Program-made: the position numbers and the translations under genes
In this document: positions 1-64,000 of the stretch, piece after piece
How the letters are laid out: each line of letters starts with the position of its first letter
Position numbering within the stretch: the stretch's first letter is position 1
Notes under the pieces: model-generated
What the model was told of the DNA's origin: nothing
The model's database searches: none
The model's input: only the letters and a program-made list of their open reading frames with translations
NCBI GenBank assembly: GCA_963797555.1
Contig: CAWCPV010000007.1
Coordinates: forward strand, 148,085-212,084
Source of the DNA: an uncultured Gammaproteobacteria bacterium
GTDB lineage: Bacteria; Pseudomonadota; Gammaproteobacteria; CAWCPV01
Reading direction: 5' to 3'
Length of the DNA: 64,000 bases

Positions 1-540
1 GGAGAGAACGATCCGCAGGCCGCGATCGCGAAAAAGCAGGCGGAGCTCGAGAGGCAGCGCATCGAGCTCGAGAAGAAGAGCCTGGAGCTGCGGCAGAAGG
101 AGCTCGACCTTGAGAAGTCGCGCAAGGAATTTCAGGCGCAGCAGAGCGGCCGTTCCCTCAGCATGAATCTTTCCGGCGACGTGCTCTTCGACTACGACCA
201 GGCGACGCTGAAGCCGGAAGCCGAACAGGCACTCAAGAAGGTGGCGGTAGTGCTTTCACAATTCCCCGAAAGCCAGGTGACGGTGGAAGGCTATGCCGAT
301 GCGAAAGGCACACAGACGGGGAACATGCAGCTGTCGCGCGAACGGGCTCAGGCGGTGAAGGACTGGCTGGTCAAGAACGGTGGCGTCCCGGCGGCCGACA
401 TCGCTACCAAGGGCTTTGGCGAGCAGTACCCGGTGGCAGCGAACACCAACCCGAACGGCACCGACAACCCGGTCGGTCGCGCGCTCAACCGACGAGTCTC
501 GATCATCGTCGAGAGAGCGGCGCAGCGACCACCGCCCTGA
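1..540 (+). CDS. OmpA-family protein, 5' partial (coiled-coil region followed by OmpA/MotB C-terminal peptidoglycan-binding domain)
   Basis: Frame 1 is open from base 1 (ELERQRIELEKK... coiled coil). The C-terminus carries the OmpA_C-like motif (TVEGYADAKGT...NMQLSRERAQAV...NRRVSI). Stop at 538-540. Confidence 0.8.
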   Translation, partial: GENDPQAAIAKKQAELERQRIELEKKSLELRQKELDLEKSRKEFQAQQSGRSLSMNLSGDVLFDYDQATLKPEAEQALKKVAVVLSQFPESQVTVEGYADAKGTQTGNMQLSRERAQAVKDWLVKNGGVPAADIATKGFGEQYPVAANTNPNGTDNPVGRALNRRVSIIVERAAQRPPP

Positions 541-567
541 CCGGCGGAGCAGGACCGCTACCGCCGG
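541..567 (+). terminator. GC-rich hairpin just after the OmpA-like stop (CCGGCGG-13 nt-CCGCCGG); no U-tract
   Basis: Perfect 7-bp inverted repeat at 541-547 / 561-567. Confidence 0.2.
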
Positions 568-612
568 GTCGACACCCACGTGGCGCCGCTGTCGGTGCTC
601 GTAAGCAGCTCG

Positions 613-876
613 CTATCTGTTCCCGCGTACACCGTGGTCGGGGTTGCCGGATCGGTCATTGAGCATGCGGACAATCAAACCGTCCAGGTCGGTCATTACA
701 CTCCACGTCTGACCCGCATCAGTCGATCTGAATGCCCCGCTGGCGGTCCCCTGGTAGACGGTGTCGGACTGGACCGGGTCGGTGGTCACGACCATGATCT
801 GCGTGTTTAGCACTCCGCTGCTTACGGCTGTCCAGCTCTCGGCGCCGTCACTGCTCTTGAAGATGCCCTCTGAGCT
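613..876 (-). pseudogene. BNR/Asp-box repeat protein fragment
   Basis: The C-terminal ~85 aa of minus-strand ORF 613..1077 carry two Asp-box (SxDxGxTW) repeats (SSDGAESW, STDAGQTW). The upstream part of that ORF overlaps the integrase fragment and does not look coding. Confidence 0.35.
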
Positions 877-1107
877 GCCGGCGTACAAAACCGTTGCACT
901 CGTCACCAGGCTCCAGACGGCGCCGCGAGCTACCTTGCCATGTCGGGAGCGGACATGCTCACCATCGCCGCGGTGCTGGGTCACAAGACGCTCTCCATGG
1001 TCAAGCGCTATGCGCACTTGAGCGACCAGCATCAAGGCGAAGCACTGGCACGCATGAATGCCATGCTGTTCGAGCAAATGTCCCGCCAGTGTCCCAAGAC
1101 CTTATGA
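874..1107 (+). pseudogene. Tyrosine recombinase (phage integrase) C-terminal fragment
   Basis: Frame-1 translation ...YLAMSGADMLTIAAVLGHKTLSMVKRYAHLSDQHQGEALARM...* is the conserved integrase C-terminus (LGH..L.M..RYaHL with catalytic Tyr). The frame is closed by TGA at 871-873, so only ~75 codons remain. Confidence 0.6.
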
Positions 1108-1139
1108 ATCCATTGCGGCACAGCGCACAGCGTAGATGC

Positions 1140-1790
1140 TCAGAACGAGTATCCGAAGGCATTGATGTCGCTGTAAAAGTGCTTTGCCACGAGTTCTGCC
1201 GTCTGGTCATCGTAGTACCTTCGATATGCTTGGCGATCCCTTGCTCTGCGCCTGTGCGGGAGCTGACGCGGCGCAATGCCGATGCGCCGGCATGCCTCGT
1301 CGAAATCCTCCTGCAGGTTCTCGTACCTCCCCACGTAATCCACGATGATTTCCCCGGACAGGTCCCGCACGTAATCCGATTGCAACTCCATGGAGGTGTC
1401 GACGATGTAATGGTAGGGGCGTTCCTTGTCGAGCTTCCAGCGGATGAAGGAAGGGAAGTCTTCTATCGCTGTCATCAAGTGGGGGCGTTCCCGCTGGATG
1501 TGGTGGTATGAGCTGACCTGCAAGTCCCAAGGGTTGCGTACAAAGGCGAACTTGAATAGCTCTTGGAACAGCTCCCGGGGAAGCATCTCCTTGGCCGCGA
1601 TCACCTTGGCGTGGCGCGGGAACCTGACGCCCAGGCGGTGTCCGGTCATAGCGCTCAGCCGACTGCAGATCAAGCGCGAAATACGATGGCGGTCCTTCCA
1701 ACGTTCCCACTGGAGTGCCCGGCGAATGCTGGTCCCCCCGGTCTTGGCGATGTGCACGAACAGGAACCGATGGCGGTAACAGAGCAGCAT
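1140..1790 (-). CDS. Sulfotransferase family protein
   Basis: 216-aa ORF with the 5'-PAPS-binding-like motif HIAKTGGTSI near the N-terminus, typical of bacterial carbohydrate sulfotransferases. Confidence 0.65.
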   Translation of the reverse strand: MLLCYRHRFLFVHIAKTGGTSIRRALQWERWKDRHRISRLICSRLSAMTGHRLGVRFPRHAKVIAAKEMLPRELFQELFKFAFVRNPWDLQVSSYHHIQRERPHLMTAIEDFPSFIRWKLDKERPYHYIVDTSMELQSDYVRDLSGEIIVDYVGRYENLQEDFDEACRRIGIAPRQLPHRRRARDRQAYRRYYDDQTAELVAKHFYSDINAFGYSF

Positions 1791-2043
1791 GCAAGTCTTG
1801 TCGGGAAGATCAGACCTCAGAGCGTGAGAATAAATCTGCGCGTGTCCCGATAACGGTGTTGGCGGTGTTCATGATGCACCTCCCTGTACCCCTTTGGGGC
1901 ATCGCGGACCTGCCGAATGGCTATCCTGCCATTCGGTCGCTCCTCGCCTATCTAGTTGATATGTGGCGTTGCTGCGCTCTGTGCATCTTCCTCGCGGGCC
2001 GCTCGCGACGATTTCTTCAAGACCTCTCAGGCTCGACCGCTCT

Positions 2044-3187
2044 TCACTGCTTCGCGGTCAACCCGAGCACCTCGAGGTAGGCCAGCGCGCTGGACTCCGA
2101 CCGGTAGGGCCCGACTGCCTGACGGAGAAATTCAGCGGCGGGCGGATTTTCCAGCGTGGCCTCTATGGCGTCAGCCAGGGCCATGGCATCACCCACTGGC
2201 ACGAGGCGTCCGAACCGGCCCCCCTGGAGTATCTCGCGCGGTCCGCTGGGACAATCCGTAGAGACGACCGGGATGCCGAGTGCCAGAGCCTCGGTCAGAA
2301 CGTTCGGGGAGCCCTCCCACGCAGAAGACAGCACAAACAGGGCGGAACCGGCCATGTAGGCGTAGGGATTCCCGACAAATCCCGGCAATGAGAACGTCTT
2401 CGGCAATGCCCAAGCGACGTGCCAGAGACTCGAGGCCAGAGCGGTCATGGCCCTCGCCAAGGATGATCAGACGACAGCGCCGCATGGCCCGCACCCGCGC
2501 AAAAGCGTGCAGCAGAGTGGGGAAGTCTTTCTGACGGGTCAACCTGCCGGCTCCCAGGACGAGAGGAGGCTTACCCGGCCGAAGCCAGGGATGGTCGGAT
2601 TCCTGCCGCGCTGAGGCGAGGATCTCGGGCGTAACTACCGGGTTGCGTACGACCAGGATGCGCTCCCGCGGCAGACCGGTGATCCGGGCAGTGTCGGCTG
2701 CAACGCCTTCGGAGACCGCAATGATGTTGTCGGTCCACCGATAAAACAGGCGCATGGGCAGATAGCGAGACCAGCGAGCTGCCGCGCCTTTGCCTTTCAG
2801 GGAAGCGGAGAGATGCGTGCCAAGGCGGATGGTGACGGGGGTATCGACCCCGCTCAGGCGCCTGGCGATCAGGGCCGCCCGGCCCGCTCGATCCTTGACC
2901 GCAAGGAGAGCCTTTGGACGATGGCGGCGCAGATACCGCACCAGTTTCGGGATGCTGGTGATGGCGTGTCGGCGGCCCAACGGCACGACATTGACTTGCG
3001 GCGGTATGGCCTTCAGATGGGCACTTTGAGCCCGCACCAACAGCAGATCCACGGGGACCGCGAGGCGAGCGAGCTCCCGGAGCAAGTTCGCGACCATACG
3101 TTCTACCCCACCGGACCCAGAGAAGGAAACGAGGACGGCCAGCCGTTGGCGTTCGGAGAGCGAGTCGGGAGAGCTTGCCGTCGTCAA
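2044..3187 (-). CDS. GT4 glycosyltransferase with an apparent +1 frameshift near 2390-2398
   Basis: ORF 2189..3187 encodes the GT4 N-domain through ...LGIAEDV. ORF 2044..2460 in the +1 frame encodes the rest ([13 protein letters not shown]...[31 protein letters not shown]). The frames switch at GACGTT(C)TCATTG. Confidence 0.75.
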
Positions 3188-3442
3188 TGTGCGCGATCGA
3201 CTAATCGGGTGCTGAGCCTACGATTGCTCCTGGAAAACGCCCAGGACCCTCAAGGGGTTCTCTGAACGCTCCATGGTCCTGATCGGCGGGGAGAAGGTAT
3301 ACTCGGCAGCTTCCGCGACGCGAGCACGCCCGTCGCTGGCGGCCGAAAAGGTTTTGTCCGAACAGGCGATGTCAAAGGTCTCCGCAACGTCCATCCCCGG
3401 CACTCAGCACATTATACAGGTCCGGCGTATGCTGCCGACGCG

Positions 3443-4527
3443 TCAGGTGGCACGGCCTGCGAGCCCCATCGCTTGCAGATAAGCAGACGTGGCCCGTTCG
3501 ATCTCGTAGGGTAGCGCGGCCTCCCTCAGGAGAGACCTCGGGAGTGGATCATCTAGGGTCTCCAGGATGGCGCGCGCTATGGCGTCGGAGTCGCCTACGG
3601 TTACCAGGGCTCCGTACCGGCCGTCCCCAAGTATCTCGCGGGGTCCGCTCGGGCAATCGGTCGAAACGACCGCAGTGCCGAGTGCGAGTGCTTCGATAAG
3701 CACCATCCCGAGGCCTTCCCACTTGGAGGTGAGCGCGAGGAGCTTTGCATGGGCCATGTACGGATACGGGTTCGACTGAAATCCCGGTAGGTCGAAGTCG
3801 TCGGCAACGCCGAGTGCCCGAGCCAGCGCTTGGAGTCGGGGTCTATCCCTGCCCTCTCCCAAGATAAGCAGGCGGCAGAGCCGCTCGCGGCGTACCCGTG
3901 CGAACGCGTGCAACAGCGTCTCGAAGTCCTTCCTCGCGCTCAGCTCACCGACCCCTAGGATGACCGCTGGCTGGCCCGCCCCGAACCATGAGTGCGGGGG
4001 CAGGGGCTGCTCCGTGTCAAAAAGGGTGCGGGGAACGACGGGGCTCGGCACCACGGCGATCCGGGATAGGTCTAGGCCAGTATACTGCGCCATGTCGGTG
4101 GCGACGCCGTGCGAGGGAACCGCGATGGTGTCCGCGTACCGATACAGATGGCCCATGGAGATCCTCTGCATCCAGCGATCGAGTGGGCGCCGGCTGGCGA
4201 GATCCCGGGATACCGTCGTGCCCGAGCGCAGCACCAGGTGGGTGCGCGTGCGGGCCAGGGCCCTTGCCAACAGGGCGACGCGGTTGACCCTGTCCTTGTC
4301 CGACAGCATAGCTGTCGGGTGTTCCCGCCTCAGGTAGCGCACCACGGCCATCAAGGCCGTATAGACGTGGGAGGTCCCCAGGTCTATGACGCGAACGGCC
4401 GGGCCGTCGATCGCCGGGCCGTGCTGGCGAACGTGCAGCAGGTCTACCGAGTAGCCACGTCGCGCGATGGCCGGAAGCAGGTGCTGCGCAATCCGGTCCA
4501 CGCCGCTGTGTCCGGAAGTCGCAAGGA
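3443..4527 (-). CDS. GT4 glycosyltransferase, intact (probable GTG start)
   Basis: The C-terminal 360 aa of ORF 3443..6412 form a complete GT4 fold (FFLATSGHSGVDRIAQ... LPGFQSNPYPYM... [30 protein letters not shown]). No ATG is present; the start is assumed to be GTG at about 4527. Confidence 0.65.
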
Positions 4528-4595
4528 AGAAGGACACGGTTTTATCAGTACGCGGCGGGAAACGGTTGCGGGGTGTTCCCCGGATGGGGTACGGG

Positions 4596-6412
4596 TCAGA
4601 CAATCCAGGACAATGGGTCTTCGTCCGGGGTCGGCAGGACACCGGGGCTGTCGATGAACAGGCGATGCCAGATGGCGAATTGCAGCAGGGACCAGATCTC
4701 CCGGGAAACCGGGTGTCCTGCCCGCTGGGCTTCGAGCATCTCTCGCACCCCCTGAGGGCAGAACCAGGCCTGGATGGCGGGGTGGCGAGGAAGGTGGGCG
4801 ATGAATGGTCGAGCACCGGGCCGCGCAGCCACTCTCCCACAGGGACGTGGAAGCCGCGCTTTCTGCGGCGCAGGTGGCCACGCGGCAGCATTGGCTGGGC
4901 CCAGGCTTTCAGAAGAACCTTGCCATGCCGGGAGCGCACCTTGAGCTGGTCGGGGAGTGATAGTCCGAACTCGAGGATGCGATGGTCGAGAAAGGGGACG
5001 CGGCCTTCGACGCCGAAGGCCATGAGCATCCGGTCCACCTTGACCAGCAAGTTATCAGGAAGGGCTGTCCGGATGTCGACATACTGCCTGCGCTGCAGAG
5101 CGCTCCAGCCTTCCGGGCAGGACTGCCACGCCTCTATGAAGGGTAGCCGCGCCGCTGCCCGGGCGGCGGCGAGCTCTGGCCCGAAGACCCGGCTGATCCA
5201 GCGGCGCTGCCATCGGCTGCGGGTACGGAAGCCGCCCGACCCCGGCGCCGTGAGATTCTTGAGCCAAGACTTGGCCGGCGATGCGCGGTAGCGCCCATAG
5301 CCGGCGAAGACTTCGTCCCCACCTTCCCCCGTAAAGACCACTTTTAGCTCCTGACCAGCGCGTTCCGCGAGGATGGACATCGGCAGACACGCATAGTCCA
5401 ACATGAGGTCGTCGGCCGCCCACACCGTATGCGGGAGATGACGGAACAGGCTGCGCAGGTCGAGGGTGAGAGGAGTGTGACGGGCGTTGAAGTGCCGGGC
5501 AATGCGGTCCGCGTCGGCCAGCTCGTCCTTCATCTCCACCCCGGTGTAGCCCACCGAGAAGGTCTGAATGGGCCGCTCCTGGGCGCGCGTAAGCAACGCC
5601 AAGAGGGCCGCGGAGTCAGCGCCTCCCGACAGGAACAATCCGTATGGAACGTCGGAGCGCAGGTGCTCGCGCATGACGACATTCATCAACTCGTCGAAGG
5701 TCTCCCGAGCGTCCTCGAAGCAATAGCGCTGAGGCGCGACGTCCAGGGCCGACCAGTAGCGCCAGGCCTCCATCTGCAGATCGGCCCGGATGGCGATCGC
5801 CTCGCCCGGGAGGACCCGGTGGATGCCCTGGAGGATGGTCTCCCGACCCGTGTGGAACTGGTTATGGAGGAACTGGGCCAGAGCGCCCGGGTGGATCTGC
5901 GGTGTGCGCGGGAGCTGCGGCAGAAGGGCCTTGATCTCCGAACCGAATACGATTCGGTCGGGCAGGACCGCGTAGTAAAGTGGCTTGATACCCAGCCGGT
6001 CACGGGCCAGGACCAACTCCTTGCGCGCACGGTCGTAGAGGGCGAACGCGAACATTCCGTGCAGATGACCTAGGAACTGGCGCCCGTACAAGGCATAGGC
6101 GTGGAGGATGGTCTCGCTGTCGGAGCGGGTGGCGAAGCGGTAGCCGCTGTGTTGCAGTTCGGCCATCAGCTCGACGTAGTTGTAGACCTCGCCGTTCGCC
6201 ACTAGGGCCAGCCTGGCCCCGTCGGCGAGGAGTGGCTGGTGTCCTCCACCAACGTCGATAATGGACAGGCGAGTATGGGCAAGACCAACTGGCCCATCGG
6301 TGTGGATGCCCACATCATCGGGCCCTCGATGACGGAGCAGGTCGCCCATGCGCCGCAGCTCATCGTCACGCGCCGCGCCCGCCCGCAGATAGATGCCAGC
6401 GATACCACACAT
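4596..6412 (-). CDS. asnB: Asparagine synthetase (glutamine-hydrolysing) AsnB-like amidotransferase, apparent frameshift near 4775-4835
   Basis: N-terminus MCGIAGIY (Ntn glutaminase Cys2), then the SGGADS PP-loop (LFLSGGADSAALLAL). The C-terminal tail (AIQAWFCPQGVREMLEAQRAG...LLQFAIWHRLF) lies in a different frame (ORF 4596..4832). The 989-aa read-through ORF is an artefact of stop-poor GC-rich DNA. Confidence 0.75.
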
Positions 6413-6581
6413 CTCGATTACCCGTCAGGCGGCCGTTGCCCCTCTTGCCGCAGCGCTGCTCCCGGTCGCTCCCGCTGGCGAGTCAAGGGACAGACGCTCC
6501 ACGCGCGCGGACCTCACGACGCTCGTGTGCTCGGGGACGAGGGGGAAGAAGGAGGTGACGGTAGAGATTCTGCAGGCCCGC

Positions 6582-7728
6582 TCAATTCCGCTGGCTCCGG
6601 CTGTTGGCAGAGAGCCCGAGGGCAAGCAGGTACTCTTGGCTACTCGCCTCCAGGGTGTACCTACGCGCGGCAGACTGCAGCAAATCGCGCGGGCGTGAGT
6701 CAGCCAGGGCGGCGAGCATGGCTTGCGCCATGGCGGTAGGGTCCCCGACCGGCACCAGCCGACCGAAGCGGCCGTCCCCCAGGATCTCTCGCGGTCCGGT
6801 GGGACAGTCGGTGGAGACCACGGGCAGCCCCAGGGCCAATGCCTCCACAAGGACGGCGCCGAAGCCCTCCCAGAGGGAGGACAGCACGAACAAATCGGCA
6901 GCGGCCATGTAGGGATAAGGGTTGGGTTCGAAGCCCGGCAGCGAGAACGTCGCCCTGGACGCCGAGTTCCCGGCTGAGGGCTTCTAGACGCTGCCGCTGC
7001 CTGCCCTCGCCGAGGATGATCAGACGGCAGGGCCGCTGGCGGCGCATTGCGGCAAAGGCCCGCAGCAGCGTCTGAAAGTCCTTCTGGCGCCGGAGGCCGC
7101 CGACCCCCAGTATCACTGGCGTCTCCTTGTGAAGAAGCCAGGCATGAGGGAGCGGCGCGTTGGCCAGCCGCTCCAACTCCGGCGTTACGACAGGGTTCGG
7201 GACCACTCGGACGCGGTCACTCGGAAGACCGGTTATTCTCACTACATCCTCGGCGACGCCGCGCGAGACGGCGACAACGCCGTCCGCCCTGGCGTACATC
7301 CGACGGACCGCGCGTAACTTGCGCCAGCGGTACAGCCCTCCCCGGCCACGCGCCTCGAGCCGGCCCGACAGGCTGGTTCCAGTGATCAGGACGCAGCGCA
7401 CCGGAACCCCAGCCCAACGCTTGGCGCGCAGCGAGAGGCGGTCGTCGCTGCCTTTCCCGGAAAGGACCACGTGCGGTCGCGCGGCTCGCAGGTAGCGAAC
7501 TGTGGCGAGAAGCGCCCGCACGCCACGCGAGGAGCCGATCTCCAGCAGCCTGGCCTGCGGGGGCAGCGACGCCAGGGAACGAGCGGTGGCCTGCCGCACC
7601 ACGAAGTCCACTGTGACGCCGCGCTGGACCATGCCGCCGGCCAGGTTCACCAGCATGCGTTCCACACCACCGTCACCGAAGGAGGGTATGAAGACGCAAA
7701 GCCTGTATGGGGGCTCACGGCTGTCCAT
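6582..7728 (-). CDS. GT4 glycosyltransferase with an apparent +1 frameshift near 6943-6951
   Basis: ORF 6700..7728 carries the N-domain to ...LGVQGDV. ORF 6582..6908 in the +1 frame carries the C-domain (preceded in-frame by [13 protein letters not shown]). The junction sequence GACGTT(C)TCGCTG matches the context at 2390-2398. Confidence 0.75.
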
Positions 7729-7975
7729 TGCGCTCCCCGGAACCGTCAGAGCGCGGGCTGACGCCCGGGTACTCGCGGATACGGATCTCGCCGCCGAGGC
7801 TCTGCAGTGCCTGGCGCTGACTTCCCTGGTTCAACAGGACCAGCCGACCGCGCCGTTCCGGGCGGCCCACCCCCAACGGTGCCGGGGCTCGCCGACGGGA
7901 ACCCAGCGGTGGGCCGCGCGCTCGCGCGACACCGCGTAGATCCGGACTGACGAGGGGTTTGCCCATGATCTGGAT

Positions 7976-8290
7976 TCATCGCTCGGGTGCATTGAACAGG
8001 ATGGCTAAGTCATCTGCCACCTCACGGGAGACGGGTCTGAGGTCGTCGTTTTGCGGGTAGTAGTGGTGCACGTAACGGTATTGTGACCGCCTCTTGGCCC
8101 CGAGTACACTTACAAATTTATGCGCAGGCGGGTGTCCGCAGCGGAGTAGACTCGTTGTGCCGCGGCCAAGGCGGCGAGCCCGCAAGGCCGCGACTTTGGC
8201 GAGGATGCGGGACGCGAGCGGCCCTTCCGGTAAGTAGCGGCGCTCTGCGGCCCACCGATCGGCGAAAGCATTGACGAGATCGATGCGCAT
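7976..8290 (-). CDS. Hypothetical protein (104 aa)
   Basis: ORF only; no recognisable motif. It sits between a GT4 gene and the ligase-family gene. Confidence 0.3.
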   Translation of the reverse strand: MRIDLVNAFADRWAAERRYLPEGPLASRILAKVAALRARRLGRGTTSLLRCGHPPAHKFVSVLGAKRRSQYRYVHHYYPQNDDLRPVSREVADDLAILFNAPER

Positions 8291-8403
8291 CTTCCCGCTG
8301 CCGACCGGGGAGCCGGGCAGTCCACCAGGACTGCGAAGCGCCTCGGGTACGGGTCGCGGCCGAGCTGCCGTAGGCTGGAGAGCGTCGTTTTGGAACTGGA
8401 CCG

Positions 8404-9912
8404 GTGCGCAAGCGTGTGCCAGCGCGTGCGCCGAATTATACCCGATTCCGTATCTTTCCCACTGACCGCATCGTTACGAGCGTCGACCCGGCTGCGCCCT
8501 CGCCGGGCTCCGCGCTTTCACCAGGGAGCAGGCAGTTACCCCGTCCGGCGGAGAAAATCGTGGCCTTAGGGGTGTCCCCGCCGGAGCGGGTCGTGCCACG
8601 AGTGGCCCATGCGGCCTTGCTGGGGTTTGCCCTGACGGCCTGGATCAGCACGCCCGTAGCCAGCGTCTGCCTGGCCTTGCTATCGATCACCTTCGTGGCG
8701 GACAGGGACACGCCCTGGCGGGACCTTCAGCGGGATCCCATGATGGTGCTATTCGCGGTCTCTCTTGTGTATCTTTCGGCGCGAACACTCTGGGGGGTCT
8801 TGGAGTGGCCGGAGACGGTGCACAAACAGGTGGGGGAGTCCCTGGACTGGTCCAAGCTCTGGGTGTTTTTGCTGGTGGCGTGGTGGCTGCGCGGCGAAGT
8901 GCGCGGGATCCTGCAGGTAATGGGGTTGGCGCTGGTGGGGCTGCTCGTAGGCACGGCGTCCAACCTGAACCCACAGAAGCTAGGGGACGTGCTGGCCGGG
9001 CTCCGGCCCCATCTGGAGTTCCCCGCGCTCGGCTTCGGACTGTACACCGCCACCGCGGTCCTGGGCGTGTTGCTGTTCGCCACGCGCATATGGGGCACGA
9101 CGCAGCGGCCGGGGCGCTTCGCCGCTAGAGTGGCAGCCTGGCTCGCGGTCCTGGTTGTCTTGGTCCAGGGGGTGATCACCTCGCAGTCGCGGGCTACCTG
9201 GATCGCGGTCCTCGTCGTATTTCCGCCGCTGCTGGTGTTGAGAGTAGTTCCCTGGCTGCGGGCGCCGGGGAAGGGGCGTGGGCCGCGGACCCGCTGGCCG
9301 ATCGTCTTGGCTGGGCTGGTCATTTTGGGGCTGGTCGGCGCGAATCTGGGACCCATCAAGCACCGGCTGCTGCAGGAGCGGTCGAGTATCCACGCGGTAT
9401 TCTCGGGTCGTTGGCAGCAGCTTCCGCCCCAGGACTCGGTCAGTTATCGGGCGCATCTCTACCGGCTCGGGCTGGACCGCTGGCTAGAGCGACCCTTTTT
9501 CGGATGGGGTCCGGGAAGTGCTGCTCGCCTGATTCAGCAGAGCGATATCCCTGCCATTCGCCAGTTCAAGGAGTTTCACAATTCTTATCTGGATGTCCTG
9601 GTTCGCATGGGGCTTGTCGGTGCCTGTCTCATGGGGGTTGGGTTCTGGCTGTTGCTGAGGGCCTTGTGGCGCGCCCGCCGCGCAGGGTCGCTCCCGCTGG
9701 ACGCTTTCTTGTGTTTAGGGGGCGCGTTCGCCCTCCTGGCGGTGTGGAGCGCCGGGGACTTTCGCATGGTGCACGCGGATTGGCGCTTCTATTGGGTCAT
9801 CTTCGCGGGGTCGGCATACACGTTTCAGCTGCGTACGAATGCGCACCCATCGACACCGACGCGGAGCGGGCACCGATTGCCAGGACGTGCGATTCGGCAC
9901 GGCCAGACCTAG
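8404..9912 (+). CDS. O-antigen ligase / Wzy_C-family polytopic membrane protein (true start probably downstream of 8404)
   Basis: Multiple predicted TM helices plus the Wzy_C signature region (...RQFKEFHNSYLDVLVRMGLVG...). The first ~50 codons are Pro/Ser/Arg-rich and look non-native. Confidence 0.7.
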   Translation: MRKRVPARAPNYTRFRIFPTDRIVTSVDPAAPSPGSALSPGSRQLPRPAEKIVALGVSPPERVVPRVAHAALLGFALTAWISTPVASVCLALLSITFVADRDTPWRDLQRDPMMVLFAVSLVYLSARTLWGVLEWPETVHKQVGESLDWSKLWVFLLVAWWLRGEVRGILQVMGLALVGLLVGTASNLNPQKLGDVLAGLRPHLEFPALGFGLYTATAVLGVLLFATRIWGTTQRPGRFAARVAAWLAVLVVLVQGVITSQSRATWIAVLVVFPPLLVLRVVPWLRAPGKGRGPRTRWPIVLAGLVILGLVGANLGPIKHRLLQERSSIHAVFSGRWQQLPPQDSVSYRAHLYRLGLDRWLERPFFGWGPGSAARLIQQSDIPAIRQFKEFHNSYLDVLVRMGLVGACLMGVGFWLLLRALWRARRAGSLPLDAFLCLGGAFALLAVWSAGDFRMVHADWRFYWVIFAGSAYTFQLRTNAHPSTPTRSGHRLPGRAIRHGQT

Positions 9913-10994
9913 CGTCGGAGCACATCCTCGTAAACGTTCACGTTCCCCGCGACCATCCGCTCGATGGAGAACTCTCTCTCCGCGATCTGGCGTCCCGCCG
10001 CGCCCATAGAGCGGGCTCCAGCGGGATCCGCGAGGAGGCGCTGTATGGCGCTGGCGAGACCCTGGGAATCGCCGGGCGGGACCAAGTAGCCGTTCACGCC
10101 GTCATGCACGACCTCCGGGACCCCGCCCGCTCGGGCACCTGCAATAGGCACTCCGGAGGCCGCCGCCTGCAACAGGGAGACGCCTAGGCCCTCCGTGAGG
10201 GCGGCATGTGCCACCAAATCGAGACATGGGAGTACGCGATGCAGGTCTGAACGGAAGCCCGCGAGGCGTACGTACTCGGTGAGTGCGTTCGTCCTGCACA
10301 GCCGGCGTATCTCGCTCTCCAGGGGGCCTCGCCCGAACAGCAGGAACCGCACGGCGGGAAACCGGCTCGCCACGGCCGGCACAGCCTCCAGGACGTAGCG
10401 GTGACCTTTACGCTCGATGAGTTGGGCGATGACACCCACGGCCCGTGTCTCCGGCGACAGTCCAAACTCCGCCTCGAACCATGCGCGCTCGCATGGAAAG
10501 TCATACGCGCCCGGGTCGACGGCGCTGTGCACGCATACCACGTGTCTCTCTGGGACACCCTCGCGCAGAAGCACCTGACGTATCGCCTGGGAAATGGCGA
10601 TCACTCGGTCGTAGAGGCCGTATTTCCAGCGAGCCAGCCAGCCCGGTTCGGGGTTGTCGTTGCGGCGGCTATAGACACGTTTCATTCCCAGATGCCGTGC
10701 CACGATACCGCCCCAGAGGTCGGCCCCGAGGCGGCTGTGGACGTGCACGAGGTCCGGGCGTTCCCGTGCGATGAGTGCCCTGAGACGCAGCGGGAACAAC
10801 GGGTCCAGGTCCCGGTGCAGAGGAATGGCGTGAACCGTATCGGCCGGGCCCACCGCGCGCGATGCGATGGCGCTTCCGCGGGGGCACACCAAAACGTTGT
10901 GGTACCCACGCGCCTTGAGGCCCTCTAGAAGGTACAGCACCTGCGCGGCTCCGCCATAGAGGTGCCTCCCCGCTTCGACATGCAGAACCTTCAC
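9909..10994 (-). CDS. GT4 glycosyltransferase (intact)
   Basis: 361 aa with GT4 N- and C-domains (EGLGVSLLQAAASGVPIAGARAGGVPEVV). Its stop overlaps the ligase gene by 4 bp. Confidence 0.8.
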   Translation of the reverse strand: MKVLHVEAGRHLYGGAAQVLYLLEGLKARGYHNVLVCPRGSAIASRAVGPADTVHAIPLHRDLDPLFPLRLRALIARERPDLVHVHSRLGADLWGGIVARHLGMKRVYSRRNDNPEPGWLARWKYGLYDRVIAISQAIRQVLLREGVPERHVVCVHSAVDPGAYDFPCERAWFEAEFGLSPETRAVGVIAQLIERKGHRYVLEAVPAVASRFPAVRFLLFGRGPLESEIRRLCRTNALTEYVRLAGFRSDLHRVLPCLDLVAHAALTEGLGVSLLQAAASGVPIAGARAGGVPEVVHDGVNGYLVPPGDSQGLASAIQRLLADPAGARSMGAAGRQIAEREFSIERMVAGNVNVYEDVLRR

Positions 10995-12085
10995 CCGCGC
11001 ACTTCCGCCGCGGACAGAAGTCGCTGCGCCGTCGCCAACACCTGCTCTACATCGATACTACGCATGCACGTATAGGCGCCGTTGCAGGTTGGGTGCCGAC
11101 GGCACGGAGAGCACGGTAGGCGGTGATACAGTACCGCGGCCTGCGGCATGGCCGGATCGAGGTAGGGGCGCGTCGAACCGAACAGTGCGAGCGTGGGGAC
11201 TCCGAGGGCGATGCCCAGATGCGTTAGGCCAGTATCGACGCCTACCAGGAGCGAGGCCCCTCGGATGGTGGCTGCGGCCTGACCGATGGTTGTCCGCCCA
11301 GTCAAATCCTCGATACAGGTAGGGGCTAACTCATGGATGCGCTGCGCTGCGGGGGTATCCGCACCTGAACCAAGGATGAGCGCCGGCAAGGACTGTGCCT
11401 GTGCCAGCCTTCTGGCGAGGTCCGCCCACCGTTCGTCCACCCAGTGTTTTTGGGGGCGGGTCGTGAAAGGGCAGAAGACTGCATAGCGAGCGCGGAGTCT
11501 GAGTGCCTTCAGACAGTCGCCGACCGCCTGCTCATCGTCGCGGCCGACGGCAACGTCCATGGGGAAGTCCCCCGGGGACAACTCAAGGTCCTTGGCCAAG
11601 CGGAAATATTCCGATCCGATACGCGGGTCATTGGGCGGGCGGTCGACCACCCGCGTCATCAGCAGCGCGCTCCCCTCTCTGGACCCCAAGCCGACGCGCT
11701 CGCCCGCTCCAGACAGGTACGCCCAGAGTGCGCTCTTCAGGAGCCCCTGGAGATCTAGGACGATGTCGAAACGCCGACGCCGAAGCTGCCGGGTGAAGTC
11801 TCGGACCTGCCGATATAGCGCGGGCAGTCGCCGGGTCCGGGCTAGTTGGCGCCAGCGGTGCCGCGGCCACACGATGACCTCATCCAGAGCGCGGTTGTGT
11901 TTCAGCAGGTCCTGTGCGGGCGGCTCCACGAGCCAGGCGAGGTAGGCTTGGGGATGGGCGCGGCGCAAAACTGGTATCAGGGCCGAGGCCATCACCACGT
12001 CGCCGATGGCACTCAGCCGAATGATGAGGATCCTCGGAGAGGCCCCCGGCTTCGCGGCGGCAGCCGGATCGCTAGCTGGTCTCAT
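10991..12085 (-). CDS. ADP-heptose:LPS heptosyltransferase (GT9, WaaC/WaaF/WaaQ-like)
   Basis: N-terminal motif ILIIRLSAIGDVV and a C-terminal GVDTGLTHLGIALGVPTLALFG region are typical of GT9. Confidence 0.8.
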   Translation of the reverse strand: MRPASDPAAAAKPGASPRILIIRLSAIGDVVMASALIPVLRRAHPQAYLAWLVEPPAQDLLKHNRALDEVIVWPRHRWRQLARTRRLPALYRQVRDFTRQLRRRRFDIVLDLQGLLKSALWAYLSGAGERVGLGSREGSALLMTRVVDRPPNDPRIGSEYFRLAKDLELSPGDFPMDVAVGRDDEQAVGDCLKALRLRARYAVFCPFTTRPQKHWVDERWADLARRLAQAQSLPALILGSGADTPAAQRIHELAPTCIEDLTGRTTIGQAAATIRGASLLVGVDTGLTHLGIALGVPTLALFGSTRPYLDPAMPQAAVLYHRLPCSPCRRHPTCNGAYTCMRSIDVEQVLATAQRLLSAAEVRG

Positions 12086-12102
12086 AGTGTACCCGATGGA
12101 CT

Positions 12103-13183
12103 CTAGCGAGCCCGGTGGGAGAGCTCGTCGTACATCGCGAGATAGGCGTCCAACACTAAGTGCTGGTTGTGACGCTCTTTCAGGACGCGGCTTCCATGAG
12201 CAATCAGCTCCGCCCGCAATGCAGCGGGTGCGCGCAGCAGGTCAAGAAGGCGCTCGGCTAGGGCATGGGGGTCCCTGCAGGGCACCAGTAGTCCATTGAC
12301 GCTGTCGTCGATCAGCTCCGCGGCACCGAGCGTGCGTGTCGCGACCACCGGAAGCCCGTGGCTCCACGCCTCGAGAATCACGTTGCCCAGGGGCTCGTGA
12401 CGGGAGGGACATACGAACACATCGGCGAGCTGATAGAAGGGGTCAGGGCGGTTCTGCCAGCCCGGCCAGCGCACCCGCTCGGCCACGCCCGCCTCGTCGG
12501 ACTGTGCCTGAAGCACAGCGCGCAGCGGCCCGTCGCCGATGATGATCAAGTACAGCGGTCTGCCATCCACGTCCGGAGGCAACTCCCGGAAGGCGCGCAG
12601 CAGGTCGCCGAAGCCCTTGACAGGGTGGAAGCGCCCGGCCGCGAGCAGAATCACGGCGTCGGGCGGGATGCCAAGGGTTTCCCGTAGCGCCTCGAATCTC
12701 CTGGCGTGGGAGGTCGGCCACATCCTCTACGAAGTTCCCGATGAAATAGACAGAACGTGCGGGCAGTCCCTCGCGGACCAAGTACTCACACACCCCGCGG
12801 GTATTTCCGACCCAGGCGTGGGCGTGGCGGTAGTAGCCATTGAGCTTGTAATAGCCGCCGAGCCGCGCCACGTGCACCGCGTTGCCTCGATGAGGTAAGC
12901 GCGTCAGACGCGTGGCCCTGCCCATGTAAGTTTGCACGATGGCGGGGCGGCGGCTGCGCACCAGTCGGCGGATGCGCCACACGGACAACACATCCCAGAT
13001 GTTGCGCATCGGGATGTGCACCTGCTCCACCGCGCCTTCCAGGGCTCGGGCGATCGGGGTCTTCGGCCGGGTCACGGCCAGCGCATGATGACCAGCTTCG
13101 TTCAGGGCGCGCACCAGACGCACGTAGAAGCGGTCAGCGCCGCCGAACTGGCGGCTGCCGATGACGTGCAGGGAGTCAATCAC
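12103..13183 (-). CDS. GT4 glycosyltransferase with an apparent frameshift near 12700-12730
   Basis: ORF 12443..13183 gives the GT4 N-domain up to ...VYFIGNFVEDV. ORF 12103..12723 gives the C-domain (RRFEALRETLGIPPDAVILLAAGRFHPVKG...EPLGNVILEAWSHGLPVVAT). Confidence 0.7.
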
Positions 13184-13363
13184 GCGTGCAGCCGTCGTGG
13201 AAGGTCAAGAGCGCTGCGCACGGCACCCCCGTCCCTCGGTATAACGCGTCCGATGCGCGCAGACCGTGTGGACCGGGAAGGGGTCCATCAACTGAGAGTG
13301 CAGTGAGAATCGGCGTCCCCTTCAGCACCGCTTCAGGTGCCCGTGCGCGCAGCGCCCCTTCGC

Positions 13364-15151
13364 TCAAGGCAGCGCACGGGGGACTACTTCCTTGTCCCTG
13401 ACAGCGAACTGTGCTCGGTACAGCCGGGCGTAGTGCCCGTCGCGCTGCACCAAAGCCGGGTGCGTTCCCATCTCGACGATGCGGCCCCTGCTGAGTACGA
13501 TGATGCGGTCCGCGTTCTTGATGGTAGACAGCCGATGAGCGATCACCAACGTAGTCCGGCCCCGGCGCAGGCGCTCCATGGCCGCCTGGACGGCATGCTC
13601 GGAGCGCGTATCGAGGGCGGAAGTCGCCTCGTCCAGGATCAGGACCGGGGCGTCCTTGAGGATGGCGCGCGCGATGGCGATGCGCTGCCGCTGCCCGCCG
13701 GACAGACGGACGCCATTCTCACCGATGAGGGTATCGAGCCCCCGCGGAAGTTCCTCGATAAACTCCATGGCGTGGGCGGCCTCAGCGGCCGCGATGATCT
13801 GGGTTTGGGAGTGACGCGTTAAGGTGCCGTACGCAATGTTGGCCGCGACGGTGTCGTTGAACAGTACAACCTCCTGGCTGACCAGCGCGATGTTGGTCCT
13901 TAACGCTGAAAGCTTGAGGTCGGCAATGTCGACGTGATCCAGCAGGATCTGGCCATCGGTCGGTACGTAGAACCGTGGCACCAGATTTACCAGCGTGCTC
14001 TTACCGCTACCCGAGGGCCCCACCAAGGCAACGGTTTCGCCGGGCGCTACCAGCAACGAGACATCTGCGAGCGCTTGTGTGCGGCCGTCGTAGCTGAAGC
14101 TAACCTGGCGGAACTCCAGGCGCCCCGCGGCACGACCCAGGGTCAGTGTGCCGTTGTCGGGCTCGGACGGCTGGTCGACCAGAGAGAACACGCTCTCGGA
14201 GGCCGCCAGACCGCGCTGTAGAGCCTCGTTGACGCGGGTCAAGCGCTTGATGGGTGAGAACAACAAGGCCATCGCGCCCACAAACGAGATGAAGCTACCG
14301 ATGGTCATCTGGTGCCTGGCGGACTGCTGGGAGGCGAGGTGGACGATGACCGCGAGGGCAATGACTGCTACCAGTTGGACGGCCGGAACGTTCGCAGCCG
14401 CTGCGGTCACCAGCTTCATGCGGTAGCGACGGTTGTGGTTGATGGCGTTTCTGAAGTTGCCGCTCTCGTAATCCTGCCCTCCGAACAGTCGTATGATCTT
14501 GTGGCCTCTTATGCTTTCCTCGAGGGTGTGGGTGATATCGCCCATCGACGCCTGAATGGCCCGAGACATGACGCGTAGACGGCGGCTGATGAGCTTCACC
14601 ATGACGGCGATGCCTGGACCCACTACCAGGGCGACCAGGGTCAGCCTCCAATCCAGATAGAGCATCCAGCCCAGCAGGCCGATGACGGTCAGCCCGTCCC
14701 GCACTGACACCGTGAGCACCTCGGTAGCGGCCTTGGTCACCTGTTCCACGTCGAAGGTCACTCGCGAGATAAGATTCCCCGAGGCATGGGCATCGTAGTA
14801 GCGTGTCGGCAGAACCAGGAGTTTTCCGAACATCGCTGCTCGCAGGTCCATGACGAGTCGGGTGGCCACCCAGCTAATACCGACGTCTCCGCCAAAGCTG
14901 GCCATCCCACGGAACAAGAACAGGCCTACCAGCAGAACAGGAAACAGGTGCAGAGGTCCGCCGTCTCTGTGTACGAAGCTGCCGTCCAGCATGGGCCTAA
15001 GGAGCGCGGGGACTGCCGGCTCGGTGGCCGCCTCGAGAATCATCGCGCCGATCGCTGCGGCAAACGTGCGCCAATACGGCAGGACGTGGCGCAACAGCCG
15101 CAGGTATAGCTGGCGGCTGCCCATGGTCTTGGCGAGGGTGGTGGGCGGCAC
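13364..15151 (-). CDS. msbA: Lipid A / LPS export ABC transporter MsbA (fused TMD + NBD)
   Basis: Six-TM ABC exporter domain, then Walker A GPSGSGKST, the signature LSGGQRQRIAIARA and Walker B ILILDEATSALD. Confidence 0.85.
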   Translation of the reverse strand: MPPTTLAKTMGSRQLYLRLLRHVLPYWRTFAAAIGAMILEAATEPAVPALLRPMLDGSFVHRDGGPLHLFPVLLVGLFLFRGMASFGGDVGISWVATRLVMDLRAAMFGKLLVLPTRYYDAHASGNLISRVTFDVEQVTKAATEVLTVSVRDGLTVIGLLGWMLYLDWRLTLVALVVGPGIAVMVKLISRRLRVMSRAIQASMGDITHTLEESIRGHKIIRLFGGQDYESGNFRNAINHNRRYRMKLVTAAAANVPAVQLVAVIALAVIVHLASQQSARHQMTIGSFISFVGAMALLFSPIKRLTRVNEALQRGLAASESVFSLVDQPSEPDNGTLTLGRAAGRLEFRQVSFSYDGRTQALADVSLLVAPGETVALVGPSGSGKSTLVNLVPRFYVPTDGQILLDHVDIADLKLSALRTNIALVSQEVVLFNDTVAANIAYGTLTRHSQTQIIAAAEAAHAMEFIEELPRGLDTLIGENGVRLSGGQRQRIAIARAILKDAPVLILDEATSALDTRSEHAVQAAMERLRRGRTTLVIAHRLSTIKNADRIIVLSRGRIVEMGTHPALVQRDGHYARLYRAQFAVRDKEVVPRALP

Positions 15152-15432
15152 GTCAGGGGCGGCAAGCCCGCCTGGGCTCAGCGACGGTCATGGTGGGGAT
15201 TACGCCACGCAGTGGTGTATAAGCAAACGGCATTAGCTTATCACACCGAGGTCAGTGGGTCCGGGGGGCCGCCACCTGGACTATCCAGCCCGGTAGGCCT
15301 CATGCCGTCAGGGTCCGTTGACGGAGACGGACGAGGTACTGGCTGAGGCGCGGCCACCGTGCGCTTGTTGAGGTTTCACCACTATGACCATGCGAGTGCC
15401 TGCCGCGAGCCCGGAACAGGCTGCCACGTTTC

Positions 15433-16632
15433 TCAGACGTAGAGCAGATACGGTCGCACCGACTCGCTGAACTCTCGCTCGCACCGGCGCCAGTGCGCAT
15501 AAAGATCGGGCAGCTCGCCACCCCCGTCCACGAGGTCGCGAATGCTGGTGTCCCCCGCGAGAAGATCGATGGCCAGCCGATCGCTCACGAACTCGTAGGG
15601 CTCGGTGCGCCAAGCGAAATCACTCGGATAGAGCCGCCGCAAGGCAATCAGCAACGCGACGCTCGTCGCCAGCGGTTGATAGCGGTGCCGGTCGGTGACG
15701 TGCAGTTGCACGGCGCCGCAGATCTGGCGGGAGAACTTGTGGAAGGCCGGCTCGATGAACGTGGCGCGGAAGGCGACGCCCTCCATGCTCCAGCTCCCGG
15801 CCGCCCGATCCATCTCCCGTTTCAGCGTCTGCGGGCAAATCCAGGGTGCGCCGAGCAGCTCGAAGGGCCGCGTCGTGCCCCGCCCCTCCGAGACATTGGT
15901 GCCCTCCAGCAGGCATTGCCCCGGATACACCGCCGCGGTGTCCAGGGTCGGCATGTTCGGCGAGGGCAAGACCCAGGGCAGGCCCGTCTGGTCGAACCAC
16001 TGGTCTCGCCGCCAGCCCTCGCAAGCAATGACGACCAGCGCGTCTTCGTCCGCAGGGATGTGCAGTTGCTCGCAGAACCAGAGCGCCAGCTCCCCGGCCG
16101 TGAGCCCGTGGCGGTTGGGGAGGGGGAAGCGACCCACGAAGGAGCCGTAGCCATCGGTATCGACCAGGTTGCCCTCGCGGCGATCGCCGCCGATCGGGTT
16201 GGGGCGGTCACAGACGATCACCTGGAGTCCCGTGGCGGCGCAGGCTTCCAGACAGTAAGCCAGGGTGTAGCCATAGGTGTAGTAGCGGCTGCCGACGTTC
16301 TGGAGGTCGAAGATCAGTGCATCCAACCCTTCCAGATGTTCGGGCCGGGGCTTGAGTGAGTCCCGCTCGCGGCCGTAGAGGCTGATTTCGGGAATTCCGG
16401 TGACCGGGTCCGCGGCAGCGCTGACCGCAATCATGTCCTGGGCCGTGCCGCGCACCCCATGCTCGGGCCCGAACAGGCGCCGCAGATCGGTCTGCGCGTG
16501 CCCATGGAGCGCGTCCACGGCATGCATGAAGTTCGGTAGGATCGCAGTCGAGTTGCAGCACAGGCCGACCCTCCGGCCACGCAGCAGGTCGACCCTGTCG
16601 GTCAGGAGGCGTTCCAACCCGGTGCGTACCAT
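15433..16632 (-). CDS. namZ: DUF1343 family protein (NamZ-like exo-beta-N-acetylmuramidase)
   Basis: 399 aa with the characteristic blocks RVGLCCNSTAI, LFGPEHGVRG and QNVGSRYYTYGYTLAYCLEA. Confidence 0.75.
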   Translation of the reverse strand: MVRTGLERLLTDRVDLLRGRRVGLCCNSTAILPNFMHAVDALHGHAQTDLRRLFGPEHGVRGTAQDMIAVSAAADPVTGIPEISLYGRERDSLKPRPEHLEGLDALIFDLQNVGSRYYTYGYTLAYCLEACAATGLQVIVCDRPNPIGGDRREGNLVDTDGYGSFVGRFPLPNRHGLTAGELALWFCEQLHIPADEDALVVIACEGWRRDQWFDQTGLPWVLPSPNMPTLDTAAVYPGQCLLEGTNVSEGRGTTRPFELLGAPWICPQTLKREMDRAAGSWSMEGVAFRATFIEPAFHKFSRQICGAVQLHVTDRHRYQPLATSVALLIALRRLYPSDFAWRTEPYEFVSDRLAIDLLAGDTSIRDLVDGGGELPDLYAHWRRCEREFSESVRPYLLYV

Positions 16633-16775
16633 CTGCCCTCAGCGCACGAGCGGCGGGCATCGCGCCGCTCGCCCGGAAAGGTCGGAGTCGACGACCCACC
16701 CCCCTCGGCCGTCCGCGGTGCGGTGCCAGTAGCAGGCCCGACGAAATGCGGTCGGCCGGGCGGGTCGGGACCGTG

Positions 16776-17675
16776 TTACATCAGCCGGTATTTCCGGAAC
16801 CTTTTGTCCCGCAAACTGGCTCCTTCGCCGCCCGCGGAGGCATCGGCGACCTCGCCGCGAATGGCGGCAAGGCGCTCCGACGCCGGTGGATGGGTCTTGT
16901 AGAAGCCGGTGTCGCTCCGGCCCGAGTTCCGTTCCAGCTTCTGCAGCATAGAAGCGAGCCCGGACGGATCGTAGCCCGAGGCGCGCAGGATCTGCACCGC
17001 CGCCTGGTCGGCATTCAGCTCTTGGTCGCGAGAGTAGCCGGAGACCACCATCCGATTCACGATGTCGTTGATGCTGGCGTCGAAGGCGTCGGTCAGCGCG
17101 ATGAGGTTGCGGCCTTGGCTGGAGCGCTGCAGGGCGGATTGACCGATGAGCGTGAATGCCTTGGTGAGATTGGAGGCGCGGATGGCGGAGAGTCCGTGCT
17201 GCAGCGTCACGTGGGCGATTTCGTGTGCCAACACGGCAGCGAGTTCGTCTTCCGATCCCACCATGCGATAAAGGCCGCTGGTTACCAAGATGAAGCCACC
17301 CGGCGCGGCGAAGGCGTTGATTTCCGGGGAGTCGATCAGCTCGAAGTGGTAACCGGCGAAGGTCTCCGGACGCGCGGAGAACTTGCTCAGATAGCCGCCG
17401 ACCTCGTTCAGGTACTGGTTGACCGAACGGTTCGCCAGCGGCCTGTAGCTGCCGAAGACCTGCGCGGCGACCGAGCGCCCGATGTAGTACTCCTCCTCCG
17501 GGGTGAGGTCCTCGACCCCCTTACGTAAGCTAGTCACCACCTCGGCGCCGGACCCGGCATGCTGCATCAGTGTGTTCCAGCCGCCGAGGTCGAACGCCCC
17601 CACCGTGCTCGGTGTCGCCGATCCGAACACCGCTGTGAGCCATAAGGGAGCGATGACCCGTTTCAGTTGCCCCAT
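16776..17675 (-). CDS. M48-family Zn metallopeptidase (BepA/YfgC-like), secreted
   Basis: N-terminal signal-like segment; HEIAH zincin motif inside ...AAVLAHEIAHVTLQHG... Confidence 0.8.
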   Translation of the reverse strand: MGQLKRVIAPLWLTAVFGSATPSTVGAFDLGGWNTLMQHAGSGAEVVTSLRKGVEDLTPEEEYYIGRSVAAQVFGSYRPLANRSVNQYLNEVGGYLSKFSARPETFAGYHFELIDSPEINAFAAPGGFILVTSGLYRMVGSEDELAAVLAHEIAHVTLQHGLSAIRASNLTKAFTLIGQSALQRSSQGRNLIALTDAFDASINDIVNRMVVSGYSRDQELNADQAAVQILRASGYDPSGLASMLQKLERNSGRSDTGFYKTHPPASERLAAIRGEVADASAGGEGASLRDKRFRKYRLM

Positions 17676-18367
17676 GGATCCACCCCGTGTGATTCGCGCC
17701 GCCGGTCATCCGATTCCTTCCGCGTCGCGCGAGGCTTTATCACGAAGGAAGCGGACCCGCGGCCGCTGGGTTCGCCCGCAGGCTGGCTAGCCTGGCTGGC
17801 CGGCGGCTGGCCCATGGTGATGAGTTGGCCGGCACTCGCAAACTTGCGGATCTCCTCGCTGTCCGCCTGTAGCCGCTCCAGTTTGTCCACCGCGGAAAAA
17901 TCGGCCCGTGGATAGCGCGTGCGGTACTGCTCCTCGACGTTGCGGTTGAACCCCTTTCCGGCCAAGGCCACTTCGTCTTCCGTATAGCCCTTGCCGGCGC
18001 TGGCGGGCTCGGGCGCACGACCCGCCAGCACGTCGAGGGCAGACCCGACCCCCGACAGCGCACCCGAGGCCGCTCCGCTCCCGCCACCCGCTCCCGACAC
18101 TGCGGAGCTGTGGACCCAGCCGGTCACCGTTCCGTACTGGACGCGGTACCAGCCCTGCGCTTCCCCCAGCACCTCCAGGCGCTCGGTGAAACTTGCGGTC
18201 GCGAGACTGGGGGAGAAGAATTGATGGTCGGACCGCACCGAGGTCTGCTTCACCTTCACCACCACTGTGGCAACAGCGGCGAGAACGGCTCCAACAAAGA
18301 CCGCGCCGGCGAGCAATGCAGCACTCAAGATCCCGATTCTTCTTCGGGACACGCTAACGCCCTTCAT
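17663..18367 (-). CDS. Membrane-anchored bacterial SH3-domain protein (3' end uncertain)
   Basis: Start at the ATG giving MKGVSVSRRRIGILSAALLAGAVFVGAVLAAV (a TM/signal anchor), then an SH3b-like block GWYRVQYGTVTGWVHSSAV. The ORF tail overlaps the M48 gene. Confidence 0.5.
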   Translation of the reverse strand: MKGVSVSRRRIGILSAALLAGAVFVGAVLAAVATVVVKVKQTSVRSDHQFFSPSLATASFTERLEVLGEAQGWYRVQYGTVTGWVHSSAVSGAGGGSGAASGALSGVGSALDVLAGRAPEPASAGKGYTEDEVALAGKGFNRNVEEQYRTRYPRADFSAVDKLERLQADSEEIRKFASAGQLITMGQPPASQASQPAGEPSGRGSASFVIKPRATRKESDDRRRESHGVDPWGN

Positions 18368-18390
18368 GCAACCTCGTCCCCGAGTTGCGC

Positions 18391-20526
18391 TCACTTGCTG
18401 ACATGGATAAATGCACCGTCCCAATCCTCAGCCGGGGGATTGTGCCGGAAGTGCCTGACCCGCGCCATCAGTGCTTGTGTGGGTGGATCGCCTCCCAGTT
18501 GCGGCATCTCTTGGAGAACCCTCTCCGCTTCGTCCCATGCGCGTTCCTGATAAGCCCGAAAGGCCGCTTCGTAATGCTGGCACAGGTCGATCTGCTGTGG
18601 CGTGGCCAGGTCCTTGGGGGCAATGGGCTCGTACACCCGAACCGCATTGCTCTTGCCCTTCACCTTCAGATAGTCGATCTGACGGCCGACGAAGCGTTCC
18701 CGCACCGGCTCCCACGCCGACTCGCCGATCAACATACGGCTGCCATAGGCCTTGTTGAGACCCTCGAGACGCGATGCCTGGTTCACGGTATCGCCGATGG
18801 CCGTATAGTCGAACCGCTCGCGCGAGCCCATGTTCCCGACGATGCATTCGCCCCGGTCGATGCCGATGCGCACCGCCAGCGGTAAGTCCGGGTAAAGGGA
18901 GGCGACGTAGGCGGCAAAGCGCTGCTGACATTCCAGGGCCGCCGCCACCGCCAGCTCGGACTGCTGGGCCTGATCCACGGGGGCCCCCCAGAAGGCCATC
19001 ACGGCGTCGCCGATGAATTTGTCTACCGTCCCTTGACGCGCCAGAATAACCTCGGTCATCTGGGATGTATAGTCGTTCAACATCGCCACCAAGGCTTGGG
19101 GTTCCAATCGCTCCGCCAGGGTGGTGAAGCCGGCCAGGTCGGCGAACAGGACAGTGATCTCCCGTTTCTCACCCCCGAGTTCCAGGCCGTGGGGCGACTG
19201 GATGATGCGTTGCACCACCTGCGGCGAAACGTAATGACTGAAGGCGCTCTGCAGGAACCGCCGGCGCCGACCTTCCGAATGGTAGCGGTAGGCAGAGGCC
19301 AGAATCAGGCCGCTCAGCGCACAGAGGATGAGCAAGGTCACGTCCCAGACCATCCCCTGGCGGAAACCGAGCTGGGTCGCCGCCAGGCCGCCGCTCAACG
19401 CGCCAGCGCTGAGCAGGGAAGACACCGACGACCGTTGGACCAGCACCGTGGAAGCCACCGCGGCCAAGGTCACTAACCCGGTCAAGAGAAGATTCCAGGC
19501 GCCGGCCGCCAAGTGCAGAAAATCTTTGTCCAGGGCGTTCGAGAGCAGTGTCGCCTGGAGGAAGGCCCCGGGCGTCACCGCGCTGACCGGTGTGGGCTTG
19601 AAGTCGAGGAGGCCGGGCGCCGTATAGGCGACGAAGACGTAACGGTCACGGAACACTTCCGGCGCGATGGGCGGCGTTTCACCTTTGGAGTGCATGACCG
19701 CCGATCGAATCACATCGACCGCCGAGAGGCGCTCGAACTGCTCGCCGCCGCCGCGAAAGCGCAGCAGTAGCCTGCCGGCGGAATCCACCGGCAAGCGCCG
19801 CCCGTCGAGACTCATGCCGTCCTCGTTGCCCCACCGCACCTCGCTGCCTTTCCCCACCAAAGCCGCCAGACCGAGGGCCGGCAGCAGACGCCCGCCAAGG
19901 ACCACGAAGGGAAGGGCGGAGCGATACACCCCGTCTTCATCCGGTCCTTGGGTGACGAACGCGACGCCGGCGGCGGCAGAGGAGATTGGCTCCACTGGCA
20001 GCGAGACGGTTGCCCGGGTGAGGGCATCGGGCGGCGTCCCGCGAAACCGGATACCCAATGCCGCCGACGCCTTGCCGCCCGCGGAATCACCACGAGAGAC
20101 GGCGGCGGCGAGATAAACCTTGCCGGAAGCGGCTACCGCATCGGCGAACTCCCGATCGATGTCCGGTCCGAATGGCGATTGGTTATTGAACAGCAAATCG
20201 AACAGGATGGCCTTGGCGCCGCCCATCGTTGCGTACTGCACCAACGGTTTATACAGGGTGCGGGGCCACGGAAAGGGGACGTTGTCCCGGTCGAAGTAGT
20301 CGAGGCTGCGCTGGTCGACCGCGACGATCAAGATGCGCCGGTCGCGGAACGCCGGGTCGCGGTGCAGCAGGTGTTGCAGATTGAGCGCCGTCAGGCGGAT
20401 CGGCGTGAGCGCCGGGGACTCCCCGAGGCCACCACCCAGCAGCATGGCGACCGCAGTGATGGCCGCTATTGCCAACCCCCTGGCGGTCGCGGTGGGGGGG
20501 CGGGTGGCCGCCGCCGTTTCCTTCAT
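18391..20526 (-). CDS. CHASE2 sensor domain + class III adenylate/guanylate cyclase
   Basis: Periplasmic CHASE2-like N-terminal half, then TM helices, then a cyclase homology domain (VLFADLAGFTTLAE...FIGDAVMAFWGAP...GDTVNQASRLE). Confidence 0.8.
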   Translation of the reverse strand: MKETAAATRPPTATARGLAIAAITAVAMLLGGGLGESPALTPIRLTALNLQHLLHRDPAFRDRRILIVAVDQRSLDYFDRDNVPFPWPRTLYKPLVQYATMGGAKAILFDLLFNNQSPFGPDIDREFADAVAASGKVYLAAAVSRGDSAGGKASAALGIRFRGTPPDALTRATVSLPVEPISSAAAGVAFVTQGPDEDGVYRSALPFVVLGGRLLPALGLAALVGKGSEVRWGNEDGMSLDGRRLPVDSAGRLLLRFRGGGEQFERLSAVDVIRSAVMHSKGETPPIAPEVFRDRYVFVAYTAPGLLDFKPTPVSAVTPGAFLQATLLSNALDKDFLHLAAGAWNLLLTGLVTLAAVASTVLVQRSSVSSLLSAGALSGGLAATQLGFRQGMVWDVTLLILCALSGLILASAYRYHSEGRRRRFLQSAFSHYVSPQVVQRIIQSPHGLELGGEKREITVLFADLAGFTTLAERLEPQALVAMLNDYTSQMTEVILARQGTVDKFIGDAVMAFWGAPVDQAQQSELAVAAALECQQRFAAYVASLYPDLPLAVRIGIDRGECIVGNMGSRERFDYTAIGDTVNQASRLEGLNKAYGSRMLIGESAWEPVRERFVGRQIDYLKVKGKSNAVRVYEPIAPKDLATPQQIDLCQHYEAAFRAYQERAWDEAERVLQEMPQLGGDPPTQALMARVRHFRHNPPAEDWDGAFIHVSK

Positions 20527-20682
20527 TCGGTCGTTCCCATCCGCGATTCAGATCTCTTCCGGTGCAGGTTACGGCGACCTCTGCCTACCGGGTCGCGGAT
20601 GGAGCGGGCACAGCCGGCGCGGAACGTTGGCGCCGGCGCGTCGGCCGCTTGCACAGCCGGGACCAACCGCGGTTCGATGACC

Positions 20683-22449
20683 TCACGACCTCCGGGACAT
20701 GAGGCCGAGCAGGGTCGCTGCCGCCTCACGGGGGCCGCTTGCCTCGTAACCCGGAAGGCCGAGCCGGGTGCGCATCTGACCGACGAACACGCCGGCGGCG
20801 AACGCTGCCTCGAAGGTGTGCCGTGCGATGGCGTCGTGCGCGAGCGGCCGCTGGGCCGGCCCGAACACATTGGCGAAGTAGGTGCTCACCAGGCCGGTCG
20901 AGCTGGTCGTGCCCCTCGACATCGCGGTGCCCTCACGAAAGACGCGCACCGCGGCATCCACGGAGCCGAAGCGCTCGATGATGGGGTGCTGCTCGTCGAC
21001 CGGCTGGTAGTTGTTGGCGTACAGGAGAAAATCGATGGGATACCCGCGCTGCACCTCCTCGATCGTGGTCACCGGAAGGACGACCCGCGCGTTGACCTTT
21101 TGCGGGCTCATGATGATGGCCCGGTCGATCTGGCCGAAGGCGTAACCCCGCTGCAGGTCATCGAGGCGCACGAAGGCCCCGATCTCCGTCCCATAGCCGA
21201 GCAGTCGGCCGTCCCGTGCCACCTCGACCGATCCCATGTCGTCGGCCACGATACGCAGCTCCCCGACGACATCGTCGCCCAGCAGCCGCAGCGCCTCAAG
21301 CGTCTCCGACTTGCCGGTCGCGGTGTCTCCGAGGAGCAGCATAGTGGCCGCCACCCCGTTGCGCAGCACGACGCGCGCGAGGGCACCGTGGAACGGCATC
21401 AGCCCCTTCTTCATCACCGCCACGTTGTGCAGCGTGAGCGCCATCTTCTTCACATAGCCGAAGTAGCCGAACCGCTCTTCGAGCGGTACGGCGCCCACCA
21501 GCAGGTCGCTGGTCTCGTCGTCGTAAAACACGGTCGGGGCGTGGCCGAACCGCGCAAGGGCCTGCGGCGGTGCGCCATAAAGGTAGATCGCATCAGGGCC
21601 GGCTGCGACTTGCTGATCGCTGGCCATCTCGAACAGGTTGCCGAGCGCGAGCCCGAGCCCGGCGAAGCGCTGGTGGAAGTAGGCGAACACGACCAGGCGC
21701 CCGACCACCGCCGGGTAGCACATCCAGCGCTCCTTTTCGAGCGACATGCCGGCGAGCGGGTTCTCGTAGACCTCGACGAACTGTCCGGAGCGAGTGTTGG
21801 CGGGCGGGTCGAGGATAAGCGGCGGATACATCAGCAGGTGACGCACGAAGGGGATGCCGACGAGCAGGTCGCGGTAGCTTTCGGGCATGCGCCAAGCGCG
21901 CTGCACGGCGATGACGCCCATGTCGGCACCGGCCGGAACCTGCCGGTACACGCGCGGATGACTGGCGGTGATATTCTCGACCACGTCGCGATACAGGTCG
22001 CGCACGAGCTGCGCGAGGGTTTCGACGGTCCGGTTGAACGTGCGGTACGGGCGCCGGTCGTGGCTGTCGGGCCCGCCTTCGGAGTGGTTGACCATGAAAC
22101 GGTCGAAGCTCCGCCAGAAGTCGTACAGGCCCTCGGCGAGCTCGTGAAGAGCGGTGCGTTGACTGAGCAGCTTGGCGCTGTCCGGCGACGTGCCGGCGAT
22201 GCGTTCGAGCGGGTTGTGCGCCAGCACGCGCAGCACGTCCACGAGGCGCGCCCGCCGAGGCGGGTCGGCGGCGTCAATTTCAAGCTCGTCGAGCACGGGA
22301 GCCCTGTGTGCAGCGAGGCGTTCCAGGTACAAAGCGACCACGCGCTCGAAGGCGGCGCTTTCGACGAGCTCCCGCGTCGTCCCGCAAATGGTCCCCTCGG
22401 TATGCAGCACGAGCTGCCCGGGGCCTTCGTCCATCCTGAGAAGCGGCAT
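20683..22449 (-). CDS. Large uncharacterised protein with a C-terminal HPr-kinase-like P-loop domain
   Basis: LLLGDTATGKSETLEALRLLGDDVVGELRIVADD matches the HprK C-domain pattern (G.SG.GKSE.ALEL...LVADD). Start placed at the ATG at 22447-22449 (MPLLRMDEG...); the upstream part of ORF 20683..22860 looks non-coding. Confidence 0.5.
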   Translation of the reverse strand: MPLLRMDEGPGQLVLHTEGTICGTTRELVESAAFERVVALYLERLAAHRAPVLDELEIDAADPPRRARLVDVLRVLAHNPLERIAGTSPDSAKLLSQRTALHELAEGLYDFWRSFDRFMVNHSEGGPDSHDRRPYRTFNRTVETLAQLVRDLYRDVVENITASHPRVYRQVPAGADMGVIAVQRAWRMPESYRDLLVGIPFVRHLLMYPPLILDPPANTRSGQFVEVYENPLAGMSLEKERWMCYPAVVGRLVVFAYFHQRFAGLGLALGNLFEMASDQQVAAGPDAIYLYGAPPQALARFGHAPTVFYDDETSDLLVGAVPLEERFGYFGYVKKMALTLHNVAVMKKGLMPFHGALARVVLRNGVAATMLLLGDTATGKSETLEALRLLGDDVVGELRIVADDMGSVEVARDGRLLGYGTEIGAFVRLDDLQRGYAFGQIDRAIIMSPQKVNARVVLPVTTIEEVQRGYPIDFLLYANNYQPVDEQHPIIERFGSVDAAVRVFREGTAMSRGTTSSTGLVSTYFANVFGPAQRPLAHDAIARHTFEAAFAAGVFVGQMRTRLGLPGYEASGPREAAATLLGLMSRRS

Positions 22450-22886
22450 CGGTTCGGTGGGTCTCCGGTCCAGGCACTGCCGCCGGTTTGGTGCCGGCGT
22501 GATGGTGGACCGCGCACGAGCGGCGCGCATCCTGAGCATCAAGATATCATGGTAGCTTCGTGGAAGGGGCCAGAGGGTGGGCCAGAGGGCCTCACAGGAC
22601 TTGGCACCGGCGCTCGGGCGGGTGCGGCCGACTCCCACATCGGGAAGCGGCTCGCACGCGCCGTTGGCTGCCGCCGTCCGGGTCTCGCGAGATCGGCCGA
22701 GTGCTGGATCGACGAGGCTCCAATCCAAAGGCCCCCGGCGGCCGCTATGGGGATACGCTCGTGGCTGGGTGCTCCGGCCATGCGATGACGGTGAGGTCGG
22801 AGAGCGCGCAGACGGCGGCGGAGGGGGATCTCCGATCGAGGTCGATTCGGTGATTCGCAAAACGACGAACCGGAAGGGTACAGCTC

Positions 22887-23465
22887 ATGAGTGGGCCTTC
22901 AATCGTGTTCAGAACCTATAGACGGACGCCGGTCCGGCATTTCTGGGTGGTCCTGGGAACCGCCGCTATCACCGGGTGCGCTTCGGTATCTTCCGTAGAG
23001 CCGATGGGAGAACGCCCGAAAGAGGTCACGGCGCAGGTGTGGCAAGGGACCTGGATACACCAAGAGCATCCGGTGACCGTCAGGGTGTCGGACCCGCGTG
23101 CGGGATTGCTCGATGTCGCGTGGGTGGAAGAGAAGGAAGGTGCGCTAAAGCTCGAATCCTATCGGATCGCCCTGAGAGAATCCGCTGAATCGACCTTCGC
23201 GAACACCAAAGATCCGGGTCAGCCCGGTCGTTATCTGTGGGCCCTGGTCAAGCGGGAGGACGAACAGATCGTGGTGTGGACCCCGGACGCCGTCCAGTGC
23301 GCGAAGCGGGTTCAAGCGGGTGTGCTGGCCGGGACGGTCGGCAAGGGGGGAGACGTAACCTTGGGAAAGCTCTCTTCGAAGCAGATCAAACAACTGGCCT
23401 CTCCCGGTCAGGGCAGTTGCTTGAGGTGGACCGAGCCGCTGGTGTTCTTCCGCGTCGGAAAGTAG
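22887..23465 (+). CDS. Putative lipoprotein (192 aa)
   Basis: Signal peptide with lipobox (AAITGC|AS); no other recognisable domain. Confidence 0.5.
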   Translation: MSGPSIVFRTYRRTPVRHFWVVLGTAAITGCASVSSVEPMGERPKEVTAQVWQGTWIHQEHPVTVRVSDPRAGLLDVAWVEEKEGALKLESYRIALRESAESTFANTKDPGQPGRYLWALVKREDEQIVVWTPDAVQCAKRVQAGVLAGTVGKGGDVTLGKLSSKQIKQLASPGQGSCLRWTEPLVFFRVGK

Positions 23466-23889
23466 CGGCCGGAGCCAGACCCCACTGATTGGGACCTAGC
23501 CACCCGCTCTCGGGCGTCGAAGATCCCCTGTGCAGCGAAGGACAGGTCTCCAGGTGCTCCTCGGGGTTCTGGCGGAACGTACGGGCCGACTGCGGGCAAT
23601 CGGGGCGAAACCCCGTCGACTGTTGCTCCCGCGACGCTGAATCTCTCTGCATCCGCCGAGGTGCTGCACCCATCGTCCGCCGCGCCTGCCCGAAACCGGT
23701 GACGAAACCGGGCCGGAAACCGTGACTGGGCAGGGCCAATGCCGGTCACTGCCCAGCGCACGCGGGATTAACACTCTCGGCCTGTCCGGGCAGTGTGCCG
23801 GGGTGTGCAGGATCGACGACGCTCATCCGGACGTGGGCTGGGCCGCCGTGTAATACTGGTGCGGGTCAATTTATCAACGCTAACCGAGC

Positions 23890-25704
23890 ATGCCGAAAGT
23901 CCGTAAAGGCTCCCGCTCCCCCTCCCTGGTGCCGAAAAAGCTCACCCGGGAGCGGGACCAGGTGCTCGAGTTCGTGCGTCGGGGTCAACAGCTCGCGAAC
24001 GTTCTCGATGACCCCGGCCTCAGCGGGGAGATCGACCAGCTTTCCGCCAGTGCCCTGAAGCCTTTTTTGTTCGTCGTCGTGGGCGAGGTCAAGTCCGGCA
24101 AGAGCAGCCTCATCAACGCTCTGCTGGAGGCCCCGGTGTGCGCCGTGGACAGTGCCCCCTGCACGACGCGTGTGCAGGAGATCAGCTACGCGGAGGAGGA
24201 GAGCCGCACCGAGGTCTCCGAGTTCGAGGAGCACCTGCACCTGCCCCATGCCATCCTGCGGCACATCGCCATCGTCGACACTCCCGGCACCAACTCCATC
24301 ATTCGTGAGCACCAGCGCATCACCGAGAACTACATCCCCCAGAGCGACCTGGTGCTGTTCGTGTTCTTCGCGAAGAACCCTTACACCGGGAGCGCCTGGG
24401 ACTTCCTGCGCTACATCAAACACGACTGGCAGCGCAACACCCTGTTCGTACTCCAGCAGGCGGACCTGCTGGATGCCGGGGAATTGGAGCGCACGCTATC
24501 GCTGGTCAAGCAGCAGCTCGCCGAAGAGAGCATTGCCGAGCCCGTCGTCTTCCCGGTCTCCGTGCTCACCGCTGAAGGCTTGGACGTGCTGCGCGAGTAC
24601 CTGCGCATCGAGGTGGTTCAGGGGCGGCAATTCAATAAGAGCATCTCGCTGACACACAACGTCCTGCGTTTCTTGCGCCGCCTGGAAGCCGCCTTGCGCG
24701 ATCACGAATGCCTCCTGCAGAACGATGAGACGTTGCTGGGCGAGCTGCGCCAACTGGCCGTCGGGTTGGGGCCGGAAGCGGACCAGGAATACGCGGCCCT
24801 GACGGCGAGGGCGCGGCACTACGCGGACGAGGCGCGACAGTGGCTGTTCGGGCAGGCCGTCGCGGCCGGCAGCTCGGGTGCTGATGTTGCCCGGGCCGGC
24901 TGGAGCTGGCGGGACTGGCGCTCGCTCCGGGAGCGCATGCGGCGCCTCGGGGCGGCTCTCGCGGAGCGCGCCGCGGTCGGGGAGGCTCTGTCCAGCGGCT
25001 GGGACAGGTCGCTGCGTACCGCCGAGCGCTTCAACCGGCTGCAGCTCGACCTGAACCGCTGTCTGTTTCGGGCACAGTTGCGGCGTATCGACCTCTACCG
25101 ACAACTGAAACGGCAGGTGGAGCAGCAGCTCGCTGCCATCGCCGCCGATCCCCCGTGCCTTGCGAAACCGCTCGACGATGCGCTCGCGCGCGGGCGTCAG
25201 CGAACCCTCACCCGGGCCCGCGACGCGGTCCAGAGCCTCGGCGAGCTCGGCCTGGAGGGCTCCATCTCGCGGCTTCCCGCGCTGAGCGCGCTGAGGCCCT
25301 GGTCGTCTGTCTACGGAGTCGCTCAGGTTGGTGCCGGGGCGGCTTGCCTGGTCGTCGGCTACCGCCTGGACGATCTGCTGGCGGGCTTGCTGCTCGGCGT
25401 GGTGGGCTATCTGGGAGCCGGGTACGCTCTGGCCCGTCGGAGCCGGGCGCGTATCGGCGGACAGGCCGCGGCTGCGCTGGAGAAGAGCATCGAGGACGTC
25501 GACCGGCGGCTGCGCGAGACCCTCCTGACCCAGCCCCCCGAGCTGCAGGGCGCCATGCAGGATACCGTGGGCCGGTTCGAGCGCGACCTCGAGGAGCGGC
25601 GGGCTCGAACCGAAGAGCTGCTTCCCTCGGTCAACGCCTTGCGCGAGGACATCAAGCGCTTTCAATCGGAGGTGTGGGCCGATGCGGTGGAGGGTGACCA
25701 GTGA
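23890..25704 (+). CDS. Bacterial dynamin-like GTPase (BDLP), paralogue 1
   Basis: Dynamin-type G domain: G1 VVVGEVKSGKSSLINALL, G3 DTPGTN and a QQADLL block, followed by long helical stalk-like regions. Confidence 0.75.
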   Translation: MPKVRKGSRSPSLVPKKLTRERDQVLEFVRRGQQLANVLDDPGLSGEIDQLSASALKPFLFVVVGEVKSGKSSLINALLEAPVCAVDSAPCTTRVQEISYAEEESRTEVSEFEEHLHLPHAILRHIAIVDTPGTNSIIREHQRITENYIPQSDLVLFVFFAKNPYTGSAWDFLRYIKHDWQRNTLFVLQQADLLDAGELERTLSLVKQQLAEESIAEPVVFPVSVLTAEGLDVLREYLRIEVVQGRQFNKSISLTHNVLRFLRRLEAALRDHECLLQNDETLLGELRQLAVGLGPEADQEYAALTARARHYADEARQWLFGQAVAAGSSGADVARAGWSWRDWRSLRERMRRLGAALAERAAVGEALSSGWDRSLRTAERFNRLQLDLNRCLFRAQLRRIDLYRQLKRQVEQQLAAIAADPPCLAKPLDDALARGRQRTLTRARDAVQSLGELGLEGSISRLPALSALRPWSSVYGVAQVGAGAACLVVGYRLDDLLAGLLLGVVGYLGAGYALARRSRARIGGQAAAALEKSIEDVDRRLRETLLTQPPELQGAMQDTVGRFERDLEERRARTEELLPSVNALREDIKRFQSEVWADAVEGDQ

Positions 25705-25764
25705 GACACCAGTGGTCAGGGCCAGGGATGCGGTGCTCAGGTATCGAACAACCTCAGTCCCGTC

Positions 25765-25784
25765 ATTCCGGTGAATGCCGGAAT
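25765..25784. repeat. Perfect 7-bp inverted repeat hairpin (ATTCCGG-TGAATG-CCGGAAT), REP/RS3-like or terminator-like
   Basis: Lies in the 390-bp spacer between the two BDLP genes; the flanks are AT-richer than the surroundings. Confidence 0.35.
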
Positions 25785-26095
25785 CCAACCCTGCAACGTG
25801 CGCGTCCTGAATCTCGGGATATCGGCTTGCACGGGCATGACGTTTGGTACTGAACATGGCTGTCGTCCCAGGACGGCAAGGTGTGGACCGATGCGGTTCA
25901 CGACCACCCGTGAGCCCCCGCGCCGGTTTGGCGGTCCTGATGACCTGCCGGACGTCTTCCGTCTCGCCATGAGCCGTCCGGCCAGGCGTTTGGCCGCAGG
26001 TTCACGCTTACCGGCCACTCCGACAGCGGCCCGTGCTACCTTTGACTCCGGCCGGCGCAGCAGCGCGCCCTTCGAGTCCGCAGCGTACACCGACG

Positions 26096-27856
26096 ATGCT
26101 ACGTATTGCTAAATCCCTGTTCGACAGGAGCCTGGTCCCGAGCGCCCTGACCCAGCAGCGGGATCAGTTGCTGGGCTTCATACGGCAGGGCCAGCAGCTC
26201 GCCACCGTGCTGGGTGAGTCTGCGCTCAGCGCCGAGATCGACCAGCTTTCCGCCAGTGCCGTGAAGCCTTTTTTGTTCGTCGTCGTGGGCGAGGTCAAGT
26301 CCGGCAAGAGCAGCCTCATCAACGCTCTGCTGGAGGCCCCGGTGTGCGCCGTGGACAGTGCCCCCTGCACGACCCGGGTGCAGGAGATCAGCTACGGGGA
26401 GGAGGAGAGCCGCACCGAGGTCTCCGAGTTCGAAGAGCACTTGCACCTGCCCCATGCCATTCTGCGGCACATCGCCATCGTCGACACTCCCGGCACCAAC
26501 TCCATCATTCGTGAGCACCAGCGCATCACCGAGAACTACATCCCCCAGAGCGACCTGGTGCTGTTCGTATTCTTCGCGAAGAACCCCTACACCGGGAGCG
26601 CCTGGGACTTCCTGCGCTACATCAAGCACGACTGGCAGCGCAACACCCTGTTCGTGCTCCAGCAGGCGGACCTGCTGCCTTCCGACGAGCGCAAGCGCAC
26701 CGAGGAGCACATCCGCGAACAGCTCATCCAAGACGGCATCGAGAACCCCGTCGTGTTCGCGGTGTCGGTCAAGACCGGCAACGGGATGGGGGCGCTGCGC
26801 GACTATTTGCGCGCCGAAGTGATAGAGGGGCGCCAGTTCACCAAGGTCCAGTCCCTGGCGAATAACCTCATGCACTTCGTCGGCGGTCTGGACAAGCTGC
26901 TCCACGTACACGAACGGCTCAACCAGCACGACGAGATCCTGCTCGGAAAGCTCCATGGTCTCACCCTGAACCTGCAGGCCGAGGCCGAAGTAGACAGGCA
27001 GGTCGCCGCCATGATGGACGCCTGCCGGCGCCGCACCGAAGAAGCCGAGCGGCGCCTGCGCAAGCGCTTCCAGGGCCGCCATTCGTTCCTGGACAAGCTC
27101 GACACCCTCAAGAACGCGCTCGGCAGCGGGCACGAGGTACGGCAGTGGCTGGCCGATTTCTTCGCCCAGGTGCAGGCCGAGATCAGCCACGCCCTCTATC
27201 AGGACCAGTTGCGCTACTTCTCGGAGCTGCACCGCCGCTCCCAGGAGTTGGGTCAGCAGATGCTGGAAGTCCTGGCCAACCGTCCCGGCTACCTCAAGAA
27301 ATCCGCCTCGGATGCGCTGGCGCGCCGGCGCGACCAGACCCTGAGCGAGGTCCGCCAGCGCCTGGCCGCCCTCGACGACATCCGCCTCGAGGAGACCGTG
27401 CAGCCGCAGGCCTCGCTCGGGCGCCTGAACCGCCTGATCCTGGCCTACCGCCTGGCTCAGGGCGGGGCCGCGCTGGGGGTGCTGGTCCTCTCGGTGCATT
27501 TCGGCGACCTGTTCAGCGGCCTCATCCTCGCCGGTGTGAGCTACCTGGGCGTCGGGTATGCGCTGTTCGCGCGCAACCGCGAACGCCTGGAGACTCGATG
27601 CAGCCTGGCGTTGCAGGCGAGCCTAGCCGACCTGGAGCAGCGCCTGCGTACCGACATAGGGGAGCACCTGAACAGCCTGAAGGCGGTGGGCGACGGCGCC
27701 CTGACCCTGTTCGAGCGCGACCTCGGCGACCGGCGCAAGCAGACCGAGACCCTGGTCCGCTCGGCCCGCGAGTTACGCGACGGCATCCAGCGCTTCCAGG
27801 CGGCAGCGGCCGCGGCAAGGGCGGGCGGCGGGGCACAGACGGAGGGGGGGGTATGA
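26096..27856 (+). CDS. Bacterial dynamin-like GTPase (BDLP), paralogue 2
   Basis: Start at the ATG at 26096 (MLRIAKSLF...). The G domain is nearly identical to paralogue 1 over ~440 bp (26237-26677 vs 24031-24472); the rest of the protein is diverged (~50% identity). Confidence 0.75.
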   Translation: MLRIAKSLFDRSLVPSALTQQRDQLLGFIRQGQQLATVLGESALSAEIDQLSASAVKPFLFVVVGEVKSGKSSLINALLEAPVCAVDSAPCTTRVQEISYGEEESRTEVSEFEEHLHLPHAILRHIAIVDTPGTNSIIREHQRITENYIPQSDLVLFVFFAKNPYTGSAWDFLRYIKHDWQRNTLFVLQQADLLPSDERKRTEEHIREQLIQDGIENPVVFAVSVKTGNGMGALRDYLRAEVIEGRQFTKVQSLANNLMHFVGGLDKLLHVHERLNQHDEILLGKLHGLTLNLQAEAEVDRQVAAMMDACRRRTEEAERRLRKRFQGRHSFLDKLDTLKNALGSGHEVRQWLADFFAQVQAEISHALYQDQLRYFSELHRRSQELGQQMLEVLANRPGYLKKSASDALARRRDQTLSEVRQRLAALDDIRLEETVQPQASLGRLNRLILAYRLAQGGAALGVLVLSVHFGDLFSGLILAGVSYLGVGYALFARNRERLETRCSLALQASLADLEQRLRTDIGEHLNSLKAVGDGALTLFERDLGDRRKQTETLVRSARELRDGIQRFQAAAAAARAGGGAQTEGGV

Positions 27857-28148
27857 ACCTGTCTGTGACCATATTGTTTTATTCCGCGACGGCAGCCAGG
27901 AGAGCGGCGGCCGGCTGCAGACAGGGGGCCAATGAACTCGTCAAGGGGCTCCTATCCCCCTGAGCAGACTGCCCTCCCAGTTTCTGAAGGGCGGCCGATC
28001 AGGGACTCCTATGCCTGGCACGGTTCGTTGTGCGGTCGGTGTGTGCCGCTCGGCCGCCTGCTCCAACCCCATGGCTCGCACGGCGTCTCATACGTTATCC
28101 GGAGTTGTGCTACGCTTGATGTCGATGTAGCACCTTGGGGGCAGCACC

Positions 28149-28376
28149 GTGCGGGAACTGACCATACGCGAGATGCGCGAGAATCTAGGTCGGCTGGGCG
28201 AGCTGGTGGAAGGGGAGGGCGAGGTTGTCATCACGCGCCGGGGAATACCCATCGCCCGCCTGCTGCCAGTGAAGAACGTGCGTCGGCGGCCATCTCATGC
28301 CGAACTGCGCGCGTCGATGCCCTTCCTGAAGACGCCGAACGAGAAGCTGGTCAGAGCCGACAGGAACGAGCGGTAG
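28149..28376 (+). CDS. Phd/YefM-family type II antitoxin
   Basis: 75 aa; MRELTIREMRENLGRLGELVEGEGEVVITRRGIPIARLLPV resembles the Phd/YefM N-terminal fold. The stop is 13 bp before the PIN ORF. Confidence 0.65.
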   Translation: MRELTIREMRENLGRLGELVEGEGEVVITRRGIPIARLLPVKNVRRRPSHAELRASMPFLKTPNEKLVRADRNER

Positions 28377-28388
28377 AGCACGGTCTAT

Positions 28389-28637
28389 GTGGATACGTCC
28401 GCATTGGCGAAGTGGTACGTCAATGAAGCCAGATCGGAGGACTTCGCGGCCTGGGTGCAGCAGGAAGCTGAGCTGCACATCAGTACATTGACCGCGGTCG
28501 AAATGCGGTGCCTCCTTGCCCGGCGTCGCCGCAACCGCGAGCTGACCCAAACGCAGCACACGCGTTGCACCTGGAAGTGGTGCGGTTCGACTGAGCGTTC
28601 ACGGCGTCGGCGAGGACCGCTCCGGGGCCGCGAATAA
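28389..28637 (+). pseudogene. vapC: VapC-like PIN-domain toxin, truncated or frameshifted after ~60 residues
   Basis: GTG start. (V)DTSALAKWYVNEARSEDFAAWVQQEAELHISTLTAVEMRCLLARR matches the PIN N-terminal half (D-T-S/N acidic residue, LT..E). The C-terminal half with the remaining catalytic acidic residues is missing. Confidence 0.5.
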
Positions 28638-28715
28638 AGCACGGCAGGGCTCTTTAACTCAGACCTGCGGCACCAGCAGTGAGGACCTCACCCGCACCGT
28701 CAATGCCCACCGATC

Positions 28716-29114
28716 GTGAGTCCGCAATACCCTGACGGCGTGTGTTGTCCCGAGTGTTTTGGTCACCCAACACCACGCGCCATCGTGGAGGACGAGTCCA
28801 AGGAAGTCGGAACCTGCGATTTTTGCGGGTCGACTGCCGTCCCGATCCTACATGTGTCTGCTTTATCGGACGCCTTCCGCAATGCAACGAGTATTTACTC
28901 CGCTGCTGAGCGTGGTGCGTCAATTCCTCCTTGGACTGAGCCCTATGACGAAGGGGACCCCCTCCACGTCCTACTGCAAGACGACTGGCAAGTCGTCAGC
29001 GAGAAACTCACCGGCTCCGATAACGTTTCAGCCCTGCTCCAAGCCATTCTCGAAGCTGGATGGGACGATGATAGCGGAGAGCCTTTTCCGGATGCCAATG
29101 CCCTGGACCCGTGA
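28716..29114 (+). CDS. Hypothetical protein with an N-terminal CxxC...CxxC zinc-ribbon-like motif
   Basis: 132-aa ORF (CCPECFG...CDFCGS). No family assignment; it lies ~190 bp upstream of the IS1380-like element that precedes the RES gene. Confidence 0.4.
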   Translation: MSPQYPDGVCCPECFGHPTPRAIVEDESKEVGTCDFCGSTAVPILHVSALSDAFRNATSIYSAAERGASIPPWTEPYDEGDPLHVLLQDDWQVVSEKLTGSDNVSALLQAILEAGWDDDSGEPFPDANALDP

Positions 29115-29337
29115 CTTGAATCTCCGAGCGCCCGGGGCGCGAGAGAATGGGAGCTATTCTCAGTTGAGTTGGTTAGTTTTTAGCCAACCGGTGACGCCGG
29201 CTATGTACAGCGGGCGTAGACCCTCGTCGGCGCAGGAGTGACGGCGGGGCTTTGAGGCTTGGACGCTGAATTTCGGGCGTAGGTTTACACCGGGGTCTGG
29301 TGAGGCCCGGGTCGAGTTTCTATGGAGGTCGTCCTAG

Positions 29338-30652
29338 CTACCCGAAGGCGAGTTGGTAATACAGCTGCTCGAAGGCGCGGAAGCCGGGACAGAGCCGGCT
29401 GAAGCGCAGCTTCAGTCTGCGGGCGGTGGCGACCAACCGGGCGGCGAGGTACATCAGTTCCTGGAGGACGGTCTTGATCCGCCGGCGCTTGGCCGGATGG
29501 CGCAGGGGAGCCGACTCGCCGGTCAGCCCGATGAGCCCGATGAAGCGCAGGATGTTGTAGGCGAACACGGCAAAGGCGAGCACCAGGTCATTGGTGTCGA
29601 ATTTCCCGGAGGGCAGCCGTTCGATATCGAGGTCGGTCTTGAACTCGCTGTGGAACTGCTCGGAGGTCCCGGTACAGGGCGACGATCTCCGCGTCCGGAT
29701 AGGCGAGCGAGGTCCACCAGCCATCGAGCTCCAGCTCCGGTACCAACAGCGCCTGGCCCTTCTTGTCGATGGTGCGCTCGGTCACCCGCATCACCCGGCG
29801 AACGTGGTAGGTGTGCTCCCGATGGGGGTGCTCCTCGACGACGCTGAACAGCGCCACGCGCTTGCCGGGTCGGGGTGTCTCCCATGCCCCTTGGCGCTCG
29901 GCGCGCTCCAGCCAATGGGCAGGGTCCTCGCCCCGAGGGTTCCACTGGATAATGAAGTCCACCTCCTCTTCGAGGTAGCGCAGCCGGTTCTCCAAGGCGT
30001 CGTGGGCGCTGTCCTGGCGCACCAGCAGCGGCAGTTTGGTCAGGCGCCTGGCCCGCGGCAGGATGCGCTCCCAGACCTAGCCGAATTCCTTCTGACTGTG
30101 CTGCTTGCCTTCTCGCAGCTCACAGCCGACGCACCACCCTTCGGTTCCCACGTAGGTCGCGATCGGCGCATAACCGTCATAGCCGTGGTAGGTGCGCGAG
30201 ACTCCTTCTTGCTTGGTCCCGGAGTTGTCCATGGGAAAGACATCGATGTCCACCGGCACATGACCGGTCTTGAGCGCACTGACCGGTGCCTTGGCGTTGA
30301 CCATGAACTCGATATCGGCCTCGTCAATGACCTCCCGCAGGACCGCTGCGTGCTCGTCGAGACGCTGCCTCAGCGTTTCTGGCGAGGGTACCCGCTCCAG
30401 CCCCAACGCCTGGCGGAAGAAATCGTCCTCTCGGACGTTGGAGACCGCTTCGAAGTCGCTCTTGCCCAAACACATCAACCCCAGATAGCTCTTGGCTACG
30501 TCTTCATGGGAGATGCCGTGGCGTAGCGGGATCGCCTCCTTCAGCGCCTTGCCCAACCCGCTAAAGCGGTTGACGCAAAGACCGACCAAGGCCAGACCAG
30601 AATGGGAGGTGTAAAATTCCTCATCGGACTGCTCCAAGATGAACCGCTTCAT
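29338..30652 (-). mobile_element. IS1380-family-like transposase gene split into three ORFs (pseudogene or indel errors); element ends not resolved
   Basis: Consecutive minus-strand ORFs 30077..30652 (N-terminal part), 29588..30022 (middle) and 29338..29724 (C-terminal part, ...HSEFKTDLDIERLPSGKFDTNDLVLAFAVFAYNILRFIG...) together give a ~438-aa DDE transposase of the IS1380 type. Confidence 0.55.
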
Positions 30653-30719
30653 CGTTCACCTGCCGGGTGAGCTGGAGTGCGGCCCGATTTTAGCTGAACT
30701 GCAATGATAAATCAGCAGG

Positions 30720-31507
30720 TTGCGGCCATCCGCTGAGACGCGAAGTCACGGAATCAGGAATGCCCTATTCGTACGCGTGCCGTCGTGTCTCTACCAAGCT
30801 CCTGACGAATCGTGGGAAGAGTTCAGTCAGCGAGTGCGAAAAGACGGGTCGATAGAACATCAACTTCCCCATGCTCTCGAAGAGGACATCTACTGTCTTG
30901 AGAAGGAAATCCCCGAACGAAGCACGTTTTACAGAGCCCGGAAAGGGTTTGAAGAGGATGCTTGGGGGCACAAGCAGCCATACAGGGGTGCCGAGATTGG
31001 GCTGCCATCACCTGAAAAGGCATTACCAGGACGGGCGAATAAGGGGGGCGAACCAGTCCTATACCTCGCGAAGGAAGAAAGGACAGCCGTCTCTGAGATT
31101 CGGCCAGCTCGCGGACTACTGGTCTCTGTAGGGGAATTTGCCACCCGTCGCTCCACTCGCCTGCTCGACTTTGGTCAGCCCCATTGCGGAACCCGATCCT
31201 TTCGTGGACGACCCACTGCGTTACTTGGATGGAGTTCGCTGGGCTGATGAGAGCTTTCGCTTCGTCTTTGTCCCAACCGTTGGAACGCGACGATACAACA
31301 GAAGATTACCGCGCGTCGCAGTGGCTTTCCGCCTGGATCAGCGATCACGGATTCGATGGTATTCTTTATCCCAGCGCAATGAATCCGAGCGGTGTGAACT
31401 TGGTGCTGTTTGATCCAAGGGCCGCGTCGGCCGTGGACTCGAATCTCCGAAGGATCACAGATGTTCGGTGGAGCTACAAGGGATTTGGCGATGGAGATGA
31501 AGAGTAA
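30720..31507 (+). pseudogene. RES-domain toxin (NAD+-targeting family) with one or two frameshifts
   Basis: ORF 30720..31247 holds the Arg/Glu part (FYRARKG...YRGAEIGLPSP...EERTAVSEI). ORF 31184..31507 in another frame holds the Ser part (DHGFDGILYPSAMNPSGVNLVLFDP). Confidence 0.55.
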
Positions 31508-31608
31508 GATACGATCAGTGACCAACTGCATGAACCGGCTGGAGGGGGGGAGGTCGGCGACGCGCCGAAATTGCCGCTGATTCTGGCGGGCTTGACCACC
31601 GGTAGGCA

Positions 31609-33673
31609 TTGATGGACTCAGTCGCGAAGCAATTAGAGGACATCCTGCGCGCCTACCAGGCAAAACCCGAGCTTATCCGCGAGCACTACAATGGTGAGGA
31701 ATCTGACCGGCGAGGCTACGCTGGACGCCCCCTGCTGGAGCTGATCCAGAATGTTGAGGATGCCCTCGCGGACGCGGAACAGCGGGGCGATATGCTGCTG
31801 GCGCTCACCGACGGAATGCTCACCATCGCCAACCAGGGTACTCCGTTCTCGGAGCGGGGCTTCCAGGCGCTTTGCGATCGGAATGACAGCCCCAATCGCC
31901 GCAGCCAGCGTTTCGTGGGCAGCAAGGGCACCGGATTCAAGGCCGTGCTCAACTGGTCTGACGGACTGGAAATCTACTCGGGGGCCATCGGGGCGCGTTT
32001 CGACCGAGTTGAGGCGGCAACCCGGATCCTTGAGGCTGTATGCGATGAGGGGCGTACGCGGCTCGATGCAGACGGGCACTGGCCAGACTCCCACATGCCC
32101 CTCCTGCGGGTGCCGCTACCGGCGATTCCGGACCAGCGCATGTGTCAGCTCCTTGGCGAAGGCTGGGCAACCGTCATTCGGCTTCATTTGTTCCCCGACA
32201 GGGTGACTGAAGTCGGCGACCAGCTGCGCTCGCTGGATCCGCGCGACCTACTTTTTCTCAGCCACCTCGGCGAGGTGACTCTGCGGCTGGACGGTGTACC
32301 GCTCACCTGGACACTGCACCGGCATCGGCATCGGCAAACCCAGGGCGTCGAATCCCACGACCTAGAGGTGCTGAAGGACGGCAGGACACACGCGAGCTAT
32401 CGGGTGCTGCGGAGACGCCTGCCGGATGTCCGCCCGGAGGAATCCGATGAGGTCGGGGACGTCGAGGTCGCGCTCGCCTACTGCACCGACGCGGGCGACC
32501 AAGCGACAGCGAGTTACGTCTACAATTTCTTCCCGACAGAGTGCCTTTCCCCCTTGCCGGCGATAGCGATTCACGGGACCTTCCTGCTCACCTCTGACCG
32601 CAACCACTTGCGCAAAGACGATCCGAGCTACCAGGACGCCTTGATCGCGGCCCTCAGCGAGCTGTGCGCAGAGTACCTGATCCCGGAGCTCGTGGATCGT
32701 TTCGGACACAGGGCGCTGAACTATCTGCGGCCTGGGCCGCAGGTGGCGGGCTCATCAGAGAGTGTCGAGCGCGTGCTCAGCGAACGGTTGGTCGGTACGG
32801 TCCGGTCGATGCCTTTCGTGCCCACGGTGAGCGGTCGCAACGTGGCTCCTAAGGACCTGCGGCTGTGGAGCCATAGGTTGGGAGATCTGCTCGACGAGCA
32901 TCCCGATGCGCCAGACGAACCGGCGCTTCCCCGTCCCGCTTGGTGGCGGCGCATGCTTCGTCCGCTGTCCGCGGGCGCCACTCGGAGAGGACGCTCAAAT
33001 GACCCATGGGATCCAGCCGTCCTGCACCAAGCATTGAAGGATTTGGCGGGGCGGCGGGATCTCATGGAAGACGCCTTGGCGAGACTGCTTGAGAAACTCG
33101 AACGATCGCAGGAGGACGCCCATGCGTACCTTCATAACAAGGGGATCAGCGAAGAAGACATCAAGCTCTGGCACCCGCCGGAAACCACGAAGCCGGATCT
33201 TCCACTGTCACCCCCAATTCGGCATCCCGAACCCGTGCCCATGGTCCCTCCGACCGAACCCGAACCTGAGCCAATTCCGCCTACGACCGGCGTCCCCGCC
33301 GTTACCGTCGGGGTACCGGCGCCCGAGCCGGTGGTTCTCCCTACGGAGATTCCGCTCGTGACGGTTGTCCCCCCGACCCCGCAGGTACCGCCCAATGTCC
33401 CCCCGAGCGGGGGGCCCGGCCGGGACCAGTCCGCTCGCGAGCACGGCACGACCGCCGAGGCGTGGCTTCGAAAACAGCTCAGCGATCTGTTCCAAGGGCA
33501 GTGCGAAGTCAGCGACAGACCAGACCGTAGCCAAGGCGGCGAGTCAGACATCGTCATCCGGAGGAACAGTGAAGATCTGCTGCACGTCGAGGCCAAAGCG
33601 GTCGAGAGAGGCCTAATCTACTGGAGCGAGGGTGAAGTTGAGAAGGCATTGCAGTCGGGAGACAGGTACGCTA
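31609..33673 (+). CDS. Sacsin-like GHKL (HATPase_c_3-type) ATPase + DUF3883 protein, 3' end cut by the IS66-like insertion at 33674
   Basis: N-terminus LLELIQNVEDALAD...LTIANQGTPFSERGF...FVGSKGTGFKAVLNW matches the sacsin/HSP90-like Bergerat fold. A Pro-rich linker follows, then a DUF3883-like nuclease-like block (GGESDIVIRR...LLHVEAKAVERG...). The last 10 codons of ORF 31609..33702 are IS-derived. Confidence 0.65.
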
Positions 33674-33765
33674 GTAACCGTTCAGACCCTCCCACCAGTT
33701 GATCGATGCGTTAAGAGCGCGTCCAGCGCAGCAGAGCCGCTCGGCTTGTCGTACACTCCCGGCTC

Positions 33766-34484
33766 ATGGATCAAGAGCCCTCTATTCCGCAGGCGATCAC
33801 GGCGAGCGGCCGGAGCTTTACCGAAGAGGAGATCTCCGCCATCGTCCGAATGGTGTCGATGTGCGTGGGCCTGAGTCGTTTTGAGCTGGCGCAGACCATC
33901 TGTGAGCTGCTGGGGTGGAGACGGGACAACGGAGCCCTGAAGTCCCGCGAGGGTCGGGATCTACTGGAGCGGTTGGAAGCTCGGGGGGATCTGAGGCTTC
34001 CCGCCAAGCGCACGGGCAGGCCCAAGGGGCGGCGCACCTGCACTGCGCAGACCGATCGGGGCGAACGCCGCGGCGAGATTGCCGGTGCGCTGCAGGAGGT
34101 GGCCCCGGTGGAGCTTCAGTTAGTGCGCCAGGCCGAGGGACGGGCATTGTGGCGCGAGCTTCTCGCGCGCTATCACTACTTGGGCTATGCCACACCCTTT
34201 GGGGCCCAGTTGGTCTATCTCATCTGCTCCCAGCGCCGGGAGGGGGAGGTGTTGGGCGGGCTCACCTACACCAGCCCGGCCTGGCGCATGCAGGCCCGCG
34301 ATGCGTGGATCGGCTGCGCTTTGCCGGGACCTGCTACCGGGCGGCCAACTGGTGCGAGGTGGGCGAGACCAGCGGACGCGGGCGCATGGACCGTGCGCAC
34401 CAACGCCATGGCAGAGCGATAAAGCGGGTCTTCCTCTACGCTCTGCACCCGCAGGCCAGAGAGCGCCTGCGCGGTGAGCGCTGA
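33766..34484 (+). pseudogene. DUF4338-like ORF of the IS66-like element (copy A, internal deletion at ~34313)
   Basis: The N-terminal 180 aa are identical to copy B. The C-terminal block RFAGTCYRAANWCEVGETSGRGRMDRAHQRHG...* is present, but ~190 bp between are missing relative to copy B. Confidence 0.6.
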
Positions 34485-34486
34485 AC

Positions 34487-36057
34487 TCAAGCGGGCGCAG
34501 GAAGCGGCGGTGCCTCAAAGCCGCGGCGTCGGTGGGCGAGGACATCTCTGAGATAGCACAGCGGGGAGCTCAATCGCAGCCGAGAAGTCTCGATCACACT
34601 GGCGAGCAGCGCCAGCGCCCGGCTGCCTTGTTCGCTGCGGGTCCCCTGGCTGATGCGACGCAGAATCACCCAGTGACGCAGCGCCCGCTCCGCCACGTTG
34701 TTGGTCAGCGGCAGCTGAGGCTCATCCAACACCCGGAAGATCGCCCCCCAGTCGTTGAGCAGCTCCTTGCCCAGCGCCTGGGCCTTGTCATAAGGGCAGC
34801 AGCTCATGCGTTCACACAGGGCCGTGGAGCTCGTTCGAGCTCGCCCGGGTGGGCTTGCCGCAGGGAGCCGCCCGGTCCCTCGCGGGCGTGATAGACGGCC
34901 TGCATCAGCGCATCGAGCAGGTCATAGACCGCCTGGCCGTAGCCCTGGAGGGTGGGCGAGAGGCAATCCCTCAGGCCCCGGGCCTTGCGAATGAGATGCG
35001 CCCAGCAACGCAGGCGCTTGGCATAGTCCCGATAGACCTGGTACCCATCGCTCATCAGATAGCCGCAGAAGAGATCCTCGATGAGGTTCTGAAACATCTC
35101 TTTGGCGCGAGAGCCGACCAAGAACAGCGCCGTCGAGGCCGAGATGAACACCCATAACCACAAGGGCTCTCCCCATTGCTTGTGCGGTGTCTCATCGGCA
35201 TGCATGAGGGCCGCTTCCAGCAACTGGGTCACCAGCTCATCCTCGACCGGCTCGCAGGCACGGGCGGTCTCCATCACGCATTGGTGGAGGGTGCCGATGC
35301 CGAGCGCCAGCCCAAACACCTCGTGCAGGAACTCCCGGACCAGGCGGATGGACAGGCGCATCCGAAACCGCAGCCAGACGATGAAGGCGCACAATCCCGG
35401 CCCCACCAGGCGCCACTCGCCAAGCTCCACCCCTCGCCAGCATCCCAAGTGCTCGGGCGCGCGGTGCGGCGCCTGCCGGGTCTCATGACCACAGTCGCAA
35501 CGGCTCTGGTAGTATACCTGCCGCGTGCAGGTCAGGCGCAGCCCCGGCGCCTGCTCATCGCCAAAGACCAAGTCCAGCCTATCAAAGGCGGTGTAGGGCT
35601 TCGCCTGCTCAGGATTGAGCGCCCCACCACACAGCGCACAACTTCCCGGCCGATGATGGTCCCAATCGGTGACTGTCAGCTTCTGGGCGCGCCCGAATCC
35701 CTGGGAGCCAGGCTGCCGGCCCGCTCGGCGCTGCGTCCCTGAGGTCTTGCCACTCGTGTCCTTTGCGCCCTTCTGGCCGCCAGCCCCGGGGAGGCCATCC
35801 TCCTCAGAACGGCTCTTGGCCTCCTCGTCCTCAGGACCGGCGTCGGCCTCTTCGTCCTCCCGCGCACGCAGCCAGGGGTCTTGACTGCTCGGCGGACGAG
35901 AGCTATTGGAGGGACTCTGATTGAGCCGCTCCCACGCTTCCTTGAGATCCTGCAGCAGGCGGATGCTCAGCGCTGCCAGCGCATCGGGATCCTTCTGCCT
36001 CAGCTCCAGAATGCGCTCCTCGCTGAGCTGACGAAGGTCGTGCTCCTTGAGCACCAT
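34487..36057 (-). pseudogene. tnpC: IS66-family transposase (TnpC-like), copy A, frameshift near 34805
   Basis: ORF 34804..36102 matches the copy-B transposase (zinc-finger CxxC..CxxC, MHADETP DDE block) up to ...HPGEL. The last 105 aa are in ORF 34487..34807 in another frame. Confidence 0.7.
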
Positions 36058-36304
36058 GATTGTGTGTGACAGTGAGGTCGAGGAACATCCTGCCAAGGGC
36101 ACCCAACTGTCTCACGCTGGAACCGTTTTGTCCAGCCCTCCGGGTCAAAATATTCCAGGGGGGTGAACGGTTACCTCATCGAGTGCAAAATGCCGGAACC
36201 GCCCGTCACGGAACCAGTTGGGATCAATTCGATTTGCTGCCAAGTGGTTGTGAAATAGTGAAACTGATATTTGACTGCCGGCGACCTACATGAGCGCAAT
36301 AGCG

Positions 36305-36632
36305 CTAATACTCCTCCGAGGTGGCCACCGACACGCCGAGCCGGACGATCCGCGTCACTTTGTCGAGCGATCCCAAATGCTGTCTCGCAACCGCGAGGGC
36401 GTTGAGCGCCGCGAGGTGGGCCGCCTTGCGCCCCGCTTCCACATCGAGCTCCGCGCCGACGCGCCCAATGAATTTCGCCCCGCGGCCTTCCGTGGGAAGC
36501 ATGCCGGTCAGGAAACAGCAGGTTGCCCGGTCTGCACCGCCTCCACATAGATGCCGAACGGCTCCGGCGGCGCCGGGAGCTTGATGCCGAGCTCGGCGAG
36601 ACGGTCCTCGGCGGTCGTTGAGTTTGTGGTCA
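36305..36632 (-). pseudogene. RidA/YjgF-family-like gene, frameshifted and apparently truncated
   Basis: ATG at ~36632 gives MTTNSTTAEDRLAELGIKLPAPPEPFGIYVEAVQTG. A second frame (36305..36502) continues ...GRVGAELDVEAGRKAAHLAALNALAVARQHLGSLDKVTRIVRLGVSV. The usual C-terminal ~40 aa were not found. Confidence 0.35.
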
Positions 36633-36651
36633 TGACGAAAGCTCCTTTCAA

Positions 36652-37380
36652 TTACCAGCGGCCGAAATGAGCGCCGCCATCGACGTACAGGATGTCACCA
36701 GTGACCGTCGCGGCGTCGGTCAGGTACATGACCGCGTCCGTGATGTCCTTGACGTCGAAGGCCGACCCATCGGCGACAGGCTCTCCATCACGTCCTTCGG
36801 AGTCTCCCGGTGAAGCGGCGTGTCGACGACGCCCGGCGCGACGGCGTTCACGCGAATGCCGTCTTTCGCGTACTCCATCGCCAGGTGCTGGGTGATCGTT
36901 TCAAGACCGCCTTTGGTGATCATCGGCACCGCCGCCGTGACGCCCCGGATCGGGTTGCGAGCAAGGGCCGCCGTGATCGTGACGATGCTCCCGCCGGTCT
37001 TCTGCGCTAACATTTGCTTGATGCAGAGTTGGGTGACGTACAGGAAGCCCTCGAGGTTCGTCGAGACGAGCGACTTGAAGTCCTCGGCCGTGTAGTCCGT
37101 GAACGGCTTGGTGAAGAAGATGCCGGCGTTATTGACCAGCGCGTCGATCGACTTGAAGCGAGATAGCGCCGTCTCGACGATCTTGGCGGCAGTTGCCGGC
37201 TCGCCGATGTGGCCGTCCACCAGAGCGACGCTGGTCGGAAGCCGCGACCTCGGTGGATTGGGTCACCTTCCGGGAATTGGCAACGACGTTGAAACCCCGT
37301 TCGACAAACCCTTTCACGATTCCCGCGCCGATTCCCTGCGAAGCTCCGGTCACGATGGCTGTCTTCCGTGGGCCGCTCAT
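36652..37380 (-). CDS. SDR-family short-chain dehydrogenase with two apparent frameshifts (~37230 and ~36790)
   Basis: N-terminal TGASQGIGAGIV Rossmann motif (ORF 37129..37380), catalytic middle (ORF 36720..37220, NNAG...) and C-terminal ...AFDVKDITDAVMYLTDAATVTGDILYVDGGAHFGRW* in a third frame ending at 36652. Confidence 0.6.
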
Positions 37381-37435
37381 GGTTGTTTACCTCGAAAACG
37401 TCTTGTCACTGGAAAAAATTCGATGGTCAAGCGGA

Positions 37436-38443
37436 TCAGAAATCCGCGTCCAGCACGATGCGGTAACGGGCCTTGCCTGATTCAAGTCGGGCGAAGGCCT
37501 CGTTGATCTTGCTCATCGGGAAGTGCTCGGTCTGCGGCGCGATATTGTGCCGTGAAGCAAAGTCGAGCATCGTCTCGATCGCCACCGGCGAGCCGGTCGG
37601 CGAACCCGAGACGCTGCGCTGCTGCACGATGAGCGAGAACGCCGCGACCGGGATCGGTTCCAGCACGGCGCCGACGACGTGCAGCCGGCCGTTGGGCGCG
37701 AGCGTGCCGATCATCGCGTCCCAATCGAGCTTCACGTTGACGGTGCTGATCAGGAGGTCGAAGCTGCCGCCGAGTTTCTTGATCGCCGCCGAGTCCTTGC
37801 TCGACACGACGTGATTCGCCCCGAAACCTTTGGCTTCATCGAACTTGCTCTCGCTCGACGTGAACGCGGTCACGTCGCAGCCGTAGGCGGCGGCGAACTT
37901 CACGGCCATGTGCCCCAACCCGCCGATGCCGATGATGCCCACCCGGTCGGTCGGCTTGGCGTACATCGCCAGCGGCGCGAAGACGGTGATGCCCCCGCAC
38001 AAGAGCGGCCCGGCTTCGGCGAAGTTCAGCTTTTCCGGCAGCGGGATGGCCCAAGCCCAGTGCGAGCGGATGTGGGTCGCGAACCCGCCGCGATGACCGA
38101 CGATGGTCGCTTGCACTTGCGGGCAAAGGTGATGGCTTCCCGACATGCACTGGTGACAGTGCATGCAGCTGCCCGAGTTCCAGCCGACGCCGACGCGCTG
38201 TCCGACCTTGAGACCCTTGGCATTCGGACCTATGGCCGTGACCCGACCGATGACCTCGTGGCCGAGAATCGCGGGGTACTGCGAAATGCCCCAGTCATTG
38301 TTCAAGACGGAGAGATCGGAGTGACACAAACCGCAGTGTTCGACAGCGACTTCAACGTCCTCGGCCCCGAGCGGTCCGAGATCAACGGTTTCGAGCACCA
38401 TCGGCTGCTTCGCCGCCTTCGCAACCCATGCCTTATCATTCAT
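37436..38443 (-). CDS. Zn-dependent alcohol dehydrogenase (cinnamyl-alcohol-DH / YahK-like, NADP type)
   Basis: Start at the ATG at 38441-38443 (MNDKAWVAKAAKQP...). Has GHEVIG, the structural-zinc CxxCxxC cluster (CMHCHQCMSGSHHLC) and GIGGLGHMAVKFA. Confidence 0.8.
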   Translation of the reverse strand: MNDKAWVAKAAKQPMVLETVDLGPLGAEDVEVAVEHCGLCHSDLSVLNNDWGISQYPAILGHEVIGRVTAIGPNAKGLKVGQRVGVGWNSGSCMHCHQCMSGSHHLCPQVQATIVGHRGGFATHIRSHWAWAIPLPEKLNFAEAGPLLCGGITVFAPLAMYAKPTDRVGIIGIGGLGHMAVKFAAAYGCDVTAFTSSESKFDEAKGFGANHVVSSKDSAAIKKLGGSFDLLISTVNVKLDWDAMIGTLAPNGRLHVVGAVLEPIPVAAFSLIVQQRSVSGSPTGSPVAIETMLDFASRHNIAPQTEHFPMSKINEAFARLESGKARYRIVLDADF

Positions 38444-38921
38444 CGCGTCGCCTATTCTGAAAGGTGGGCCGGATTGGCCCTCCGTGGAAACTCTGACGTA
38501 GCCGGCGGCCTGCAGGTGCCTCACCTGCGAGGTGAGAATAGGCCACAGGCAAGGCAGATACAATCTGGGCGTCACACGCCGTTCGGTGTGCGACGGTCTT
38601 GGTCCGACGGCCCCACAGGTAGGCTGGATTGGCACAACGGGATGCGTCGGACCCCGGCTTCGCGCTTGCGGTAGCGCCTTTGTGCACACCAGCTCACGGT
38701 CGCAGAGCTTCCGCGGGCCTGCGGTTCTCGGTCCAGCGCGCCGTGAGAGGCTCGCAGCGAAGATCTGGTTCGGGCGCACCGCGGCGTCGTCGCCCTCCGG
38801 CCCGTCCGGCACGTCGAACAGGCCGCCGGTTTATGAAGCGCTGGAAGCCTCGCCGGGCGCCCTCCTTTGGCGCAGGGCCAGCCAACACGAACTCCCGATT
38901 CCCACGGTACCCCCTCAACTC

Positions 38922-39785
38922 TCACCCTCCGGTCTCGAATCCAGGATAGAGCGTCATTCCGCCGTCCACGAACAGCGTGATCCCGTGAACGTAATCCGAA
39001 TCGTCGGAGGCGAGCCATACCGCCGCACGGCCGATCTCGTCCGGCTCTCCGATGCGTTTATAGGGTATAAGCTTGAGAAGATCGGCGTATGCCTCGCGGC
39101 TTCCCCACGCTTCCATGTTGATGGGCGTACGAATGGCACCGGGCGCAATGCTGTTCACGCGGATGCGGTAAGGCGCCATTTCCTGCGCCATGCTTTTCAT
39201 CATGAGCATGACGCCGCCCTTCGATGCGGCGTAATTCACATGGCCCGCCCAAGGAATCACCTCGTGCACCGAGCTGATGCAAATGACCTTCCCGGCGGCG
39301 CAGGAGATGTCTCTGTCGACTCCTTGCTTCTTGAACTGACGCACGGCTTCCCGGGCGCAGAGGAACTGGCCGGTGAGGTTCACGCCGATCACGAAGTTCC
39401 AATCGGCAAGCGTCATCTCATCGAATCGTGCGTCTTTCTGAAGCCCGGCGTTGTTGACCAGGATGTCCAGGCGTCCAAACCGCTGGACGACGTCCTGAAC
39501 CATGGCCTGCACCTCGTCCTCCTTGCTGACATCCGCCGAATAAGCGTAGGACTCGGCGCCGCAGCGCTTGATTTCGTCCACGACCTCGTCGGCCAGCTCT
39601 TTGCGGCTCACATAATTGACCACCACGTCGGCACCGGCATGACCCAGGGCGGCGGCGATGGACTTGCCGATTCCCGAGTTGGCACCCGTCACCAGAGCTT
39701 TCTGGCCTTTCAATACTTTCACAACGGAGCAGCGCGGCATCACCGGTTCCGGAAATTCTTCCTCGATGAATCTGGTATCGATCAT
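38922..39785 (-). CDS. SDR-family oxidoreductase (glucose-1-dehydrogenase-like)
   Basis: TGANSGIGKSIA Rossmann motif, NNAG, and a YAASKGGV active-site segment; intact 287 aa. Confidence 0.8.
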   Translation of the reverse strand: MIDTRFIEEEFPEPVMPRCSVVKVLKGQKALVTGANSGIGKSIAAALGHAGADVVVNYVSRKELADEVVDEIKRCGAESYAYSADVSKEDEVQAMVQDVVQRFGRLDILVNNAGLQKDARFDEMTLADWNFVIGVNLTGQFLCAREAVRQFKKQGVDRDISCAAGKVICISSVHEVIPWAGHVNYAASKGGVMLMMKSMAQEMAPYRIRVNSIAPGAIRTPINMEAWGSREAYADLLKLIPYKRIGEPDEIGRAAVWLASDDSDYVHGITLFVDGGMTLYPGFETGG

Positions 39786-39972
39786 TTTCCCGTCCTCCAG
39801 TCGCTTTACGGATAGGCACTTCGGGCGCCCGCGTCGACCGCTTTCTCGCCTCAGAGCGAGGCGGAGTCAAGCCTCGGGGCGCGAGGCGGCCGCACCGAGA
39901 GTGCACAGACACGGTCTACCGCCGCACATGTTCCGGCCCCGCCCAGGCCACGCACCTTGGTCAGCGGCCCGC

Positions 39973-41472
39973 TCAGGCCGCCGCCTCCTCGCCGGGCAGT
40001 CCCTGCGCCGCCAGTGCGGCCCCGACCCTGAGCCCCCAGGCATAGATGGTGAGCGCCGGATTCACCCGGCTGGAGCGCGGCAGCACGCTGCCGTCCACCA
40101 CATAAAGCCCTTCCATCCCGTGTACCTTGCCCCCGGCATCCACCACCGAGTCGTCGGCATCCTTGCCGGTGACCAGCGTGCCGCAGGCATGGGCCGTGGC
40201 CTCGATCGGCATGAGGCGCGCGACGCTCACCAGGCCGAGGCCGAGCAAGCCGCGGCGGAAGGTCGCTACGAAGCGCCGGTGCTCGTCGAAGGCCGGGCGG
40301 ATTCGCGTCGGGTCGTAGTCGACCAGTGGGCGGTCCGTCCCCTCGGCCCGAGCCGCCACGCGGTTGTCGGGGTGGCTGCCGTCCTCGGTGGTGAGGAAGA
40401 ATCCGTAGGCATGCCGGCCCATGGCCGCCGCCAGGAAGCGCGGTGCAAAACCCGGCGCCTGCGTCACCACCAAGTCGCCGACGATGCCGCCTCCGAGGGC
40501 CTGAAGAATGCTGTGCGGGCAGTCGTCGTGCATCAGCAAGGCGGTTTTGCAGAGCACGTCGGTGCGCCGCGAGGCGCCGAAGGCGATGAGGATGGTGTTC
40601 AGGTGGGTCTTGAAGTTGCGCCCGATGCGCCGATAGCTAGGGAGCTGGGCGGCGAGCCCCTGGTCCTCCACGTACGCCTGCAGCAGGCGCGGCGAGTGCA
40701 TGGCGCCGGCGGCGAGCAGCACGTGGCGGGCGCCATATTCGGTGCCGTCGGCGAGCCGCACCCCGGTGATGAGCCGCGGGTTGCCGAAAGCACCGACCAG
40801 CGCAGCGACCGGGCTGCCCGTCACGATGCGCAGGTTGGGACGGTCCTCGACCTTGGCCAGCATGGCCGCCTCCGCATCGGACTTCAGCCGGTGGGGCACG
40901 GCATAGCCGTCGAAGTGGCTCGCCTCCGCGGGGTGCTCCAGGATGTCCGAAACCAGCCCGATGGGCATGGCATGCTCGTGCCAGCCGGCGTCCTTGCGCG
41001 CTAGCCGGGAGAATATGGCGCGCAGGTTGCGCTCGACCGGGAAGTTGCGCACCCCCAGCAGCCGCTCCGCCTCGTCGTAGAAGGGCGCCAGGTCCTCGTG
41101 GCCTATGGGCCAAGCGCGGCACTGGTGGGGCACGTCGTCGCCGAACTCATGGGGACTCAAGCGCAGCAGAGCCGCGCCGTACCACTTGGTCTTGCCGCCG
41201 AGGTTGAAATACTCCTCGGGGTAGACCGTTTTACCGCGGCCGTCCACCCAGGGCTCGTGGTTCTTGAAGGCGCCCTGGCGCAGGACCTTGTCGGGGTCCA
41301 GCGTGCTCCCGTCCTCCGGCAGCGCTGGCCCCTTCTCGATGACCAGCACGGAGCGTCCGGTCTGGGCCAGGCGATATGCGGCGGCAGAGCCGCCTGCGCC
41401 GGAGCCCACGATGACGTAGTCGTATGTCCTGTCGTTCATGCTCTCACTCCACAGTGCCGCGACTGCCGACAA
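39973..41472 (-). CDS. GMC-family FAD-dependent oxidoreductase
   Basis: N-terminal YDYVIVGSGAGGSAAAYRLA FAD fingerprint and a GMC C-terminal domain; intact ~490-500 aa. Confidence 0.8.
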   Translation of the reverse strand: MSAVAALWSESMNDRTYDYVIVGSGAGGSAAAYRLAQTGRSVLVIEKGPALPEDGSTLDPDKVLRQGAFKNHEPWVDGRGKTVYPEEYFNLGGKTKWYGAALLRLSPHEFGDDVPHQCRAWPIGHEDLAPFYDEAERLLGVRNFPVERNLRAIFSRLARKDAGWHEHAMPIGLVSDILEHPAEASHFDGYAVPHRLKSDAEAAMLAKVEDRPNLRIVTGSPVAALVGAFGNPRLITGVRLADGTEYGARHVLLAAGAMHSPRLLQAYVEDQGLAAQLPSYRRIGRNFKTHLNTILIAFGASRRTDVLCKTALLMHDDCPHSILQALGGGIVGDLVVTQAPGFAPRFLAAAMGRHAYGFFLTTEDGSHPDNRVAARAEGTDRPLVDYDPTRIRPAFDEHRRFVATFRRGLLGLGLVSVARLMPIEATAHACGTLVTGKDADDSVVDAGGKVHGMEGLYVVDGSVLPRSSRVNPALTIYAWGLRVGAALAAQGLPGEEAAA

Positions 41473-41500
41473 GCCGAGCCCGGCCCCCCGCAGGCCACGC

Positions 41501-42512
41501 TCACCGTTGCACCAACAAGACGGCGTGGCCGTCCGGATCCTTGACCATCAACCCCTTGGTGAACGGCATCCCGCTAAGCGTCACCACCCGCGGCGACACG
41601 AAGGTCACGTTCTGCCTCTCCAGGGCCGGCACCAGCTCTTCCAGGTCGTCCACCTGCAGCACCGAGTGCAGCGTGCACGGTGTCAGCGGCATGCGCCCCG
41701 GGCGGCGTCGGCCGGCCTCCCGCCGGGGTCAGGTACTGGAGAAATTCGATTCCAGGTCCTTCGGGGCTCTCCGGGTGCAGCCCGGTAACCCGCACCACCG
41801 CCCCGAACGCACCATCCAGGTGCTCCTGGGTGGGTCCGCTATTGAGGCTTCCGCCGCCCACCTTGAGGCCCAGGAGGTCCCGGTAGAAGGCCAGGCTGCG
41901 CTCGGTGCCCGAAACGGTAATGGCCGAATGGTCGATGCCCAGGAACAGCCGGTCGCTGGGGGCGTGCCACTTGGGCCGGCCCTTGTCCGGCGGGAAGTAA
42001 AGCAGCTCCAGGGGGTGACCGTCGGGGTCCTTGAACTTGAATGCCTGGACGCCGGCCGCCGCGGCATTCGCGGCCGGAATGGTCTGAGGCTCGCTGGAGA
42101 TGGCTTGAAACGGTGACTCGCCGAGGTGCCGGTAGGCCTTCTCCATGTCCGAGACCACGATGGCGAGGTGCTGAAACCACAGGTCGTTGGAGCGGCTGTC
42201 TATCAGGATCGGCTCGCCTCCCGGGGCCACGAACTGGTCCAGCTCGATGGCCTTGTCGCCCAGCCGCAGAGTCACGCTGCGCACCCGTGCGCCGAAAACC
42301 CCGGTGAGGGCGTCGTAACTCGGGTCCACGATGCGCCGCTCGGCGACCTTCTGGAAGCCGAGCACCTTCTCGTAGAAGGCCTCGGAGCGGTCAACGTCCG
42401 ATACGGTGAGCGCGAACCCCTGGACAGCACGGACCTGACCCAGAGCCGGCAAGGCAGCGAGGCCCAGGAGCGCGGCGCACAGCCATGCACCTGCCGTCCG
42501 CCTGCGCCACAT
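41501..42512 (-). CDS. Secreted two-domain VOC (glyoxalase/bleomycin-resistance/dioxygenase) family protein, apparent frameshift near 41700
   Basis: Start at the ATG at 42510-42512 (MWRRRTAGAWLCAALLGLAALPALG signal). Two VOC-like modules follow; the final ~60 aa (...VLQVDDLEELVPALERQNVTFVSP...GHAVLLVQR*) lie in a different frame (ORF 41501..41692). Confidence 0.6.
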
Positions 42513-42842
42513 CACCGCCGTTCCCAGAACTCTAGGCTCCATGCTCAGCCTCCACTCGCGGAATCCCAGTGCCTTCCGGTCTCGCACCGCCAGGCGCGGC
42601 TCCGGCGTGCCGTCTTTCGGGAGGGCTCCGCCCTTTCCTGCTCCCGGCCCGTACAACAGCTCAGAGCTTGTGAAGAAATCGTCGCGAGCGGCCCGAGAGC
42701 AAGGCGCACGGAGCGCAGCGACGAGACATATCAAGTAGATAGGCGAGGAGCGAGCACCGCGCAACGCCGCTATCGGGACGCGCAGCAGATCTATTCACAA
42801 GCTCTCAGACCTGTTCATGCCGGCGTGGTCCCGTAACGTGCT

Positions 42843-43319
42843 CTAGAACCCGAACTTCTTTCCGAGCAGATGATCCAGGGACAGCTTCCCCGGTCCGTGC
42901 AGCAGCAAGACCAACAGCATCAGCCCCCACACCTCGTGCTGCTCCAGGCCCGCTGCCATCAGCCCCGGATAAGAGATCACCGCGATGATGTTGAACACGA
43001 ACAGCACGAATGCCGCGAATCTGCCCGCGAGCCCCAGCACCAGCAGCACCGGGAAGAACAGCTCGGTGAAGGCGCCCATGTAGGCGGCCACCTCGGGCGG
43101 CAGCAGCGGCACGTGATACTCCTCCTGAAACAGCAGGACGGTCGTGTCCCAGCTCTGGATCTTGCTGAGCCCCGACCTGAAGAAGCCGTTGGCCACCCAC
43201 AGCCGCAACGCGAGATCCGCCAACGGGGACAGGAAATCCAGCCCGCGGTACACCACCTTTACCCAGCCGGCGGCACGCCCGAACAGCGACGGGGGCCCTG
43301 ATTGCATGACAGCGCTCAT
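42843..43319 (-). CDS. DoxX-family membrane protein (BufD-like position)
   Basis: 158 aa with four TM helices and the DoxX pattern; overlaps the DUF2063 gene by 4 bp. Confidence 0.7.
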   Translation of the reverse strand: MSAVMQSGPPSLFGRAAGWVKVVYRGLDFLSPLADLALRLWVANGFFRSGLSKIQSWDTTVLLFQEEYHVPLLPPEVAAYMGAFTELFFPVLLVLGLAGRFAAFVLFVFNIIAVISYPGLMAAGLEQHEVWGLMLLVLLLHGPGKLSLDHLLGKKFGF

Positions 43320-43975
43320 GTTTCACCTCCGATAGCGAACACGGGTTCCTCGTTCGAAGCCACGAATTCACTGCTGAAAAACTCCACCAAAGTGCCGCGT
43401 AGCACGTGATGCTGCAGGCAGGCGCTCAGGTCGAAATCCGATTGCACGTCCAAGGCGGATTCGCAGGCCTGGGCAAACGTTCGGTCCGCGCCCAGCTCCC
43501 GTAGCAGGGTGAACTCGGCTTCGCCGAGCGGCTCCAGCTCGACCTCCAACCGCTGCCGGGCGACGAGGATGCGAACGCCGCCCTCGGCAAGGTCCACGAC
43601 AGGATCGCCTTCGAAGCCCTCCTGATTGACTTGCCAGATGCGCAAGATGGGGTACGGAGACCGCACCAGGCGGGTCGCAGGGTGCAGGCGAAAACGAAGT
43701 CGTCCGTAATGGTCGGGGTCGAACGCCGCGAGCGCCGCCAGGTCCATCGGAGCGTGGCTCGCCTCGTGGAACACCCGGTGATAGGCCCACTCCAGCCGCG
43801 CAACGTCCGGCAGATAGGCTAGCTCCGCGGCGGGCGCCAACGCCTCCAGGAACTCGGCCAACTCTGCGCCGAAGTCGTGGAGGTTTCCGGATCGGGACGG
43901 GTGGGCCGGGACATAGCTCCTCGCCGCATAGCGGAAGAAGTCCCCGCCCACGAGCTTGTGCACCACCGGGTACAC
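43316..43975 (-). CDS. DUF2063-family protein (BufC-like partner of an MNIO enzyme)
   Basis: 219 aa in the DUF2063 pattern (putative DNA-binding-fold domain), immediately downstream of the DUF692 gene. Confidence 0.65.
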   Translation of the reverse strand: MYPVVHKLVGGDFFRYAARSYVPAHPSRSGNLHDFGAELAEFLEALAPAAELAYLPDVARLEWAYHRVFHEASHAPMDLAALAAFDPDHYGRLRFRLHPATRLVRSPYPILRIWQVNQEGFEGDPVVDLAEGGVRILVARQRLEVELEPLGEAEFTLLRELGADRTFAQACESALDVQSDFDLSACLQHHVLRGTLVEFFSSEFVASNEEPVFAIGGET

Positions 43976-44122
43976 GGCTCCCAGGGCGTCCGTCAGGCTC
44001 GCAAAGGTGTTGTTGCGGTAAACCTGGAGCCTCTCTTGCCGCTCAGCCCCCGACCCTGTATCCGCCCAGCGAGACCGGCATCCGTCTCGCCGAACACGGA
44101 CTGAGCGAAGGCGAGCTGCATA

Positions 44123-44991
44123 TCACGCGGCGAGCGCACGGCGTTCCTCCAGGCAACTTTCCGCTCGGCGGGCCTCGGCCAGCAGCACGGCGAGAGGCGG
44201 GATGTCGGCGTCCCACTCGATGAGCGTCGGAGCCGCCCCGAAGCGCTCCAGGGCGCAGCGATAGAGCGCCCAGACCGGATCGGCGACGCGCCGGCTGTGG
44301 GTGTCGATGAGAATCTCTCCGTCCTCGAAGCGGTTGACGCTGTAGCCGGCCAGATGAATCTCCTGCACCGGGGCGACGGGGATGGCGTCGAGGTAGTCGT
44401 GCGCGTCGAAGCCGTGGTTCGTCGCGCTGACGTAGACGTTGTTCACGTCCAGCAGGATCCCGCAGCCCGAGCGGCGGGAGACCTCGGACAGGAACTCCGC
44501 CTCGGGGATCGTAGAGTCTTCATACTGCAGGTAGCTCGATACGTTCTCCACCAGTATCTGGCGACCCAGGAATTCCTGGACCTGCGCGATGCGCTCCGCC
44601 ACGTGCCCGAGCGCTTCCTCGGTGTAGGGCAGCGGCAGCAGATCGTTCAGGTAGCGCCCCCCACGGAGCTCCAGGACAGATGCTCCGAGACGAGGAACGG
44701 CTCGACGCGCCGCGAGAGGGCACTGAGCTGCTGCAGGTGCCCCACACTCAGCGGGTCTGTGGAGCCGAGGGACAGCCCCACCCCGTGCAAGCTCACGGGA
44801 TAGTGGGCGCGCACCCGCTCCAAGTAATCCAGCGGCGGGCCGCCGCCGAAGTAGTTCTCGCTGTGCACCTCCAGCCATCCGACGGCTGGAAGCGTGTCCA
44901 GCACCTCGCGGTAATGGACCGCCCGGAGGCCGATCCCGGCACGCGCCGGGACCGGCTCCAGCTCGCCGCGCTTTGCATCCGGAGCGAGCAT
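44123..44991 (-). CDS. DUF692 / MNIO (multinuclear non-heme iron oxidative) enzyme, BufB-like, apparent frameshift near 44640
   Basis: ATG at 44989-44991 (MLAPDAKRG...[13 protein letters not shown]...EVHSENYF). The C-terminal half (...[19 protein letters not shown]...[20 protein letters not shown]...) is in ORF 44123..45220. Both halves match DUF692 (xylose-isomerase-like TIM barrel). Confidence 0.7.
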
Positions 44992-44999
44992 GACCCGCC

Positions 45000-45266
45000 T
45001 CACCCCTTCTTCGGCTCCAGGCTGCCGCCCACGATCTTCTCGCAGGCCCCCTTGGGCAGATAGATCCACGACATGGGGTCGCTGTCCATCTTGACCTGCC
45101 CGGCACAGGCGTGGGTGCTGGTCTGACAGTCGTTCTTGCCGGCCTTGACGACGCCGTAACACTTCTCGGCTTTCTTCTCGGCGGCCACGGCCTGTCCGGC
45201 GCTCGCCAGGCCCAGCGCAACCACGCCAGCCATCGCGGAAATCAGAAGGGTCTTCGTGTCTCTCAT
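45000..45266 (-). CDS. bufA: DUF2282-type bufferin-like RiPP precursor (Sec signal peptide + four-Cys core)
   Basis: [29 protein letters not shown], then a core with four Cys (EKCYGV, NDCQ, HACAG, GACEK). Its stop at 45000-45002 lies 9 bp before the DUF692 start. Confidence 0.7.
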
Positions 45267-45613
45267 CGACGGTCTCCTATCAGCATCTCACTCAGGATTC
45301 AGGCTCCTTGCCCAAGGCGCCGCGCTCTGCGCGGCCTCGTCCCTGAGAACCGACCCGCGGGACGCGGGGCCTGGCCCGGCGTGCTCCCCGCGGATGGTGA
45401 CAATTGTGGCGGGTCGATCTCACGGCACGTTCACGAACGGATAACATTTCTGTTACGGGCGGGATCTGCGCCGTCGTCTCCGCCGGTGCCCCCAACCCCC
45501 GGCTCGGCGGGGCGCGCAGGAGCAGCAAGACGGGTCTGGTCGTGCACAGAGTTCCGCCGGGAACACCCGGCCGCGGGGTGCCCGCGCCGTGCCTTGGGAG
45601 AAGCCCCAAGCCC

Positions 45614-46405
45614 TCAGACCGGCCTGTGGCCGTGATACTCACAGAAGATGCAGCGCTTCTTGTTCTGGTGGTGAAGCTTGGCGCAAAAGACGCGCCGCGC
45701 GCCCCTCGCCCGGACGTAAACCTCGGCCGCAAGCAGCATTCCCAGCGGCGGCGCGGTGAAGTACAGCCACAGCGAGCCCCAGGCGTGGGCGGAGAAGGCC
45801 GAACCGAAGGTGCGGGCAGGGTTCATGCTCATGCCGGAGAGCGGCGCCTCGATGCTGATGTAGATCGCCACCAGGGCGCCCGCGAACAGGCCCGTGAGGT
45901 GCGCGATGCGCGCGGTGTTCGTCACGAGGAGCACCATGCTCATAAGCAGAAAGGAGATGAGCAGCTCCGCGGCGAAAGCCACCCATGGCCCCTGCGGACC
46001 AGGCATCGTCACCACATAGTTCACCTGCATGTGGGCCACGAACCCGCGAGACAGGTAGACCATGAGGGCGACGCCCAGGGTGCCGCCGAGAAACTGGGCC
46101 AAAACGTAGAACAGAGCGTCCCAGCCCGCGACCTTGCCGAGCCGGAAGAAGGTCAGGGTCACCGCGGGATTGATGTGCGCCCCCGACTGCTTCCCCCAGG
46201 GGGAGTAGATGATGCCGATGGCGGTCAGGCCCATGGCGAGCCCGAAGATCACGCGCCGCACGACCGGATCGGGGATGAGTGGCGGGACCGGAGACCCAAG
46301 GTGCAGAAGAACGATTCCGACCAGGCAGGCCGAGACCATGAACAGGCCGAGACCCGCGCCCTCCATCAGGTACTCAGGCCAGTGCCGCTGCAGTGCATGC
46401 CACAT
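45614..46405 (-). CDS. aqpZ: Aquaporin Z with a Cys/His-rich C-terminal extension
   Basis: Two NPA boxes (HINPAVT, SMNPARTF) and six TM helices. Unusual ~30-aa tail ...FCAKLHHQNKKRCIFCEYHGHRPV. Confidence 0.85.
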   Translation of the reverse strand: MWHALQRHWPEYLMEGAGLGLFMVSACLVGIVLLHLGSPVPPLIPDPVVRRVIFGLAMGLTAIGIIYSPWGKQSGAHINPAVTLTFFRLGKVAGWDALFYVLAQFLGGTLGVALMVYLSRGFVAHMQVNYVVTMPGPQGPWVAFAAELLISFLLMSMVLLVTNTARIAHLTGLFAGALVAIYISIEAPLSGMSMNPARTFGSAFSAHAWGSLWLYFTAPPLGMLLAAEVYVRARGARRVFCAKLHHQNKKRCIFCEYHGHRPV

Positions 46406-46513
46406 GTTGAAACCTCCGCACGGAGAACCCCAGGAGGCGGCGCCATCATCCGGCTGCGGCTGCGAAGCAGGCCTGCGCTGCCATGGTGTCCGCCTGGCGG
46501 CGTCTCCGATCCC

Positions 46514-48125
46514 TCAGTCGGGGCGGATTCCTGGCGTGTTCATACGCATCCGGTACAGCCCCGTCTGCGCCGCGAGATAGAGCGTCTTGCCGTCGGCATC
46601 TCCCCAGGCGAGGTTGTGGGGATGCTCGGGCCCACGCAGCGTGCCGAGATGTTTGCCTTCGGGGGAGAGGATCCACAGGCCGCCGGGCCCCGACACATAG
46701 AGGTTGCCGAGCCGGTCCACCTTGATGCCGTCGATGGCGTCCTCACCGGGCTGGGCCGTCATGTCGAAGAACACCTCTCCCGCGCCCAACGTGCCGTCGG
46801 GTTTCACGGGATAGCGCATGACCACCTTGCGCTTCGGGTCCCAGTCCCCTACGTACAGGTAGCTCTCGTCGGGCGAGAACGCGATGCCGTTGGGGCCGGC
46901 CAGATCCCGGGCGACCATATCGACCTTGCCGTTGCGCACGCGGAACACGCCGCTGAACGGGAGTTCCTTACGGCGATCGTCGAAGAATTTGGGCAGCCCG
47001 AAGGGCGGGTCGGTGACGTAGAGGTCGCCATTGGAACGGTAGACGAGGTCGTTCGGGCTGTTCAGCCGCTTGCCCTGATAGCGGTCGGCGAGCACGGTGA
47101 GCACACCGTTCTTCTCCAGGCGAGTGACCCGTCGGTTGCCGTGCTCGTTGATGGTGAGCCGGTGCTCCCGGTCCAGGGTCAGGCCGTTGGAGCCCGGCTG
47201 GCCATACTCGACGATGTCGAAGCCGGTATAGCCGCTCTTCGGGCGGAAGATGAACAGCTCGCCCTGCGGTGTCCAGCGGTAAATGATGTTGTCGTTGGGG
47301 TCGCTGAACAGCAGGTAGCCGTCCGGGTGCCACACCGGCCCCTCGGTAAACTGGAAGCCTTCGGCCAGCTTCTCCAGCTTGGGATTCTCGGGAACGATCG
47401 CATCCAGCGCCTTATCGAGGCGGACCACCTCCACGGGAACGGACACTCCCACCCCAGCGTGTTCCGGTCCATAGAAGTCCAGGGTTGCGGAGCGCACCCA
47501 GATGAAGTTCCCGGGCGGATCGGACAGCGGACCATTGACGCCGGACACCGCGAGCTGGATGCGTTGGCCCGGCTTGAGGTCGCGACCGATGACCACGCAG
47601 TTCGGGGCGTTGTAGCCACGCACGAGCCCACCTCCGGTCTGCCCCAAGACCTGCGGCAGGCGGCCGTCCACCCAGACCTCGGCGTAGTCGTCGACCACGA
47701 TCTCGAAGACCGCGGTAGAGCCGGTGGTGCCGAACCGCCCGATGCGCTCCGGGATGGTGATGGCGGTGCGGTACCAGTTGAAGCTGAGCCGCCCGGTTCC
47801 GCGGCGCCCATCGAGTGCGGCGGGATCCAGCACTTCCCAGCCCGAATCGTCGAAGCCGACCGCTCCGGCGCGGGGGACCACGTCGTGAGTCCTATTGGGC
47901 GGGGCCGCTCGGCTTCAGGTCCGGACCGGGGCTGTGGTGCGCGACGTCGACCACCTGCGCCTCGCTGTAACGCCACTGCCCCTTCACGAGAGCGACACCT
48001 GCCGCGCTGCGCAGGTCGACCGTCGCGTCCGGCCGGTGGTCGAGGGCACTCAAAGACCTCGGGGCCGCGCAGCAGGCGGCCGGCAGACCAAGCGCTGCGG
48101 CCGTGAGCAGCAGTGCGAGGGCGCG
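46514..48125 (-). CDS. Secreted SMP-30/gluconolactonase/LRE-like beta-propeller protein with an N-terminal beta-sandwich domain, apparent frameshift near 47885
   Basis: ORF 46514..47881 contains the SGL pattern (FTEGPVWHPDGYLLFSD...NGLTLD...NDLV...NGIAFSPD). A signal-peptide ORF (VSRALALLLTAAALGLPAACCAAP...) lies upstream in another frame (47892..48227). Confidence 0.55.
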
Positions 48126-48441
48126 GCTCACGACGCACCTCCCGCGGAGATCGGCTTCACCACGAAGTACAGCGATGTGGCACTTCTGCGCCGCCAACGG
48201 CCGGGCTATCTGCAACGGCCGGAACATCGACGACAGGCGGCGGTGCCAATTGGCAACGTGTCCGGTCTAACCCCTGTGCGGGCGGGTGGCATTGCGGCCG
48301 GGCAAGGCAAGCCGGTGAGGGGTGCGACCTAGACGAAAAGCATCCCTCCCGAGTCTCCCTGACGTGAACCGATCGGTGCGGACCCGCATGCCATGGTGCT
48401 GTGGGGCTGGGGTGAAACACCCCCGGCTACCGATTGGGCAC

Positions 48442-48801
48442 TCAAAACGTAATACATTTATCCCTTTCCAAAATAGCGGACATATAGTCCGACGTTCCCT
48501 TAATAACTGCCCCTTCGACTAAATCGGCAGATACAATCTGTCTTCCTGTAGCACACGCACTACATACCCAAATCTGGACTCCGGCGCTCTGAATCACAGC
48601 CAACAAATCCTTGAGTGGCGGCAGATTCACTGCAATCACATGGTTGGCGACCCCAATCTTGGCAAGGATCACGGCCTCATTCCAAAGCCATAGAACCACA
48701 TCATGTCCTTGTTCCTTGGCTGCCTTGGCAACCATGAAGGGAAGCGTCGCCATTGTTGGATCATCCGTTCCCCGAGTTCCGGAAATAATGAATGTCGTCA
48801 T
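48442..48801 (-). CDS. DsrE/DsrF-like (sulfur-relay/peroxiredoxin-like) family protein
   Basis: 119 aa starting MTTFIISGTRGTDDPTMATLPFMVAKAA...; strong Shine-Dalgarno sequence 8 nt upstream. Confidence 0.6.
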   Translation of the reverse strand: MTTFIISGTRGTDDPTMATLPFMVAKAAKEQGHDVVLWLWNEAVILAKIGVANHVIAVNLPPLKDLLAVIQSAGVQIWVCSACATGRQIVSADLVEGAVIKGTSDYMSAILERDKCITF

Positions 48802-48810
48802 AACGTTGTT

Positions 48811-48819
48811 ACCTCCCTT
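48811..48819 (-). promoter_or_regulatory. Shine-Dalgarno sequence AAGGGAGGT for the DsrE-like gene
   Basis: The reverse complement of 48811-48819 reads AAGGGAGGT, placed 9 nt before the ATG at 48801. Confidence 0.5.
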
Positions 48820-49408
48820 CGTCTTAGCCATCGTCTTCCCAACCGGATCGGGTCCGAGGTTCTGACCGCTCGCCTCTGGTGTCGCCGTCTGCTCCTTTGG
48901 AAGCTGGACCAACCGACCTCGCGGCACCGTCCAGCGGCGCGTTCGCCCCGCTCCCGACCTGTCCCTGCGGGGTTTACTCCCATTGTCACGGGAAGTCAAT
49001 GTCACCACCGGCTACAAGCCGGTGGCTTGAGTTGGGCACTGTAAGTGCCGGTTCCGGCTGAAGCCCGCTGCAAACCACCCGCCCCAAGGCGGTTCATTGC
49101 GACTCCAAGTCGCCCCCCTCAACGACCTGAAACCGATCTTCGGTCCTCTGCCCAACATCGCCGCGCAACACCCCCTTGTGGTACTTGGTACACTACACCA
49201 AGTGCACGTGCAGCCGAAAAACCGAGTGCGTCCCTCGCCTATAAGCGCTCATCCCCCTAAGCTACAAGGGCAGGCCCAAAGCTTCCAGCTCAAGCTGGGG
49301 GTTTGAACCCTCCCATGGGGTGACAATCAATAGGAAATTTTCCCGTTTTTCGGTTCGCTGCGGAAGGTAAGATCTGACTCCGGCACCGCATAACCACGAT
49401 GGGCACCC

Positions 49409-50326
49409 ATGAGCAAGAAGAAGTCGCACCAGCATCTCTTCAATGAGGAATGGGTAAAACAAGCCAGCGCCGATCGGAACCCAGCTTCATGGGCCACCCG
49501 GGCACTCGATGACTCCACCGGGGGGCAGGTCTACCTAGCCACCTTGGAGCAATGGTTTGATGCGTACCCGTTGAAGACGGACGATAAGAGTCAGATGGCC
49601 GGTCGGCTTCGGAACCTAAAAGAAAATGAGGCTCACCTCGGTGCCGTGAATGAACTAGTGTGGTGGCAATTGATGAAACGGATGGACTGGAAAGCTGAAC
49701 CCGTGCCCTGTAAGAAAGGAGTTTACACGCCAGACTTTCTGGTTCGGCATCCTCACAGATTGCATGTGGAGGTCACCACTGAGAACGTGTCGGCTAAAGA
49801 TCGCGCCGACGTACGGCCCTTAGATCACAAAGAAACGGCGCGGAGGTTGCTCAATATCGTTTGTGGCAAGAAAGGCCAGCTTTGCGCCGCAGCAGCCGAA
49901 GGCCAGCCGATCGCCCTCGCCGTCTTCGACTATACGGCATGGAGTGGCTTTGGGGCGGAGGTGGCGCGGGGTATTGCAGAGTATGTGGTATGTCCAGACA
50001 GGCTCAACGCCACGATCCCGGCCGAAGCATCGGCCATCGTGTTCGTACTCTCGCAGTTCGACGGTGAGCGGTTCAGGGTCAGCGTAGATCAGTCGGCCGT
50101 GTACCATAACCCCGTAGCCACGCATCCCCTGCCCGAATCAGTCTTCTCCTGGTTCCCCAATACCGGTTTACAGCCGAGCGTCTCTCCCCGACCGCCCCCG
50201 CATGGATATGCTTATAGTGGCTACGAGGGGGGGAACGTGGTCGAGCTCGGCCTGGGATCGAGCGTGGAATGTTGGCCTGCCGGGAAACCTGTCCGCAGCA
50301 CGCACCGAAAGTCGTCCCAACCGTAG
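49409..50326 (+). CDS. Hypothetical protein (305 aa), possible PD-(D/E)xK-like motif, lower-GC region
   Basis: ORF in a locally AT-richer segment. The segment TPDFLV...HVEVTTE resembles a D...(D/E)xK nuclease core; this is weak. Confidence 0.35.
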   Translation: MSKKKSHQHLFNEEWVKQASADRNPASWATRALDDSTGGQVYLATLEQWFDAYPLKTDDKSQMAGRLRNLKENEAHLGAVNELVWWQLMKRMDWKAEPVPCKKGVYTPDFLVRHPHRLHVEVTTENVSAKDRADVRPLDHKETARRLLNIVCGKKGQLCAAAAEGQPIALAVFDYTAWSGFGAEVARGIAEYVVCPDRLNATIPAEASAIVFVLSQFDGERFRVSVDQSAVYHNPVATHPLPESVFSWFPNTGLQPSVSPRPPPHGYAYSGYEGGNVVELGLGSSVECWPAGKPVRSTHRKSSQP

Positions 50327-50379
50327 CTGTCCGCCGGGCGCAGCCAGGGGCGGGAACGTGCTTTGCTGGCTTCTTCCGT

Positions 50380-50740
50380 TCACCCAGGTCGGGGCTGATC
50401 TGTCGCGCCGGCTGACACCTTCAACACGAGGTTGTTGACGTGTTCTCGGATCGGCTCAATGCCCTGGGCATCGTAGTCTTCTCGCGTTGGGCGAATGACG
50501 TACTTGATTCGAGAGGCTTCGTCTGTGGGCGGATTCGGGCGATCCCACGGCCGCTTCGGCAGGTTGTCTCCCCTGACGCGATGTGTCTTCCATGCCCATT
50601 CTCCCTGGACCTCCCCGTCTTTCCAGTGGTGGGCGAGGCGCGTAATAGGGTCCCATATCCATTGCACCTCCCAGTCAGCCTGAACCGGTCGACAGTCAAC
50701 TTCTGCGCCATGATGAGGTAAAAGGACGGCCATAGCGTAC
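50380..50740 (-). pseudogene. Displaced 3' end of the sacsin-like/DUF3883 gene (continues 31609..33673 in frame if the 36175-50740 segment is re-inverted)
   Basis: The reverse complement of 50733-50740 (GTACGCTA) equals the 8-mer at 33666-33673. Joining ...GAC AGG TAC GCT A to the reverse complement of 50732..50380 continues the reading frame for 118 codons (MAVLLPHHGAEVDC...) to a stop. Confidence 0.5.
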
Positions 50741-50857
50741 GTAACCGTTCACCCCCCTGGAATATTTTGACCCGGAGGGCTGGACAAAACGGTTCCAGCG
50801 TGAGACAGTTGGGTGCCCTTGGCAGGATGTTCCTCGACCTCACTGTCACACACAATC

Positions 50858-52426
50858 ATGGTGCTCAAGGAGCACGACCTTCGTCAGCTCAGCGAGGAGC
50901 GCATTCTGGAGCTGAGGCAGAAGGATCCCGATGCGCTGGCAGCGCTGAGCATCCGCCTGCTGCAGGATCTCAAGGAAGCGTGGGAGCGGCTCAATCAGAG
51001 TCCCTCCAATAGCTCTCGTCCGCCGAGCAGTCAAGACCCCTGGCTGCGTGCGCGGGAGGACGAAGAGGCCGACGCCGGTCCTGAGGACGAGGAGGCCAAG
51101 AGCCGTTCTGAGGAGGATGGCCTCCCCGGGGCTGGCGGCCAGAAGGGCGCAAAGGACACGAGTGGCAAGACCTCAGGGACGCAGCGCCGAGCGGGCCGGC
51201 AGCCTGGCTCCCAGGGATTCGGGCGCGCCCAGAAGCTGACAGTCACCGATTGGGACCATCATCGGCCGGGAAGTTGTGCGCTGTGTGGTGGGGCGCTCAA
51301 TCCTGAGCAGGCGAAGCCCTACACCGCCTTTGATAGGCTGGACTTGGTCTTTGGCGATGAGCAGGCGCCGGGGCTGCGCCTGACCTGCACGCGGCAGGTA
51401 TACTACCAGAGCCGTTGCGACTGTGGTCATGAGACCCGGCAGGCGCCGCACCGCGCGCCCGAGCACTTGGGATGCTGGCGAGGGGTGGAGCTTGGCGAGT
51501 GGCGCCTGGTGGGGCCGGGATTGTGCGCCTTCATCGTCTGGCTGCGGTTTCGGATGCGCCTGTCCATCCGCCTGGTCCGGGAGTTCCTGCACGAGGTGTT
51601 TGGGCTGGCGCTCGGCATCGGCACCCTCCACCAATGCGTGATGGAGACCGCCCGTGCCTGCGAGCCGGTCGAGGATGAGCTGGTGACCCAGTTGCTGGAA
51701 GCGGCCCTCATGCATGCCGATGAGACACCGCACAAGCAATGGGGAGAGCCCTTGTGGTTATGGGTGTTCATCTCGGCCTCGACGGCGCTGTTCTTGGTCG
51801 GCTCTCGCGCCAAAGAGATGTTTCAGAACCTCATCGAGGATCTCTTCTGCGGCTATCTGATGAGCGATGGGTACCAGGTCTATCGGGACTATGCCAAGCG
51901 CCTGCGTTGCTGGGCGCATCTCATTCGCAAGGCCCGGGGCCTGAGGGATTGCCTCTCGCCCACCCTCCAGGGCTACGGCCAGGCGGTCTATGACCTGCTC
52001 GATGCGCTGATGCAGGCCGTCTATCACGCCCGCGAGGGACCGGGCGGCTCCCTGCGGCAAGCCCACCCGGGCGAGCTCAACGAGCTCACGGCCCTGTGTG
52101 AACGCATGAGCTGCTGCCCTTATGACAAGGCCCAGGCGCTGGGCAAGGAGCTGCTCAACGACTGGGGGGCGATCTTCCGGGTGTTGGATGAGCCTCAGCT
52201 GCCGCTGACCAACAACGTGGCGGAGCGGGCGCTGCGTCACTGGGTGATTCTGCGTCGCATCAGCCAGGGGACCCGCAGCGAACAAGGCAGCCGGGCGCTG
52301 GCGCTGCTCGCCAGTGTGATCGAGACTTCTCGGCTGCGATTGAGCTCCCCGCTGTGCTATCTCAGAGATGTCCTCGCCCACCGACGCCGCGGCTTTGAGG
52401 CACCGCCGCTTCCTGCGCCCGCTTGA
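50858..52426 (+). CDS. tnpC: IS66-family transposase (TnpC-like), intact in copy B
   Basis: ATG at 50858 (MVLKEHDLRQLSEERILELRQKD... leucine-zipper-like N-terminus), CxxC...CxxC zinc finger, DDE region including MHADETP, ~523 aa. Confidence 0.8.
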   Translation: MVLKEHDLRQLSEERILELRQKDPDALAALSIRLLQDLKEAWERLNQSPSNSSRPPSSQDPWLRAREDEEADAGPEDEEAKSRSEEDGLPGAGGQKGAKDTSGKTSGTQRRAGRQPGSQGFGRAQKLTVTDWDHHRPGSCALCGGALNPEQAKPYTAFDRLDLVFGDEQAPGLRLTCTRQVYYQSRCDCGHETRQAPHRAPEHLGCWRGVELGEWRLVGPGLCAFIVWLRFRMRLSIRLVREFLHEVFGLALGIGTLHQCVMETARACEPVEDELVTQLLEAALMHADETPHKQWGEPLWLWVFISASTALFLVGSRAKEMFQNLIEDLFCGYLMSDGYQVYRDYAKRLRCWAHLIRKARGLRDCLSPTLQGYGQAVYDLLDALMQAVYHAREGPGGSLRQAHPGELNELTALCERMSCCPYDKAQALGKELLNDWGAIFRVLDEPQLPLTNNVAERALRHWVILRRISQGTRSEQGSRALALLASVIETSRLRLSSPLCYLRDVLAHRRRGFEAPPLPAPA

Positions 52427-52428
52427 GT

Positions 52429-53338
52429 TCAGCGCTCACCGCGCAGGCGCTCTCTGGCCTGCGGGTGCAGAGCGTAGAGGAAGACCCGCTTTATCGCTCT
52501 GCCATGGCGTTGGTGCGCACGGTCCATGCGCCCGCGTCCGCTGGTCTCGCCCACCTCGCACCAGTTGGCCGCCCGGTAGCAGGTCCCGGCAAAGCGGGCC
52601 GGGTCCACCAGGGTCTCCAGCAGCCAGGGACGCAGCCCATAGTGGCGCTCCCAATCCCCTACGATGCGCCGGCTGCCCAAGGCCAGCACGTGGCTCGCCA
52701 GATGAGGCACTTTCACCCAGGGCAGAATCAGGAAGCGCCCCTGATTGACGATGCGTGCGAGGTGCGCTTTGCGCGCTCTCTCGTCCCAGCCGAATCCACG
52801 CATCGCGGGCCTGCATGCGCCAGGCCGGGCTGGTGTAGGTGAGCCCGCCCAACACCTCCCCCTCCCGGCGCTGGGAGCAGATGAGATAGACCAACTGGGC
52901 CCCAAAGGGTGTGGCATAGCCCAAGTAGTGATAGCGCGCGAGAAGCTCGCGCCACAATGCCCGTCCCTCGGCCTGGCGCACTAACTGAAGCTCCACCGGG
53001 GCCACCTCCTGCAGCGCACCGGCAATCTCGCCGCGGCGTTCGCCCCGATCGGTCTGCGCAGTGCAGGTGCGCCGCCCCTTGGGCCTGCCCGTGCGCTTGG
53101 CGGGAAGCCTCAGATCCCCCCGAGCTTCCAACCGCTCCAGTAGATCCCGACCCTCGCGGGACTTCAGGGCTCCGTTGTCCCGTCTCCACCCCAGCAGCTC
53201 ACAGATGGTCTGCGCCAGCTCAAAACGACTCAGGCCCACGCACATCGACACCATTCGGACGATGGCGGAGATCTCCTCTTCGGTAAAGCTCCGGCCGCTC
53301 GCCGTGATCGCCTGCGGAATAGAGGGCTCTTGATCCAT
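52429..53338 (-). pseudogene. DUF4338-like ORF of the IS66-like element (copy B), frameshift near 52790
   Basis: ORF 52436..53338 (MDQEP...YHYLGYATPFGAQLVYLI...ARDAWI) and ORF 52429..52917 in the +1 frame (GFGWDERARKAHLARIVNQGRFLILPW...WERHYGLRPWLLETLVDPARFAGTCYRAANW...) together cover a full DUF4338-type protein. Confidence 0.6.
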
Positions 53339-53599
53339 GAGCCGGGAGTGTACGACAAGCCGAGCGGCTCTGCTGCGCTGGACGCGCTCTTAACGCATCG
53401 ATCAACTGGTGGGAGGGTCTGAACGGTTACTCGATGAGTCGTTCTACGATTGGCAGCCTCGTAATGGCGAGTTTACCGGACCGAGTGCCGCCGCGCACGA
53501 AACCGAATTCAACAAAGAAAATCAAGGCGACACCCGAGTCGGTGTTTAGCGTCGCGTAGGGCTGACTGAGCGGAGAAAACCATACTAGTAACCCACAAT

Positions 53600-54005
53600 G
53601 CCAATACTAACTCCCTGAGGTAAGCCCCCGGCTTTGCCGGGGGACTCACCGAGGTTTGACCTATACGACGGTCGTCGTGAATCTCCAATCTCCGCCAAGA
53701 GAAGGGGATCCACGATGAAAGAGTACCAGAGTCTGAGCCACACGAAGTGGGACTGTAAGTGCAGGAAAAAGCGGATCTTCGGGGCGCTGCGCCGCCACCT
53801 GGGACGGATCTTCCACGAGTTGGCGGGCCATAAGGAATCGAAGGTAGTTGAAGGGCTTACATCCGGAACCAAGAGCAAGAGGAGGAGCGCTACGATCAAC
53901 TGACGCTGCGGACATAGGTCCAGCCGCCTTGGGCGGCTCCCGGTATTATGGCGCCTTTGAGGCGCTCACCCAATAAGCCCCCGGCTTTGCCGGGGGTGAG
54001 TTAAC
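53600..54005 (+). mobile_element. IS200/IS605-family remnant (deleted tnpA between two subterminal hairpins)
   Basis: ORF fragment 53715..53903 MKEYQSLSHTKWDCKC-RKKRIFGALRRHLGRIFHELAGHKESKVVEG matches the Y1 (HUH) TnpA N-terminus, but the HxH and catalytic-Tyr regions are missing. Near-identical hairpins TAAGCCCCCGGCTTTGCCGGGGG lie at 53621-53643 and 53974-53996. Confidence 0.6.
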
Positions 54006-54354
54006 TTCACCGCTCCAGCCAACAAGCACTTCGAAATCACGACCTTCTATCATAACGTGGCATCTGCCTTCCGGTATTGCTGTATGTGGGACTTCTGCCC
54101 TTATGCCTCCCTGGTTATTTCCACGGGTCAGTCTGGCGATACCGTATAGTTGAAGTACGTTACCGCCTGAAATATGACAGCATTATTCCTGTAATGAGGC
54201 GGATCAACAAAACGTATAACCGTAGTGTTTGCTACCGTTTTACGTAATGACGAAGTTCTTGTCCTGACATCAGATCCCATAGAGTTCTCCTTGCCTATAA
54301 AAACAGTGATGTTCGCTAGGATGAGAAGATGTGTGATTCAACACAACAGTATGA

Positions 54355-54642
54355 CTATTTCTTCGTCATTCCTAAACTCTCGGCAGCTTCGAGCGCAATT
54401 TTGTTAATGTCATCTGTTGCCCATCCATTCTTGCGGATCAACTCAGCCATCGTAGTTCCTAGGCGTGACCAACTTGGCACGTTCTTGTACCCTTGGGCTA
54501 CAAATTCGATAACGATTGGTTCAAGTGTATTGTGTTCTTGACTCGTGCCTTCTACACGCAAGAATTCCACGCCTGTCATAGCATGAGCTACGCTAGTAAA
54601 GAGCAGGAACACAACCCAGAGAGACTGTGTAGCTTTTTGCAT
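54355..54642 (-). CDS. Small secreted hypothetical protein in an AT-rich islet
   Basis: ATG at 54640-54642 (MQKATQSLWVVFLLFTSVAHA| signal peptide), ~95 aa. The surrounding 54010-54680 is ~45% GC against a ~66% background. Confidence 0.45.
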   Translation of the reverse strand: MQKATQSLWVVFLLFTSVAHAMTGVEFLRVEGTSQEHNTLEPIVIEFVAQGYKNVPSWSRLGTTMAELIRKNGWATDDINKIALEAAESLGMTKK

Positions 54643-54936
54643 TTTGCACTCCTCTTCGAGTTTGGCGCGTCCGGCCACCAGAGGGAGCGTAGCTCCGGGC
54701 AGGTGAACGCGTCAAGGCTCTTGAGGAGAATCAGGGACTCGGGCAGCGCGCCACGCAGCAACGTCGGGCGTGATTGGACAGAAGGAAGCCAAGGCCGTAG
54801 TAGGGGACCGCACCTGACACCGTGTGCCATCGAAGGGCCGAATACGGTGAGACCAGGACGAGCCACGAGTCACTCGGTCTCGATGTGGAGTCCGGCAGGA
54901 GGAGTCGCGGATCGGCGTGCCCCATGCGGCCTGCCT

Positions 54937-55070
54937 TGCGCGATGACCTCGTGGCGCAGATGGTGACACCAGAGAACCTGCATGGAACATGGAACCAGGC
55001 GAAGGCCAACGGGGTGCCCCCCGAGTCGACGGCATGGCCATCGAGGGTTTCCCGGCCTTCCCGCAGCGCG
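54937..55070 (+). pseudogene. Group II intron reverse-transcriptase N-terminal fragment, cut off by a REP copy
   Basis: The + strand reads ...VTPENLHGTWNQAKANG(G)APGVDGMAIEGFPAF, matching the conserved RT N-terminus (W..VKANKGAAGVDG...). The similarity ends at the REP-like repeat at 55072. Confidence 0.5.
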
Positions 55071-55071
55071 C

Positions 55072-55108
55072 AAGGATGCGACGAACGAAAGGAAACCGCA
55101 TCGCTCGG
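55072..55108 (+). repeat. REP-like palindromic repeat, copy R1 (diverged)
   Basis: AAGGATGCGACGAACGAAAGGAAACCGCATCGCTCGG; the next ~90 bp are homologous to the sequence following R2 and R4. Confidence 0.5.
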
Positions 55109-55440
55109 GTTGCGCCCGTGCCGCAATACTTGGGACGCTCTCGCCACCCCACCTCGGATCGACTCCTGGCCTTGTCGCCCGTCTTGGGCGCTGGCGACGC
55201 TTGTCCGGAGCAAGCGCGATGCGATGCACGGCAGGGCTCATCGATCTTACGGCTAGGTGCGCAGGAGGCGGTGCAGGTCGGGCCTGCTATTGGCCCCCCC
55301 GATCGCCAACTTCCCGCATCGAAGCGATGTGGGCTTTGAGCTCTCTCGCATACGGGTGCTTGGGGGACCTCGCGCAGCACCCGGTCGAGTAGCGGCTCGG
55401 CCTCCTCGAATCTGCCGACCGAGCACAGGATGACTGCGTA

Positions 55441-55866
55441 TCAAGCTGTAATGTCGACGTTGTGAGGATGCGCCTGCCACAGTGCCTCGCGGATCTCCAG
55501 CGCGCGGCGGTACGCTTGCTCTGCATCGGCCACCTGGCCAGCATCCCTTAGTAGGTTCCCCAGGTTGATCAGGCCCAGGGCCAGGCAGGGGCCGGTAATC
55601 ATATTCTCGCGGTTCGCTTCCCACAGTGTCTGGGAAATCTCCACCGCGCGCCGCAGAGCCGCATCCGCCTCGGCCACCTGGCCGGCATCCCTCAGCAGGT
55701 TCCCCAGGTTGTTCAGGGACCCGGCGAGGTCGTTGCCGATGCTCACATTCTGCGGGCTGGCCTGCCACAGCGTCTGGGAGATTTCCACCGCGCGCCGGTA
55801 CGCTTGCTCTGCATCCGCCACCTGGCTAGCATCCCTCAGCAGACCCGGGGACAGACCCCCTATTGT
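55441..55866 (-). pseudogene. TPR-repeat fragment paralogous to the NACHT-TPR gene's TPR array, bounded by REP copies
   Basis: Repeated ...AEAEQAYRRAVEISQTLWQASPQNV.IGNDLAGSLNNLGNLLRDAGQV... units. The N-terminal 28 codons of ORF 55441..55947 are REP-derived. Confidence 0.4.
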
Positions 55867-55871
55867 CTTCC

Positions 55872-55908
55872 GTAGGATGCGGTGAACGAAGGGAACCGCA
55901 TCGCTCGC
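55872..55908 (+). repeat. REP element, copy R2
   Basis: GTAGGATGCGGTGAACGAAGGGAACCGCATCGCTCGC with an 8-bp stem (GATGCGGT/ACCGCATC); it overlaps the 3' end of the RAYT gene. Confidence 0.6.
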
Positions 55909-55909
55909 G

Positions 55910-56438
55910 TTATTCCCGTGCCGCAATACTTGGGACGCCTTCGCCACCCCAATCCTCCGGGTAGACTCCTCGTCGCTTGAACGCGTGGAAACTGGAATGA
56001 GGCCAGTCGGCTACCCGCCGAACCCATCCGTGCTTTACCGGGTTCCAATGGATATAGTCCACGTGCCGGTTGAAGTCACCCTGGTCACGGATGAGATCTT
56101 CCCAAGAACGCCGCTGCCATAAACCCCTTTCGCCCCGTTTGGCGCGGCTTTCCGAAACGCGCTCGCCCGGTTCGATGGCAGGGGAGAACTGTCCTTGATG
56201 AGACTCCAGCGAACAGAAGACTCGGCATCGCCGGGCGGCAGCGTCCAGACGCAATGCAAATGATCCGGCAGGATCACCACCGCTTCCAGGTGGAACGGTG
56301 CCGTGCCCGAACACTACGGAACACAGTGCGCAGCGCATCGATCCGCTGGACCAATAGCCGATTCCCCTGTCGCTCGGCCAGATTCACCGTGAAGAACCAC
56401 GTGGCTCCAGGAAGCCAGGCACGGCGGTATTCGGTCAC
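55910..56438 (-). pseudogene. rayT: REP-associated tyrosine transposase (RAYT, Y1/HUH family), two apparent frameshifts
   Basis: GTG start gives (V)TEYRRAWLPGATWFFTVNLAERQGNRLLVQRIDALR. Other frames then give ...VILPDHLHCVWTLPPGDAESSVRWSLIKD... (HuH motif) and ...WQRRSWEDLIRDQGDFNRHVDYIHWNPVKHGWVRRVADWPHSSFHAFKRRGVYPEDWGG. Confidence 0.65.
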
Positions 56439-56460
56439 TTTCTCTCGTCCAGCTCTTTTC

Positions 56461-56497
56461 GCGAGCGATGCGGTTCCCTTCGTTCACCGCATCCTAC
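56461..56497 (-). repeat. REP element, copy R3 (inverted orientation, upstream of RAYT)
   Basis: Reverse complement of the R2 consensus: GCGAGCGATGCGGTTCCCTTCGTTCACCGCATCCTAC. Confidence 0.6.
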
Positions 56498-56671
56498 GCG
56501 GGCTAATGACGTCATGCGGCGGATCGTCCCCCGCCTCTGCAAGGGGGAGCAGTGCGTCAAAGGGGCCAAGGCTCGAATATTTCTGCTGTGCGCAGTGGAT
56601 TCATACCGCAAATTCTCCGTGGCCTCGGTTATGCCCGATGGAGTCGTCTCGCCCGACAGCACGGAGAGCGC

Positions 56672-56885
56672 GTAGGATGCAGTGAACGAAGGGATACCGC
56701 ATCGCTCGCGTTACTCTCCTGCCACAATAGCTGGGACGTTCTCGCCACCCCGATCTTCCGGGTAGACTCCTCGGCGCTTGAACGCATGGAAACTCGAATG
56801 AGGCCAGTCGGCTATCCGCCGAACCCGTCCGTGTTTTGCCGGATCGCCGATGAAATGTTACCAACAACGGCGCTGCCATAGACCC
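56672..56885 (+). repeat. REP copy R4 plus a duplicated RAYT 3'-end fragment (interrupted by the IS50-like insertion)
   Basis: GTAGGATGCAGTGAACGAAGGGATACCGCATCGCTCGC, followed by ~170 bp ~85% identical to 55909-56075. The reverse strand encodes ...RRIADWPHSSFHAFKRRGVYPED.GGE. Confidence 0.55.
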
Positions 56886-58294
56886 CATCCCATTACACAC
56901 AACTCGAGCATCTCCGGTAACATGCTGATCTCGCAACGAAGTGGAGGTAGGCATGAGCTGGGCGGCGGAGGAATTCAAGAGCATTGACCTGGGCGACAAG
57001 CGGCTGGACAAGCGCGCGATCCTATTGGCAGAGCGACTGGCGGAGAAGCCGACGGCGAGCATTCCGGGGGCCTGCGGGGGTTGGGCGGAGACGCAGGCGG
57101 CCTATCGCTTCTTCGCCCAGGACGACCTGGACTGGCGCGACATCCTCGCCCCGCACTGGCAGTGCTCTGAGGCGCGCATGAGCGAGCACCGTGTGGTGCT
57201 GTGCCTGCAAGACAGTGTCGAGCTCGATTTCAACGGCCAGGCCATCCAGGGTCTGGGGCCGCTCAATTACGAGGCGCAACGGGGCATGTTCCTGCACGCT
57301 ACTTATGCGGTGACGCTTGCGCGCGAGCCCTTGGGAGTGCTGGATGCCTGGATGTGGGCGCGCGAGCCCAAAGACGAGAGCGGCGAGCGCGGAGGTCTCA
57401 AGGAGAGCATCCGCTGGACGGAAGGTTACGAGCGTGTGGCGGAGCTTGCGGCCGAGCTGCCGGACACGCGGCTGGTGTACGTGGCTGACCGGGAGGCCGA
57501 TATCATGGAGCTGATGGCCCGTGCGCGGGATCTGGGTCACCCGGCCGACTGGCTGATTCGCTCCCGGCACAACCGCGCGCTTCCCGAAGGCGGCAAGCTC
57601 TGGGCAGCCGTGACCGCAGAAGCCCCCTTGGGCGAGGTGCGCTTCACTTTGCCTGCGCGCCATGGCCAGAAGGCACGTGAGGTGCGCCAACAGGTGTGGG
57701 CCAAGCGCGTAGAGCTCTCCGACGGCAAGCGCGGGCGGGTCGCGGCCACCTGCATCGTAGCGCGGGAAGTGGATGCGCCTGCGGGGGTGAAGCCCCTTGA
57801 ATGGCGTTTGCTCACCAACCGCGAGGCCGCGACCATGGAGGCGGCAGCCGAGCTCATCGACTGGTATCGGGCGCGTTGGGAAATTGAGCGGTTCTTCGAC
57901 ATTTTGAAAAACGCCTGCCGCGTCGAAGCGCTGCAACTGAGCACGATGGAGCGCCTGGAGCGGGCGCTCGCCCTGTTCATGGTGGTCGCTTGGCGCATTG
58001 CCCGGCTGGTGCGCTTGGGGCGCACCTGTCCGGACTTGGACGCCGAGCTCCTGTTCGACCCGGACGAGTGGAAGGCGGCCTTCATCCTGAGCAAAAAGCC
58101 GGTGCCCAAGACCCCGCCGCGCCTCAACGAGGTGGTGCGCCTCGTGGCCCGGCTTGGCGGCTTCCTGGCCCGCAAGGGCGATGGCGAGCCCGGCGCCAAG
58201 ACCCTCTGGCAAGGGCTTCAGCGGGTGATGGATTTCGCCGCAGGGCTCAAGTATGCGCGGGAGGCTCATGTTCTGAGTTGTGTGTAATGGGATG
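56886..58294 (+). mobile_element. IS4-family (IS50/Tn5-transposase-like) insertion sequence, 1409 bp, perfect 20-bp terminal IRs and a 9-bp TSD
   Basis: IRL CATCCCATTACACACAACTC at 56886-56905 equals the reverse complement of 58275-58294. The direct repeat CATAGACCC lies at 56877-56885 and 58295-58303. Confidence 0.85.
56941..58287 (+). CDS. IS4-family DDE transposase (Tn5 Tnp-like), intact
   Basis: 448 aa with DREADI, the YRARWEIERFFDILKNACRVE (YREK-type) motif and a C-terminal ARLGGF block, collinear with Tn5 transposase. Confidence 0.8.
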   Translation: MEVGMSWAAEEFKSIDLGDKRLDKRAILLAERLAEKPTASIPGACGGWAETQAAYRFFAQDDLDWRDILAPHWQCSEARMSEHRVVLCLQDSVELDFNGQAIQGLGPLNYEAQRGMFLHATYAVTLAREPLGVLDAWMWAREPKDESGERGGLKESIRWTEGYERVAELAAELPDTRLVYVADREADIMELMARARDLGHPADWLIRSRHNRALPEGGKLWAAVTAEAPLGEVRFTLPARHGQKAREVRQQVWAKRVELSDGKRGRVAATCIVAREVDAPAGVKPLEWRLLTNREAATMEAAAELIDWYRARWEIERFFDILKNACRVEALQLSTMERLERALALFMVVAWRIARLVRLGRTCPDLDAELLFDPDEWKAAFILSKKPVPKTPPRLNEVVRLVARLGGFLARKGDGEPGAKTLWQGLQRVMDFAAGLKYAREAHVLSCV

Positions 58295-58374
58295 CATAGA
58301 CCCCGTTCGCCCACTTATAGCTAACTGCGCGGGCTGTCCACGCGACTTGATCTGGCGCGAGGTTGCGAGCGCTT

Positions 58375-59337
58375 TCAGGGTAGCGATCGCCCCGCATCAA
58401 GCTCTTCTCTGTCAAGGGCCGAACACAACCCGTTCTCTCTCAGGAACGCATAACCATTGAACCGACTGCCCGTATCCAGTTCATCGAGGTCAACCCAGCG
58501 ATTGTATTCACTGGCGCGGCTAAAAGCTTTTTGAATTAGCTGCCACAGATAACCCTCATTCCTCCCTCCCAGAACACTATCAGTATGCGCCACCCATCTG
58601 GCGAAAACTAAAGCGACTCCACGATCCATGCAGGCCATCACTTTGAGGCGCGTGCGTTCGTTGCTGCCAATCCGACTGGTATTGCCGCCCCATTTCTCAA
58701 CGTCACGGAAGTGCTGGTTCCCCATGACTTCAATCGCCTCACTCCTCGACTTGTTCCAAAAATCGAGTTCGAGACGTCGCTGCGTGCTTTGCCTCAGAAA
58801 CTCGGGACGAACACGGTGATGCCATTGTCCCGCGGCATTAGCCTGGAGGACTCGAAATACTACAAGTTCTCCTTCGGAACTGCTTGAACCGGCGATGCCT
58901 TCATGGATTAGCTTATCCAACTCATCTAGGTACTCTCCTAGAAGGTCGATAGCCTTCCGGACATCCATGTGACCCTTGGTATTCGGATCCAGGCGCTTGG
59001 AGGTGGGGATGACAATACGAGCCCAGTCTCGACCGGTTCGTGTATGAGCACAAAGTGCGCGCGTTTCCCTAGTTAGAGCACCGGGATGGTAAAGTTCTAT
59101 AATCGCATTATGCGACTCTACGGCGAACACCGCGATACGGTGACCAGGATTACCTACTGGCGTTAAGTAATGGCAATATTGGCTCCGAGACTCGCGTATG
59201 CTTGCCTTCGATGTTTCAAGTCGATGAGCATACGCGTCGTAAATAATTTCAAGGGCTTTCGCCGCTTCGTGATATCGAGGAGGGACAAAGCGGCGGAAAC
59301 CGTCGCGCGCGTAATCGAATACCTCGTGACGTGCCAT
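58375..59337 (-). CDS. Hypothetical protein (320 aa), lower-GC, immediately downstream of the NACHT-TPR gene
   Basis: ORF only; no recognisable motif. Same strand as the NLR-like gene, 170 bp downstream of it. Confidence 0.4.
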   Translation of the reverse strand: MARHEVFDYARDGFRRFVPPRYHEAAKALEIIYDAYAHRLETSKASIRESRSQYCHYLTPVGNPGHRIAVFAVESHNAIIELYHPGALTRETRALCAHTRTGRDWARIVIPTSKRLDPNTKGHMDVRKAIDLLGEYLDELDKLIHEGIAGSSSSEGELVVFRVLQANAAGQWHHRVRPEFLRQSTQRRLELDFWNKSRSEAIEVMGNQHFRDVEKWGGNTSRIGSNERTRLKVMACMDRGVALVFARWVAHTDSVLGGRNEGYLWQLIQKAFSRASEYNRWVDLDELDTGSRFNGYAFLRENGLCSALDREELDAGRSLP

Positions 59338-59509
59338 ATCTGTGAGCTCCCTAAGCCACCTGAACCGGCAAAGCCGGACACCAAACAGAAAGTAGTCCAG
59401 TCCAGCCTAGGCCGTGCAAGACAGTATGCGGCGGATCGCCCCATCGCCCCCGGTAGGCGGACGCTGTTACAAGCCCGCCCTACAAAAAGCACTGTACCTG
59501 TCGGGGCTA

Positions 59510-62500
59510 CTATTGGCCTTCGTGACCGCCAACTCCCCTTAGCGAAGCGATCTGGGCCTTAAGTTGTCTGGCATATGGGTGCTGGGGGACCTCGCGCAGC
59601 ACCCGGTCGATCAGCGGCTCGGCTTCCTCGAATCTGTCGACCGAGCACAGGCTGCCCGCGTATCCCACGGTGATCTCGGCGTTCTGCGGGTTCGCCTGCC
59701 AGAGGACCTGGTAGATCTCCACCGCGCGCCGGTACACCTGCTCCGCCTCGGCCTCCTGACCGGTATGGCTCAGCAGAAGCCCCAGGTTGTGCAACGCCGC
59801 GGCCAGGCCGTACCCGATGCGCGCATTATCGGGATTCGCCTGCCACAGCGCCTGGTAGATCTCCAACGCGTCCCGGTACACCTGCTCCGCCTCGGCCACC
59901 TGCCCGACCTCCAGCGCCAGGACCCCGAAAGTGCTCAGCACCGCGGCCAGGCCGTTGCCGATGTCCATGTTCTCGGGGCTCGCTTGCCACAGCGCCTGGT
60001 AGATCTCCAGCGCGCGCCGGTACGCCCGCACCGCCTCGGCCGCCTGCCCAGCATCCCTCAGCAGGTGTAGGTGTTCCCCAGATTGTACAGTGCCACGGCC
60101 AGGCCGTGGCCGATGTCAACGTTCTCGGGGCTCGCCTGCCATAGCGCCTCGTCGATCTCGACCGCACGCCGTGACGTCCGCACTGCCTCGGCCAACTGCC
60201 CAGCACCCTCAGCAGGATCCCCAGGTTGCTCAGCGCGGCGGCCAGCCTGTAGCCGACGCCCACATTCTGCGGGTTCGCCTGCCACAGGGCCTCGCCGATC
60301 TCCACCGCGCGGCGGCACGCCCGCTCCGCCTCGGCCGCCTGCCCGGCCTCCCTCAGCAGCATCCCCAGATTATTCAGCGTCATCGCCAGGCCCTTGCCGA
60401 TGTCCACATTCTCGGGGCTGGCTTGCCGCAGCGCCTCGCCGATCTCCACTGCGCGGCGCCACAACCGTTCCGCCTCGGCCACCTGCCCGGATCCCTCAGC
60501 AGCTTCCCCAAGTTGTTCAGGGACGCGCCCAAGCCGTCGCCGATGTCAACGTTCTCCGGATTCGCCTGCCACAGCGCCTCGCCAATCTCCACTGCGCTCC
60601 GGTGCACCCGTTCGGCCTCGGTCGCCCGCCCGGTATCCGCCAGCAGGGGCCCCAGGTTGGTCAGGGCCGCGGTCAGGCGGTCGCCGATGCCTCCGTCCTC
60701 GGGGCTCGCCTGCCACAGCGTCGAGGTCGATCTCCGCCGCGCGCCGGTACGTCCGCTCCGCCTCGGCCGCCTGCCCGGCGCCCGCCAGCAGGAGCCCCAG
60801 GCTGGTCAGTGCCCCGGCCAGGCGGTCGCCGATGCCCGCGTTCTCGGGGTTCGCCCGCGACAGCGCCTCGTAGATCGCGACGCAGGCCTGGTAGAAGGTC
60901 CTCGCCGCCAGGGCAAAAGGCGTGCTCGCCAACTGGGAGCCCGCGGCATGGAGCGCATCGGCGGATGCGGCCCCGCCCGTGCGCGTTAAGGCGCGAACGG
61001 TTGCCTCGGCCGCCGCGCTGCCCGTGTCCGGAACGTAGCCGCTCCGACCCCGCTCCACGAGGAAGGCAGTCAGGACTTCGCCCATCCACCCGGACGGCAG
61101 AGGCGTCCATGCTCCGAGCCCGGGTATGCTGCGGATCGTCTTCGTCCACGAGGGCGAGGTTTCGGCCAGCGTAGGTACCCACTCCAGCCGCCCCATGGCG
61201 GCCCAGTCCCGCAGAAGGAAGCCGAATGCGCCCGCATACTCCGGGAACACCCCGGCGGGCTGCGCTCGGCGCGTCCAGTAGGCCAGCTCGTCCTCCCCCG
61301 CGGGGCGGGCTGCGTCGAGATAGCGGTAGATCAGATACTCTGCCACGGCCTCGAACAAGAAGCGGTAGCCGCCTCCCTCCTCGCGCACCCGCTTGGCGAT
61401 GAGCCCCTCATGGGCCATCGCTTCGACGGGGCTGAGGGAGAGCCGGGCCTCCTCGGCGGACCGCGCCTCCGCCCAGGCGCGCCGGATAGCATTGCAGTCG
61501 TCGTCGCCGAGATCGGCGCTGGCGCGTCCCAGGTCGCCCAGGAGGTGTGCCACCACCGCCTCGATGCTTTCCTTCAGGCCGGGATGGTCGGCCACCGCGC
61601 GCTCGACGTAGCGGCGAAACAGGGCGGGCACGGTGGTCAGCGCTTCCGCCTCCCTCCCGTCGAAGGTCTCCATGAAGAGATGCAGGTAGAGCGGGTTGGT
61701 GAGGAGCGCGCGTGTCGCCTCCGGCAGTCCATTCCAGGCGGTGCGGCAGCCGGGAATGGGGCCGCGCCCCGCGGCGGCCGGCTGTCCGGCAGCCGCCTGG
61801 TACCGCCGGTAGACCTCGGCGGCCTGCCCCGCGGTGAGGGGCTCCAGCGTCAGCACCGGCGGGCCCGGCTGCCGCGGCCCTTCCTGCGGCTCGGCGACGT
61901 AGAGCCAGGGCCGCAGCCCTTCGAGCCGGCTCGTCTCCTGGGCGCCCATCTTGCCCGACCAGATGGCGAGCCACTCCTGGCGGGTCGAGATCACCATCTT
62001 GCACCAGGGGAAGCGCGCGGCCGTGGCAATCATCTCCAGAGCCTCGTCGACCACCTTCCCCGCGTAAGGGGCCTCGTTGAGCGCGTCCAGCACCAGGATC
62101 AGGCGCCTCCCTTCCACCCGGTCGTCTTTCCAGCGCCCGTGCAGATGCTGTAGCAGTTCGGCGAAAAGACTGAAGCCCGCCGTTGCCGAGGGCTTTGGCT
62201 TATCGCGCGTCTCGGCCGGGGTGACCGCGAGACCGAGCTTCTCGGCCACATCGCGGAACAACGATATGCCTTCGGCGCGGAGCGCCACGCCGTCGCCGCG
62301 CAGGAAGAGCACGAGGTTCGGGTTCTCGCGCCGGGCATCGGCCCGGTCGACGGCCGTGAGCCTCTCCACCTGCCGTGCGAGGAACGCGGTCTTCCCCGAT
62401 CCCGCGAGCCCCGTCAGCACCAGGCCGTTCACGCAGCGGGCGCGGCTCGTGTCCGCGGCCCAGCGCTCGGGATCGGGCACGCGCAGGAAGCGCTCGAAGT

Positions 62501-63602
62501 GGCGCTCGAGGTCTTCGAACGGCACGTAGCACACGGGGAAATACTTCTGCCCGATGAGATCGTCCAGGGTGCGCCGGGAGTAATCCGCCGCGCTGTCGGC
62601 GATGGTCCAGGGGTAAGTGTGCTCCTTGCTCAGGAAGAAGCTGATGTGCCGGGCTGCGAGCAATTCTTTCAGCCGCTCGCAGGCAGGACTATCCGCGGCA
62701 CGGTGGTGCGTGCCCAGGTAGTAGATGTAGCTCCGCTCTTCCAACCGCTGCTTGGTTTCGACCCGAATCCCGTAGTGTCCGTCATAGAGATAAAGCGGCT
62801 CCTGCTCGGTCAGCGGATTGAACAGGGGATAGAGGGGCACCGGCGCGGCTCCCGGAAAGGTCAGCACTGCGCGCGACTGCTCCAGGGCCTCGATCAGCTC
62901 ATCCGACAGCGCCTCTTCGGCCGGATCGCGCAGCCGGGCGCCCCGCAGCCGGCGCAACCTGGCGCGGCCGGTGGCGAGAGCCTCCATACCATCGAGTCCC
63001 ACCAGCAGGTCGGCGTCGCCCAGGAAGTCGAAGGCCGCGAGCACCTCATGCAACACGGGCAGGTACTGCTCTAGGTGGCGCGCCGCCTCCTCTTCGTCCG
63101 CGAGCCCGCCGTGGGCGGTTTCGTTCCGCAGCGCCAGGATCGCCTCGAGCGGATTGAGACTGGTGCGCCCGCGCAACCCCACAGGCCGCTCCGCGGTCCG
63201 CCCGAGTGCCTTGAGAGCTTCCCCAAGTCGCGGGAACAGGGGCTCGATGCCGACCCGCGGCAGGTGCCGGCTCAAGGCCCCGGCGAGCGCGATCCAGTCG
63301 CTGAAAAACGGCGAGCGGATCGCCGCTATGGCCCGATTGAGCGCCGAGACGCCCTTCTGGGCGGATGTGTCGATGTCTTCCCGCAGGTACTGACCGACCA
63401 GCGGCAGGCACACCATCCTGAGCAACTGGTATTCGGTGAAGCAGAGCGCCCAGCGGCGGATCGACGGCGGCCGCTCGTGCTCGTCGAACATGAGCGAGTA
63501 CGGGTAAGCGACGGGATACGGAAAGTCATCAAGGACACGCTGGTTGGGTTCGACCATATCTTGCCTCTCTGAGCGAGTCGCCGCCGGCTTTATGGTATCC
63601 AC
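59510..63602 (-). CDS. NLR-like STAND NTPase: unknown ~400-aa N-terminal domain + NACHT P-loop + C-terminal TPR array (the array has multiple apparent frameshifts between 59510 and ~60700)
   Basis: ORF 60546..63602 has Walker A GLVLTGLAGSGKTAFL and Walker B-like LILVLDALNEA. TPR units continue in ORFs 59826..60482 and 59510..60031 in other frames. Confidence 0.65.
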
Positions 63603-63945
63603 TCAACGCGTTTTCTGCCCCGGTTTCGCTTTCGAACCGGGCCTGACCGTCCTTCACGCGAACCCAGAATGTGCGGGGCCGCGCCGCGTTCCGCTCGCTA
63701 CAATCCCAGCAGGCGGCGGACGTGCGGATGGCGGTTTTCCTAGCGGGGGGACAGGGCCAGCTTTCATCCGCTCCTTTGGAGCGCGTAGCTCCGACTTCGA
63801 GGCTCCAAACTCCGGCGTCGAGGTTCGGGGAAATAACAGGGGACGGCCCCGGGGCAGACCCCTATTGTGTCCCCCCTCTCCGCCTGCCCGTTGTGTATCA
63901 TAGACTCATATCGTACTCACCCGACGTACTCCCATGACCAGTCAG

Positions 63946-64000
63946 AGCAAACGGGCGAACTTCGACGTGACGCCTGAACAGGAGGCGCGCCTCAGCGCCG
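63946..64000 (+). CDS. Start of a small ORF (MTSQSKRANFDVTPEQEARLSA...), possibly a ribbon-helix-helix protein; 3' partial
   Basis: ATG at 63946; the N-terminal beta-strand-like KRANFDV..E.E.RL pattern resembles CopG/ParD-type RHH. Only 18 codons are in the window. Confidence 0.25.

Follow-up and report, generated by a model that had tools for sequence, protein, structure and literature searches.

The matching frame breaks that split two GT4 glycosyltransferase genes in this 64,000-nucleotide stretch of DNA (the window) most probably represent one and the same artefact, a context-specific consensus error in a long-read assembly; we put the probability of this reading at roughly 0.85. An earlier note had described +1 breaks at the same 9-mer in both genes and had offered a context-specific systematic sequencing indel as one explanation. 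The reading frames bear out the breaks, and the explanation is supported: the affected site differs among three assemblies, no break is seen in either gene in the nearest relatives (four JGI contigs, three samples), the window is full of other breaks, and sequence differences are enriched at a short motif. The features concerned are as follows.

2044..3187, minus strand: GT_A, a GT4 glycosyltransferase of ~380 aa after repair (Pfam Glyco_trans_4_4 and Glycos_transf_1), split in the window into an N-terminal frame (2189-3187, minus) and a C-terminal frame (2044-2460, minus)
2390..2398, minus strand: break site of GT_A, GACGTTCTC, with one T too many at 2393-2394
3443..4537, minus strand: GT_B, an in-frame GT4 paralogue of 364 aa with DDFDLPGF; a separate 364-aa gene is also called on sister contig L091
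4596..6412, minus strand: AsnB-type asparagine synthase, 605 aa in the sister lineage, frame-broken in the window
6582..7728, minus strand: GT_C, a GT4 glycosyltransferase of 381 aa after repair with both Pfam halves and intact versions elsewhere, split in the window into an N-terminal frame (6700-7728, minus) and a C-terminal frame (6582-6983, minus)
6943..6951, minus strand: break site of GT_C, GACGTTCTC, with one surplus base
12103..13183, minus strand: another GT4 gene, the fourth, with a frame break here and a 359-aa product elsewhere

The N-domain frame of GT_A ends at ...LGIAEDV and the C-domain frame restarts one base on, at GACGTTCTCATTG (2390-2398, minus); that of GT_C ends at ...LGVQGDV, after which the C-domain frame restarts at GACGTTCTCGCTG (6943-6951, minus). 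Both genes thus require a +1 shift at GACGTTCTC, which reads GAGAACGTC on the plus strand. The third paralogue, GT_B, is in frame with DDFDLPGF, as reported earlier. GT_A and GT_C are 48.7% identical rather than the 35–40% first estimated, and the argument that their shared break does not come from a recently duplicated pseudogene is correct even at this closer relationship. The surplus base itself had been taken for a C, whereas related contigs place it at one of two T's, GACGT[T]CTC. From these alignments, the true sequence would be GAA GAC GTC TCA TTG (EDVSL) in GT_A and GAC GTC TCG CTG (DVSL) in GT_C. The window has three copies of the 9-mer (0.63 expected). Its sharing by the two genes is not a chance match, because it covers homologous Asp-Val-Ser codons of paralogues and because the sister lineage described below carries the 17-mer GACGTCTCGCTGCCGGG at both sites. 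The third copy (56735, plus) was uninformative as a test case, since its position upstream of a Tn5-like transposase is non-coding. GAC GTT is moreover an atypical way of writing these codons, since GTT is seldom used for Val (5.8 per 1000 vs 28.8 per 1000 for GTC).

Orthologues in other genomes are in frame at this site. A sister lineage with 93–95% nucleotide identity to the window (JGI contigs L010, L091, L092 and L093; samples 3300056867, 3300056868 and 3300056876) reads GACGT-CTC at both sites, giving DVSLPGF in frame, and all of its cluster genes are intact (GT4-359, GT9, GT-361, Wzy, GT_C of 381 aa, AsnB of 605 aa, GT_B of 364 aa and GT_A). Across coding DNA, the window and this lineage differ by >560 substitutions and by only four 1-nt indels, at 2394, 4804, 6946 and 12695, each of which breaks a gene (GT_A, AsnB, GT_C and the fourth GT4, respectively). 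The closest intact relative of GT_A (P0241, 350 aa, on L010; ~95% nucleotide identity) reads GAAGACG-TCTCGCTG, and the missing T is the only indel within the GT_A coding sequence. At the GT_C site three sister contigs read GGCGACGT-CTCGCTGCCGGG, and the intact 381-aa protein is encoded on ENA contig_99629 (P0243), Logan L008 and JGI L091/L092/L093 (P0358, P0359). The AsnB break is a C missing at ~4804 (GACCAT-TCATCG) that is present in ENA, Logan and sister contigs, and the 989-aa open reading frame at 3443-6412 is therefore an artefactual GT_B-AsnB fusion. The fourth GT4 gene is broken by an extra base at 12695, where GATC is read as GAATC (plus strand), and the same three sets of contigs encode it whole at 359 aa.

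The same holds for more distant relatives. Orthologues P0001-P0008 and P0244-P0247 have D(V/L)(S/A)LPGF in frame, no interruption is seen in 78/80 species-level loci, and intact orthologues are found at each distance compared (~94% nucleotide identity, and 73–76% and 50–63% protein identity). ONT-derived MFD bins were considered for testing whether the error recurs and set aside, the GACGTCTC context being found in 0/80 orthologous loci. Pattern scans of metagenome contigs for the GT_A and GT_C sites gave no match, the best match in a scan of genome contigs was only 63% identical, and exact look-ups of the window proteins at 23890-25704 and 3443-4537 found no match; a look-up of a 58-aa open reading frame returned contig L096, which ends before the GT_A site.

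Assemblies of the same organism disagree about the very bases in question. We compared the window with ENA ERZ25039463 contig_99629 (99.84% identical) and with Logan contigs from ERR11718635 (99.88–100% identical). The GT_C site exists in three versions, GACGTTCTCGCTG in the window, GACGTTC-CGCTG (DVPL) in ENA and GACGTTCT-GCTG (DVLL) in Logan, so that GT_C is in frame in both other assemblies, each by a different sequence. The GT_A site exists in two: the window's, and GAA-ACG-TCTCATTG in ENA contig_99629, which is a different break. AsnB and GT4-359 are in frame in both assemblies, and the three-way comparison also reveals private breaks elsewhere in each of them.

Logan contig L009 carries exactly the window's GACGTTCTCATTG at GT_A, an observation that runs against an artefact. 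The same contig has a gene-breaking indel of its own at 4324, and in L008 the invariant E of the PREIL motif is replaced by D; both features suggest that the Logan data are noisy, and we did not accept these contigs as short-read truth. The Logan paper does not describe any filtering by platform. If ERR11718635 consists of short-read data, the extra T in GT_A would be real in these strains. Substitutions between assemblies are mostly synonymous (nine vs three non-synonymous) and some are common to the sister lineage, which rules out that all inter-assembly differences are errors and indicates real strain diversity alongside them.

Frame breaks are common throughout the window. A frame-tracking scan finds about 16–17 in 64 kb, or ~1 per 4 kb, spread over unrelated genes, several of them backed by split Pfam domains (SDR, MbnB, DruA, glyoxalase, IS66 and others). 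Those at 36753 and 37231 are in frame in ENA contig L094. The breaks fall, among other places, at a G6 run, at GG and TT called as GGG and TTT, and at GATC called as GATTC. GACGTC/GAACGTC sites differ between assemblies of the same organism in 5/10 cases vs 2.5% of random 12-nt windows, and ACGTC adjoins 4/20 indel loci vs a 2.5% background (P = 0.0014), both tests being post hoc and based on small numbers. The error is not deterministic: 11 copies of GACGTC and two of GACGTCTC stand undisturbed in the window, which rules out that every GACGTC(TC) is miscalled.

These patterns are consistent with the following mechanism, of which the platform, the methylation and the behaviour of the reads are all inferred. 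The true coding strand at the Asp-Val-Ser codons of GT_A and GT_C would be GAC GTC TCN, to which the window adds one spurious T. The source would be a long-read assembly, most likely nanopore, as judged from Flye-style contig names, a 619.5-kb metagenomic contig and an indel-dominated error profile, and residual 1-nt consensus indels would remain about every 4 kb. Such indels appear to cluster at homopolymers and at two GA..TC palindromes, with GATC turning into GAATC or GATTC and GACGTC into GAACGTC or AACGTC. A modified base in these motifs, probably N6-methyladenine, may disturb basecalling, such that reads disagree (G, A or GA) and the extra base stays in the consensus. A base modification at GACGTC is probably linked to the consensus error.

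Comparable errors are known from nanopore data. Documented G-to-A and A-to-G errors cluster at methylation motifs of bacteria and can affect more than 50% of reads (bioRxiv 10.64898/2026.01.14.699587; see also PMC11610573 and PMC11610603). The present case resembles them in being tied to short motifs (GATC, GACGTC), in G/A confusion beside a putatively methylated A, and in calls that differ across same-strain assemblies and produce apparent SNPs and frameshifts. It differs in that the errors described in these reports are mainly substitutions (bioRxiv 10.64898/2026.01.14.699587; PMC11610573, PMC11610603) whereas 1-nt insertions are central here, in that platform and methylation are deduced here, and in the one-sided synonymous G/A pattern described below, which is unlike a pure error model. 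Homopolymer or low-coverage indels, which raise the pseudogene counts of metagenome-assembled genomes built from long reads alone, are a second parallel: the window shares with them the rate of ~1 break per 4 kb, breaks at G6, GG and TT runs that are repaired in other assemblies, and the origin in a 619.5-kb metagenomic contig. The GT4 sites, however, are not homopolymers and have a specific 8-mer context in common.

The frameshifts could instead be genuine mutations in a decaying cluster, with at least the GT_A +T real in several strains and GACGTC acting as a hotspot of mutation or selection (restriction-site avoidance, methylation-linked mutagenesis). The GT_A insertion shared with Logan L009 fits this idea, as do the properties of the motif: sister-lineage GACGTC sites are conserved in the window in 0/6 cases vs 141/218 for other palindromic hexamers, GAC-GTT is over-represented as a dicodon (P = 8e-4), G/A changes at GACGTC sites all fall on the synonymous GTC-to-GTT side of the coding strand, and at position 5738 the window has GACGTC where the sister has GATGTC. 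The one-sidedness of the G/A changes would be expected of real evolution and is not predicted by a symmetric error model, and the 9:3 synonymous excess among inter-assembly substitutions likewise reflects real strain diversity. Yet two other assemblies have GT_C in frame, with three sequences at one 3-nt spot among strains ~0.1% apart, and the ENA contig breaks GT_A differently at the same spot. Two independent insertions are implausible, because harmless synonymous changes could remove GACGTC. Two substitutions adjoining the GT_A site (TCG to TCA and CTG to TTG) leave the protein unchanged when read in the downstream frame, which has therefore been under selection, and the ~16 other breaks in unrelated genes, several repaired elsewhere, point to technical noise. 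We consider genuine frameshifts unlikely. The specific version in which GACGTC is unstable or purged in this lineage, through a recent AatII-like restriction-modification system or methylation-linked mutagenesis, with the GT_A +T a real site-destroying insertion in several strains, is slightly less likely again; if it were true, the pattern would record ongoing restriction-site avoidance within a natural population and not sequencing noise. Alternatively, the artefact could stem from collapsed strain heterogeneity, which would have merged two coexisting in-frame haplotypes, GACGT-CTCGCTG and GACGTTCT-GCTG, into GACGTTCTCGCTG by retaining the columns of both in the consensus, with no base modification involved. 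The window's GT_C is the exact union of the sister-like and Logan sequences, microdiversity between assemblies is real and mostly synonymous, and discrepancies and Logan contig breaks concentrate at 2–7 kb. But an unusual Val-Leu haplotype with three adjacent substitutions would be required in both paralogues and is not seen for GT_A, and GATC insertions and homopolymer errors would be left unexplained, making this account improbable.

Two further accounts can be named, and we regard each as having almost no chance of being right. Gene conversion would have copied the frameshift from one paralogue pseudogene to the other, and the identical 9-mer and TGCCGGG at homologous positions are what it would leave. 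The identity nevertheless spans only 9 + 7 bases, with 61/111 flanking positions matching, too short for a conversion tract, and the 17-mer is already present without the extra base in the sister lineage, indicating ancestral codon conservation. A programmed +1 ribosomal frameshift conserved in two paralogues draws only on the common 9-mer and shift direction. The earlier note had raised such a conserved recoding site and named the check that refutes it: orthologues in other genomes are in frame, the closest without the extra base and more distant ones too, as is GT_C in other assemblies of the same organism. The sequence context also argues against it. GUU is followed in the 0 frame by CUC, which is common (37.7 per 1000), and the next 0-frame stop lies 67 (GT_A) to 81 (GT_C) codons away, so a slow A-site codon is lacking. 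By the standard of +1 sites such as CUU-UGA-C in prfB, tRNA-Val on GUU cannot re-pair with UUC; codon-anticodon rules thus suggest that a slip from GUU to UUC would lack cognate re-pairing. In alignment, no Shine-Dalgarno-like stimulator is common to the two sites, whose upstream 20 nt differ (GCATTGCCGAA vs CGTCCAGGGC). The likeness to prfB (RF2) is accordingly confined to the +1 direction: the GT_A/GT_C site is not conserved in orthologues and has neither an in-frame stop or rare codon at the shift, nor +1 re-pairing, nor a common upstream SD-like element.

With a consensus error as the preferred reading, GT_A and GT_C are probably ordinary, intact GT4 glycosyltransferases of a surface-polysaccharide cluster. 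We assigned proteins to GT4 if an N-terminal Glyco_transf_4/Glyco_trans_4_4 and a C-terminal Glycos_transf_1 domain both scored above the Pfam gathering scores, and repaired GT_A, repaired GT_C and native GT_B exceed these in both halves (for example, 110–120 bits for PF00534 and 35–67 bits for PF13579/PF13439). Relatives carry both domains in a single open reading frame, with thousands of full-length homologues. Both Pfam halves are also shared with GT4 enzymes of O-antigen and exopolysaccharide clusters; the neighbours here are a Wzy_C-domain protein, a GT9 heptosyltransferase-like gene, an AsnB-type amidotransferase, a sulfotransferase and an ABC exporter, and without the extra base there is nothing unusual in GT_A or GT_C.

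False frame breaks occur about once per 4 kb in the window, and presumably at a like rate across the entire 619.5-kb contig and its genome bin. Pseudogene counts, fused open reading frames (such as the 989-aa "AsnB-GT4") and candidate recoding sites from this bin should be verified against reads or relatives. More generally, motif-specific long-read errors, here an extra A/T or a G/A swap at GACGTC and GATC, can mimic a conserved frameshift in paralogues. The finding implies no new glycosyltransferase biology and its value is mainly practical, although the error contexts hint at the methylation motifs of the organism.

The "+1 frameshift" shared by GT_A and GT_C, two GT4 glycosyltransferase paralogues, is almost certainly an artefact of long-read assembly, tied to local sequence context in a noisy contig. 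Both lie among four minus-strand genes at window 2044-7728, and a fourth GT4 gene is also broken.

Glycosyltransferase and neighboring genes
2044-3187, minus strand: GT_A, GT4 gene, frame-broken in the window
3443-4537, minus strand: GT_B, GT4 gene, in frame (DDFDLPGF)
4596-6412, minus strand: AsnB-type asparagine synthase, frame-broken near 4804
6582-7728, minus strand: GT_C, GT4 gene, frame-broken in the window
12103-13183: fourth GT4 gene, 359 aa elsewhere, broken at 12695 by an extra base

Translation bears out both breaks and the open frame of GT_B: GT_A reads ...LGIAEDV in one frame and resumes in the +1 frame at GACGTTCTCATTG (2390-2398), and GT_C makes the same switch at GACGTTCTCGCTG (6943-6951). 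After skipping one base where broken, GT_A, GT_B, and GT_C are complete GT4 enzymes by Pfam; GT_A and GT_C are 48.7% identical, somewhat more than the earlier note estimated. AsnB lacks one C at ~4804 (GACCAT-TCATCG), which joins it to GT_B in a 989-aa ORF (3443-6412), and at 12695 GATC has become GAATC on the plus strand. Neither of these two breaks is found in ENA or Logan assemblies of the same organism or in sister-lineage contigs (sister AsnB, 605 aa).

The ENA sequence, ERZ25039463 contig_99629 (22 kb, Flye-style name), was reached via P0006 (266 aa, truncated), which has 96% identity to GT_A, and matches window 1-13097 at 99.84% identity (7 mismatches, 14 gap columns). Logan contigs from run ERR11718635, added by exact look-ups of neighboring window proteins, cover window 104-24085. 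The window itself comes from a 619,545-bp contig present in NCBI and ENA.

The two break sites in three assemblies of the same organism
GT_C site: window GACGTTCTCGCTG (broken); ENA GACGTTC-CGCTG (in frame, DVPL); Logan GACGTTCT-GCTG (in frame, DVLL)
GT_A site: window GAAGACGTTCTCATTG (broken); ENA GAA-ACG-TCTCATTG (different break); Logan as window

The set of broken genes differs between every pair of these assemblies. AsnB and GT_B together have seven indels private to contig_99629, and GT_B has one, at 4324, private to the Logan contig. This last break and a substitution of D for E in PREIL, an otherwise invariant motif, suggest that the Logan data are noisy long reads. No platform filter is mentioned in the Logan paper, and literature searches for the run and assembly accessions found nothing. 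Substitutions between same-organism assemblies (window 1-24085 and 36614-49780, compared with L001-L009 and L094) are predominantly synonymous changes at third positions (9:3), which shows real diversity among strains, and some also occur in the sister lineage. Divergence between the assemblies is higher in two stretches, 36.6-38.5 kb and 42.8-43.1 kb. The overall pattern indicates real strain microdiversity, possibly with recombination.

Intact near-relatives came from cluster look-ups (P0241 for GT_A; P0358 and P0359 for GT_C). They lie on four JGI contigs of a sister lineage (L010, L091, L092, and L093; three samples), which are 93-95% identical to the window in nucleotides. L091 (11.2 kb) holds the whole cluster with no gene broken (GT4-359, GT9, GT-361, Wzy, GT_C 381 aa, AsnB 605 aa, GT_B 364 aa). 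The flanks of both sites align identically, except that the relatives read GACGT-CTC (GAC GTC TCG CTG, DVSL), so the base in excess is a T within GACGTC, not the C on which the earlier note had placed it. Alongside more than 560 substitutions, coding DNA shows just four indels (2394, 4804, 6946, and 12695), each of which breaks a gene in the window. Multi-base indels relative to the sister lineage occur in intergenic DNA (6489-6550, 3257-3336, and 7870-8164), and the AsnB-GT_C intergenic region is ~45 bases longer in the window. More distant orthologues (P0001-P0008, P0244-P0247) read D(V/L)(S/A)LPGF, all in frame as in the sister contigs, and orthologues are uninterrupted in 78/80 species-level genomic loci. 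Discordance among same-organism assemblies at both sites, and a sister lineage without the extra T, favor the earlier suggestion of a context-specific systematic sequencing indel.

A real insertion in GT_A, where the Logan contig carries the same extra T as the window, is improbable, and one in GT_C is considerably more so. Read in the downstream frame, the two substitutions adjoining the GT_A site (TCG to TCA, CTG to TTG) are silent, a sign that this frame has been under selection. Nothing supports programmed recoding at both sites, the other explanation originally offered: the shift site is unconserved, orthologues are in frame, and no slow codon is present, GUU being followed by the common CUC (37.7 per 1000). 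Moreover, the 0-frame meets no stop for a further 67 (GT_A) to 81 (GT_C) codons, GUU to UUC offers no re-pairing, and the sequences upstream of the two sites are unlike. Gene conversion between GT_A and GT_C is unlikely because identity extends over only 9 + 7 bases and a 17-mer without the extra T is already common to both sites in the sister lineage.

Frame breaks extend across the window. Tracking the reading frame by codon usage pointed to many switches of frame on the same strand, and single Pfam domains are split between frames (SDR, MbnB/DUF692, DruA, glyoxalase, and IS66 transposase); by eye, a RidA-like gene, a DDE_Tnp_1_4 transposase, and the TPR tail of a NACHT-like ATPase are also broken. 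The total is ~16-17 breaks in 64 kb, including the first four.

Further breaks, in unrelated genes
~29662: DDE_Tnp_1_4 transposase
~34833: IS66 transposase
~36532: RidA-like gene
36753 and 37231: SDR (two breaks)
~41720: glyoxalase
~44676: MbnB/DUF692
~52794: DruA
60064-60719: TPR tail of the NACHT-like ATPase

Across all breaks of the window, the contexts are those of typical long-read consensus error: a G6 run (MbnB/DUF692), GG read as GGG, TT as TTT, GG as G, and GATC with a doubled A/T (12695, ~52794; GATTC in DruA). At both SDR breaks (36753 and 37231), the frame is intact in a second ENA contig, L094 (window 36614-49780). L094 does not depart from the window sequence at the breaks in MbnB and the glyoxalase, and it appears to carry those breaks as well. 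Pfam labels on L094 mark a bufferin-like RiPP gene cluster at ~42805-45287, minus strand.

Members of the bufferin-like cluster
45000-45287, minus strand: BufA1/DUF2282 precursor
44123-45000, minus strand: MbnB/DUF692, frame-broken
43316-43975, minus strand: HvfC_N/DUF2063 gene
~42843-43319, minus strand: DoxX

The frame-broken DruA (Druantia) domain protein lies at 52429-53389, minus strand. A small minus-strand gene at 55910-56438, split over three frames, resembles a REP-associated tyrosine transposase by eye (motifs HLHCVW and HVDYIHWNPVKHG), with no Pfam match at E < 0.01. It adjoins an intact Tn5-like transposase (56941-58287, plus strand), and the non-coding DNA between them holds a third copy of GACGTTCTC (56735).

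Among same-organism assemblies, 5/10 comparable GACGTC/GAACGTC sites are discordant (2.5% of random 12-nt windows), the base preceding ACGTC being variously called G, A, or GA. ACGTC lies beside 4/20 indel loci (2.5% background, P = 0.0014, test chosen post hoc). Eleven GACGTC and 2 GACGTCTC copies in the window are undisturbed, so the error is not deterministic.

Unstable GACGTC sites
2392, 3386, 5376, 5738, 6251, 6945, 11552, 39489

The window keeps 0/6 sister-lineage GACGTC sites, compared with 141/218 other palindromic hexamers, and mostly reads AACGTC or GAACGTC there. G/A changes at these sites all fall on the synonymous side, and the GAC-GTT dicodon is enriched (7:6 vs. 65:422, P = 8e-4). 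Two readings fit this pattern: all three assemblies systematically miscall a modified motif, or the site is genuinely being lost in the lineage.

The insertions at 2394, 6946, 12695, and ~52794 (the last placed from reading frame alone) are each an extra A after the G of a G-A-(CG)-T-C palindrome on the plus strand. The adenine in these palindromes may be methylated, and reads would then disagree at it; published nanopore data show G/A errors that gather at methylation motifs of bacteria, sometimes in more than 50% of reads (bioRxiv 10.64898/2026.01.14.699587). The window's GT_C sequence is the exact union of the sister-like and Logan calls, suggesting that the consensus merged two alternative read-level calls. 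The genes themselves encode GT4 glycosyltransferases of ordinary type and belong to a surface-polysaccharide cluster.

Follow-up and report, generated by a model that had tools for sequence, protein, structure and literature searches.

Evidence for recurrent, domain-limited gene conversion between tandem bacterial dynamin-like genes

The window analysed here, a 64,000-nt stretch of a contig from an uncultured Gammaproteobacteria bacterium, carries two adjacent, co-directional genes that we call A and B (Table 1). The first-pass annotation took them for paralogues encoding bacterial dynamin-like proteins (BDLPs), and this assignment is borne out by the open reading frames, the Pfam scores and the fold matches. 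Both products exceed the 27-bit cut-off of the Pfam family Dynamin_N (PF00350), with 80.5 bits for gene A and 83 bits for gene B. The longest reading frame of gene B (26033-27856) opens at an alternative GTG, position 26033, which is unlikely to be the start codon; because orthologues (beginning MLRI(A/T)K) and database entry P0019 start at the ATG at 26096, we place the start of gene B there. Gene nucleotides are numbered in an ungapped register counted from both ATGs.

Table 1. Coordinates of the paired genes, their spacer and the two tract copies within the window.
Feature	Position	Strand	Basis
Gene A, A-type paralogue, 604-aa bacterial dynamin-like protein (= P0001)	23890..25704	+	ORF, Pfam, fold, flank-tree clade
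Tract copy in gene A (nt 139-582, aa 47-194), with G1 GEVKSGKS, G2 Thr92, G3 DTPG, G4 QQAD	24028..24471	+	
A-B spacer, 391 nt, unique sequence	25705..26095	+	
Gene B, B-type paralogue, 586-aa bacterial dynamin-like protein (= P0019)	26096..27856	+	ORF, Pfam, flank-tree clade
Tract copy in gene B, main donor type	26234..26677	+	

The AF2 model of gene A (pLDDT 82) contains helices at residues 231-334, 361-418 and 496-602, with a Gly/hydrophobic hairpin near the tip (residues ~472-520). Its best Foldseek matches in the PDB are BDLP (2j69), IniA (6j72), Cj-DLP1/2 (5owv), SynDLP (7zw6) and LeoA (4aur), and their TM-scores are low (0.3-0.4) because the hinge conformations differ. The top matches, Nostoc punctiforme BDLP1 (2j68/2j69) and Mycobacterium IniA (6j72), with E-values of 1e-16 to 1e-13, resemble gene A in domain order and in the hydrophobic hairpin near the tip, but are only 13-15% identical to it. 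In an alignment of 84 homologues, the motifs G65-E-V-K-S-G70-K71-S72 (G1), T92 (G2), D130-T-P-G133 (G3) and Q189-Q-x-D192 (G4) are invariant, such that the A/B family carries the variant QQxD instead of N/TKxD. Judged from sequence and model, both genes encode bacterial dynamin-like proteins with the BDLP fold, and GTPase and lipid-remodelling activities are predicted for them.

A scan of genomes returned four loci and a scan of metagenomes two. Among the database loci, labelled L001 to L016, the A-then-B tandem is present in 11 (L001, L002 and L006-L014) besides the window locus (W, with copies W_A and W_B), and the overlapping contigs L005 and L015 together yield a twelfth. These relatives are MAGs or metagenomes labelled Ectothiorhodospiraceae or Gammaproteobacteria. 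The genes adjoining the tandem differ between genomes, and the neighbours examined gave no clue to function. The A-B spacer of the window holds no terminator-like site, no Rfam match and no repeat found elsewhere in the window; its last ~80 nt, just upstream of B, weakly resemble the spacers of sister lineages, and no other conserved element was found in it. Loci L003 and L016 carry B and no A. The N-terminus of the lone L003 gene is fully B-type, and we therefore rejected the possibility that deletion between the two repeat copies described below had produced it as an A/B hybrid.

According to PMC6104087, bacterial DLP genes mostly occur as pairs within operons. For A and B an operon is a candidate arrangement, and their 391-nt spacer is long. 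The DLP genes of Campylobacter jejuni, Cj-DLP1 and Cj-DLP2 (5owv), are likewise adjacent and co-directional, and GTP turnover by their products depends on heterotypic G-dimerisation (PMC6104087). In the PDB, entry 5owv matches the sequence of gene A best (E = 2e-11) and is among its best fold matches, and the Cj proteins have the G domain, helical neck/trunk and membrane tip in common with gene A, although they share only 13-16% sequence identity with it. Like heterotypic pairs of the Cj-DLP1/2 and Streptomyces DynA/DynB type, A and B lie side by side on one strand and are conserved in this order across genomes. By analogy with characterised pairs, A and B probably form a heterotypic GTPase complex that remodels membranes. 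The two Cj chains differ widely in how well gene A matches them (E = 2e-11 and 1e-5), which shows that the G domains of those chains are clearly distinct, and no homogenised G core has been reported for Cj-DLP1/2.

In the window, genes A and B are almost identical over one internal segment. The two copies agree at 433 of 444 nucleotides (97.5%), in line with the ~97% originally given for 24031-24472 against 26237-26677, and our coordinates fall within 3 nt of those. The boundaries are as abrupt as first described: the mismatch lists place the edges at nt 138/139 and 582/583, with 15 mismatches crowded into the 48 nt just ahead of the tract and closely spaced mismatches beginning at nt 583. Outside the tract, the paralogues are 60% identical in nucleotides and 50% in amino acids over residues 1-46, and 55% and 36% identical, respectively, over residues 195-604. 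An earlier figure of ~50% identity over most of the length thus stands as a whole-protein average (51%), but not for the parts outside the tract, where protein identity is 36-50%. Similarly, the tract occupies the G1-G4 part of the GTPase core and not the whole G domain, which in the gene A model reaches about residue 240. Mismatches are distributed very unevenly between tract and remainder (Fisher p = 1e-40), and the probability of at least 433 matches in 444 is 1e-17 at 85.6% identity, the maximum for this segment among ten control pairs. The 11 differences are scattered, with six unique to A (nt 282, 302, 474, 492, 531 and 561), three unique to B (nt 279, 339 and 366) and two at which both copies are unlike the sister lineage, and the longest exact run is 112 nt. 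Both copies include a promoter-like hexamer pair, and GC3 is about 0.9. No third tract copy that might serve as donor was found in the window.

Silent sites were compared inside and outside the tract by the NG86 method, as the first-pass annotation had proposed. Between W_A and W_B, the tract has a dS of 0.093 and a dN of 0.006, compared with 0.84 and 0.62 in the flanks. Our controls were ten further genomes that carry the A-B tandem with the tract unconverted. There, the same segment shows saturated dS (0.59-1.9) with dN of 0.06-0.13, and A-B identity within a genome is no higher than A-B identity between genomes (76-86%). Because these pairs combine low dN with saturated dS, selection on the protein does not explain the identity seen in W. 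Uniformly diverged pairs in other genomes had been listed in advance as a finding against conversion; we take them instead as support for conversion that is specific to particular lineages.

Neighbor-joining trees with bootstrap were built separately for tract and flanks, and they conflict. The flank tree resolves a clean A clade and a clean B clade with matching species order. A recent whole-gene duplication was rejected, since the A and B flanks fall into two deep clades that span all genomes. In the tract tree, W_A groups with W_B (100% bootstrap), L005_A with L015_B (100%) and L001_A with L006_B (98.5%), and the W pair lies beside L006_B and L007_B, both B-type, and away from the A copies of those two loci. 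The tract tree also hints that older conversions may have occurred at the base of each of the other two species groups: there, the A and B clades are sisters within the group, though with bootstrap values of only 38-54%, and the identity excess is only 1-3%, for which shared codon usage may account.

The direction of transfer can be read from diagnostic sites, most of which are B-type in the tract of gene A. Ser52, Ala121, Arg174 and Tyr175 are B-type in both W copies. Val63 is A-type in both and belongs to the one A-type patch of W_B (nt 177-187). These patterns indicate that transfer ran mainly in the B-to-A direction and that at least one A-type state passed into B. As a check for GC-biased conversion we compared GC3, which is raised in the tract of W_A (0.905 vs 0.84) and L001_A (0.946 vs 0.78) but not in that of L005_A.

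Two further lineages carry a homogenised segment. In the sister population represented by L005 and L015, A and B show no mismatches over nt 116-582, although this 100% identity could be inflated by bubble-popping in a collapsed repeat; L005 and L015 are short-read metagenome contigs from different samples and overlap by 259 nt at 99.2%. The 3' end in this population is at 582/583, as in W. When the four W and sister sequences are compared, the two copies agree within each lineage and differ between lineages at 27 sites, and no site has the orthologous pattern. In the tract, W and the sister lineage are separated by a dS of 0.32-0.37 and the two W copies by only 0.09; the latest W event therefore postdates that split. 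In the SPAdes-assembled MAG CAYQDX01, contig L001 stops exactly 55 nt into the B tract, and contig L004 opens with exactly 55 nt identical to A (nt 516-570). From these contig ends we infer a k=55 signature of a true repeat, nt 139-570, that collapsed during assembly. The 5' ends thus lie at 138/139 in two lineages and at 115/116 in the third, and the 3' ends at 582/583 in two and at 570/571 in the third. Taken together, the sequences indicate that at least three related lineages homogenised the segment independently, with nearly equal end points. L006, the sister of the converted L001, keeps an unhomogenised pair. The original proposal of recent gene conversion therefore stands on the difference in dS, on the conflict between trees and on the lack of homogenisation in ten pairs, with the refinement that the process is recurrent and not one event.

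The best explanation, to which we assign a probability of roughly 0.9, is that A and B are an ancient tandem pair whose nucleotide-binding core has undergone repeated non-reciprocal gene conversion here and in the closest relatives. Homologous recombination, presumably RecA-dependent, would repeatedly copy a segment of ~430-470 nt between the genes, mostly from B to A and occasionally from A to B. The copied segment, from the helix before beta1 through G4 (aa 47-194), would evolve in concert. Each paralogue would keep its own version of the first 46 residues, of the final third of the G domain, and of the helical stalk and membrane paddle. Purifying selection would keep DNA identity high only in this segment (unconverted pairs share 76-86% there, including exact runs of 20-65 nt), so strand exchange could presumably start only there. 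Exchange would halt at the homology cliffs near nt ~138 and ~582, and longer events, which would overwrite paralogue-specific residues, are probably purged by selection; the boundaries may be set by the homology cliff or by selection. A first conversion would bring identity to nearly 100% and make later conversions easy, creating a self-sustaining state in the clade. Identical G domains may be tolerated because G-dimerisation would use the same surface in both partners.

Could the tract be an artefact of assembly, in which the assembler led one gene through the G domain of the other by chimerism or collapse, or in which polishing homogenised two moderately different copies? The source is probably a metagenome-derived contig, and many database fragments of the A/B family begin within the tract, as expected of a region that is hard for assemblers. 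Even so, we regard an artefact as very improbable. The source contig is 619 kb long, the scattered W_A/W_B differences indicate that the copies were resolved separately, and the longest exact run is below typical read length. A chimera needs shared k-mers at both ends, and unconverted pairs share only short runs of up to 65 nt, whereas mis-polishing homogenises only copies that are already more than 95% alike. Moreover, two more independent assemblies have an equal repeat with equal ends, one of them through its k=55 breaks. The idea that no recombination occurred, and that purifying selection with codon bias or an embedded DNA element (an antisense gene, RNA structure or internal promoter) maintains the identity, is scarcely credible. 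It could draw on the G core being the most conserved part of the family (low dN in all pairs), on the high GC3 and on the promoter-like hexamers, but ten orthologous pairs under equal protein constraint have dS of 0.6-1.9 in the segment, and the 27 sites at which the copies agree within W and within the sister lineage separate the two lineages. An embedded RNA or antisense gene was rejected, there being no Rfam or tRNA match and the antisense ORFs having GC1 above GC3, a shadow-frame pattern.

A further question, which arises within gene conversion and is not an alternative to it, is whether selection favours the identical G1-G4 cores. Conversion would then maintain one shared catalytic and dimerisation module with specialised stalks and paddles, either keeping A:B G-dimers compatible without slow compensatory co-evolution or making hetero- and homo-oligomers interchangeable. 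Such selection would account for the conserved ends and for the persistence of the converted state in three lineages. Independent events have nearly equal end points, all motifs that build the G-dimer interface lie in the tract, and GTP turnover by Cj-DLP1/2 needs heterotypic G-dimerisation (PMC6104087). In addition, both genes have persisted even though direct repeats of 444 bp, spaced 2.2 kb apart, invite deletion. On the other side, ten lineages, L006 included, retain the pair unhomogenised, and identical cores are thus not required; a homology cliff with purging of over-long events also predicts equal ends without any benefit. We therefore consider an adaptive role unlikely, though appreciably less so than an artefact. 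If it were true, the tract ends would mark a functional border between a shared engine and partner-specific parts, and converted (W, L005/L015 and L001) and unconverted (L006 and L008) pairs would offer a natural comparison on the needs of heterotypic G-dimerisation.

Concerted evolution by conversion between bacterial paralogues is familiar from other genes (tufA/tufB and rRNA operons; PMC5485169, PMC6053082, PMC8022953). The tufA and tufB genes undergo recurrent RecA-type non-reciprocal transfer that homogenises their silent sites. The tuf genes and rRNA operons are like A and B in that paralogues within a genome are closer than orthologues between genomes. They differ in that homogenisation extends over practically the entire gene and the copies are redundant in function, whereas in A and B conversion affects only about one quarter of each gene, the remainder being 36% identical and paralogue-specific. 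Neither 'dynamin' nor 'GTPase' occurs in the text of the 26-gene survey PMC6053082. T7SS immunity gene arrays are likewise reported to be shaped by homologous recombination among adjacent paralogues that point the same way (PMC9484751), but those arrays comprise many copies with gene gain, loss and diversification, in contrast to a fixed pair with one homogenised internal segment. In the literature searched, we found no gene conversion in paired bacterial dynamins, the terms co-occurring only for eukaryotic Mx proteins. Conversion between bacterial paralogues and pairing of bacterial dynamins are thus each known, and their combination was not found in that literature.

The A-B pair provides a clean case, with a domain-limited tract, three lineages, almost equal ends and ten unconverted control lineages alongside. 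In practical terms, short-read assemblies break at the tract, and orthology assignments and G-domain phylogenies can be misled by it. For evolution, the case suggests how concerted evolution that sustains itself can start from a conserved core within paralogues that have diverged elsewhere. For the biology of dynamins, it suggests that paired partners tolerate, and possibly prefer, identical catalytic and G-interface modules, which would locate partner specificity outside residues 47-194.

The first-pass annotation had proposed that the adjacent bacterial dynamin-like paralogues, genes A and B, share a near-identical tract within their G domains, and this was borne out nearly to the base. Direct-repeat search and pairwise alignment recovered a segment at gene nt 139-582 in which 11 of 444 positions are mismatched (433/444, 97.5% identity) when the genes are read in ungapped register from their two ATG codons. 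Both ends are sharp, with 15 mismatches in the 48 nt preceding the tract and dense mismatches beginning at nt 583. A and B are 60% identical in nucleotides and 50% in amino acids over residues 1-46, 55% and 36% identical over residues 195-604, and 51% identical as whole proteins. Mismatches within and outside the tract differ at p = 1e-40 (Fisher), and 433/444 matches has P = 1e-17 when the top identity of this segment among unconverted pairs is taken as the expectation. The contrast between tract and flanks therefore far exceeds chance. The longest ORF for gene B begins at GTG 26033, and the ATG used here is the start in all orthologues, whose N-terminus reads MLRI(A/T)K, and in the database entry P0019.

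Features of the dynamin-like gene pair and its surroundings in the window
Feature	Position	Strand	Remarks
CHASE2-sensor adenylate/guanylate cyclase	18391-20526	-	upstream of pair
725-aa ORF without Pfam or NCBIfam family	20683-22860	-	upstream; coding-like composition, GC3 0.84
192-aa ORF, also without family	22887-23465	+	divergent from 725-aa ORF
Gene A	23890-25704	+	ORF, 604 aa
Tract copy in A	24028-24471	+	gene nt 139-582
Gene B	start ATG 26096	+	586 aa, P0019
Tract copy in B	26234-26677	+	gene nt 139-582
IS1380-family transposase, two pieces	29338-29724, 30077-30652	-	downstream
Sacsin-like N-terminal P-loop domain protein	31609-33702	+	downstream

Both proteins match Pfam Dynamin_N with scores well over the cut-off, and the top PDB sequence match is 5owv, the C. 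jejuni DLP1/DLP2 pair. For A, AlphaFold (84 homologues in the alignment, pLDDT 82) predicts a G domain spanning roughly aa 59-240, long bundles of helices and, near 472-520, a hydrophobic hairpin rich in Gly; the model's closest structural matches are Nostoc BDLP, IniA, Cj-DLP1/2, SynDLP and LeoA. The invariant motifs of the 84-homologue alignment (G1 GEVKSGKS, G2 T92, G3 DTPG and a variant G4 QQxD) all fall within aa 47-194, and thus the tract spans the nucleotide-binding core, beginning with the helix before beta1 and ending at G4. The end of the G domain, aa 195-240, lies outside it.

The A-then-B tandem is also present at 11 further loci (L001, L002 and L006-L014) from gammaproteobacterial MAGs and metagenomes, and a twelfth pair was reconstructed by joining contigs L005 and L015, which overlap. 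The genes around the pair differ between loci, indicating that A-B is a conserved two-gene module. It is not universal among these dynamin-like genes, since L003 (2514-4259) and L016 (1244-2995) each carry a lone, wholly B-type gene with no A upstream; a TonB-dependent receptor gene precedes that of L003. Many fragmentary homologues on short contigs (P0003, P0008, P0016, P0046, P0048 and P0049) start within the tract, at aa 63-158, which indicates that short-read assemblies often break there and that intact pairs are under-represented in catalogues.

Ten of the pairs lack a homogenised tract and served as controls. In these the segment is 76-86% identical, with dN of 0.06-0.13 and dS of 0.59-1.9, so that the protein is conserved while silent sites are saturated, and A-B identity within a genome is not above that between genomes. 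In the window pair, dS and dN are 0.093 and 0.006 within the tract but 0.84 and 0.62 in the flanks. The identity therefore cannot be explained by constraint on the protein or by codon bias. The saturated silent sites, together with the lack of an Rfam match, likewise rule out a conserved DNA or RNA element embedded in the segment, and recent gene duplication is ruled out by a neighbour-joining tree of the flanks, which resolves distinct A and B clades matching species order. Several results also argue against an assembly artefact: 11 copy-specific differences indicate that each copy was resolved on its own, exact A/B runs in the window tract do not exceed 112 nt, the source contig is 619 kb long, and the same repeat is present in two further assemblies.

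In the tract tree, the window copies of A and B group together with 100% bootstrap. The closest relative is the lineage in which A lies on contig L005 (81% aa identity with the window's A) and B on L015 (sharing a 90% cluster with the window's B), the two contigs overlapping by 259 nt at 99.2%. Its A and B match at every position from nt 116 to 582 and part at nt 583, which puts the 3' end where it lies in the window. When the four sequences were compared, 27 tract sites were shared by the window's two copies and differed from a state shared by the two L005/L015 copies, and none showed the orthologous pattern of A with A and B with B. Tract dS is 0.32-0.37 between these lineages and 0.09 within the window pair, indicating that the latest event in the window is younger than the lineage split. 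A third case comes from MAG CAYQDX01, assembled with SPAdes. Its contig L001 stops exactly 55 nt inside the B tract, where it is identical to its own A copy, and contig L004 opens on a stretch of exactly 55 nt that matches A without a difference (nt 516-570) before continuing into B-specific sequence; such breaks are what a genuine repeat across nt 139-570 leaves behind at k=55. The L001 A tract groups with B of the unconverted L006 pair (98.5% bootstrap), whereas the flanks place the A genes of L001 and L006 as sisters. Together, the three cases indicate at least three independent homogenisations with nearly alike end points.

Converted tracts adjoin the B genes of L006 and L007 in the tract tree, away from the corresponding A genes, and both window copies are B-type at diagnostic sites and at residues Ser52, Ala121, Arg174 and Tyr175. 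Transfer was therefore chiefly from B to A. Some A-to-B transfer is indicated by Val63 (nt 187), which is A-type in both window copies and lies in an A-type patch of gene B (26270-26282, gene nt 177-187); all 10 control B genes have Ile63, with A at nt 187. GC3 in the L001 A tract (6139-6570) is 0.946, compared with 0.777 elsewhere in the gene; the window's A rises less (0.905 vs 0.842) and L005 A shows no rise. A B-type origin or GC-biased conversion may underlie the raised values. In the otherwise unconverted L002 pair, whose tract is 79% identical, A and B agree without a mismatch over 65 nt (5400-5464 vs 7361-7425, gene nt 220-284) and have the lineage-specific peptide CTDRVQEIN in common, which may mark a micro-conversion patch.

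The process most likely works through homologous strand exchange. In unconverted pairs the tract segment alone would have enough DNA identity for it (76-86%), with exact runs of 20-65 nt; identity falls steeply on either side, and an exchange begun in the tract would halt at those cliffs. Over-long events would replace paralogue-specific residues and probably be purged. A first conversion would bring identity near 100% and make later ones easy, which would fit homogenisation that is limited to one sub-clade yet lasting there.

The A-B spacer (25705-26095) is 391 nt, compared with about 120-170 nt in most relatives and about 380-460 nt in L008, L010 and L011. Only its final ~80 nt resemble sister-lineage spacers, and no terminator-like site, repeat, Rfam match or recognisable element was found in it. 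Of the downstream transposase pieces, one is C-terminal (NCBIfam NF033539, E 2e-29) and the other is an N-terminal DDE_Tnp_1_4 portion; together they look like the remains of an insertion sequence that has been broken up, some 1.5 kb from gene B. None of the window neighbours is conserved beside the pair in the other genomes' loci examined. In the sister lineage, L005 carries a reverse-transcriptase (RVT_1) gene (627-1892) about 3 kb upstream of the pair, which may belong to a group II intron or be of retron type.

The tuf genes are a classic case of gene conversion between bacterial paralogues. The process is long established, as for rRNA (PMC5485169, PMC6053082, PMC8022953), and the pairing of bacterial DLPs has been well characterised (PMC6104087). 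No link between the two was found in the literature searched, in which the sole match for both terms concerned eukaryotic Mx proteins, and neither "dynamin" nor "GTPase" occurs in the text of a 26-gene survey of prokaryotic concerted evolution (PMC6053082). The A-B tract is a new example of a known process with unusually good controls, and it stands out because homogenisation is confined to a quarter of each gene and has recurred between the same borders. Identical cores may be favoured, but ten lineages keep the pair without homogenisation. GTP turnover by Cj-DLP1/2 requires heterotypic G-dimerisation (PMC6104087), and the motifs forming the G-dimer interface all lie inside the tract. Identical cores would therefore render A:B, A:A and B:B G-dimers equivalent, a condition that these lineages evidently tolerate.

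Follow-up and report, generated by a model that had tools for sequence, protein, structure and literature searches.

We examined two 'orphan' gene fragments (ORFs of 696 and 117 aa), two insertion sequence (IS) copies without direct repeats and a 14.6-kb block of redox, bufferin and aquaporin genes lying between those copies. All of these features fall within a window of 64,000 nucleotides, the whole stretch of DNA analysed here, from an uncultured Gammaproteobacteria bacterium. The first-pass annotation of this DNA, made from the sequence alone, had proposed that recombination between two inverted IS66-like copies flipped the block. Such an inversion would account for both fragments, for the missing direct repeats and for the reversed orientation of the block.

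The two IS copies lie in opposite orientations. Copy A occupies 33674..36174 (2501 bp) and runs from L end to R end on the plus strand, with termini GTAACCGTTCAGACCC... at one end and ...GGGGGGTGAACGGTTAC at the other. Copy B occupies 50741..53430 (2690 bp, minus strand), running from R end to L end on the plus strand. They have inverted arms in common, 99-100% identical and 1338, 638 and 522 nt long. The inverted pair described at first pass is therefore present, with the correction that its members are not identical: they differ by a 191-column deletion and by 1-nt indels. In copy B, the TnpC-type transposase gene is intact (50813..52426, plus strand, 537 aa), and the DruA/DUF4338-like ORF (52429..53338, minus strand) is broken into two frames by one extra T, with Pfam DruA matching both pieces. 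Once repaired, this ORF encodes 302 aa with 99% identity to an intact 302-aa homologue (P0075). In copy A, the DruA/DUF4338-like ORF (33766..34422, plus strand, 218 aa) is cut by the 191-column deletion at 34310/34311 and matches Pfam DruA (E = 2e-19) only over profile positions 31-117. The transposase gene of this copy (34487..36102, minus strand) is frameshifted by two 1-nt insertions (34826 and 34836), leaving a 432-aa ORF at 34804..36102, with the rest at 34487..34807, and a match to Pfam DDE_Tnp_IS66 over only positions 3-184 of 284.

The intact transposase places these elements in the IS66 family, as had been suggested from the sequence. It matches Pfam DDE_Tnp_IS66 (PF03050) over profile positions 3-283 of 284 (E = 7.4e-39) and the NCBIfam equivalog transpos_IS66 (NF033517) at 219 bits, where the cut-off is 180. 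The terminal inverted repeats, GTAACCGTTCA at both ends, are identical at 11 of 11 positions and then at three of the next five. The IS ends start with 5'-GTAA, and the corresponding ends of relatives read GTAGCCGTTCAGAGACCC, GTAACTGAACAG and GTAACGGTTCAC. IS66 duplicates 8 bp of its target (PMC6778807), and relatives with similar ends are flanked by 8-bp direct duplications on a Thiodictyon plasmid (GTCTCAAC), on a Thiothrix plasmid (CAATTGGT) and in contig L095 (TGCTGAGC).

Around neither copy A nor copy B did we find a direct repeat. Instead, the flanking 8-mers pair crosswise, exactly as first reported. To the left of copy A lies GTACGCTA (33666..33673, plus strand), whose exact reverse complement, TAGCGTAC on the plus strand, lies to the left of copy B (50733..50740); these are the left copy and the right, now reverse-complemented (minus-strand), copy of target-site duplication 1. 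To the right of copy A lies CTCATCGA (36175..36182, plus strand), the reverse-complement copy of duplication 2, and the direct copy, TCGATGAG, its exact reverse complement, lies to the right of copy B (53431..53438, plus strand). With both strands counted, GTACGCTA occurs in the window only at these two IS-end sites. CTCATCGA occurs 13 times. The probability that two given 8-mers would lie by chance precisely at the IS ends is ~1e-9 to 1e-10. Because IS relatives duplicate 8 bp directly, the crosswise flanks are abnormal, and they are abnormal in the way predicted by exchange between two copies. Once the inversion is undone, each element is bracketed by perfect 8-bp direct repeats, GTACGCTA for one and TCGATGAG for the other.

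An inverted IS pair around cargo genes also resembles composite transposons of the Tn5 or Tn10 type, and the whole IS-14.6 kb-IS unit might have inserted at once; alternatively, the flanks and the open frame described below might be coincidental. However, the outer flanks GTACGCTA and TCGATGAG form no direct repeat, and neither do the inner ones. We rejected both ideas as exceedingly improbable, given that crosswise 8-mers have a probability of ~1e-9 by chance and that the split gene is validated by homology. A site-specific invertase was also rejected: we found no gene for one, and the segment is bounded by IS ends.

The gene split by the IS copies records the former order of this DNA. Its N-terminal part (31609..33673, plus strand, 688 codons) has P_loop_sacsin and TmtA matches, scoring 62 bits against the NCBIfam P_loop_sacsin cut-off of 50, and has homologues of 1346-1405 aa (P0002-P0005). 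The ORF as it stands, 31609..33702, has its last 29 nt inside the IS. With one target-site duplication removed, it continues in frame, as the first-pass annotation had it, into the reverse complement of 50732..50380, giving 805 codons in total. This C-terminal part (50380..50732, minus strand, 117 codons) encodes the end of a NOV_C-like nuclease-type domain and a tail.

Full-length homologues do not stop at ...GDRYA, the ending that the first-pass annotation had named as evidence against its proposal. The rebuilt C-terminal domain is matched by 68 homologues, nearly all across the junction in one aligned stretch over query residue 85/86, and most of these matches end near the homologue's own C-terminus. 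The domain matches P0007 (707 aa) at residues 515-696 and P0009 (1492 aa) at residues 1304-1486. The 117-residue post-junction piece by itself scores 67.3 bits against P0009 and 57.7 bits against P0007 (residues 601-696), and the pre-junction piece by itself matches P0007 at 515-591, collinear with the post-junction match. When the 117-aa piece was compared by BLASTP with just the first six homologues, the match was weak (E = 0.08); the exhaustive search superseded that result. Since the homologue matches span the junction, both DNA pieces once adjoined each other, and relative to that arrangement the segment is inverted.

Two measures of the rebuilt domain diverge. NOV_C (PF13020) scores 15.3-18.3 bits, under the Pfam gathering threshold of 22.1, and P0003-P0005, which carry PF13020, align to the rebuilt region over the junction. 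The original DUF3883 label thus fails by the Pfam threshold and stands by the homologue search, and the domain is a divergent NOV_C/DUF3883 relative that falls short of formal Pfam membership. Over its N-terminal 430 residues, the protein strongly matches models of TmtA, of the Tiamat anti-phage system (PADLOC PDLC03964, E = 7.8e-79, only over profile positions 11-425 of 1538), and the architecture is alike, in that a C-terminal NOV_C/DUF3883-like domain comes after a sacsin-type ATPase. The rebuilt protein is shorter, however, at 804-805 aa against the 1063-1782 profile positions of TmtA models; this is about half the usual TmtA length, and only ~27% of the best profile is covered. The split gene is a sacsin-ATPase/NOV_C gene that resembles TmtA of the Tiamat defence system. 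As the gene is disrupted, its product is presumably non-functional, and the inversion would also explain the loss of a Tiamat-like defence gene.

The segment is bounded by long, near-identical inverted repeats, and its reversal restores both a gene and direct duplications, the features expected of recombination between repeats. Together with homologues that run past GDRYA and an IS66-family element with 8-bp duplications, both of which the first-pass annotation had predicted, these findings support its proposal: the locus has probably undergone a true DNA inversion by homologous recombination between two inverted IS66-family copies. In the order of events that we envisage, an element with the 191-column internal deletion (IS1) would first have entered the sacsin-ATPase/NOV_C (TmtA-like) gene, duplicating GTACGCTA and inactivating the gene. 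A full-length element (IS2) would then have entered ~14.6 kb downstream in the opposite orientation, at a site with no recognisable gene, duplicating TCGATGAG. A crossover inside both elements would finally have flipped the DNA between them. Relative to the deletion marker, this crossover would lie towards the transposase gene, probably in 34311..34825, the interval from that marker to the 1-nt insertions, if both markers predate the inversion; otherwise, it could lie anywhere in 34311-36174. As a result, each present copy would be chimeric, with one flank from each insertion; the gene halves now sit on opposite strands with 17 kb separating them, and the redox/bufferin/aquaporin block reads reversed. 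We infer that host homologous recombination, rather than a transposase reaction, carried out the exchange.

A related case is found on pAt15955, the At plasmid of Agrobacterium tumefaciens 15955, which likewise combines IS66, 8-bp duplications and mismatched flanks that match those of another copy. Recombination between IS66 copies there, with a deletion leaving mismatched 8-bp flanks, was shown experimentally (PMC6778807). Host recombination was inferred in that study; no deletion event occurred once one IS copy had been removed, and a recA deletion could not be made, so that a requirement for RecA was left untested there (PMC6778807). The plasmid case is experimental and involves direct repeats, a 270-kb deletion and one chimeric IS, whereas ours is known from sequence alone and involves inverted copies, a 14.6-kb inversion and two chimeric ISs. 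IS-mediated inversions with exchanged target duplications are textbook phenomena. The mechanism is thus not new, and the window offers a well-documented example of it, a clean and checkable case in which a rearrangement history can be rebuilt from 8-bp flanks and internal IS markers.

The same flanks could also be produced in one step, by intramolecular replicative transposition 'in trans', a route that had not been considered at first pass. An IS in the sacsin/TmtA-like gene would attack TCGATGAG 14.6 kb away, and replication through the IS would invert the DNA, make the second inverted copy and invert the new duplication, with no second insertion or host recombination. This takes two events rather than three and predicts the pattern seen here, with the old duplication split crosswise and the new one inverted. 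The route is documented for IS26, with matched 8-bp pairs flanking different copies (PMC4471558), and IS26 inversions (He et al. 2015, PMC4471558; in K. pneumoniae, PMC10501869) have an end product identical to that in the window. IS26, however, is an IS6-family element for which a cointegrate mechanism is proven, and copies made in this way are born identical, yet copy A has the 191-column deletion and copy B does not. We know of no established transposition mechanism for IS66-family elements. Related IS copies in three contigs (L088, L096 and L097) also lack direct duplications, as one-step movement would allow; these contigs, however, are from short-read metagenomes and may be chimeras joined at the repeat, and the relatives carried on complete plasmids show the normal direct 8-bp duplications.

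A contig from a related strain (L003, ERZ25039463 contig_142003) carries the deletion marker in another setting. In this contig, the R end of an IS is joined to the gene's C-terminal half, and that IS has the same 191-column deletion. In the window, by contrast, the deletion is linked via the L end to the N-terminal half, and copy B, next to the C-terminal half, is without it. This linkage speaks more for recombination between two distinct IS copies than for one-step replicative transposition, which would need recombination or conversion between copies anyway to link the deletion to the C-terminal half in the related strain. The L end of the IS in L003 abuts a third flank, GAATGAAC, beside an integrase and tRNA-Phe rather than the N-terminal half of the gene, so the uninverted state itself is not observed. 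In the simplest reading, a deletion-type IS1 would once have lain between both gene halves, and the L part of copy B would come from another, full-length element. The distribution of the deletion marker among copy A, copy B and the L003 copy fits reciprocal chimeras, a pattern that gene conversion or multi-copy deletion variants could mimic. The distribution argues against one-step transposition, a route that we regard as unlikely. The marker argument could be undone by gene conversion between IS copies, by the existence of a multi-copy subfamily of deletion-type elements (P0087 comprises 7 member sequences) or by consensus artefacts in repeats.

Homologous recombination between the copies must also be weighed against an assembly mis-orientation or a mixed population, in which the genome, or the majority of cells, would have the uninverted order, with a direct repeat of its own around each IS, and the assembler would have mispaired the arms of the 2.5-2.7 kb inverted repeat. 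The orientation of DNA lying between inverted repeats is a classic ambiguity, and recombination between such repeats often keeps both orientations within one population. Whichever way the segment lies, the junction sequences at all four IS ends are the same, and short contigs therefore cannot discriminate between the two orientations; Logan contigs L001 and L002, which stop at the IS end or ~30 nt inside it, are uninformative for this reason. However, the window's 619-kb contig crosses two copies of the 2.5-2.7 kb repeat, 1.3 kb of which is perfectly identical, resolves copy-specific indels and includes other IS elements, which would presumably be hard without repeat-spanning reads. Assemblers normally break, rather than guess, at unbridged repeats, and the related-strain contig name, of the form 'contig_N', suggests but does not show a long-read assembler. 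We infer that the assembly gives the true or major orientation, and consider a mis-oriented assembly or a mixed population quite unlikely.

Among GTDB representatives and JGI metagenomes, our searches yielded no close relative that is free of the IS or keeps the uninverted order. The GMC oxidoreductase had no match among GTDB species representatives, from which even the window's own genome is absent, and a scan with MutY from the related-strain contig returned only proteins of <=60% identity from uncultured Gammaproteobacteria. The JGI metagenome scan with the rebuilt protein returned nothing. The organism is present in sequencing runs ERR11523651 and ERR11718635, and the literature yielded nothing for the run accessions.

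The inverted unique segment itself spans 36175..50740 (14,566 bp) between the IS copies. Its minus strand encodes an SDR with two frameshifts, an ADH, a second SDR, a GMC oxidoreductase, a glyoxalase and a DoxX-like region, as well as DUF2063/HvfC_N, a split MbnB-like gene, BufA1, an MIP aquaporin, SGL and DsrE. Eleven ORFs were assigned to a Pfam family, all on the minus strand: ten by Pfam scan, and the bufferin precursor because it corresponds to the L003 gene for BufA1. The first-pass statement that the genes of this block are co-directional applies to these eleven but not to a 305-aa ORF at 49409-50326, a plus-strand frame that two public assemblies call as a gene. At the second junction, where the reverse complement of 36175.. 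would be joined to 53439.., we found no convincing second split gene, and a 125-aa ORF there has no Pfam match. In a GC-skew and composition profile of 20-64 kb, skew tracks the strand of the genes, and its noise is too great for it to date or confirm the inversion.

The IS in the window is not a canonical three-gene IS66 element. Canonical IS66-family elements (IS66, IS679 and ISRm14 type) are organized as tnpA-tnpB-tnpC in ISfinder descriptions. The window element is like them in its TnpC-type DDE transposase, GTAA ends and 8-bp duplication; in contrast to them, its 2.69 kb contain neither a tnpA nor a tnpB ORF, and the sole other ORF is DruA/DUF4338-like, on the opposite strand and convergent with the transposase gene. 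The Pfam family DruA/DUF4338 is named after a component of the Druantia defence system. The closest single-ORF relatives (1.65-1.7 kb) are without this ORF, and a DUF4338 partner beside TnpC was seen again in five other contexts. The window element belongs with the TnpC-only relatives, with a DUF4338 partner in addition. A literature search for DUF4338 together with IS66 returned nothing, and neither the transposase nor P0075, the intact DruA-like homologue, is on record by exact database look-up. One speculative extension is that these elements form a very abundant two-gene IS66 subgroup, undescribed as far as we searched, in which a DUF4338/DruA-like protein replaces TnpA and TnpB as the constant partner of the transposase, and that their many duplication-less copies reflect replicative, IS26-like movement that routinely inverts and deletes neighbouring DNA. 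Taken jointly, we think these propositions unlikely to hold; if they did, IS26-like movement would have acted here within a tRNA-Phe genomic island with defence genes.

A repeat search of the window revealed three collinear inverted-repeat blocks (1338, 638, and 522 nt; 99-100% identical), which taken together constitute two inverted copies of one element, copy A (33674-36174) and copy B (50741-53430). At the four IS ends, each copy starts and ends with GTAACCGTTCA. Copy A abuts the 8-mers GTACGCTA and CTCATCGA, and copy B abuts TAGCGTAC and TCGATGAG, exactly as the first-pass annotation had placed and spelled them. Comparing these four flanking 8-mers, we found no direct repeat around either copy; they are crosswise exact reverse complements. 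As GTACGCTA has no further occurrence in the window and CTCATCGA occurs 13 times over 128 kb of strand positions, the probability of a chance match is ~1e-9.

The element is correctly described as IS66-like at the family level, as the 537-aa protein of copy B matches both Pfam DDE_Tnp_IS66 (E=7e-39) and the NCBIfam IS66 transposase equivalog (219 bits; cut-off 180). Neither tnpA nor tnpB is present in the element. Its sole other ORF (52429-53338 in copy B, 33766-34422 in copy A) is DruA/DUF4338-like; encoded on the other strand, it converges with the IS66-type transposase gene. In copy B this ORF is broken by a single extra T, removal of which yields a 302-aa protein that shares 99% identity with an intact counterpart in the database; the repaired protein has >7900 homologues (E<=1e-20), mostly from contigs of 1-4 kb. 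The DruA-like and TnpC pair, with ends GTAACGGTTCAC.../...GAACGGTTAC, was found again in five unrelated genomic contexts (database loci L095-L100), flanked by a perfect 8-bp duplication in one of the five. This IS looks like a member of a very abundant two-gene DUF4338 + TnpC subgroup of IS66, and a literature search for DUF4338 together with IS66 found nothing. Transposase-only relatives on complete Thiodictyon and Thiothrix plasmids carry perfect 8-bp direct duplications, and IS66 itself generates 8-bp duplications (PMC6778807). The expectation of such duplications in the window was therefore justified, and the absence of direct repeats there is abnormal. Direct 8-bp duplications are missing from three related IS copies in metagenome contigs, L088 (31-38 / 2431-2438), L096, and L097; either these contigs, built from short reads, are chimeras across the repeat, or such elements rearrange often.

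The gene cut at copy A had been proposed to continue beside copy B, at 50732-50380. When 31609-33673 is joined to this piece in reverse complement, minus one copy of the duplication, a frame of 805 codons results. The rebuilt protein scores below threshold against Pfam SACS (15 bits) and NOV_C (15-18 bits), exceeds the cut-off of NCBIfam P_loop_sacsin, and is matched over residues 2-429 by the PADLOC TmtA (Tiamat) models (E=7.8e-79); judged from these profile matches, the disrupted gene is probably a short TmtA-like defence gene. With the 202 residues around the junction as the query, HMMER was run exhaustively against 1.84 billion representatives and matched 68 proteins, the truncated ORF itself not counted. 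Nearly all align in one stretch, from query residue ~2-10 to ~150-187, that spans the junction (85/86), and most of these stretches end no more than a few tens of residues from the homologue's own C-terminus. The homologues thus do not end at ...GDRYA, the outcome that would have refuted the first-pass reading. The 117 post-junction residues alone match the database proteins P0009, at 67 bits (E=1.6e-13 after scaling to the full library), and P0007, at 58 bits and across residues 601-696, and the pre-junction piece alone matches P0007 at 515-591. Pairwise alignments show motifs in common just past the junction, such as WIWDP. These junction-spanning homologues and split-query matches show that the two DNA pieces once formed one gene, as the first-pass annotation held.

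Exact-protein look-ups identified the same block at 99.6% identity in a related strain (ENA assembly ERZ25039463, contig_142003, 25.9 kb, comprising loci L003 and L005). There, the C-terminal gene piece is joined to the IS R end via TAGCGTAC plus two extra nucleotides; because this piece is joined to the R end in both strains, insertion of the IS into the gene predates the strain split. The junction reads GGTTAC-AC-GTACGCTA (L003 11327-11336), and its two nucleotides more than in the window reflect a micro-indel or else an error in assembling the IS boundary. The IS L end abuts a third sequence, GAATGAAC. Past it (L003 13834-20918) lie a 121-aa ORF that reads into the IS, the gene for a phage-type integrase, tRNA-Phe (15860-15935), yggX, and mutY, whose product shares no more than 60% identity with any species representative. 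This flank is the edge of a tRNA-Phe genomic island of an uncultured gammaproteobacterium, and the integrase and tRNA-Phe beside the IS place the block within that island. A further IS-mediated rearrangement separates the two strains; the same IS with different flanks in two strains is a side observation of modest interest.

Aligned with each other, copies A and B are not identical. Copy A is missing 191 alignment columns at a point 638 bp in from the L end, within the DruA-like ORF, and its transposase is frameshifted by two 1-nt insertions (34826 and 34836). The L003 copy has the 191-column deletion and is without the two insertions. In the window the deletion is linked to the N-terminal half of the gene; in contig_142003 it is linked to the C-terminal half. 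In the simplest history, a deletion-type element (IS1) would have sat between the two gene halves; copy B is joined to the C-terminal half and lacks the deletion, so its L part would then have come from another copy of full length (IS2). With a crossover between the two markers (34311-34825), the L003 marker combination would be exactly that expected for the pre-inversion IS1. Such a distribution would be expected from a reciprocal crossover between two distinct elements.

A model in which two insertions preceded recombination between the inverted copies, as proposed in the first-pass annotation, fits all of these data, and we consider inversion by this route probable. One-step intramolecular replicative transposition in trans, which was absent from the first-pass account, leaves exactly these flanks, and IS26 is a well-documented example of it (PMC4471558). 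It would yield two identical copies, however, and the distribution of the deletion marker argues against it; although gene conversion between IS copies or a multi-copy deletion subfamily (the database protein P0087 has seven member sequences) could blur this argument, we regard such an origin as unlikely. An assembly mis-orientation, or capture of a minor orientation, would go unseen in the four junction sequences, which are identical in both orientations, and short Logan contigs end at the IS or just inside it. Yet the 619-kb contig threads two repeats of 2.5-2.7 kb and resolves their copy-specific indels, which would imply spanning reads; we regard such an artefact as unlikely. Composite-transposon insertion and chance origin are both ruled out by the crosswise flanks, 8-mer rarity, and junction-spanning homology.

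The closest documented case to recombination between the inverted copies is on pAt15955, where recombination between IS66 copies was likewise diagnosed from mismatched 8-bp flanks (PMC6778807). Direct repeats led to deletion on pAt15955, whereas inverted repeats would have led to inversion here. The phenomenon is textbook, and this is a further instance of an already known kind, of modest interest for its disruption of a short, probably TmtA-like defence gene by an IS of the abundant DUF4338 + TnpC subgroup.

Between the IS copies are eleven Pfam-tied ORFs, all of them minus-strand. Direct Pfam scans covered ten: an SDR (36720-37220; frameshifted by 1 nt at two places when compared with the related strain's intact 242-aa gene), a zinc ADH, a second SDR, a GMC oxidoreductase, a glyoxalase, DUF2063/HvfC_N, an MbnB-like bufferin maturase gene (44123-45220; broken into two ORFs in each strain), an MIP aquaporin, SGL, and DsrE. 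An 88-aa minus-strand ORF (45000-45266) has the position and length of the gene called BufA1, the bufferin precursor, in L003. The claim that the whole block is co-directional holds for these eleven but fails for a 305-aa plus-strand ORF (49409-50326), which two other assemblies annotate as a gene. The DoxX region (42805-43371) carries several indels in the window, and several cargo genes (SDR, MbnB-like, and the DoxX region) look decayed. Real substitutions between the window and contig_142003 are clustered: across 36614-50740 compared with L005/L003, the 36.6-39 kb stretch has 31, the 42-44 kb stretch has 15 along with 6 gap positions, and the remainder has hardly any. Such mosaic divergence suggests that strains have recombined within the block.

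The neighbourhood is rich in mobile and defence-type genes, including dynamin-like GTPases, DDE_Tnp_1_4 fragments, TPR/NACHT-type genes, and a Tn5-like IS. Directly upstream of the disrupted gene, a RES-domain toxin gene (30720-31507) is split into ORFs at 30720-31247 and 31247-31507. Immediately to the left of these genes, DDE_Tnp_1_4 transposase gene fragments in at least two frames (29338-30652) are the remnant of another IS. To the right, a TPR-repeat gene region (55073-58287) contains 144-bp and ~801-bp direct repeats and is split into several ORF fragments, adjoined by a Tn5-like IS4-family transposase gene (56941-58287), after which comes a large NACHT/AAA_16-type gene (60546-63602).

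Follow-up and report, generated by a model that had tools for sequence, protein, structure and literature searches.

A probable remnant of a Tiamat-type (TmtA-family) defense gene, split by an IS66-family element

A gene in two pieces

The window analyzed here is a 64,000-nucleotide (64-kb) stretch of a contig from an uncultured gammaproteobacterium. The ORF listing of the window places a 697-aa reading frame with a TTG start at 31609–33702 on the forward strand; the ATG at 31612 is the likely start codon. In the deposited annotation, this ORF appears as a 696-aa hypothetical protein. Its homology ends at 33673/33674, exactly where an IS66-family element begins, and beyond 33673 the annotated ORF runs through nine IS-derived codons to a stop, reaching 33702. 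The part that precedes the element is the 5′ fragment of a tmtA-like gene (31612–33673, + strand), which comprises codons 1–687 and the first base of codon 688. This fragment matches the TmtA profile of PADLOC with an E-value of 7.8e-79 and, by BLASTP, protein P0008 with an E-value of 2e-127. P0008 (WP_100922834.1, 1514 aa, 48% identity, from a Thiodictyon plasmid) and P0009 are the best relatives.

The remainder of the gene lies 17 kb away, inverted on the opposite strand. This 3′ fragment (50380–50732, − strand) carries what remains of codon 688, the codons up to and including 804, and a TGA stop, and thus holds the last 117 codons. It encodes the last core strand of a nuclease module together with a C-terminal beta subdomain, it retains the family-conserved residues W712, P716, W750, and P756, and tblastn matches it to relatives with E-values of 2.6e-12 and 8.9e-18. 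An earlier note on this DNA, made from its letters, had proposed that the gene continues in the reverse complement of 50732–50380, and the proposal proved exact: the rejoined pieces form a single uninterrupted ORF of 804 codons, and BLASTP and tblastn alignments to P0008 and P0009 cross the junction without a break. AF2 models gave pLDDT values of 81 and 88. As it now stands, the gene lacks the uninterrupted reading frame characteristic of TmtA, owing to the IS66-family insertion after codon 687.

Two copies of that element are present, mutually inverted, 14.6 kb apart, and 99.7–100% identical, an identity that points to a recent insertion. Copy A (33674–36174, − strand, 2501 bp) is defective: its transposase is frameshifted, leaving a 432-aa ORF (34804–36102), and its DUF4338/DruA-domain ORF (33766–34422, +) has a deletion of about 190 nt. 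Copy B (50741–53430, + strand, 2690 bp) is apparently intact, with a 537-aa transposase (50813–52426, +) and a convergent 300-aa DUF4338/DruA-domain ORF (52436–53338, −). The assignment to IS66 rests on NF033517 (219 bits vs. a cutoff of 180) and on Pfam DDE_Tnp_IS66. In place of the canonical tnpA-tnpB-tnpC set, the element has one transposase ORF and the convergent DUF4338/DruA-domain ORF, so that it resembles single-ORF relatives of IS66 with an extra gene. Members of the IS66 family are expected to generate 8-bp target duplications and to have terminal inverted repeats that start with GTAA; the terminal sequence at 33674 is GTAACCGTTCA.

Comparison of the flanks identified these duplications. 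The left copy of GTACGCTA occupies 33666–33673 (+), and its partner is found reverse-complemented at 50733–50740. The second pair consists of CTCATCGA at 36175–36182 and TCGATGAG at 53431–53438. Two perfect 8-mer matches where they were predicted would arise by chance with a probability of about (1/65536)^2. That the duplications are swapped between the two copies indicates that recombination between the IS copies inverted 36175–50740. This 14.6-kb segment, with the swapped duplications at its ends, contains a short-chain dehydrogenase (SDR) fragment, a Zn-ADH, a GMC oxidoreductase, a glyoxalase-fold protein, a DUF2063+MbnB-like pair, a MIP channel, SMP-30, DsrE, a 305-aa ORF, and the tmtA 3′ end. 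G+C content is lower (0.57–0.59) at 30–32 kb and 49–50 kb, which adjoined each other until the inversion. At the second target site (36175/53431), no convincing ORF runs across, which speaks against a disrupted gene there. Both of the structural claims made for the locus are thus borne out: an IS disrupts the gene, as seen from copy A starting at 33674 with paired 8-bp duplications, and an inversion displaced the 3′ end, as seen from the swapped duplications and the homology across the junction.

Two other readings of this arrangement deserve consideration. The orientation of the segment could be a choice made in assembly, with one IS interrupting the gene and the 3′ end lying directly after it, or with orientations mixed. 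The inverted repeats (about 2.5 kb, 99.7–100% identical) are longer than short reads, an independent short-read Logan contig ends 29 nt inside the IS, and it is precisely in the un-inverted orientation that the duplications around each IS match. However, the 619-kb length of the contig suggests a good, possibly long-read, assembly, and IS-mediated inversions are common. We judge an assembly choice to be unlikely, though worth keeping in mind, and the main conclusion is unchanged by it, since the gene is IS-disrupted and internally deleted either way. Alternatively, inverted IS copies around a 14.6-kb cargo resemble transposons of the Tn5/Tn10 type, and the whole might have inserted as one unit, leaving the 3′ fragment unrelated to the gene. 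The outer flanks of such a unit should agree, but GTACGCTA (33666–33673) and TCGATGAG (53431–53438) differ, and each outer flank instead equals the inner flank of the other copy. Moreover, the reading frame of the 5′ ORF carries on into the 3′ fragment, and the alignment to TmtA relatives spans the junction. A composite transposon is refuted by this duplication pattern and cross-junction homology, and its probability is close to nil.

An ATPase module tethered to a nuclease domain

Residues 1–444 of the rejoined protein (31612–32943, + strand) make up a GHKL (sacsin/Hsp90-like) ATPase with a middle/transducer-like domain, as supported by NF047352, AF2, and Foldseek. The sacsin/HSP90-like Bergerat signature that had been noticed in the sequence is genuine: ELIQNVEDA corresponds to residues 43–51 and GSKGTGFKAV to residues 103–112. 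Motif I is formed by E43-N47-D50 and the ATP-lid by G103-S-K-G-T-G108, and E43, N47, D50, and G103–G108 show no variation in two alignments, one of 13 and one of 40 sequences. In GHKL ATPases, the Asp of the G1 box contacts adenine. Where the GHKL G1 box reads D-x-G-x-G, this family has N74-x-G76 (within A-N-Q-G-T-P-F), which is invariant in 13 sequences. The NCBIfam model NF047352 (sacsin N-terminal ATP-binding-like) is passed with 62 bits against a cutoff of 50; Pfam SACS gives an E-value of 0.019 on the rejoined protein, under its gathering threshold. The predicted structure has pLDDT >90 across the ATPase/middle region and places a Bergerat fold ahead of a transducer/middle domain, as in GHKL proteins generally. 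By Foldseek, the N-terminal part matches the N+M domains of TRAP1, Hsp90, and GRP94 (E-values of 1e-8 to 1e-6, ∼450–490 aligned columns). The sacsin SRR structures 5v44–47, the sole solved sequence relatives, are matched by profile at an E-value of about 1e-5.

It is useful to compare this module with MORC/paraMORC, MutL, and type II topoisomerase B. Foldseek also matches GyrB 43K and MORC2, consistent with a shared build of Bergerat-fold ATPase followed by transducer-like domain, and the coupling of an ATPase to a DNA-cleaving activity may be similar in logic. However, Hsp90-family structures fit better than MORC or GyrB (MORC2 is at rank 46, behind them), and the rejoined protein has no HATPase_c_3 or MORC Pfam match at E ≤ 1. 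The nuclease differs as well, being a fused PD-(D/E)xK domain rather than the C-terminal endonuclease of MutL, a Toprim domain, or the product of a separate partner gene. The MORC/paraMORC analogy of the earlier note is therefore one of function only; as a family, TmtA is the closer match.

The C-terminal module is reached through a helical segment and a Pro-rich linker (33061–33423, + strand), with residues 484–520 helical and residues ∼521–604 disordered. Such a linker had been claimed at 60 aa; it does separate the domains, and relatives carry it too, but its length is about 80 aa (pLDDT <50). The first half of a PD-(D/E)xK (NOV_C/DUF3883-type) domain follows at 33424–33673 (+), with E616, D646, E660, and K662, and is cut after Y686-A687. 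The acidic/Lys block that had attracted attention is ...GESDIVI...HVEAKA..., which holds D646, E660, and K662; a C-terminal alignment with 14 relatives shows E616, D646, and E660-A-K662 to be conserved. The domain model comprises a helix (5–28), strands at 48–52, 55–64, and 70–73, a second helix (74–86), and a further strand (87–94). At the top of its Foldseek list stand PD-(D/E)xK enzymes; the matches include Hjc resolvases, DpnI, the SPARDA nuclease, EcoRV, and SfsA, at marginal E-values of about 1e-3.

Taken with the fold and the conserved residues, profile searches keep this block within the DUF3883/PD-(D/E)xK group, as had been suspected, although the sequence matches by themselves are weak. 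The rejoined protein scores 15.3 bits against Pfam NOV_C (PF13020), below the gathering threshold of 22.1 (E-value of 0.021), whereas its relative P0003 passes with 28.7 bits, and the NOV_C assignment is made by transitivity through P0003. When the C-terminal 205 aa are searched against PADLOC, they match TmtA PDLC03964 only, weakly, at positions 1404–1497 of 1538 (E-value of 0.004). In YenY4I, DUF3883 is an active PD-(D/E)XK endonuclease domain (PMC6765204), and HmaA is an annotated DUF3883 protein in a defense system (PMC11232893). The modification-dependent endonucleases YenY4I and McaZI and the Snf2-DUF3883 protein HmaA resemble the present protein in placing a PD-(D/E)xK domain as C-terminal effector, but their PUA/DUF3427 or Snf2 helicase modules are unrelated to the GHKL ATPase. 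Likewise, the ATP-binding module recalls eukaryotic sacsin, whose relationship appears through NF047352 and the profile matches to the SRR crystal structures, and the C-terminal domain is of the NOV_C/DUF3883 type found in plant NO VEIN (NOV). These similarities are at the domain level only, with sub-threshold Pfam scores, and the present protein is bacterial, single-module, and defense-associated, unlike a giant multi-repeat chaperone or a developmental factor.

Family placement and surroundings

Judged by PADLOC HMMs, the protein is a member of the known TmtA family, the product of the single-gene Tiamat defense system (Millman et al. 2022, as modeled in PADLOC-DB 2.0). The match to TmtA PDLC03964 spans residues 2–429 against profile positions 11–425, and eight further TmtA models match; in full-length relatives, the TmtA match extends over up to about 1100 profile positions. 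Thus, the candidate defense-type gene described earlier does belong to a defense family, one that was already known. Tiamat is a validated single-gene system with a PD-(D/E)XK domain and an unknown mechanism (PMC10482375; PMC12926258; bioRxiv 10.1101/2024.10.26.620412). Like Tiamat/TmtA, the present protein has a sacsin/Hsp90-like GHKL ATPase and middle domain at its N terminus, a Pro-rich tether, and a C-terminal PD-(D/E)xK domain that lines up with the final part of the PDLC03964 profile. Its gene may likewise stand alone, and relatives occur in accessory, toxin–antitoxin (TA), or plasmid contexts. Word-indexed protein searches returned only six and two matches, and an exhaustive HMMER search was needed to find 2567 relatives among 1.84 billion representatives. 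In a scan of genomes, no relative exceeded 52% identity, and the nearest came from Chromatiaceae. The record of WP_100922834.1 is named a "sacsin N-terminal ATP-binding-like"/"NO VEIN C-terminal domain" protein.

That the best structural matches are Hsp90-family chaperones, that sacsin SRR domains are the only solved sequence relatives, and that the Pfam names derive from sacsin and NO VEIN could suggest a housekeeping or chaperone-like GHKL protein, either of the sacsin/Hsp90 type or a repair or chromatin factor of the MutL/MORC type. We consider this very improbable. Among profiles, the TmtA defense family matches best, and the ATPase shares its chain with a domain of restriction-endonuclease fold in which E...D...ExK is intact. 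Relatives are distributed patchily and have been located on a conjugative plasmid and next to TA modules. Finally, copies in related Chromatiaceae have likewise been truncated or frameshifted, and such frequent decay in sister lineages is not compatible with the indispensability of a housekeeping gene.

The surroundings of the gene are themselves decayed. A RES-domain toxin gene upstream (30720–31507, + strand) is a pseudogene that a frameshift splits into two ORFs; an IS1380-like transposase fragment (30077–30652, − strand) precedes it, and the nearby PIN gene, like this transposase, is a fragment. The earlier note's defense/TA island is therefore real as TA and IS debris, but it is in decay, and on the other side of the locus lie ordinary metabolic genes. 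The 305-aa ORF (49409–50326), which had been taken for a possible nuclease, was indeed the convergent neighbor before the inversion, and it belongs to a real, small, conserved hypothetical family (34–43% identity). A nuclease nature could not be shown for it: it has no match in Pfam, NCBIfam, or PDB sequences, its PADLOC matches span only 20 residues, and when its profile is compared with that of the TmtA nuclease domain, the probability is 1.3%. Its homologs occur in unrelated contexts and never beside TmtA genes, and we reject it as a partner or nuclease. A survey of six relatives' gene contexts supports accessory, TA, and plasmid settings but not a shared neighbor, as none is common to all six; an ARPP-1 (PF20208) gene lies directly upstream in two distant relatives.

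Probable loss of the central region and decay of the gene

The rejoined protein is much shorter than its relatives. BLASTP aligns residues 2–444 with P0008 10–467 and residues 484–782 with P0008 1166–1507, so that the junction at residues 445–483 (32944–33060, + strand) replaces ∼700 residues of P0008 (468–1165), and about 660 residues are missing. The AF2 pLDDT is low at residues 456–470, near this junction. A search of the window by tblastn with P0008 and P0009 found no trace of the central region and matched the three expected pieces only, which rules out its relocation elsewhere in the window. The full-length build of TmtA, ∼1300–1800 aa with a conserved central region, is absent from the 804-aa protein; PADLOC models have 1063–1782 profile positions. 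When the HMM of the family C-terminal domain was run on the best 150 of the 2567 relatives, the domain was present in 46, all of them 1352–1624 aa long, and absent from 52 shorter relatives, which are probably fragments. Natural short isoforms are rejected on this basis, the C-terminal domain being confined to proteins of at least 1352 aa among these best 150. In relatives, the central region carries near-invariant Trp/Gly/Arg columns, which imply function. Although the relatives compared are at most 48% identical, their alignment suggests that the central region was lost by deletion, as part of a remnant reading that we consider very probable.

In that reading, the locus is, with high probability, a dead copy of a Tiamat-type (TmtA-family) single-gene anti-phage defense gene. 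An in-frame deletion would have removed about 660 central residues. An IS66-family element entered the nuclease domain and produced the 8-bp duplication, and the swapped duplications show that recombination with a second, inverted IS copy flipped the intervening DNA, carrying off the last 117 codons. With two or three lesions, this member of a known defense family has decayed among other pseudogenes and does not represent a new system. We infer that the 697-aa product is nonfunctional, as it is without the fourth core strand, the C-terminal nuclease subdomain, and the central region. Thus, about 660 missing central residues, an IS-split ORF, and an inverted 3′ end set this copy apart from Tiamat/TmtA, and it is most likely inactive.

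Alternatively, the 804-aa form, with its ATPase and middle domain, linker, and nuclease, may have been a short but working variant that only the recent IS insertion disabled. The in-frame deletion leaves every conserved catalytic residue on both sides in place, AF2 folds both modules with high confidence, and the recency of the insertion leaves room for selection on the ORF until lately; no close full-length relative shows the ancestral state. Against this, the best 150 of 2567 relatives include no other two-domain protein below 1352 aa, the cluster has one member only, the conservation of the central region speaks for its function, and the adjoining genes are pseudogenes too. We therefore think it improbable that a short functional form existed. 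If it did, a mini-Tiamat would be a natural minimal form, the ∼660-aa central region of TmtA would be dispensable for defense, and a compact construct would be at hand for working out how Tiamat acts.

For intact members of the family, one may envision a mode of action by analogy with Hsp90, MutL, MORC, and GyrB. ATP binding would close a dimer clamp at the N terminus. The large central region might dimerize and/or sense the invader or its DNA, and the flexibly tethered nuclease might then be allowed to cleave DNA, which would block phage replication either directly or through abortive infection. This clamp-and-cut model is an analogy only, since the mechanism of Tiamat is unpublished.

Under the preferred remnant reading, the locus has little significance beyond annotation, in which the 696-aa ORF should be labeled as a pseudogene of the TmtA/Tiamat family that an IS66-family element interrupts. 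It also offers a clean worked example of defense-gene decay through in-frame deletion, IS insertion, and IS–IS inversion, in which the split gene can be reassembled by a reader from the sequence alone. Finally, because the mechanism of Tiamat is unknown, E43, N47, D50, E616, D646, E660, and K662 can serve as mutagenesis targets in full-length relatives such as WP_100922834.1.

Identity of the interrupted gene

The 5′ part of the gene is an ORF of 697 aa (31609–33702, + strand) that opens with TTG and has an ATG one codon on, at 31612. It contains the motifs that the earlier note had quoted, namely ELIQNVEDA (residues 43–51), GSKGTGFKAV (residues 103–112), a Pro-rich stretch and, close to its end, the acidic/Lys block (...GESDIVI...HVEAKA...). 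The note had also proposed that the displaced 3′ end lies on the opposite strand, some 17 kb downstream. Joining 31612–33673 to the reverse complement of 50732–50380 indeed gives a single unbroken ORF of 804 codons, and the BLASTP alignment of its product with the best relative, P0008, is continuous over the junction (...GDR---YAMAVLLP...VQWIWDPITRLA... against ...RREIPYALVILIP...VKWISEPVSRLA...). The displaced piece was recovered independently by tblastn at 50745–50449 (− strand) with P0008 and with a second relative, P0009 (E 2.6e-12 and 8.9e-18), and the family-invariant residues beyond the junction in an alignment of 15 C-termini (W712, P716, W750 and P756) are all retained. Thus, the proposed rejoining is exact.

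The reading as a defence-type gene is right, and on its sequence the gene belongs to the Tiamat/TmtA family, which was already described. In PADLOC, TmtA model PDLC03964 matches residues 2–429 with an E of 7.8e-79 and eight other TmtA models also match, while the C-terminal 205 residues alone match only PDLC03964, close to its C-terminal end (positions 1404–1497 of 1538, E 0.004). NCBIfam NF047352, the “sacsin N-terminal ATP-binding-like domain,” passes its cutoff (62 vs. 50 bits), but Pfam SACS (E 0.019) and NOV_C (E 0.021) match weakly. One relative, P0003, clears the Pfam NOV_C threshold at 28.7 bits. When 1.84 billion representatives were searched exhaustively with HMMER, 2567 relatives emerged, the top ones 1350–1600 aa long, and full-length relatives cover up to ∼1100 TmtA profile positions. 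The closest, P0008, is a 1514-aa protein of Candidatus Thiodictyon (WP_100922834.1), whose source names are [quoted passage not shown] and “NO VEIN C-terminal domain-containing protein.”

Predicted fold, probable internal deletion and proposed action

As modelled with AF2, the reconstructed protein has a mean pLDDT of 81, with values >90 over most of residues 1–440 and 610–790 and disorder at residues 456–470 and 522–604. In a Foldseek search of the PDB, the N-terminal 450 residues match the N and middle domains of TRAP1, Hsp90, GRP94 and HtpG (E 1e-8 to 1e-5), with GyrB 43K and MORC2 ranking after these Hsp90-type structures; the sacsin SRR crystal structures 5v44–5v47 are matched by the family profile (E about 1e-5). 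Modelled separately (pLDDT 88), the C-terminal domain resembles PD-(D/E)xK enzymes, including archaeal Hjc resolvases, DpnI, the SPARDA nuclease domain, EcoRV and SfsA, at marginal E (about 1e-3) but with Foldseek probabilities of 0.97–1.00, in agreement with the fold suspected from the sequence. Conserved residues are present in both domains: E43, Q46, N47 and D50 of Bergerat motif I, N74-x-G76, the ATP lid G103-S-K-G-T-G108, H321 and R330 in the ATPase, and E616, D646 and E660-x-K662 in the nuclease domain.

By analogy with the established GHKL biology of Hsp90, MutL, MORC and GyrB, ATP binding to intact TmtA would cause the N-terminal domains to dimerise as a clamp, the central region would provide dimerisation and/or invader recognition, and the flexibly tethered nuclease would then be licensed to cut DNA. 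Published accounts present Tiamat as a one-gene system whose mechanism is unknown (PMC10482375, PMC12926258), and it is counted among the single-gene systems with a PD-(D/E)XK domain (bioRxiv 10.1101/2024.10.26.620412). In YenY4I, DUF3883 forms a PD-(D/E)XK domain with catalytic activity (PMC6765204), and it is also found in HmaA, a defence protein (PMC11232893).

That central region is missing here. Residues 2–444 align with P0008 10–467 at 48% identity and residues 484–782 with P0008 1166–1507, so that ∼40 residues stand in place of ∼700, a net in-frame loss of ∼660 with its junction at about 32944–33060. By tblastn, nothing elsewhere in the 64-kb window resembles the missing part. The reconstructed short form might once have been functional, a “mini-Tiamat,” and the loss did keep the frame; we regard this as improbable. 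Among the best 150 of the 2567 relatives, the C-terminal-domain HMM finds that domain in 46, always at the extreme end of proteins of 1352–1624 aa, and in none of the 52 shorter matches; moreover, the relatives’ central region has near-invariant Trp, Gly and Arg columns. Because in this set the domain is confined to long relatives whose central columns are conserved, we take the short form to be a deletion derivative rather than a natural isoform, as judged against relatives that are not close.

Insertion elements and the probably inverted segment

A repeat search of the window found two near-identical, inverted copies of a 2.5- to 2.7-kb IS66-family element. Copy A (33674–36174) has a frameshifted transposase and a deletion of ∼190 nt within its DruA/DUF4338 ORF. 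Copy B (50741–53430) encodes an intact 537-aa transposase (NF033517, 219 bits vs. cutoff 180) and a convergent 300-aa DruA/DUF4338-domain ORF (52436–53338, − strand; Pfam E 8.7e-19). Between its inverted repeats the element carries only one transposase gene plus this ORF, whose domain has been termed GNAT-like (PMC10853773).

Both copies terminate in GTAACCGTTCA inverted repeats. The 8-bp sequence bordering copy A on its left, GTACGCTA (33666–33673), is found again in reverse complement on the inner side of copy B (50733–50740). Likewise, CTCATCGA, on the inner side of copy A (36175–36182), is the reverse complement of TCGATGAG, which borders copy B on its outer side (53431–53438). These swapped flanks exclude insertion of both copies and the intervening DNA as one composite transposon. 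They point instead to two independent insertions and, most likely, a later homologous recombination of the inverted copies with each other that inverted 36175–50740. Assembly from short reads cannot decide which way round a segment lies between 2.5-kb identical inverted repeats, and an independent Logan contig ends 29 nt inside the IS; the inversion is therefore less secure than the IS disruption, which does not depend on segment orientation. The IS cuts behind the helix preceding the fourth core strand of the nuclease domain, and the product still encodable lacks that strand and the entire C-terminal beta subdomain. Loss of function at this locus is thus supported, and the tmtA-like gene is a remnant inactivated by internal deletion, IS66-family insertion and, most likely, inversion.

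Genomic surroundings here and in relatives

The 305-aa ORF at 49409–50326 (+ strand) was, as the earlier note held, the convergent downstream neighbour of the tmtA-like gene prior to the inversion, but the searches did not bear out its possible nuclease-like nature: Pfam, NCBIfam and the PDB gave no match, and comparing its profile with that of the TmtA nuclease domain yielded an insignificant result (probability 1.3%). Five homologues of about 272 aa (P0155–P0159), at 34–43% identity, mark it as a real gene; it exceeds them by ∼33 aa at the C-terminus. These homologues occur in unrelated neighbourhoods. The ORF was rejected as a Tiamat partner. The family invariants E82, P108-D109-F110 and E121-x-(S/T) recall a K-less PD-(D/E)xK motif.

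Upstream of the tmtA-like gene lie a frameshifted RES toxin gene (30720–31507; ORFs 30720–31247 and 31184–31507), an IS1380-like (DDE_Tnp_1_4) transposase fragment (30077–30652, − strand) in the place upstream of the RES gene where no Xre-type antitoxin was found, and a PIN-domain fragment (28389–28637). G+C falls to 0.57–0.59 at 30–32 kb and 49–50 kb, neighbouring stretches before the inversion, consistent with a small acquired islet. Further upstream, two adjacent paralogous genes for dynamin-like GTPases of 604 and 607 aa (23890–25704 and 26033–27856; Dynamin_N E about 1e-22) are 88% identical over a 300-nt stretch; genes for such bacterial proteins are sometimes grouped with defence genes.

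Relatives adjoin PhdYeFM/PIN/ParE toxin–antitoxin pairs, and the P0008 gene lies within the transfer region of CP020371.1, a record of 417 kb. In sister Chromatiaceae, which hold the closest genomic relatives, the lineage is often damaged: a Thiodictyon MAG copy is full length across three reading frames (L006, 1559–6101), and only residues 12–175 remain in a Thiocapsa MAG (L007, 9920–10408) and residues 1–128 in Thiocystis violacea DSM 208 (L022, 9974–10357). This suggests fast turnover or, for the Thiodictyon copy, MAG sequencing errors. Directly upstream of two distant relatives, P0005 and P0015, is a Pfam ARPP-1 (PF20208) gene (L093, 8952–10001, abutting the TmtA start codon; L095, 1725–3206), a pairing that may represent a two-gene Tiamat subtype; the 64-kb window has no ARPP-1 gene. 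A MerR-family gene lies further upstream in L095 and in another locus, L002.

The inverted segment holds ordinary metabolic genes. Within it, a DUF2063 gene (43316–43975, − strand) adjoins an MbnB/TglH/ChrH-family gene (44123–45220, − strand; E 7e-70), a pair (43316–45220) of the type known from RiPP-type peptide-modification clusters. Beyond copy B, direct repeats with a period of ∼144 nt, 62–78% identical, occur at 55403–55827 and 59625–60881, and repeats of 63–147 nt stand ∼800 nt apart at 55089–56842; those at 55–61 kb are probably a repetitive array, either within protein-coding sequence or intergenic.
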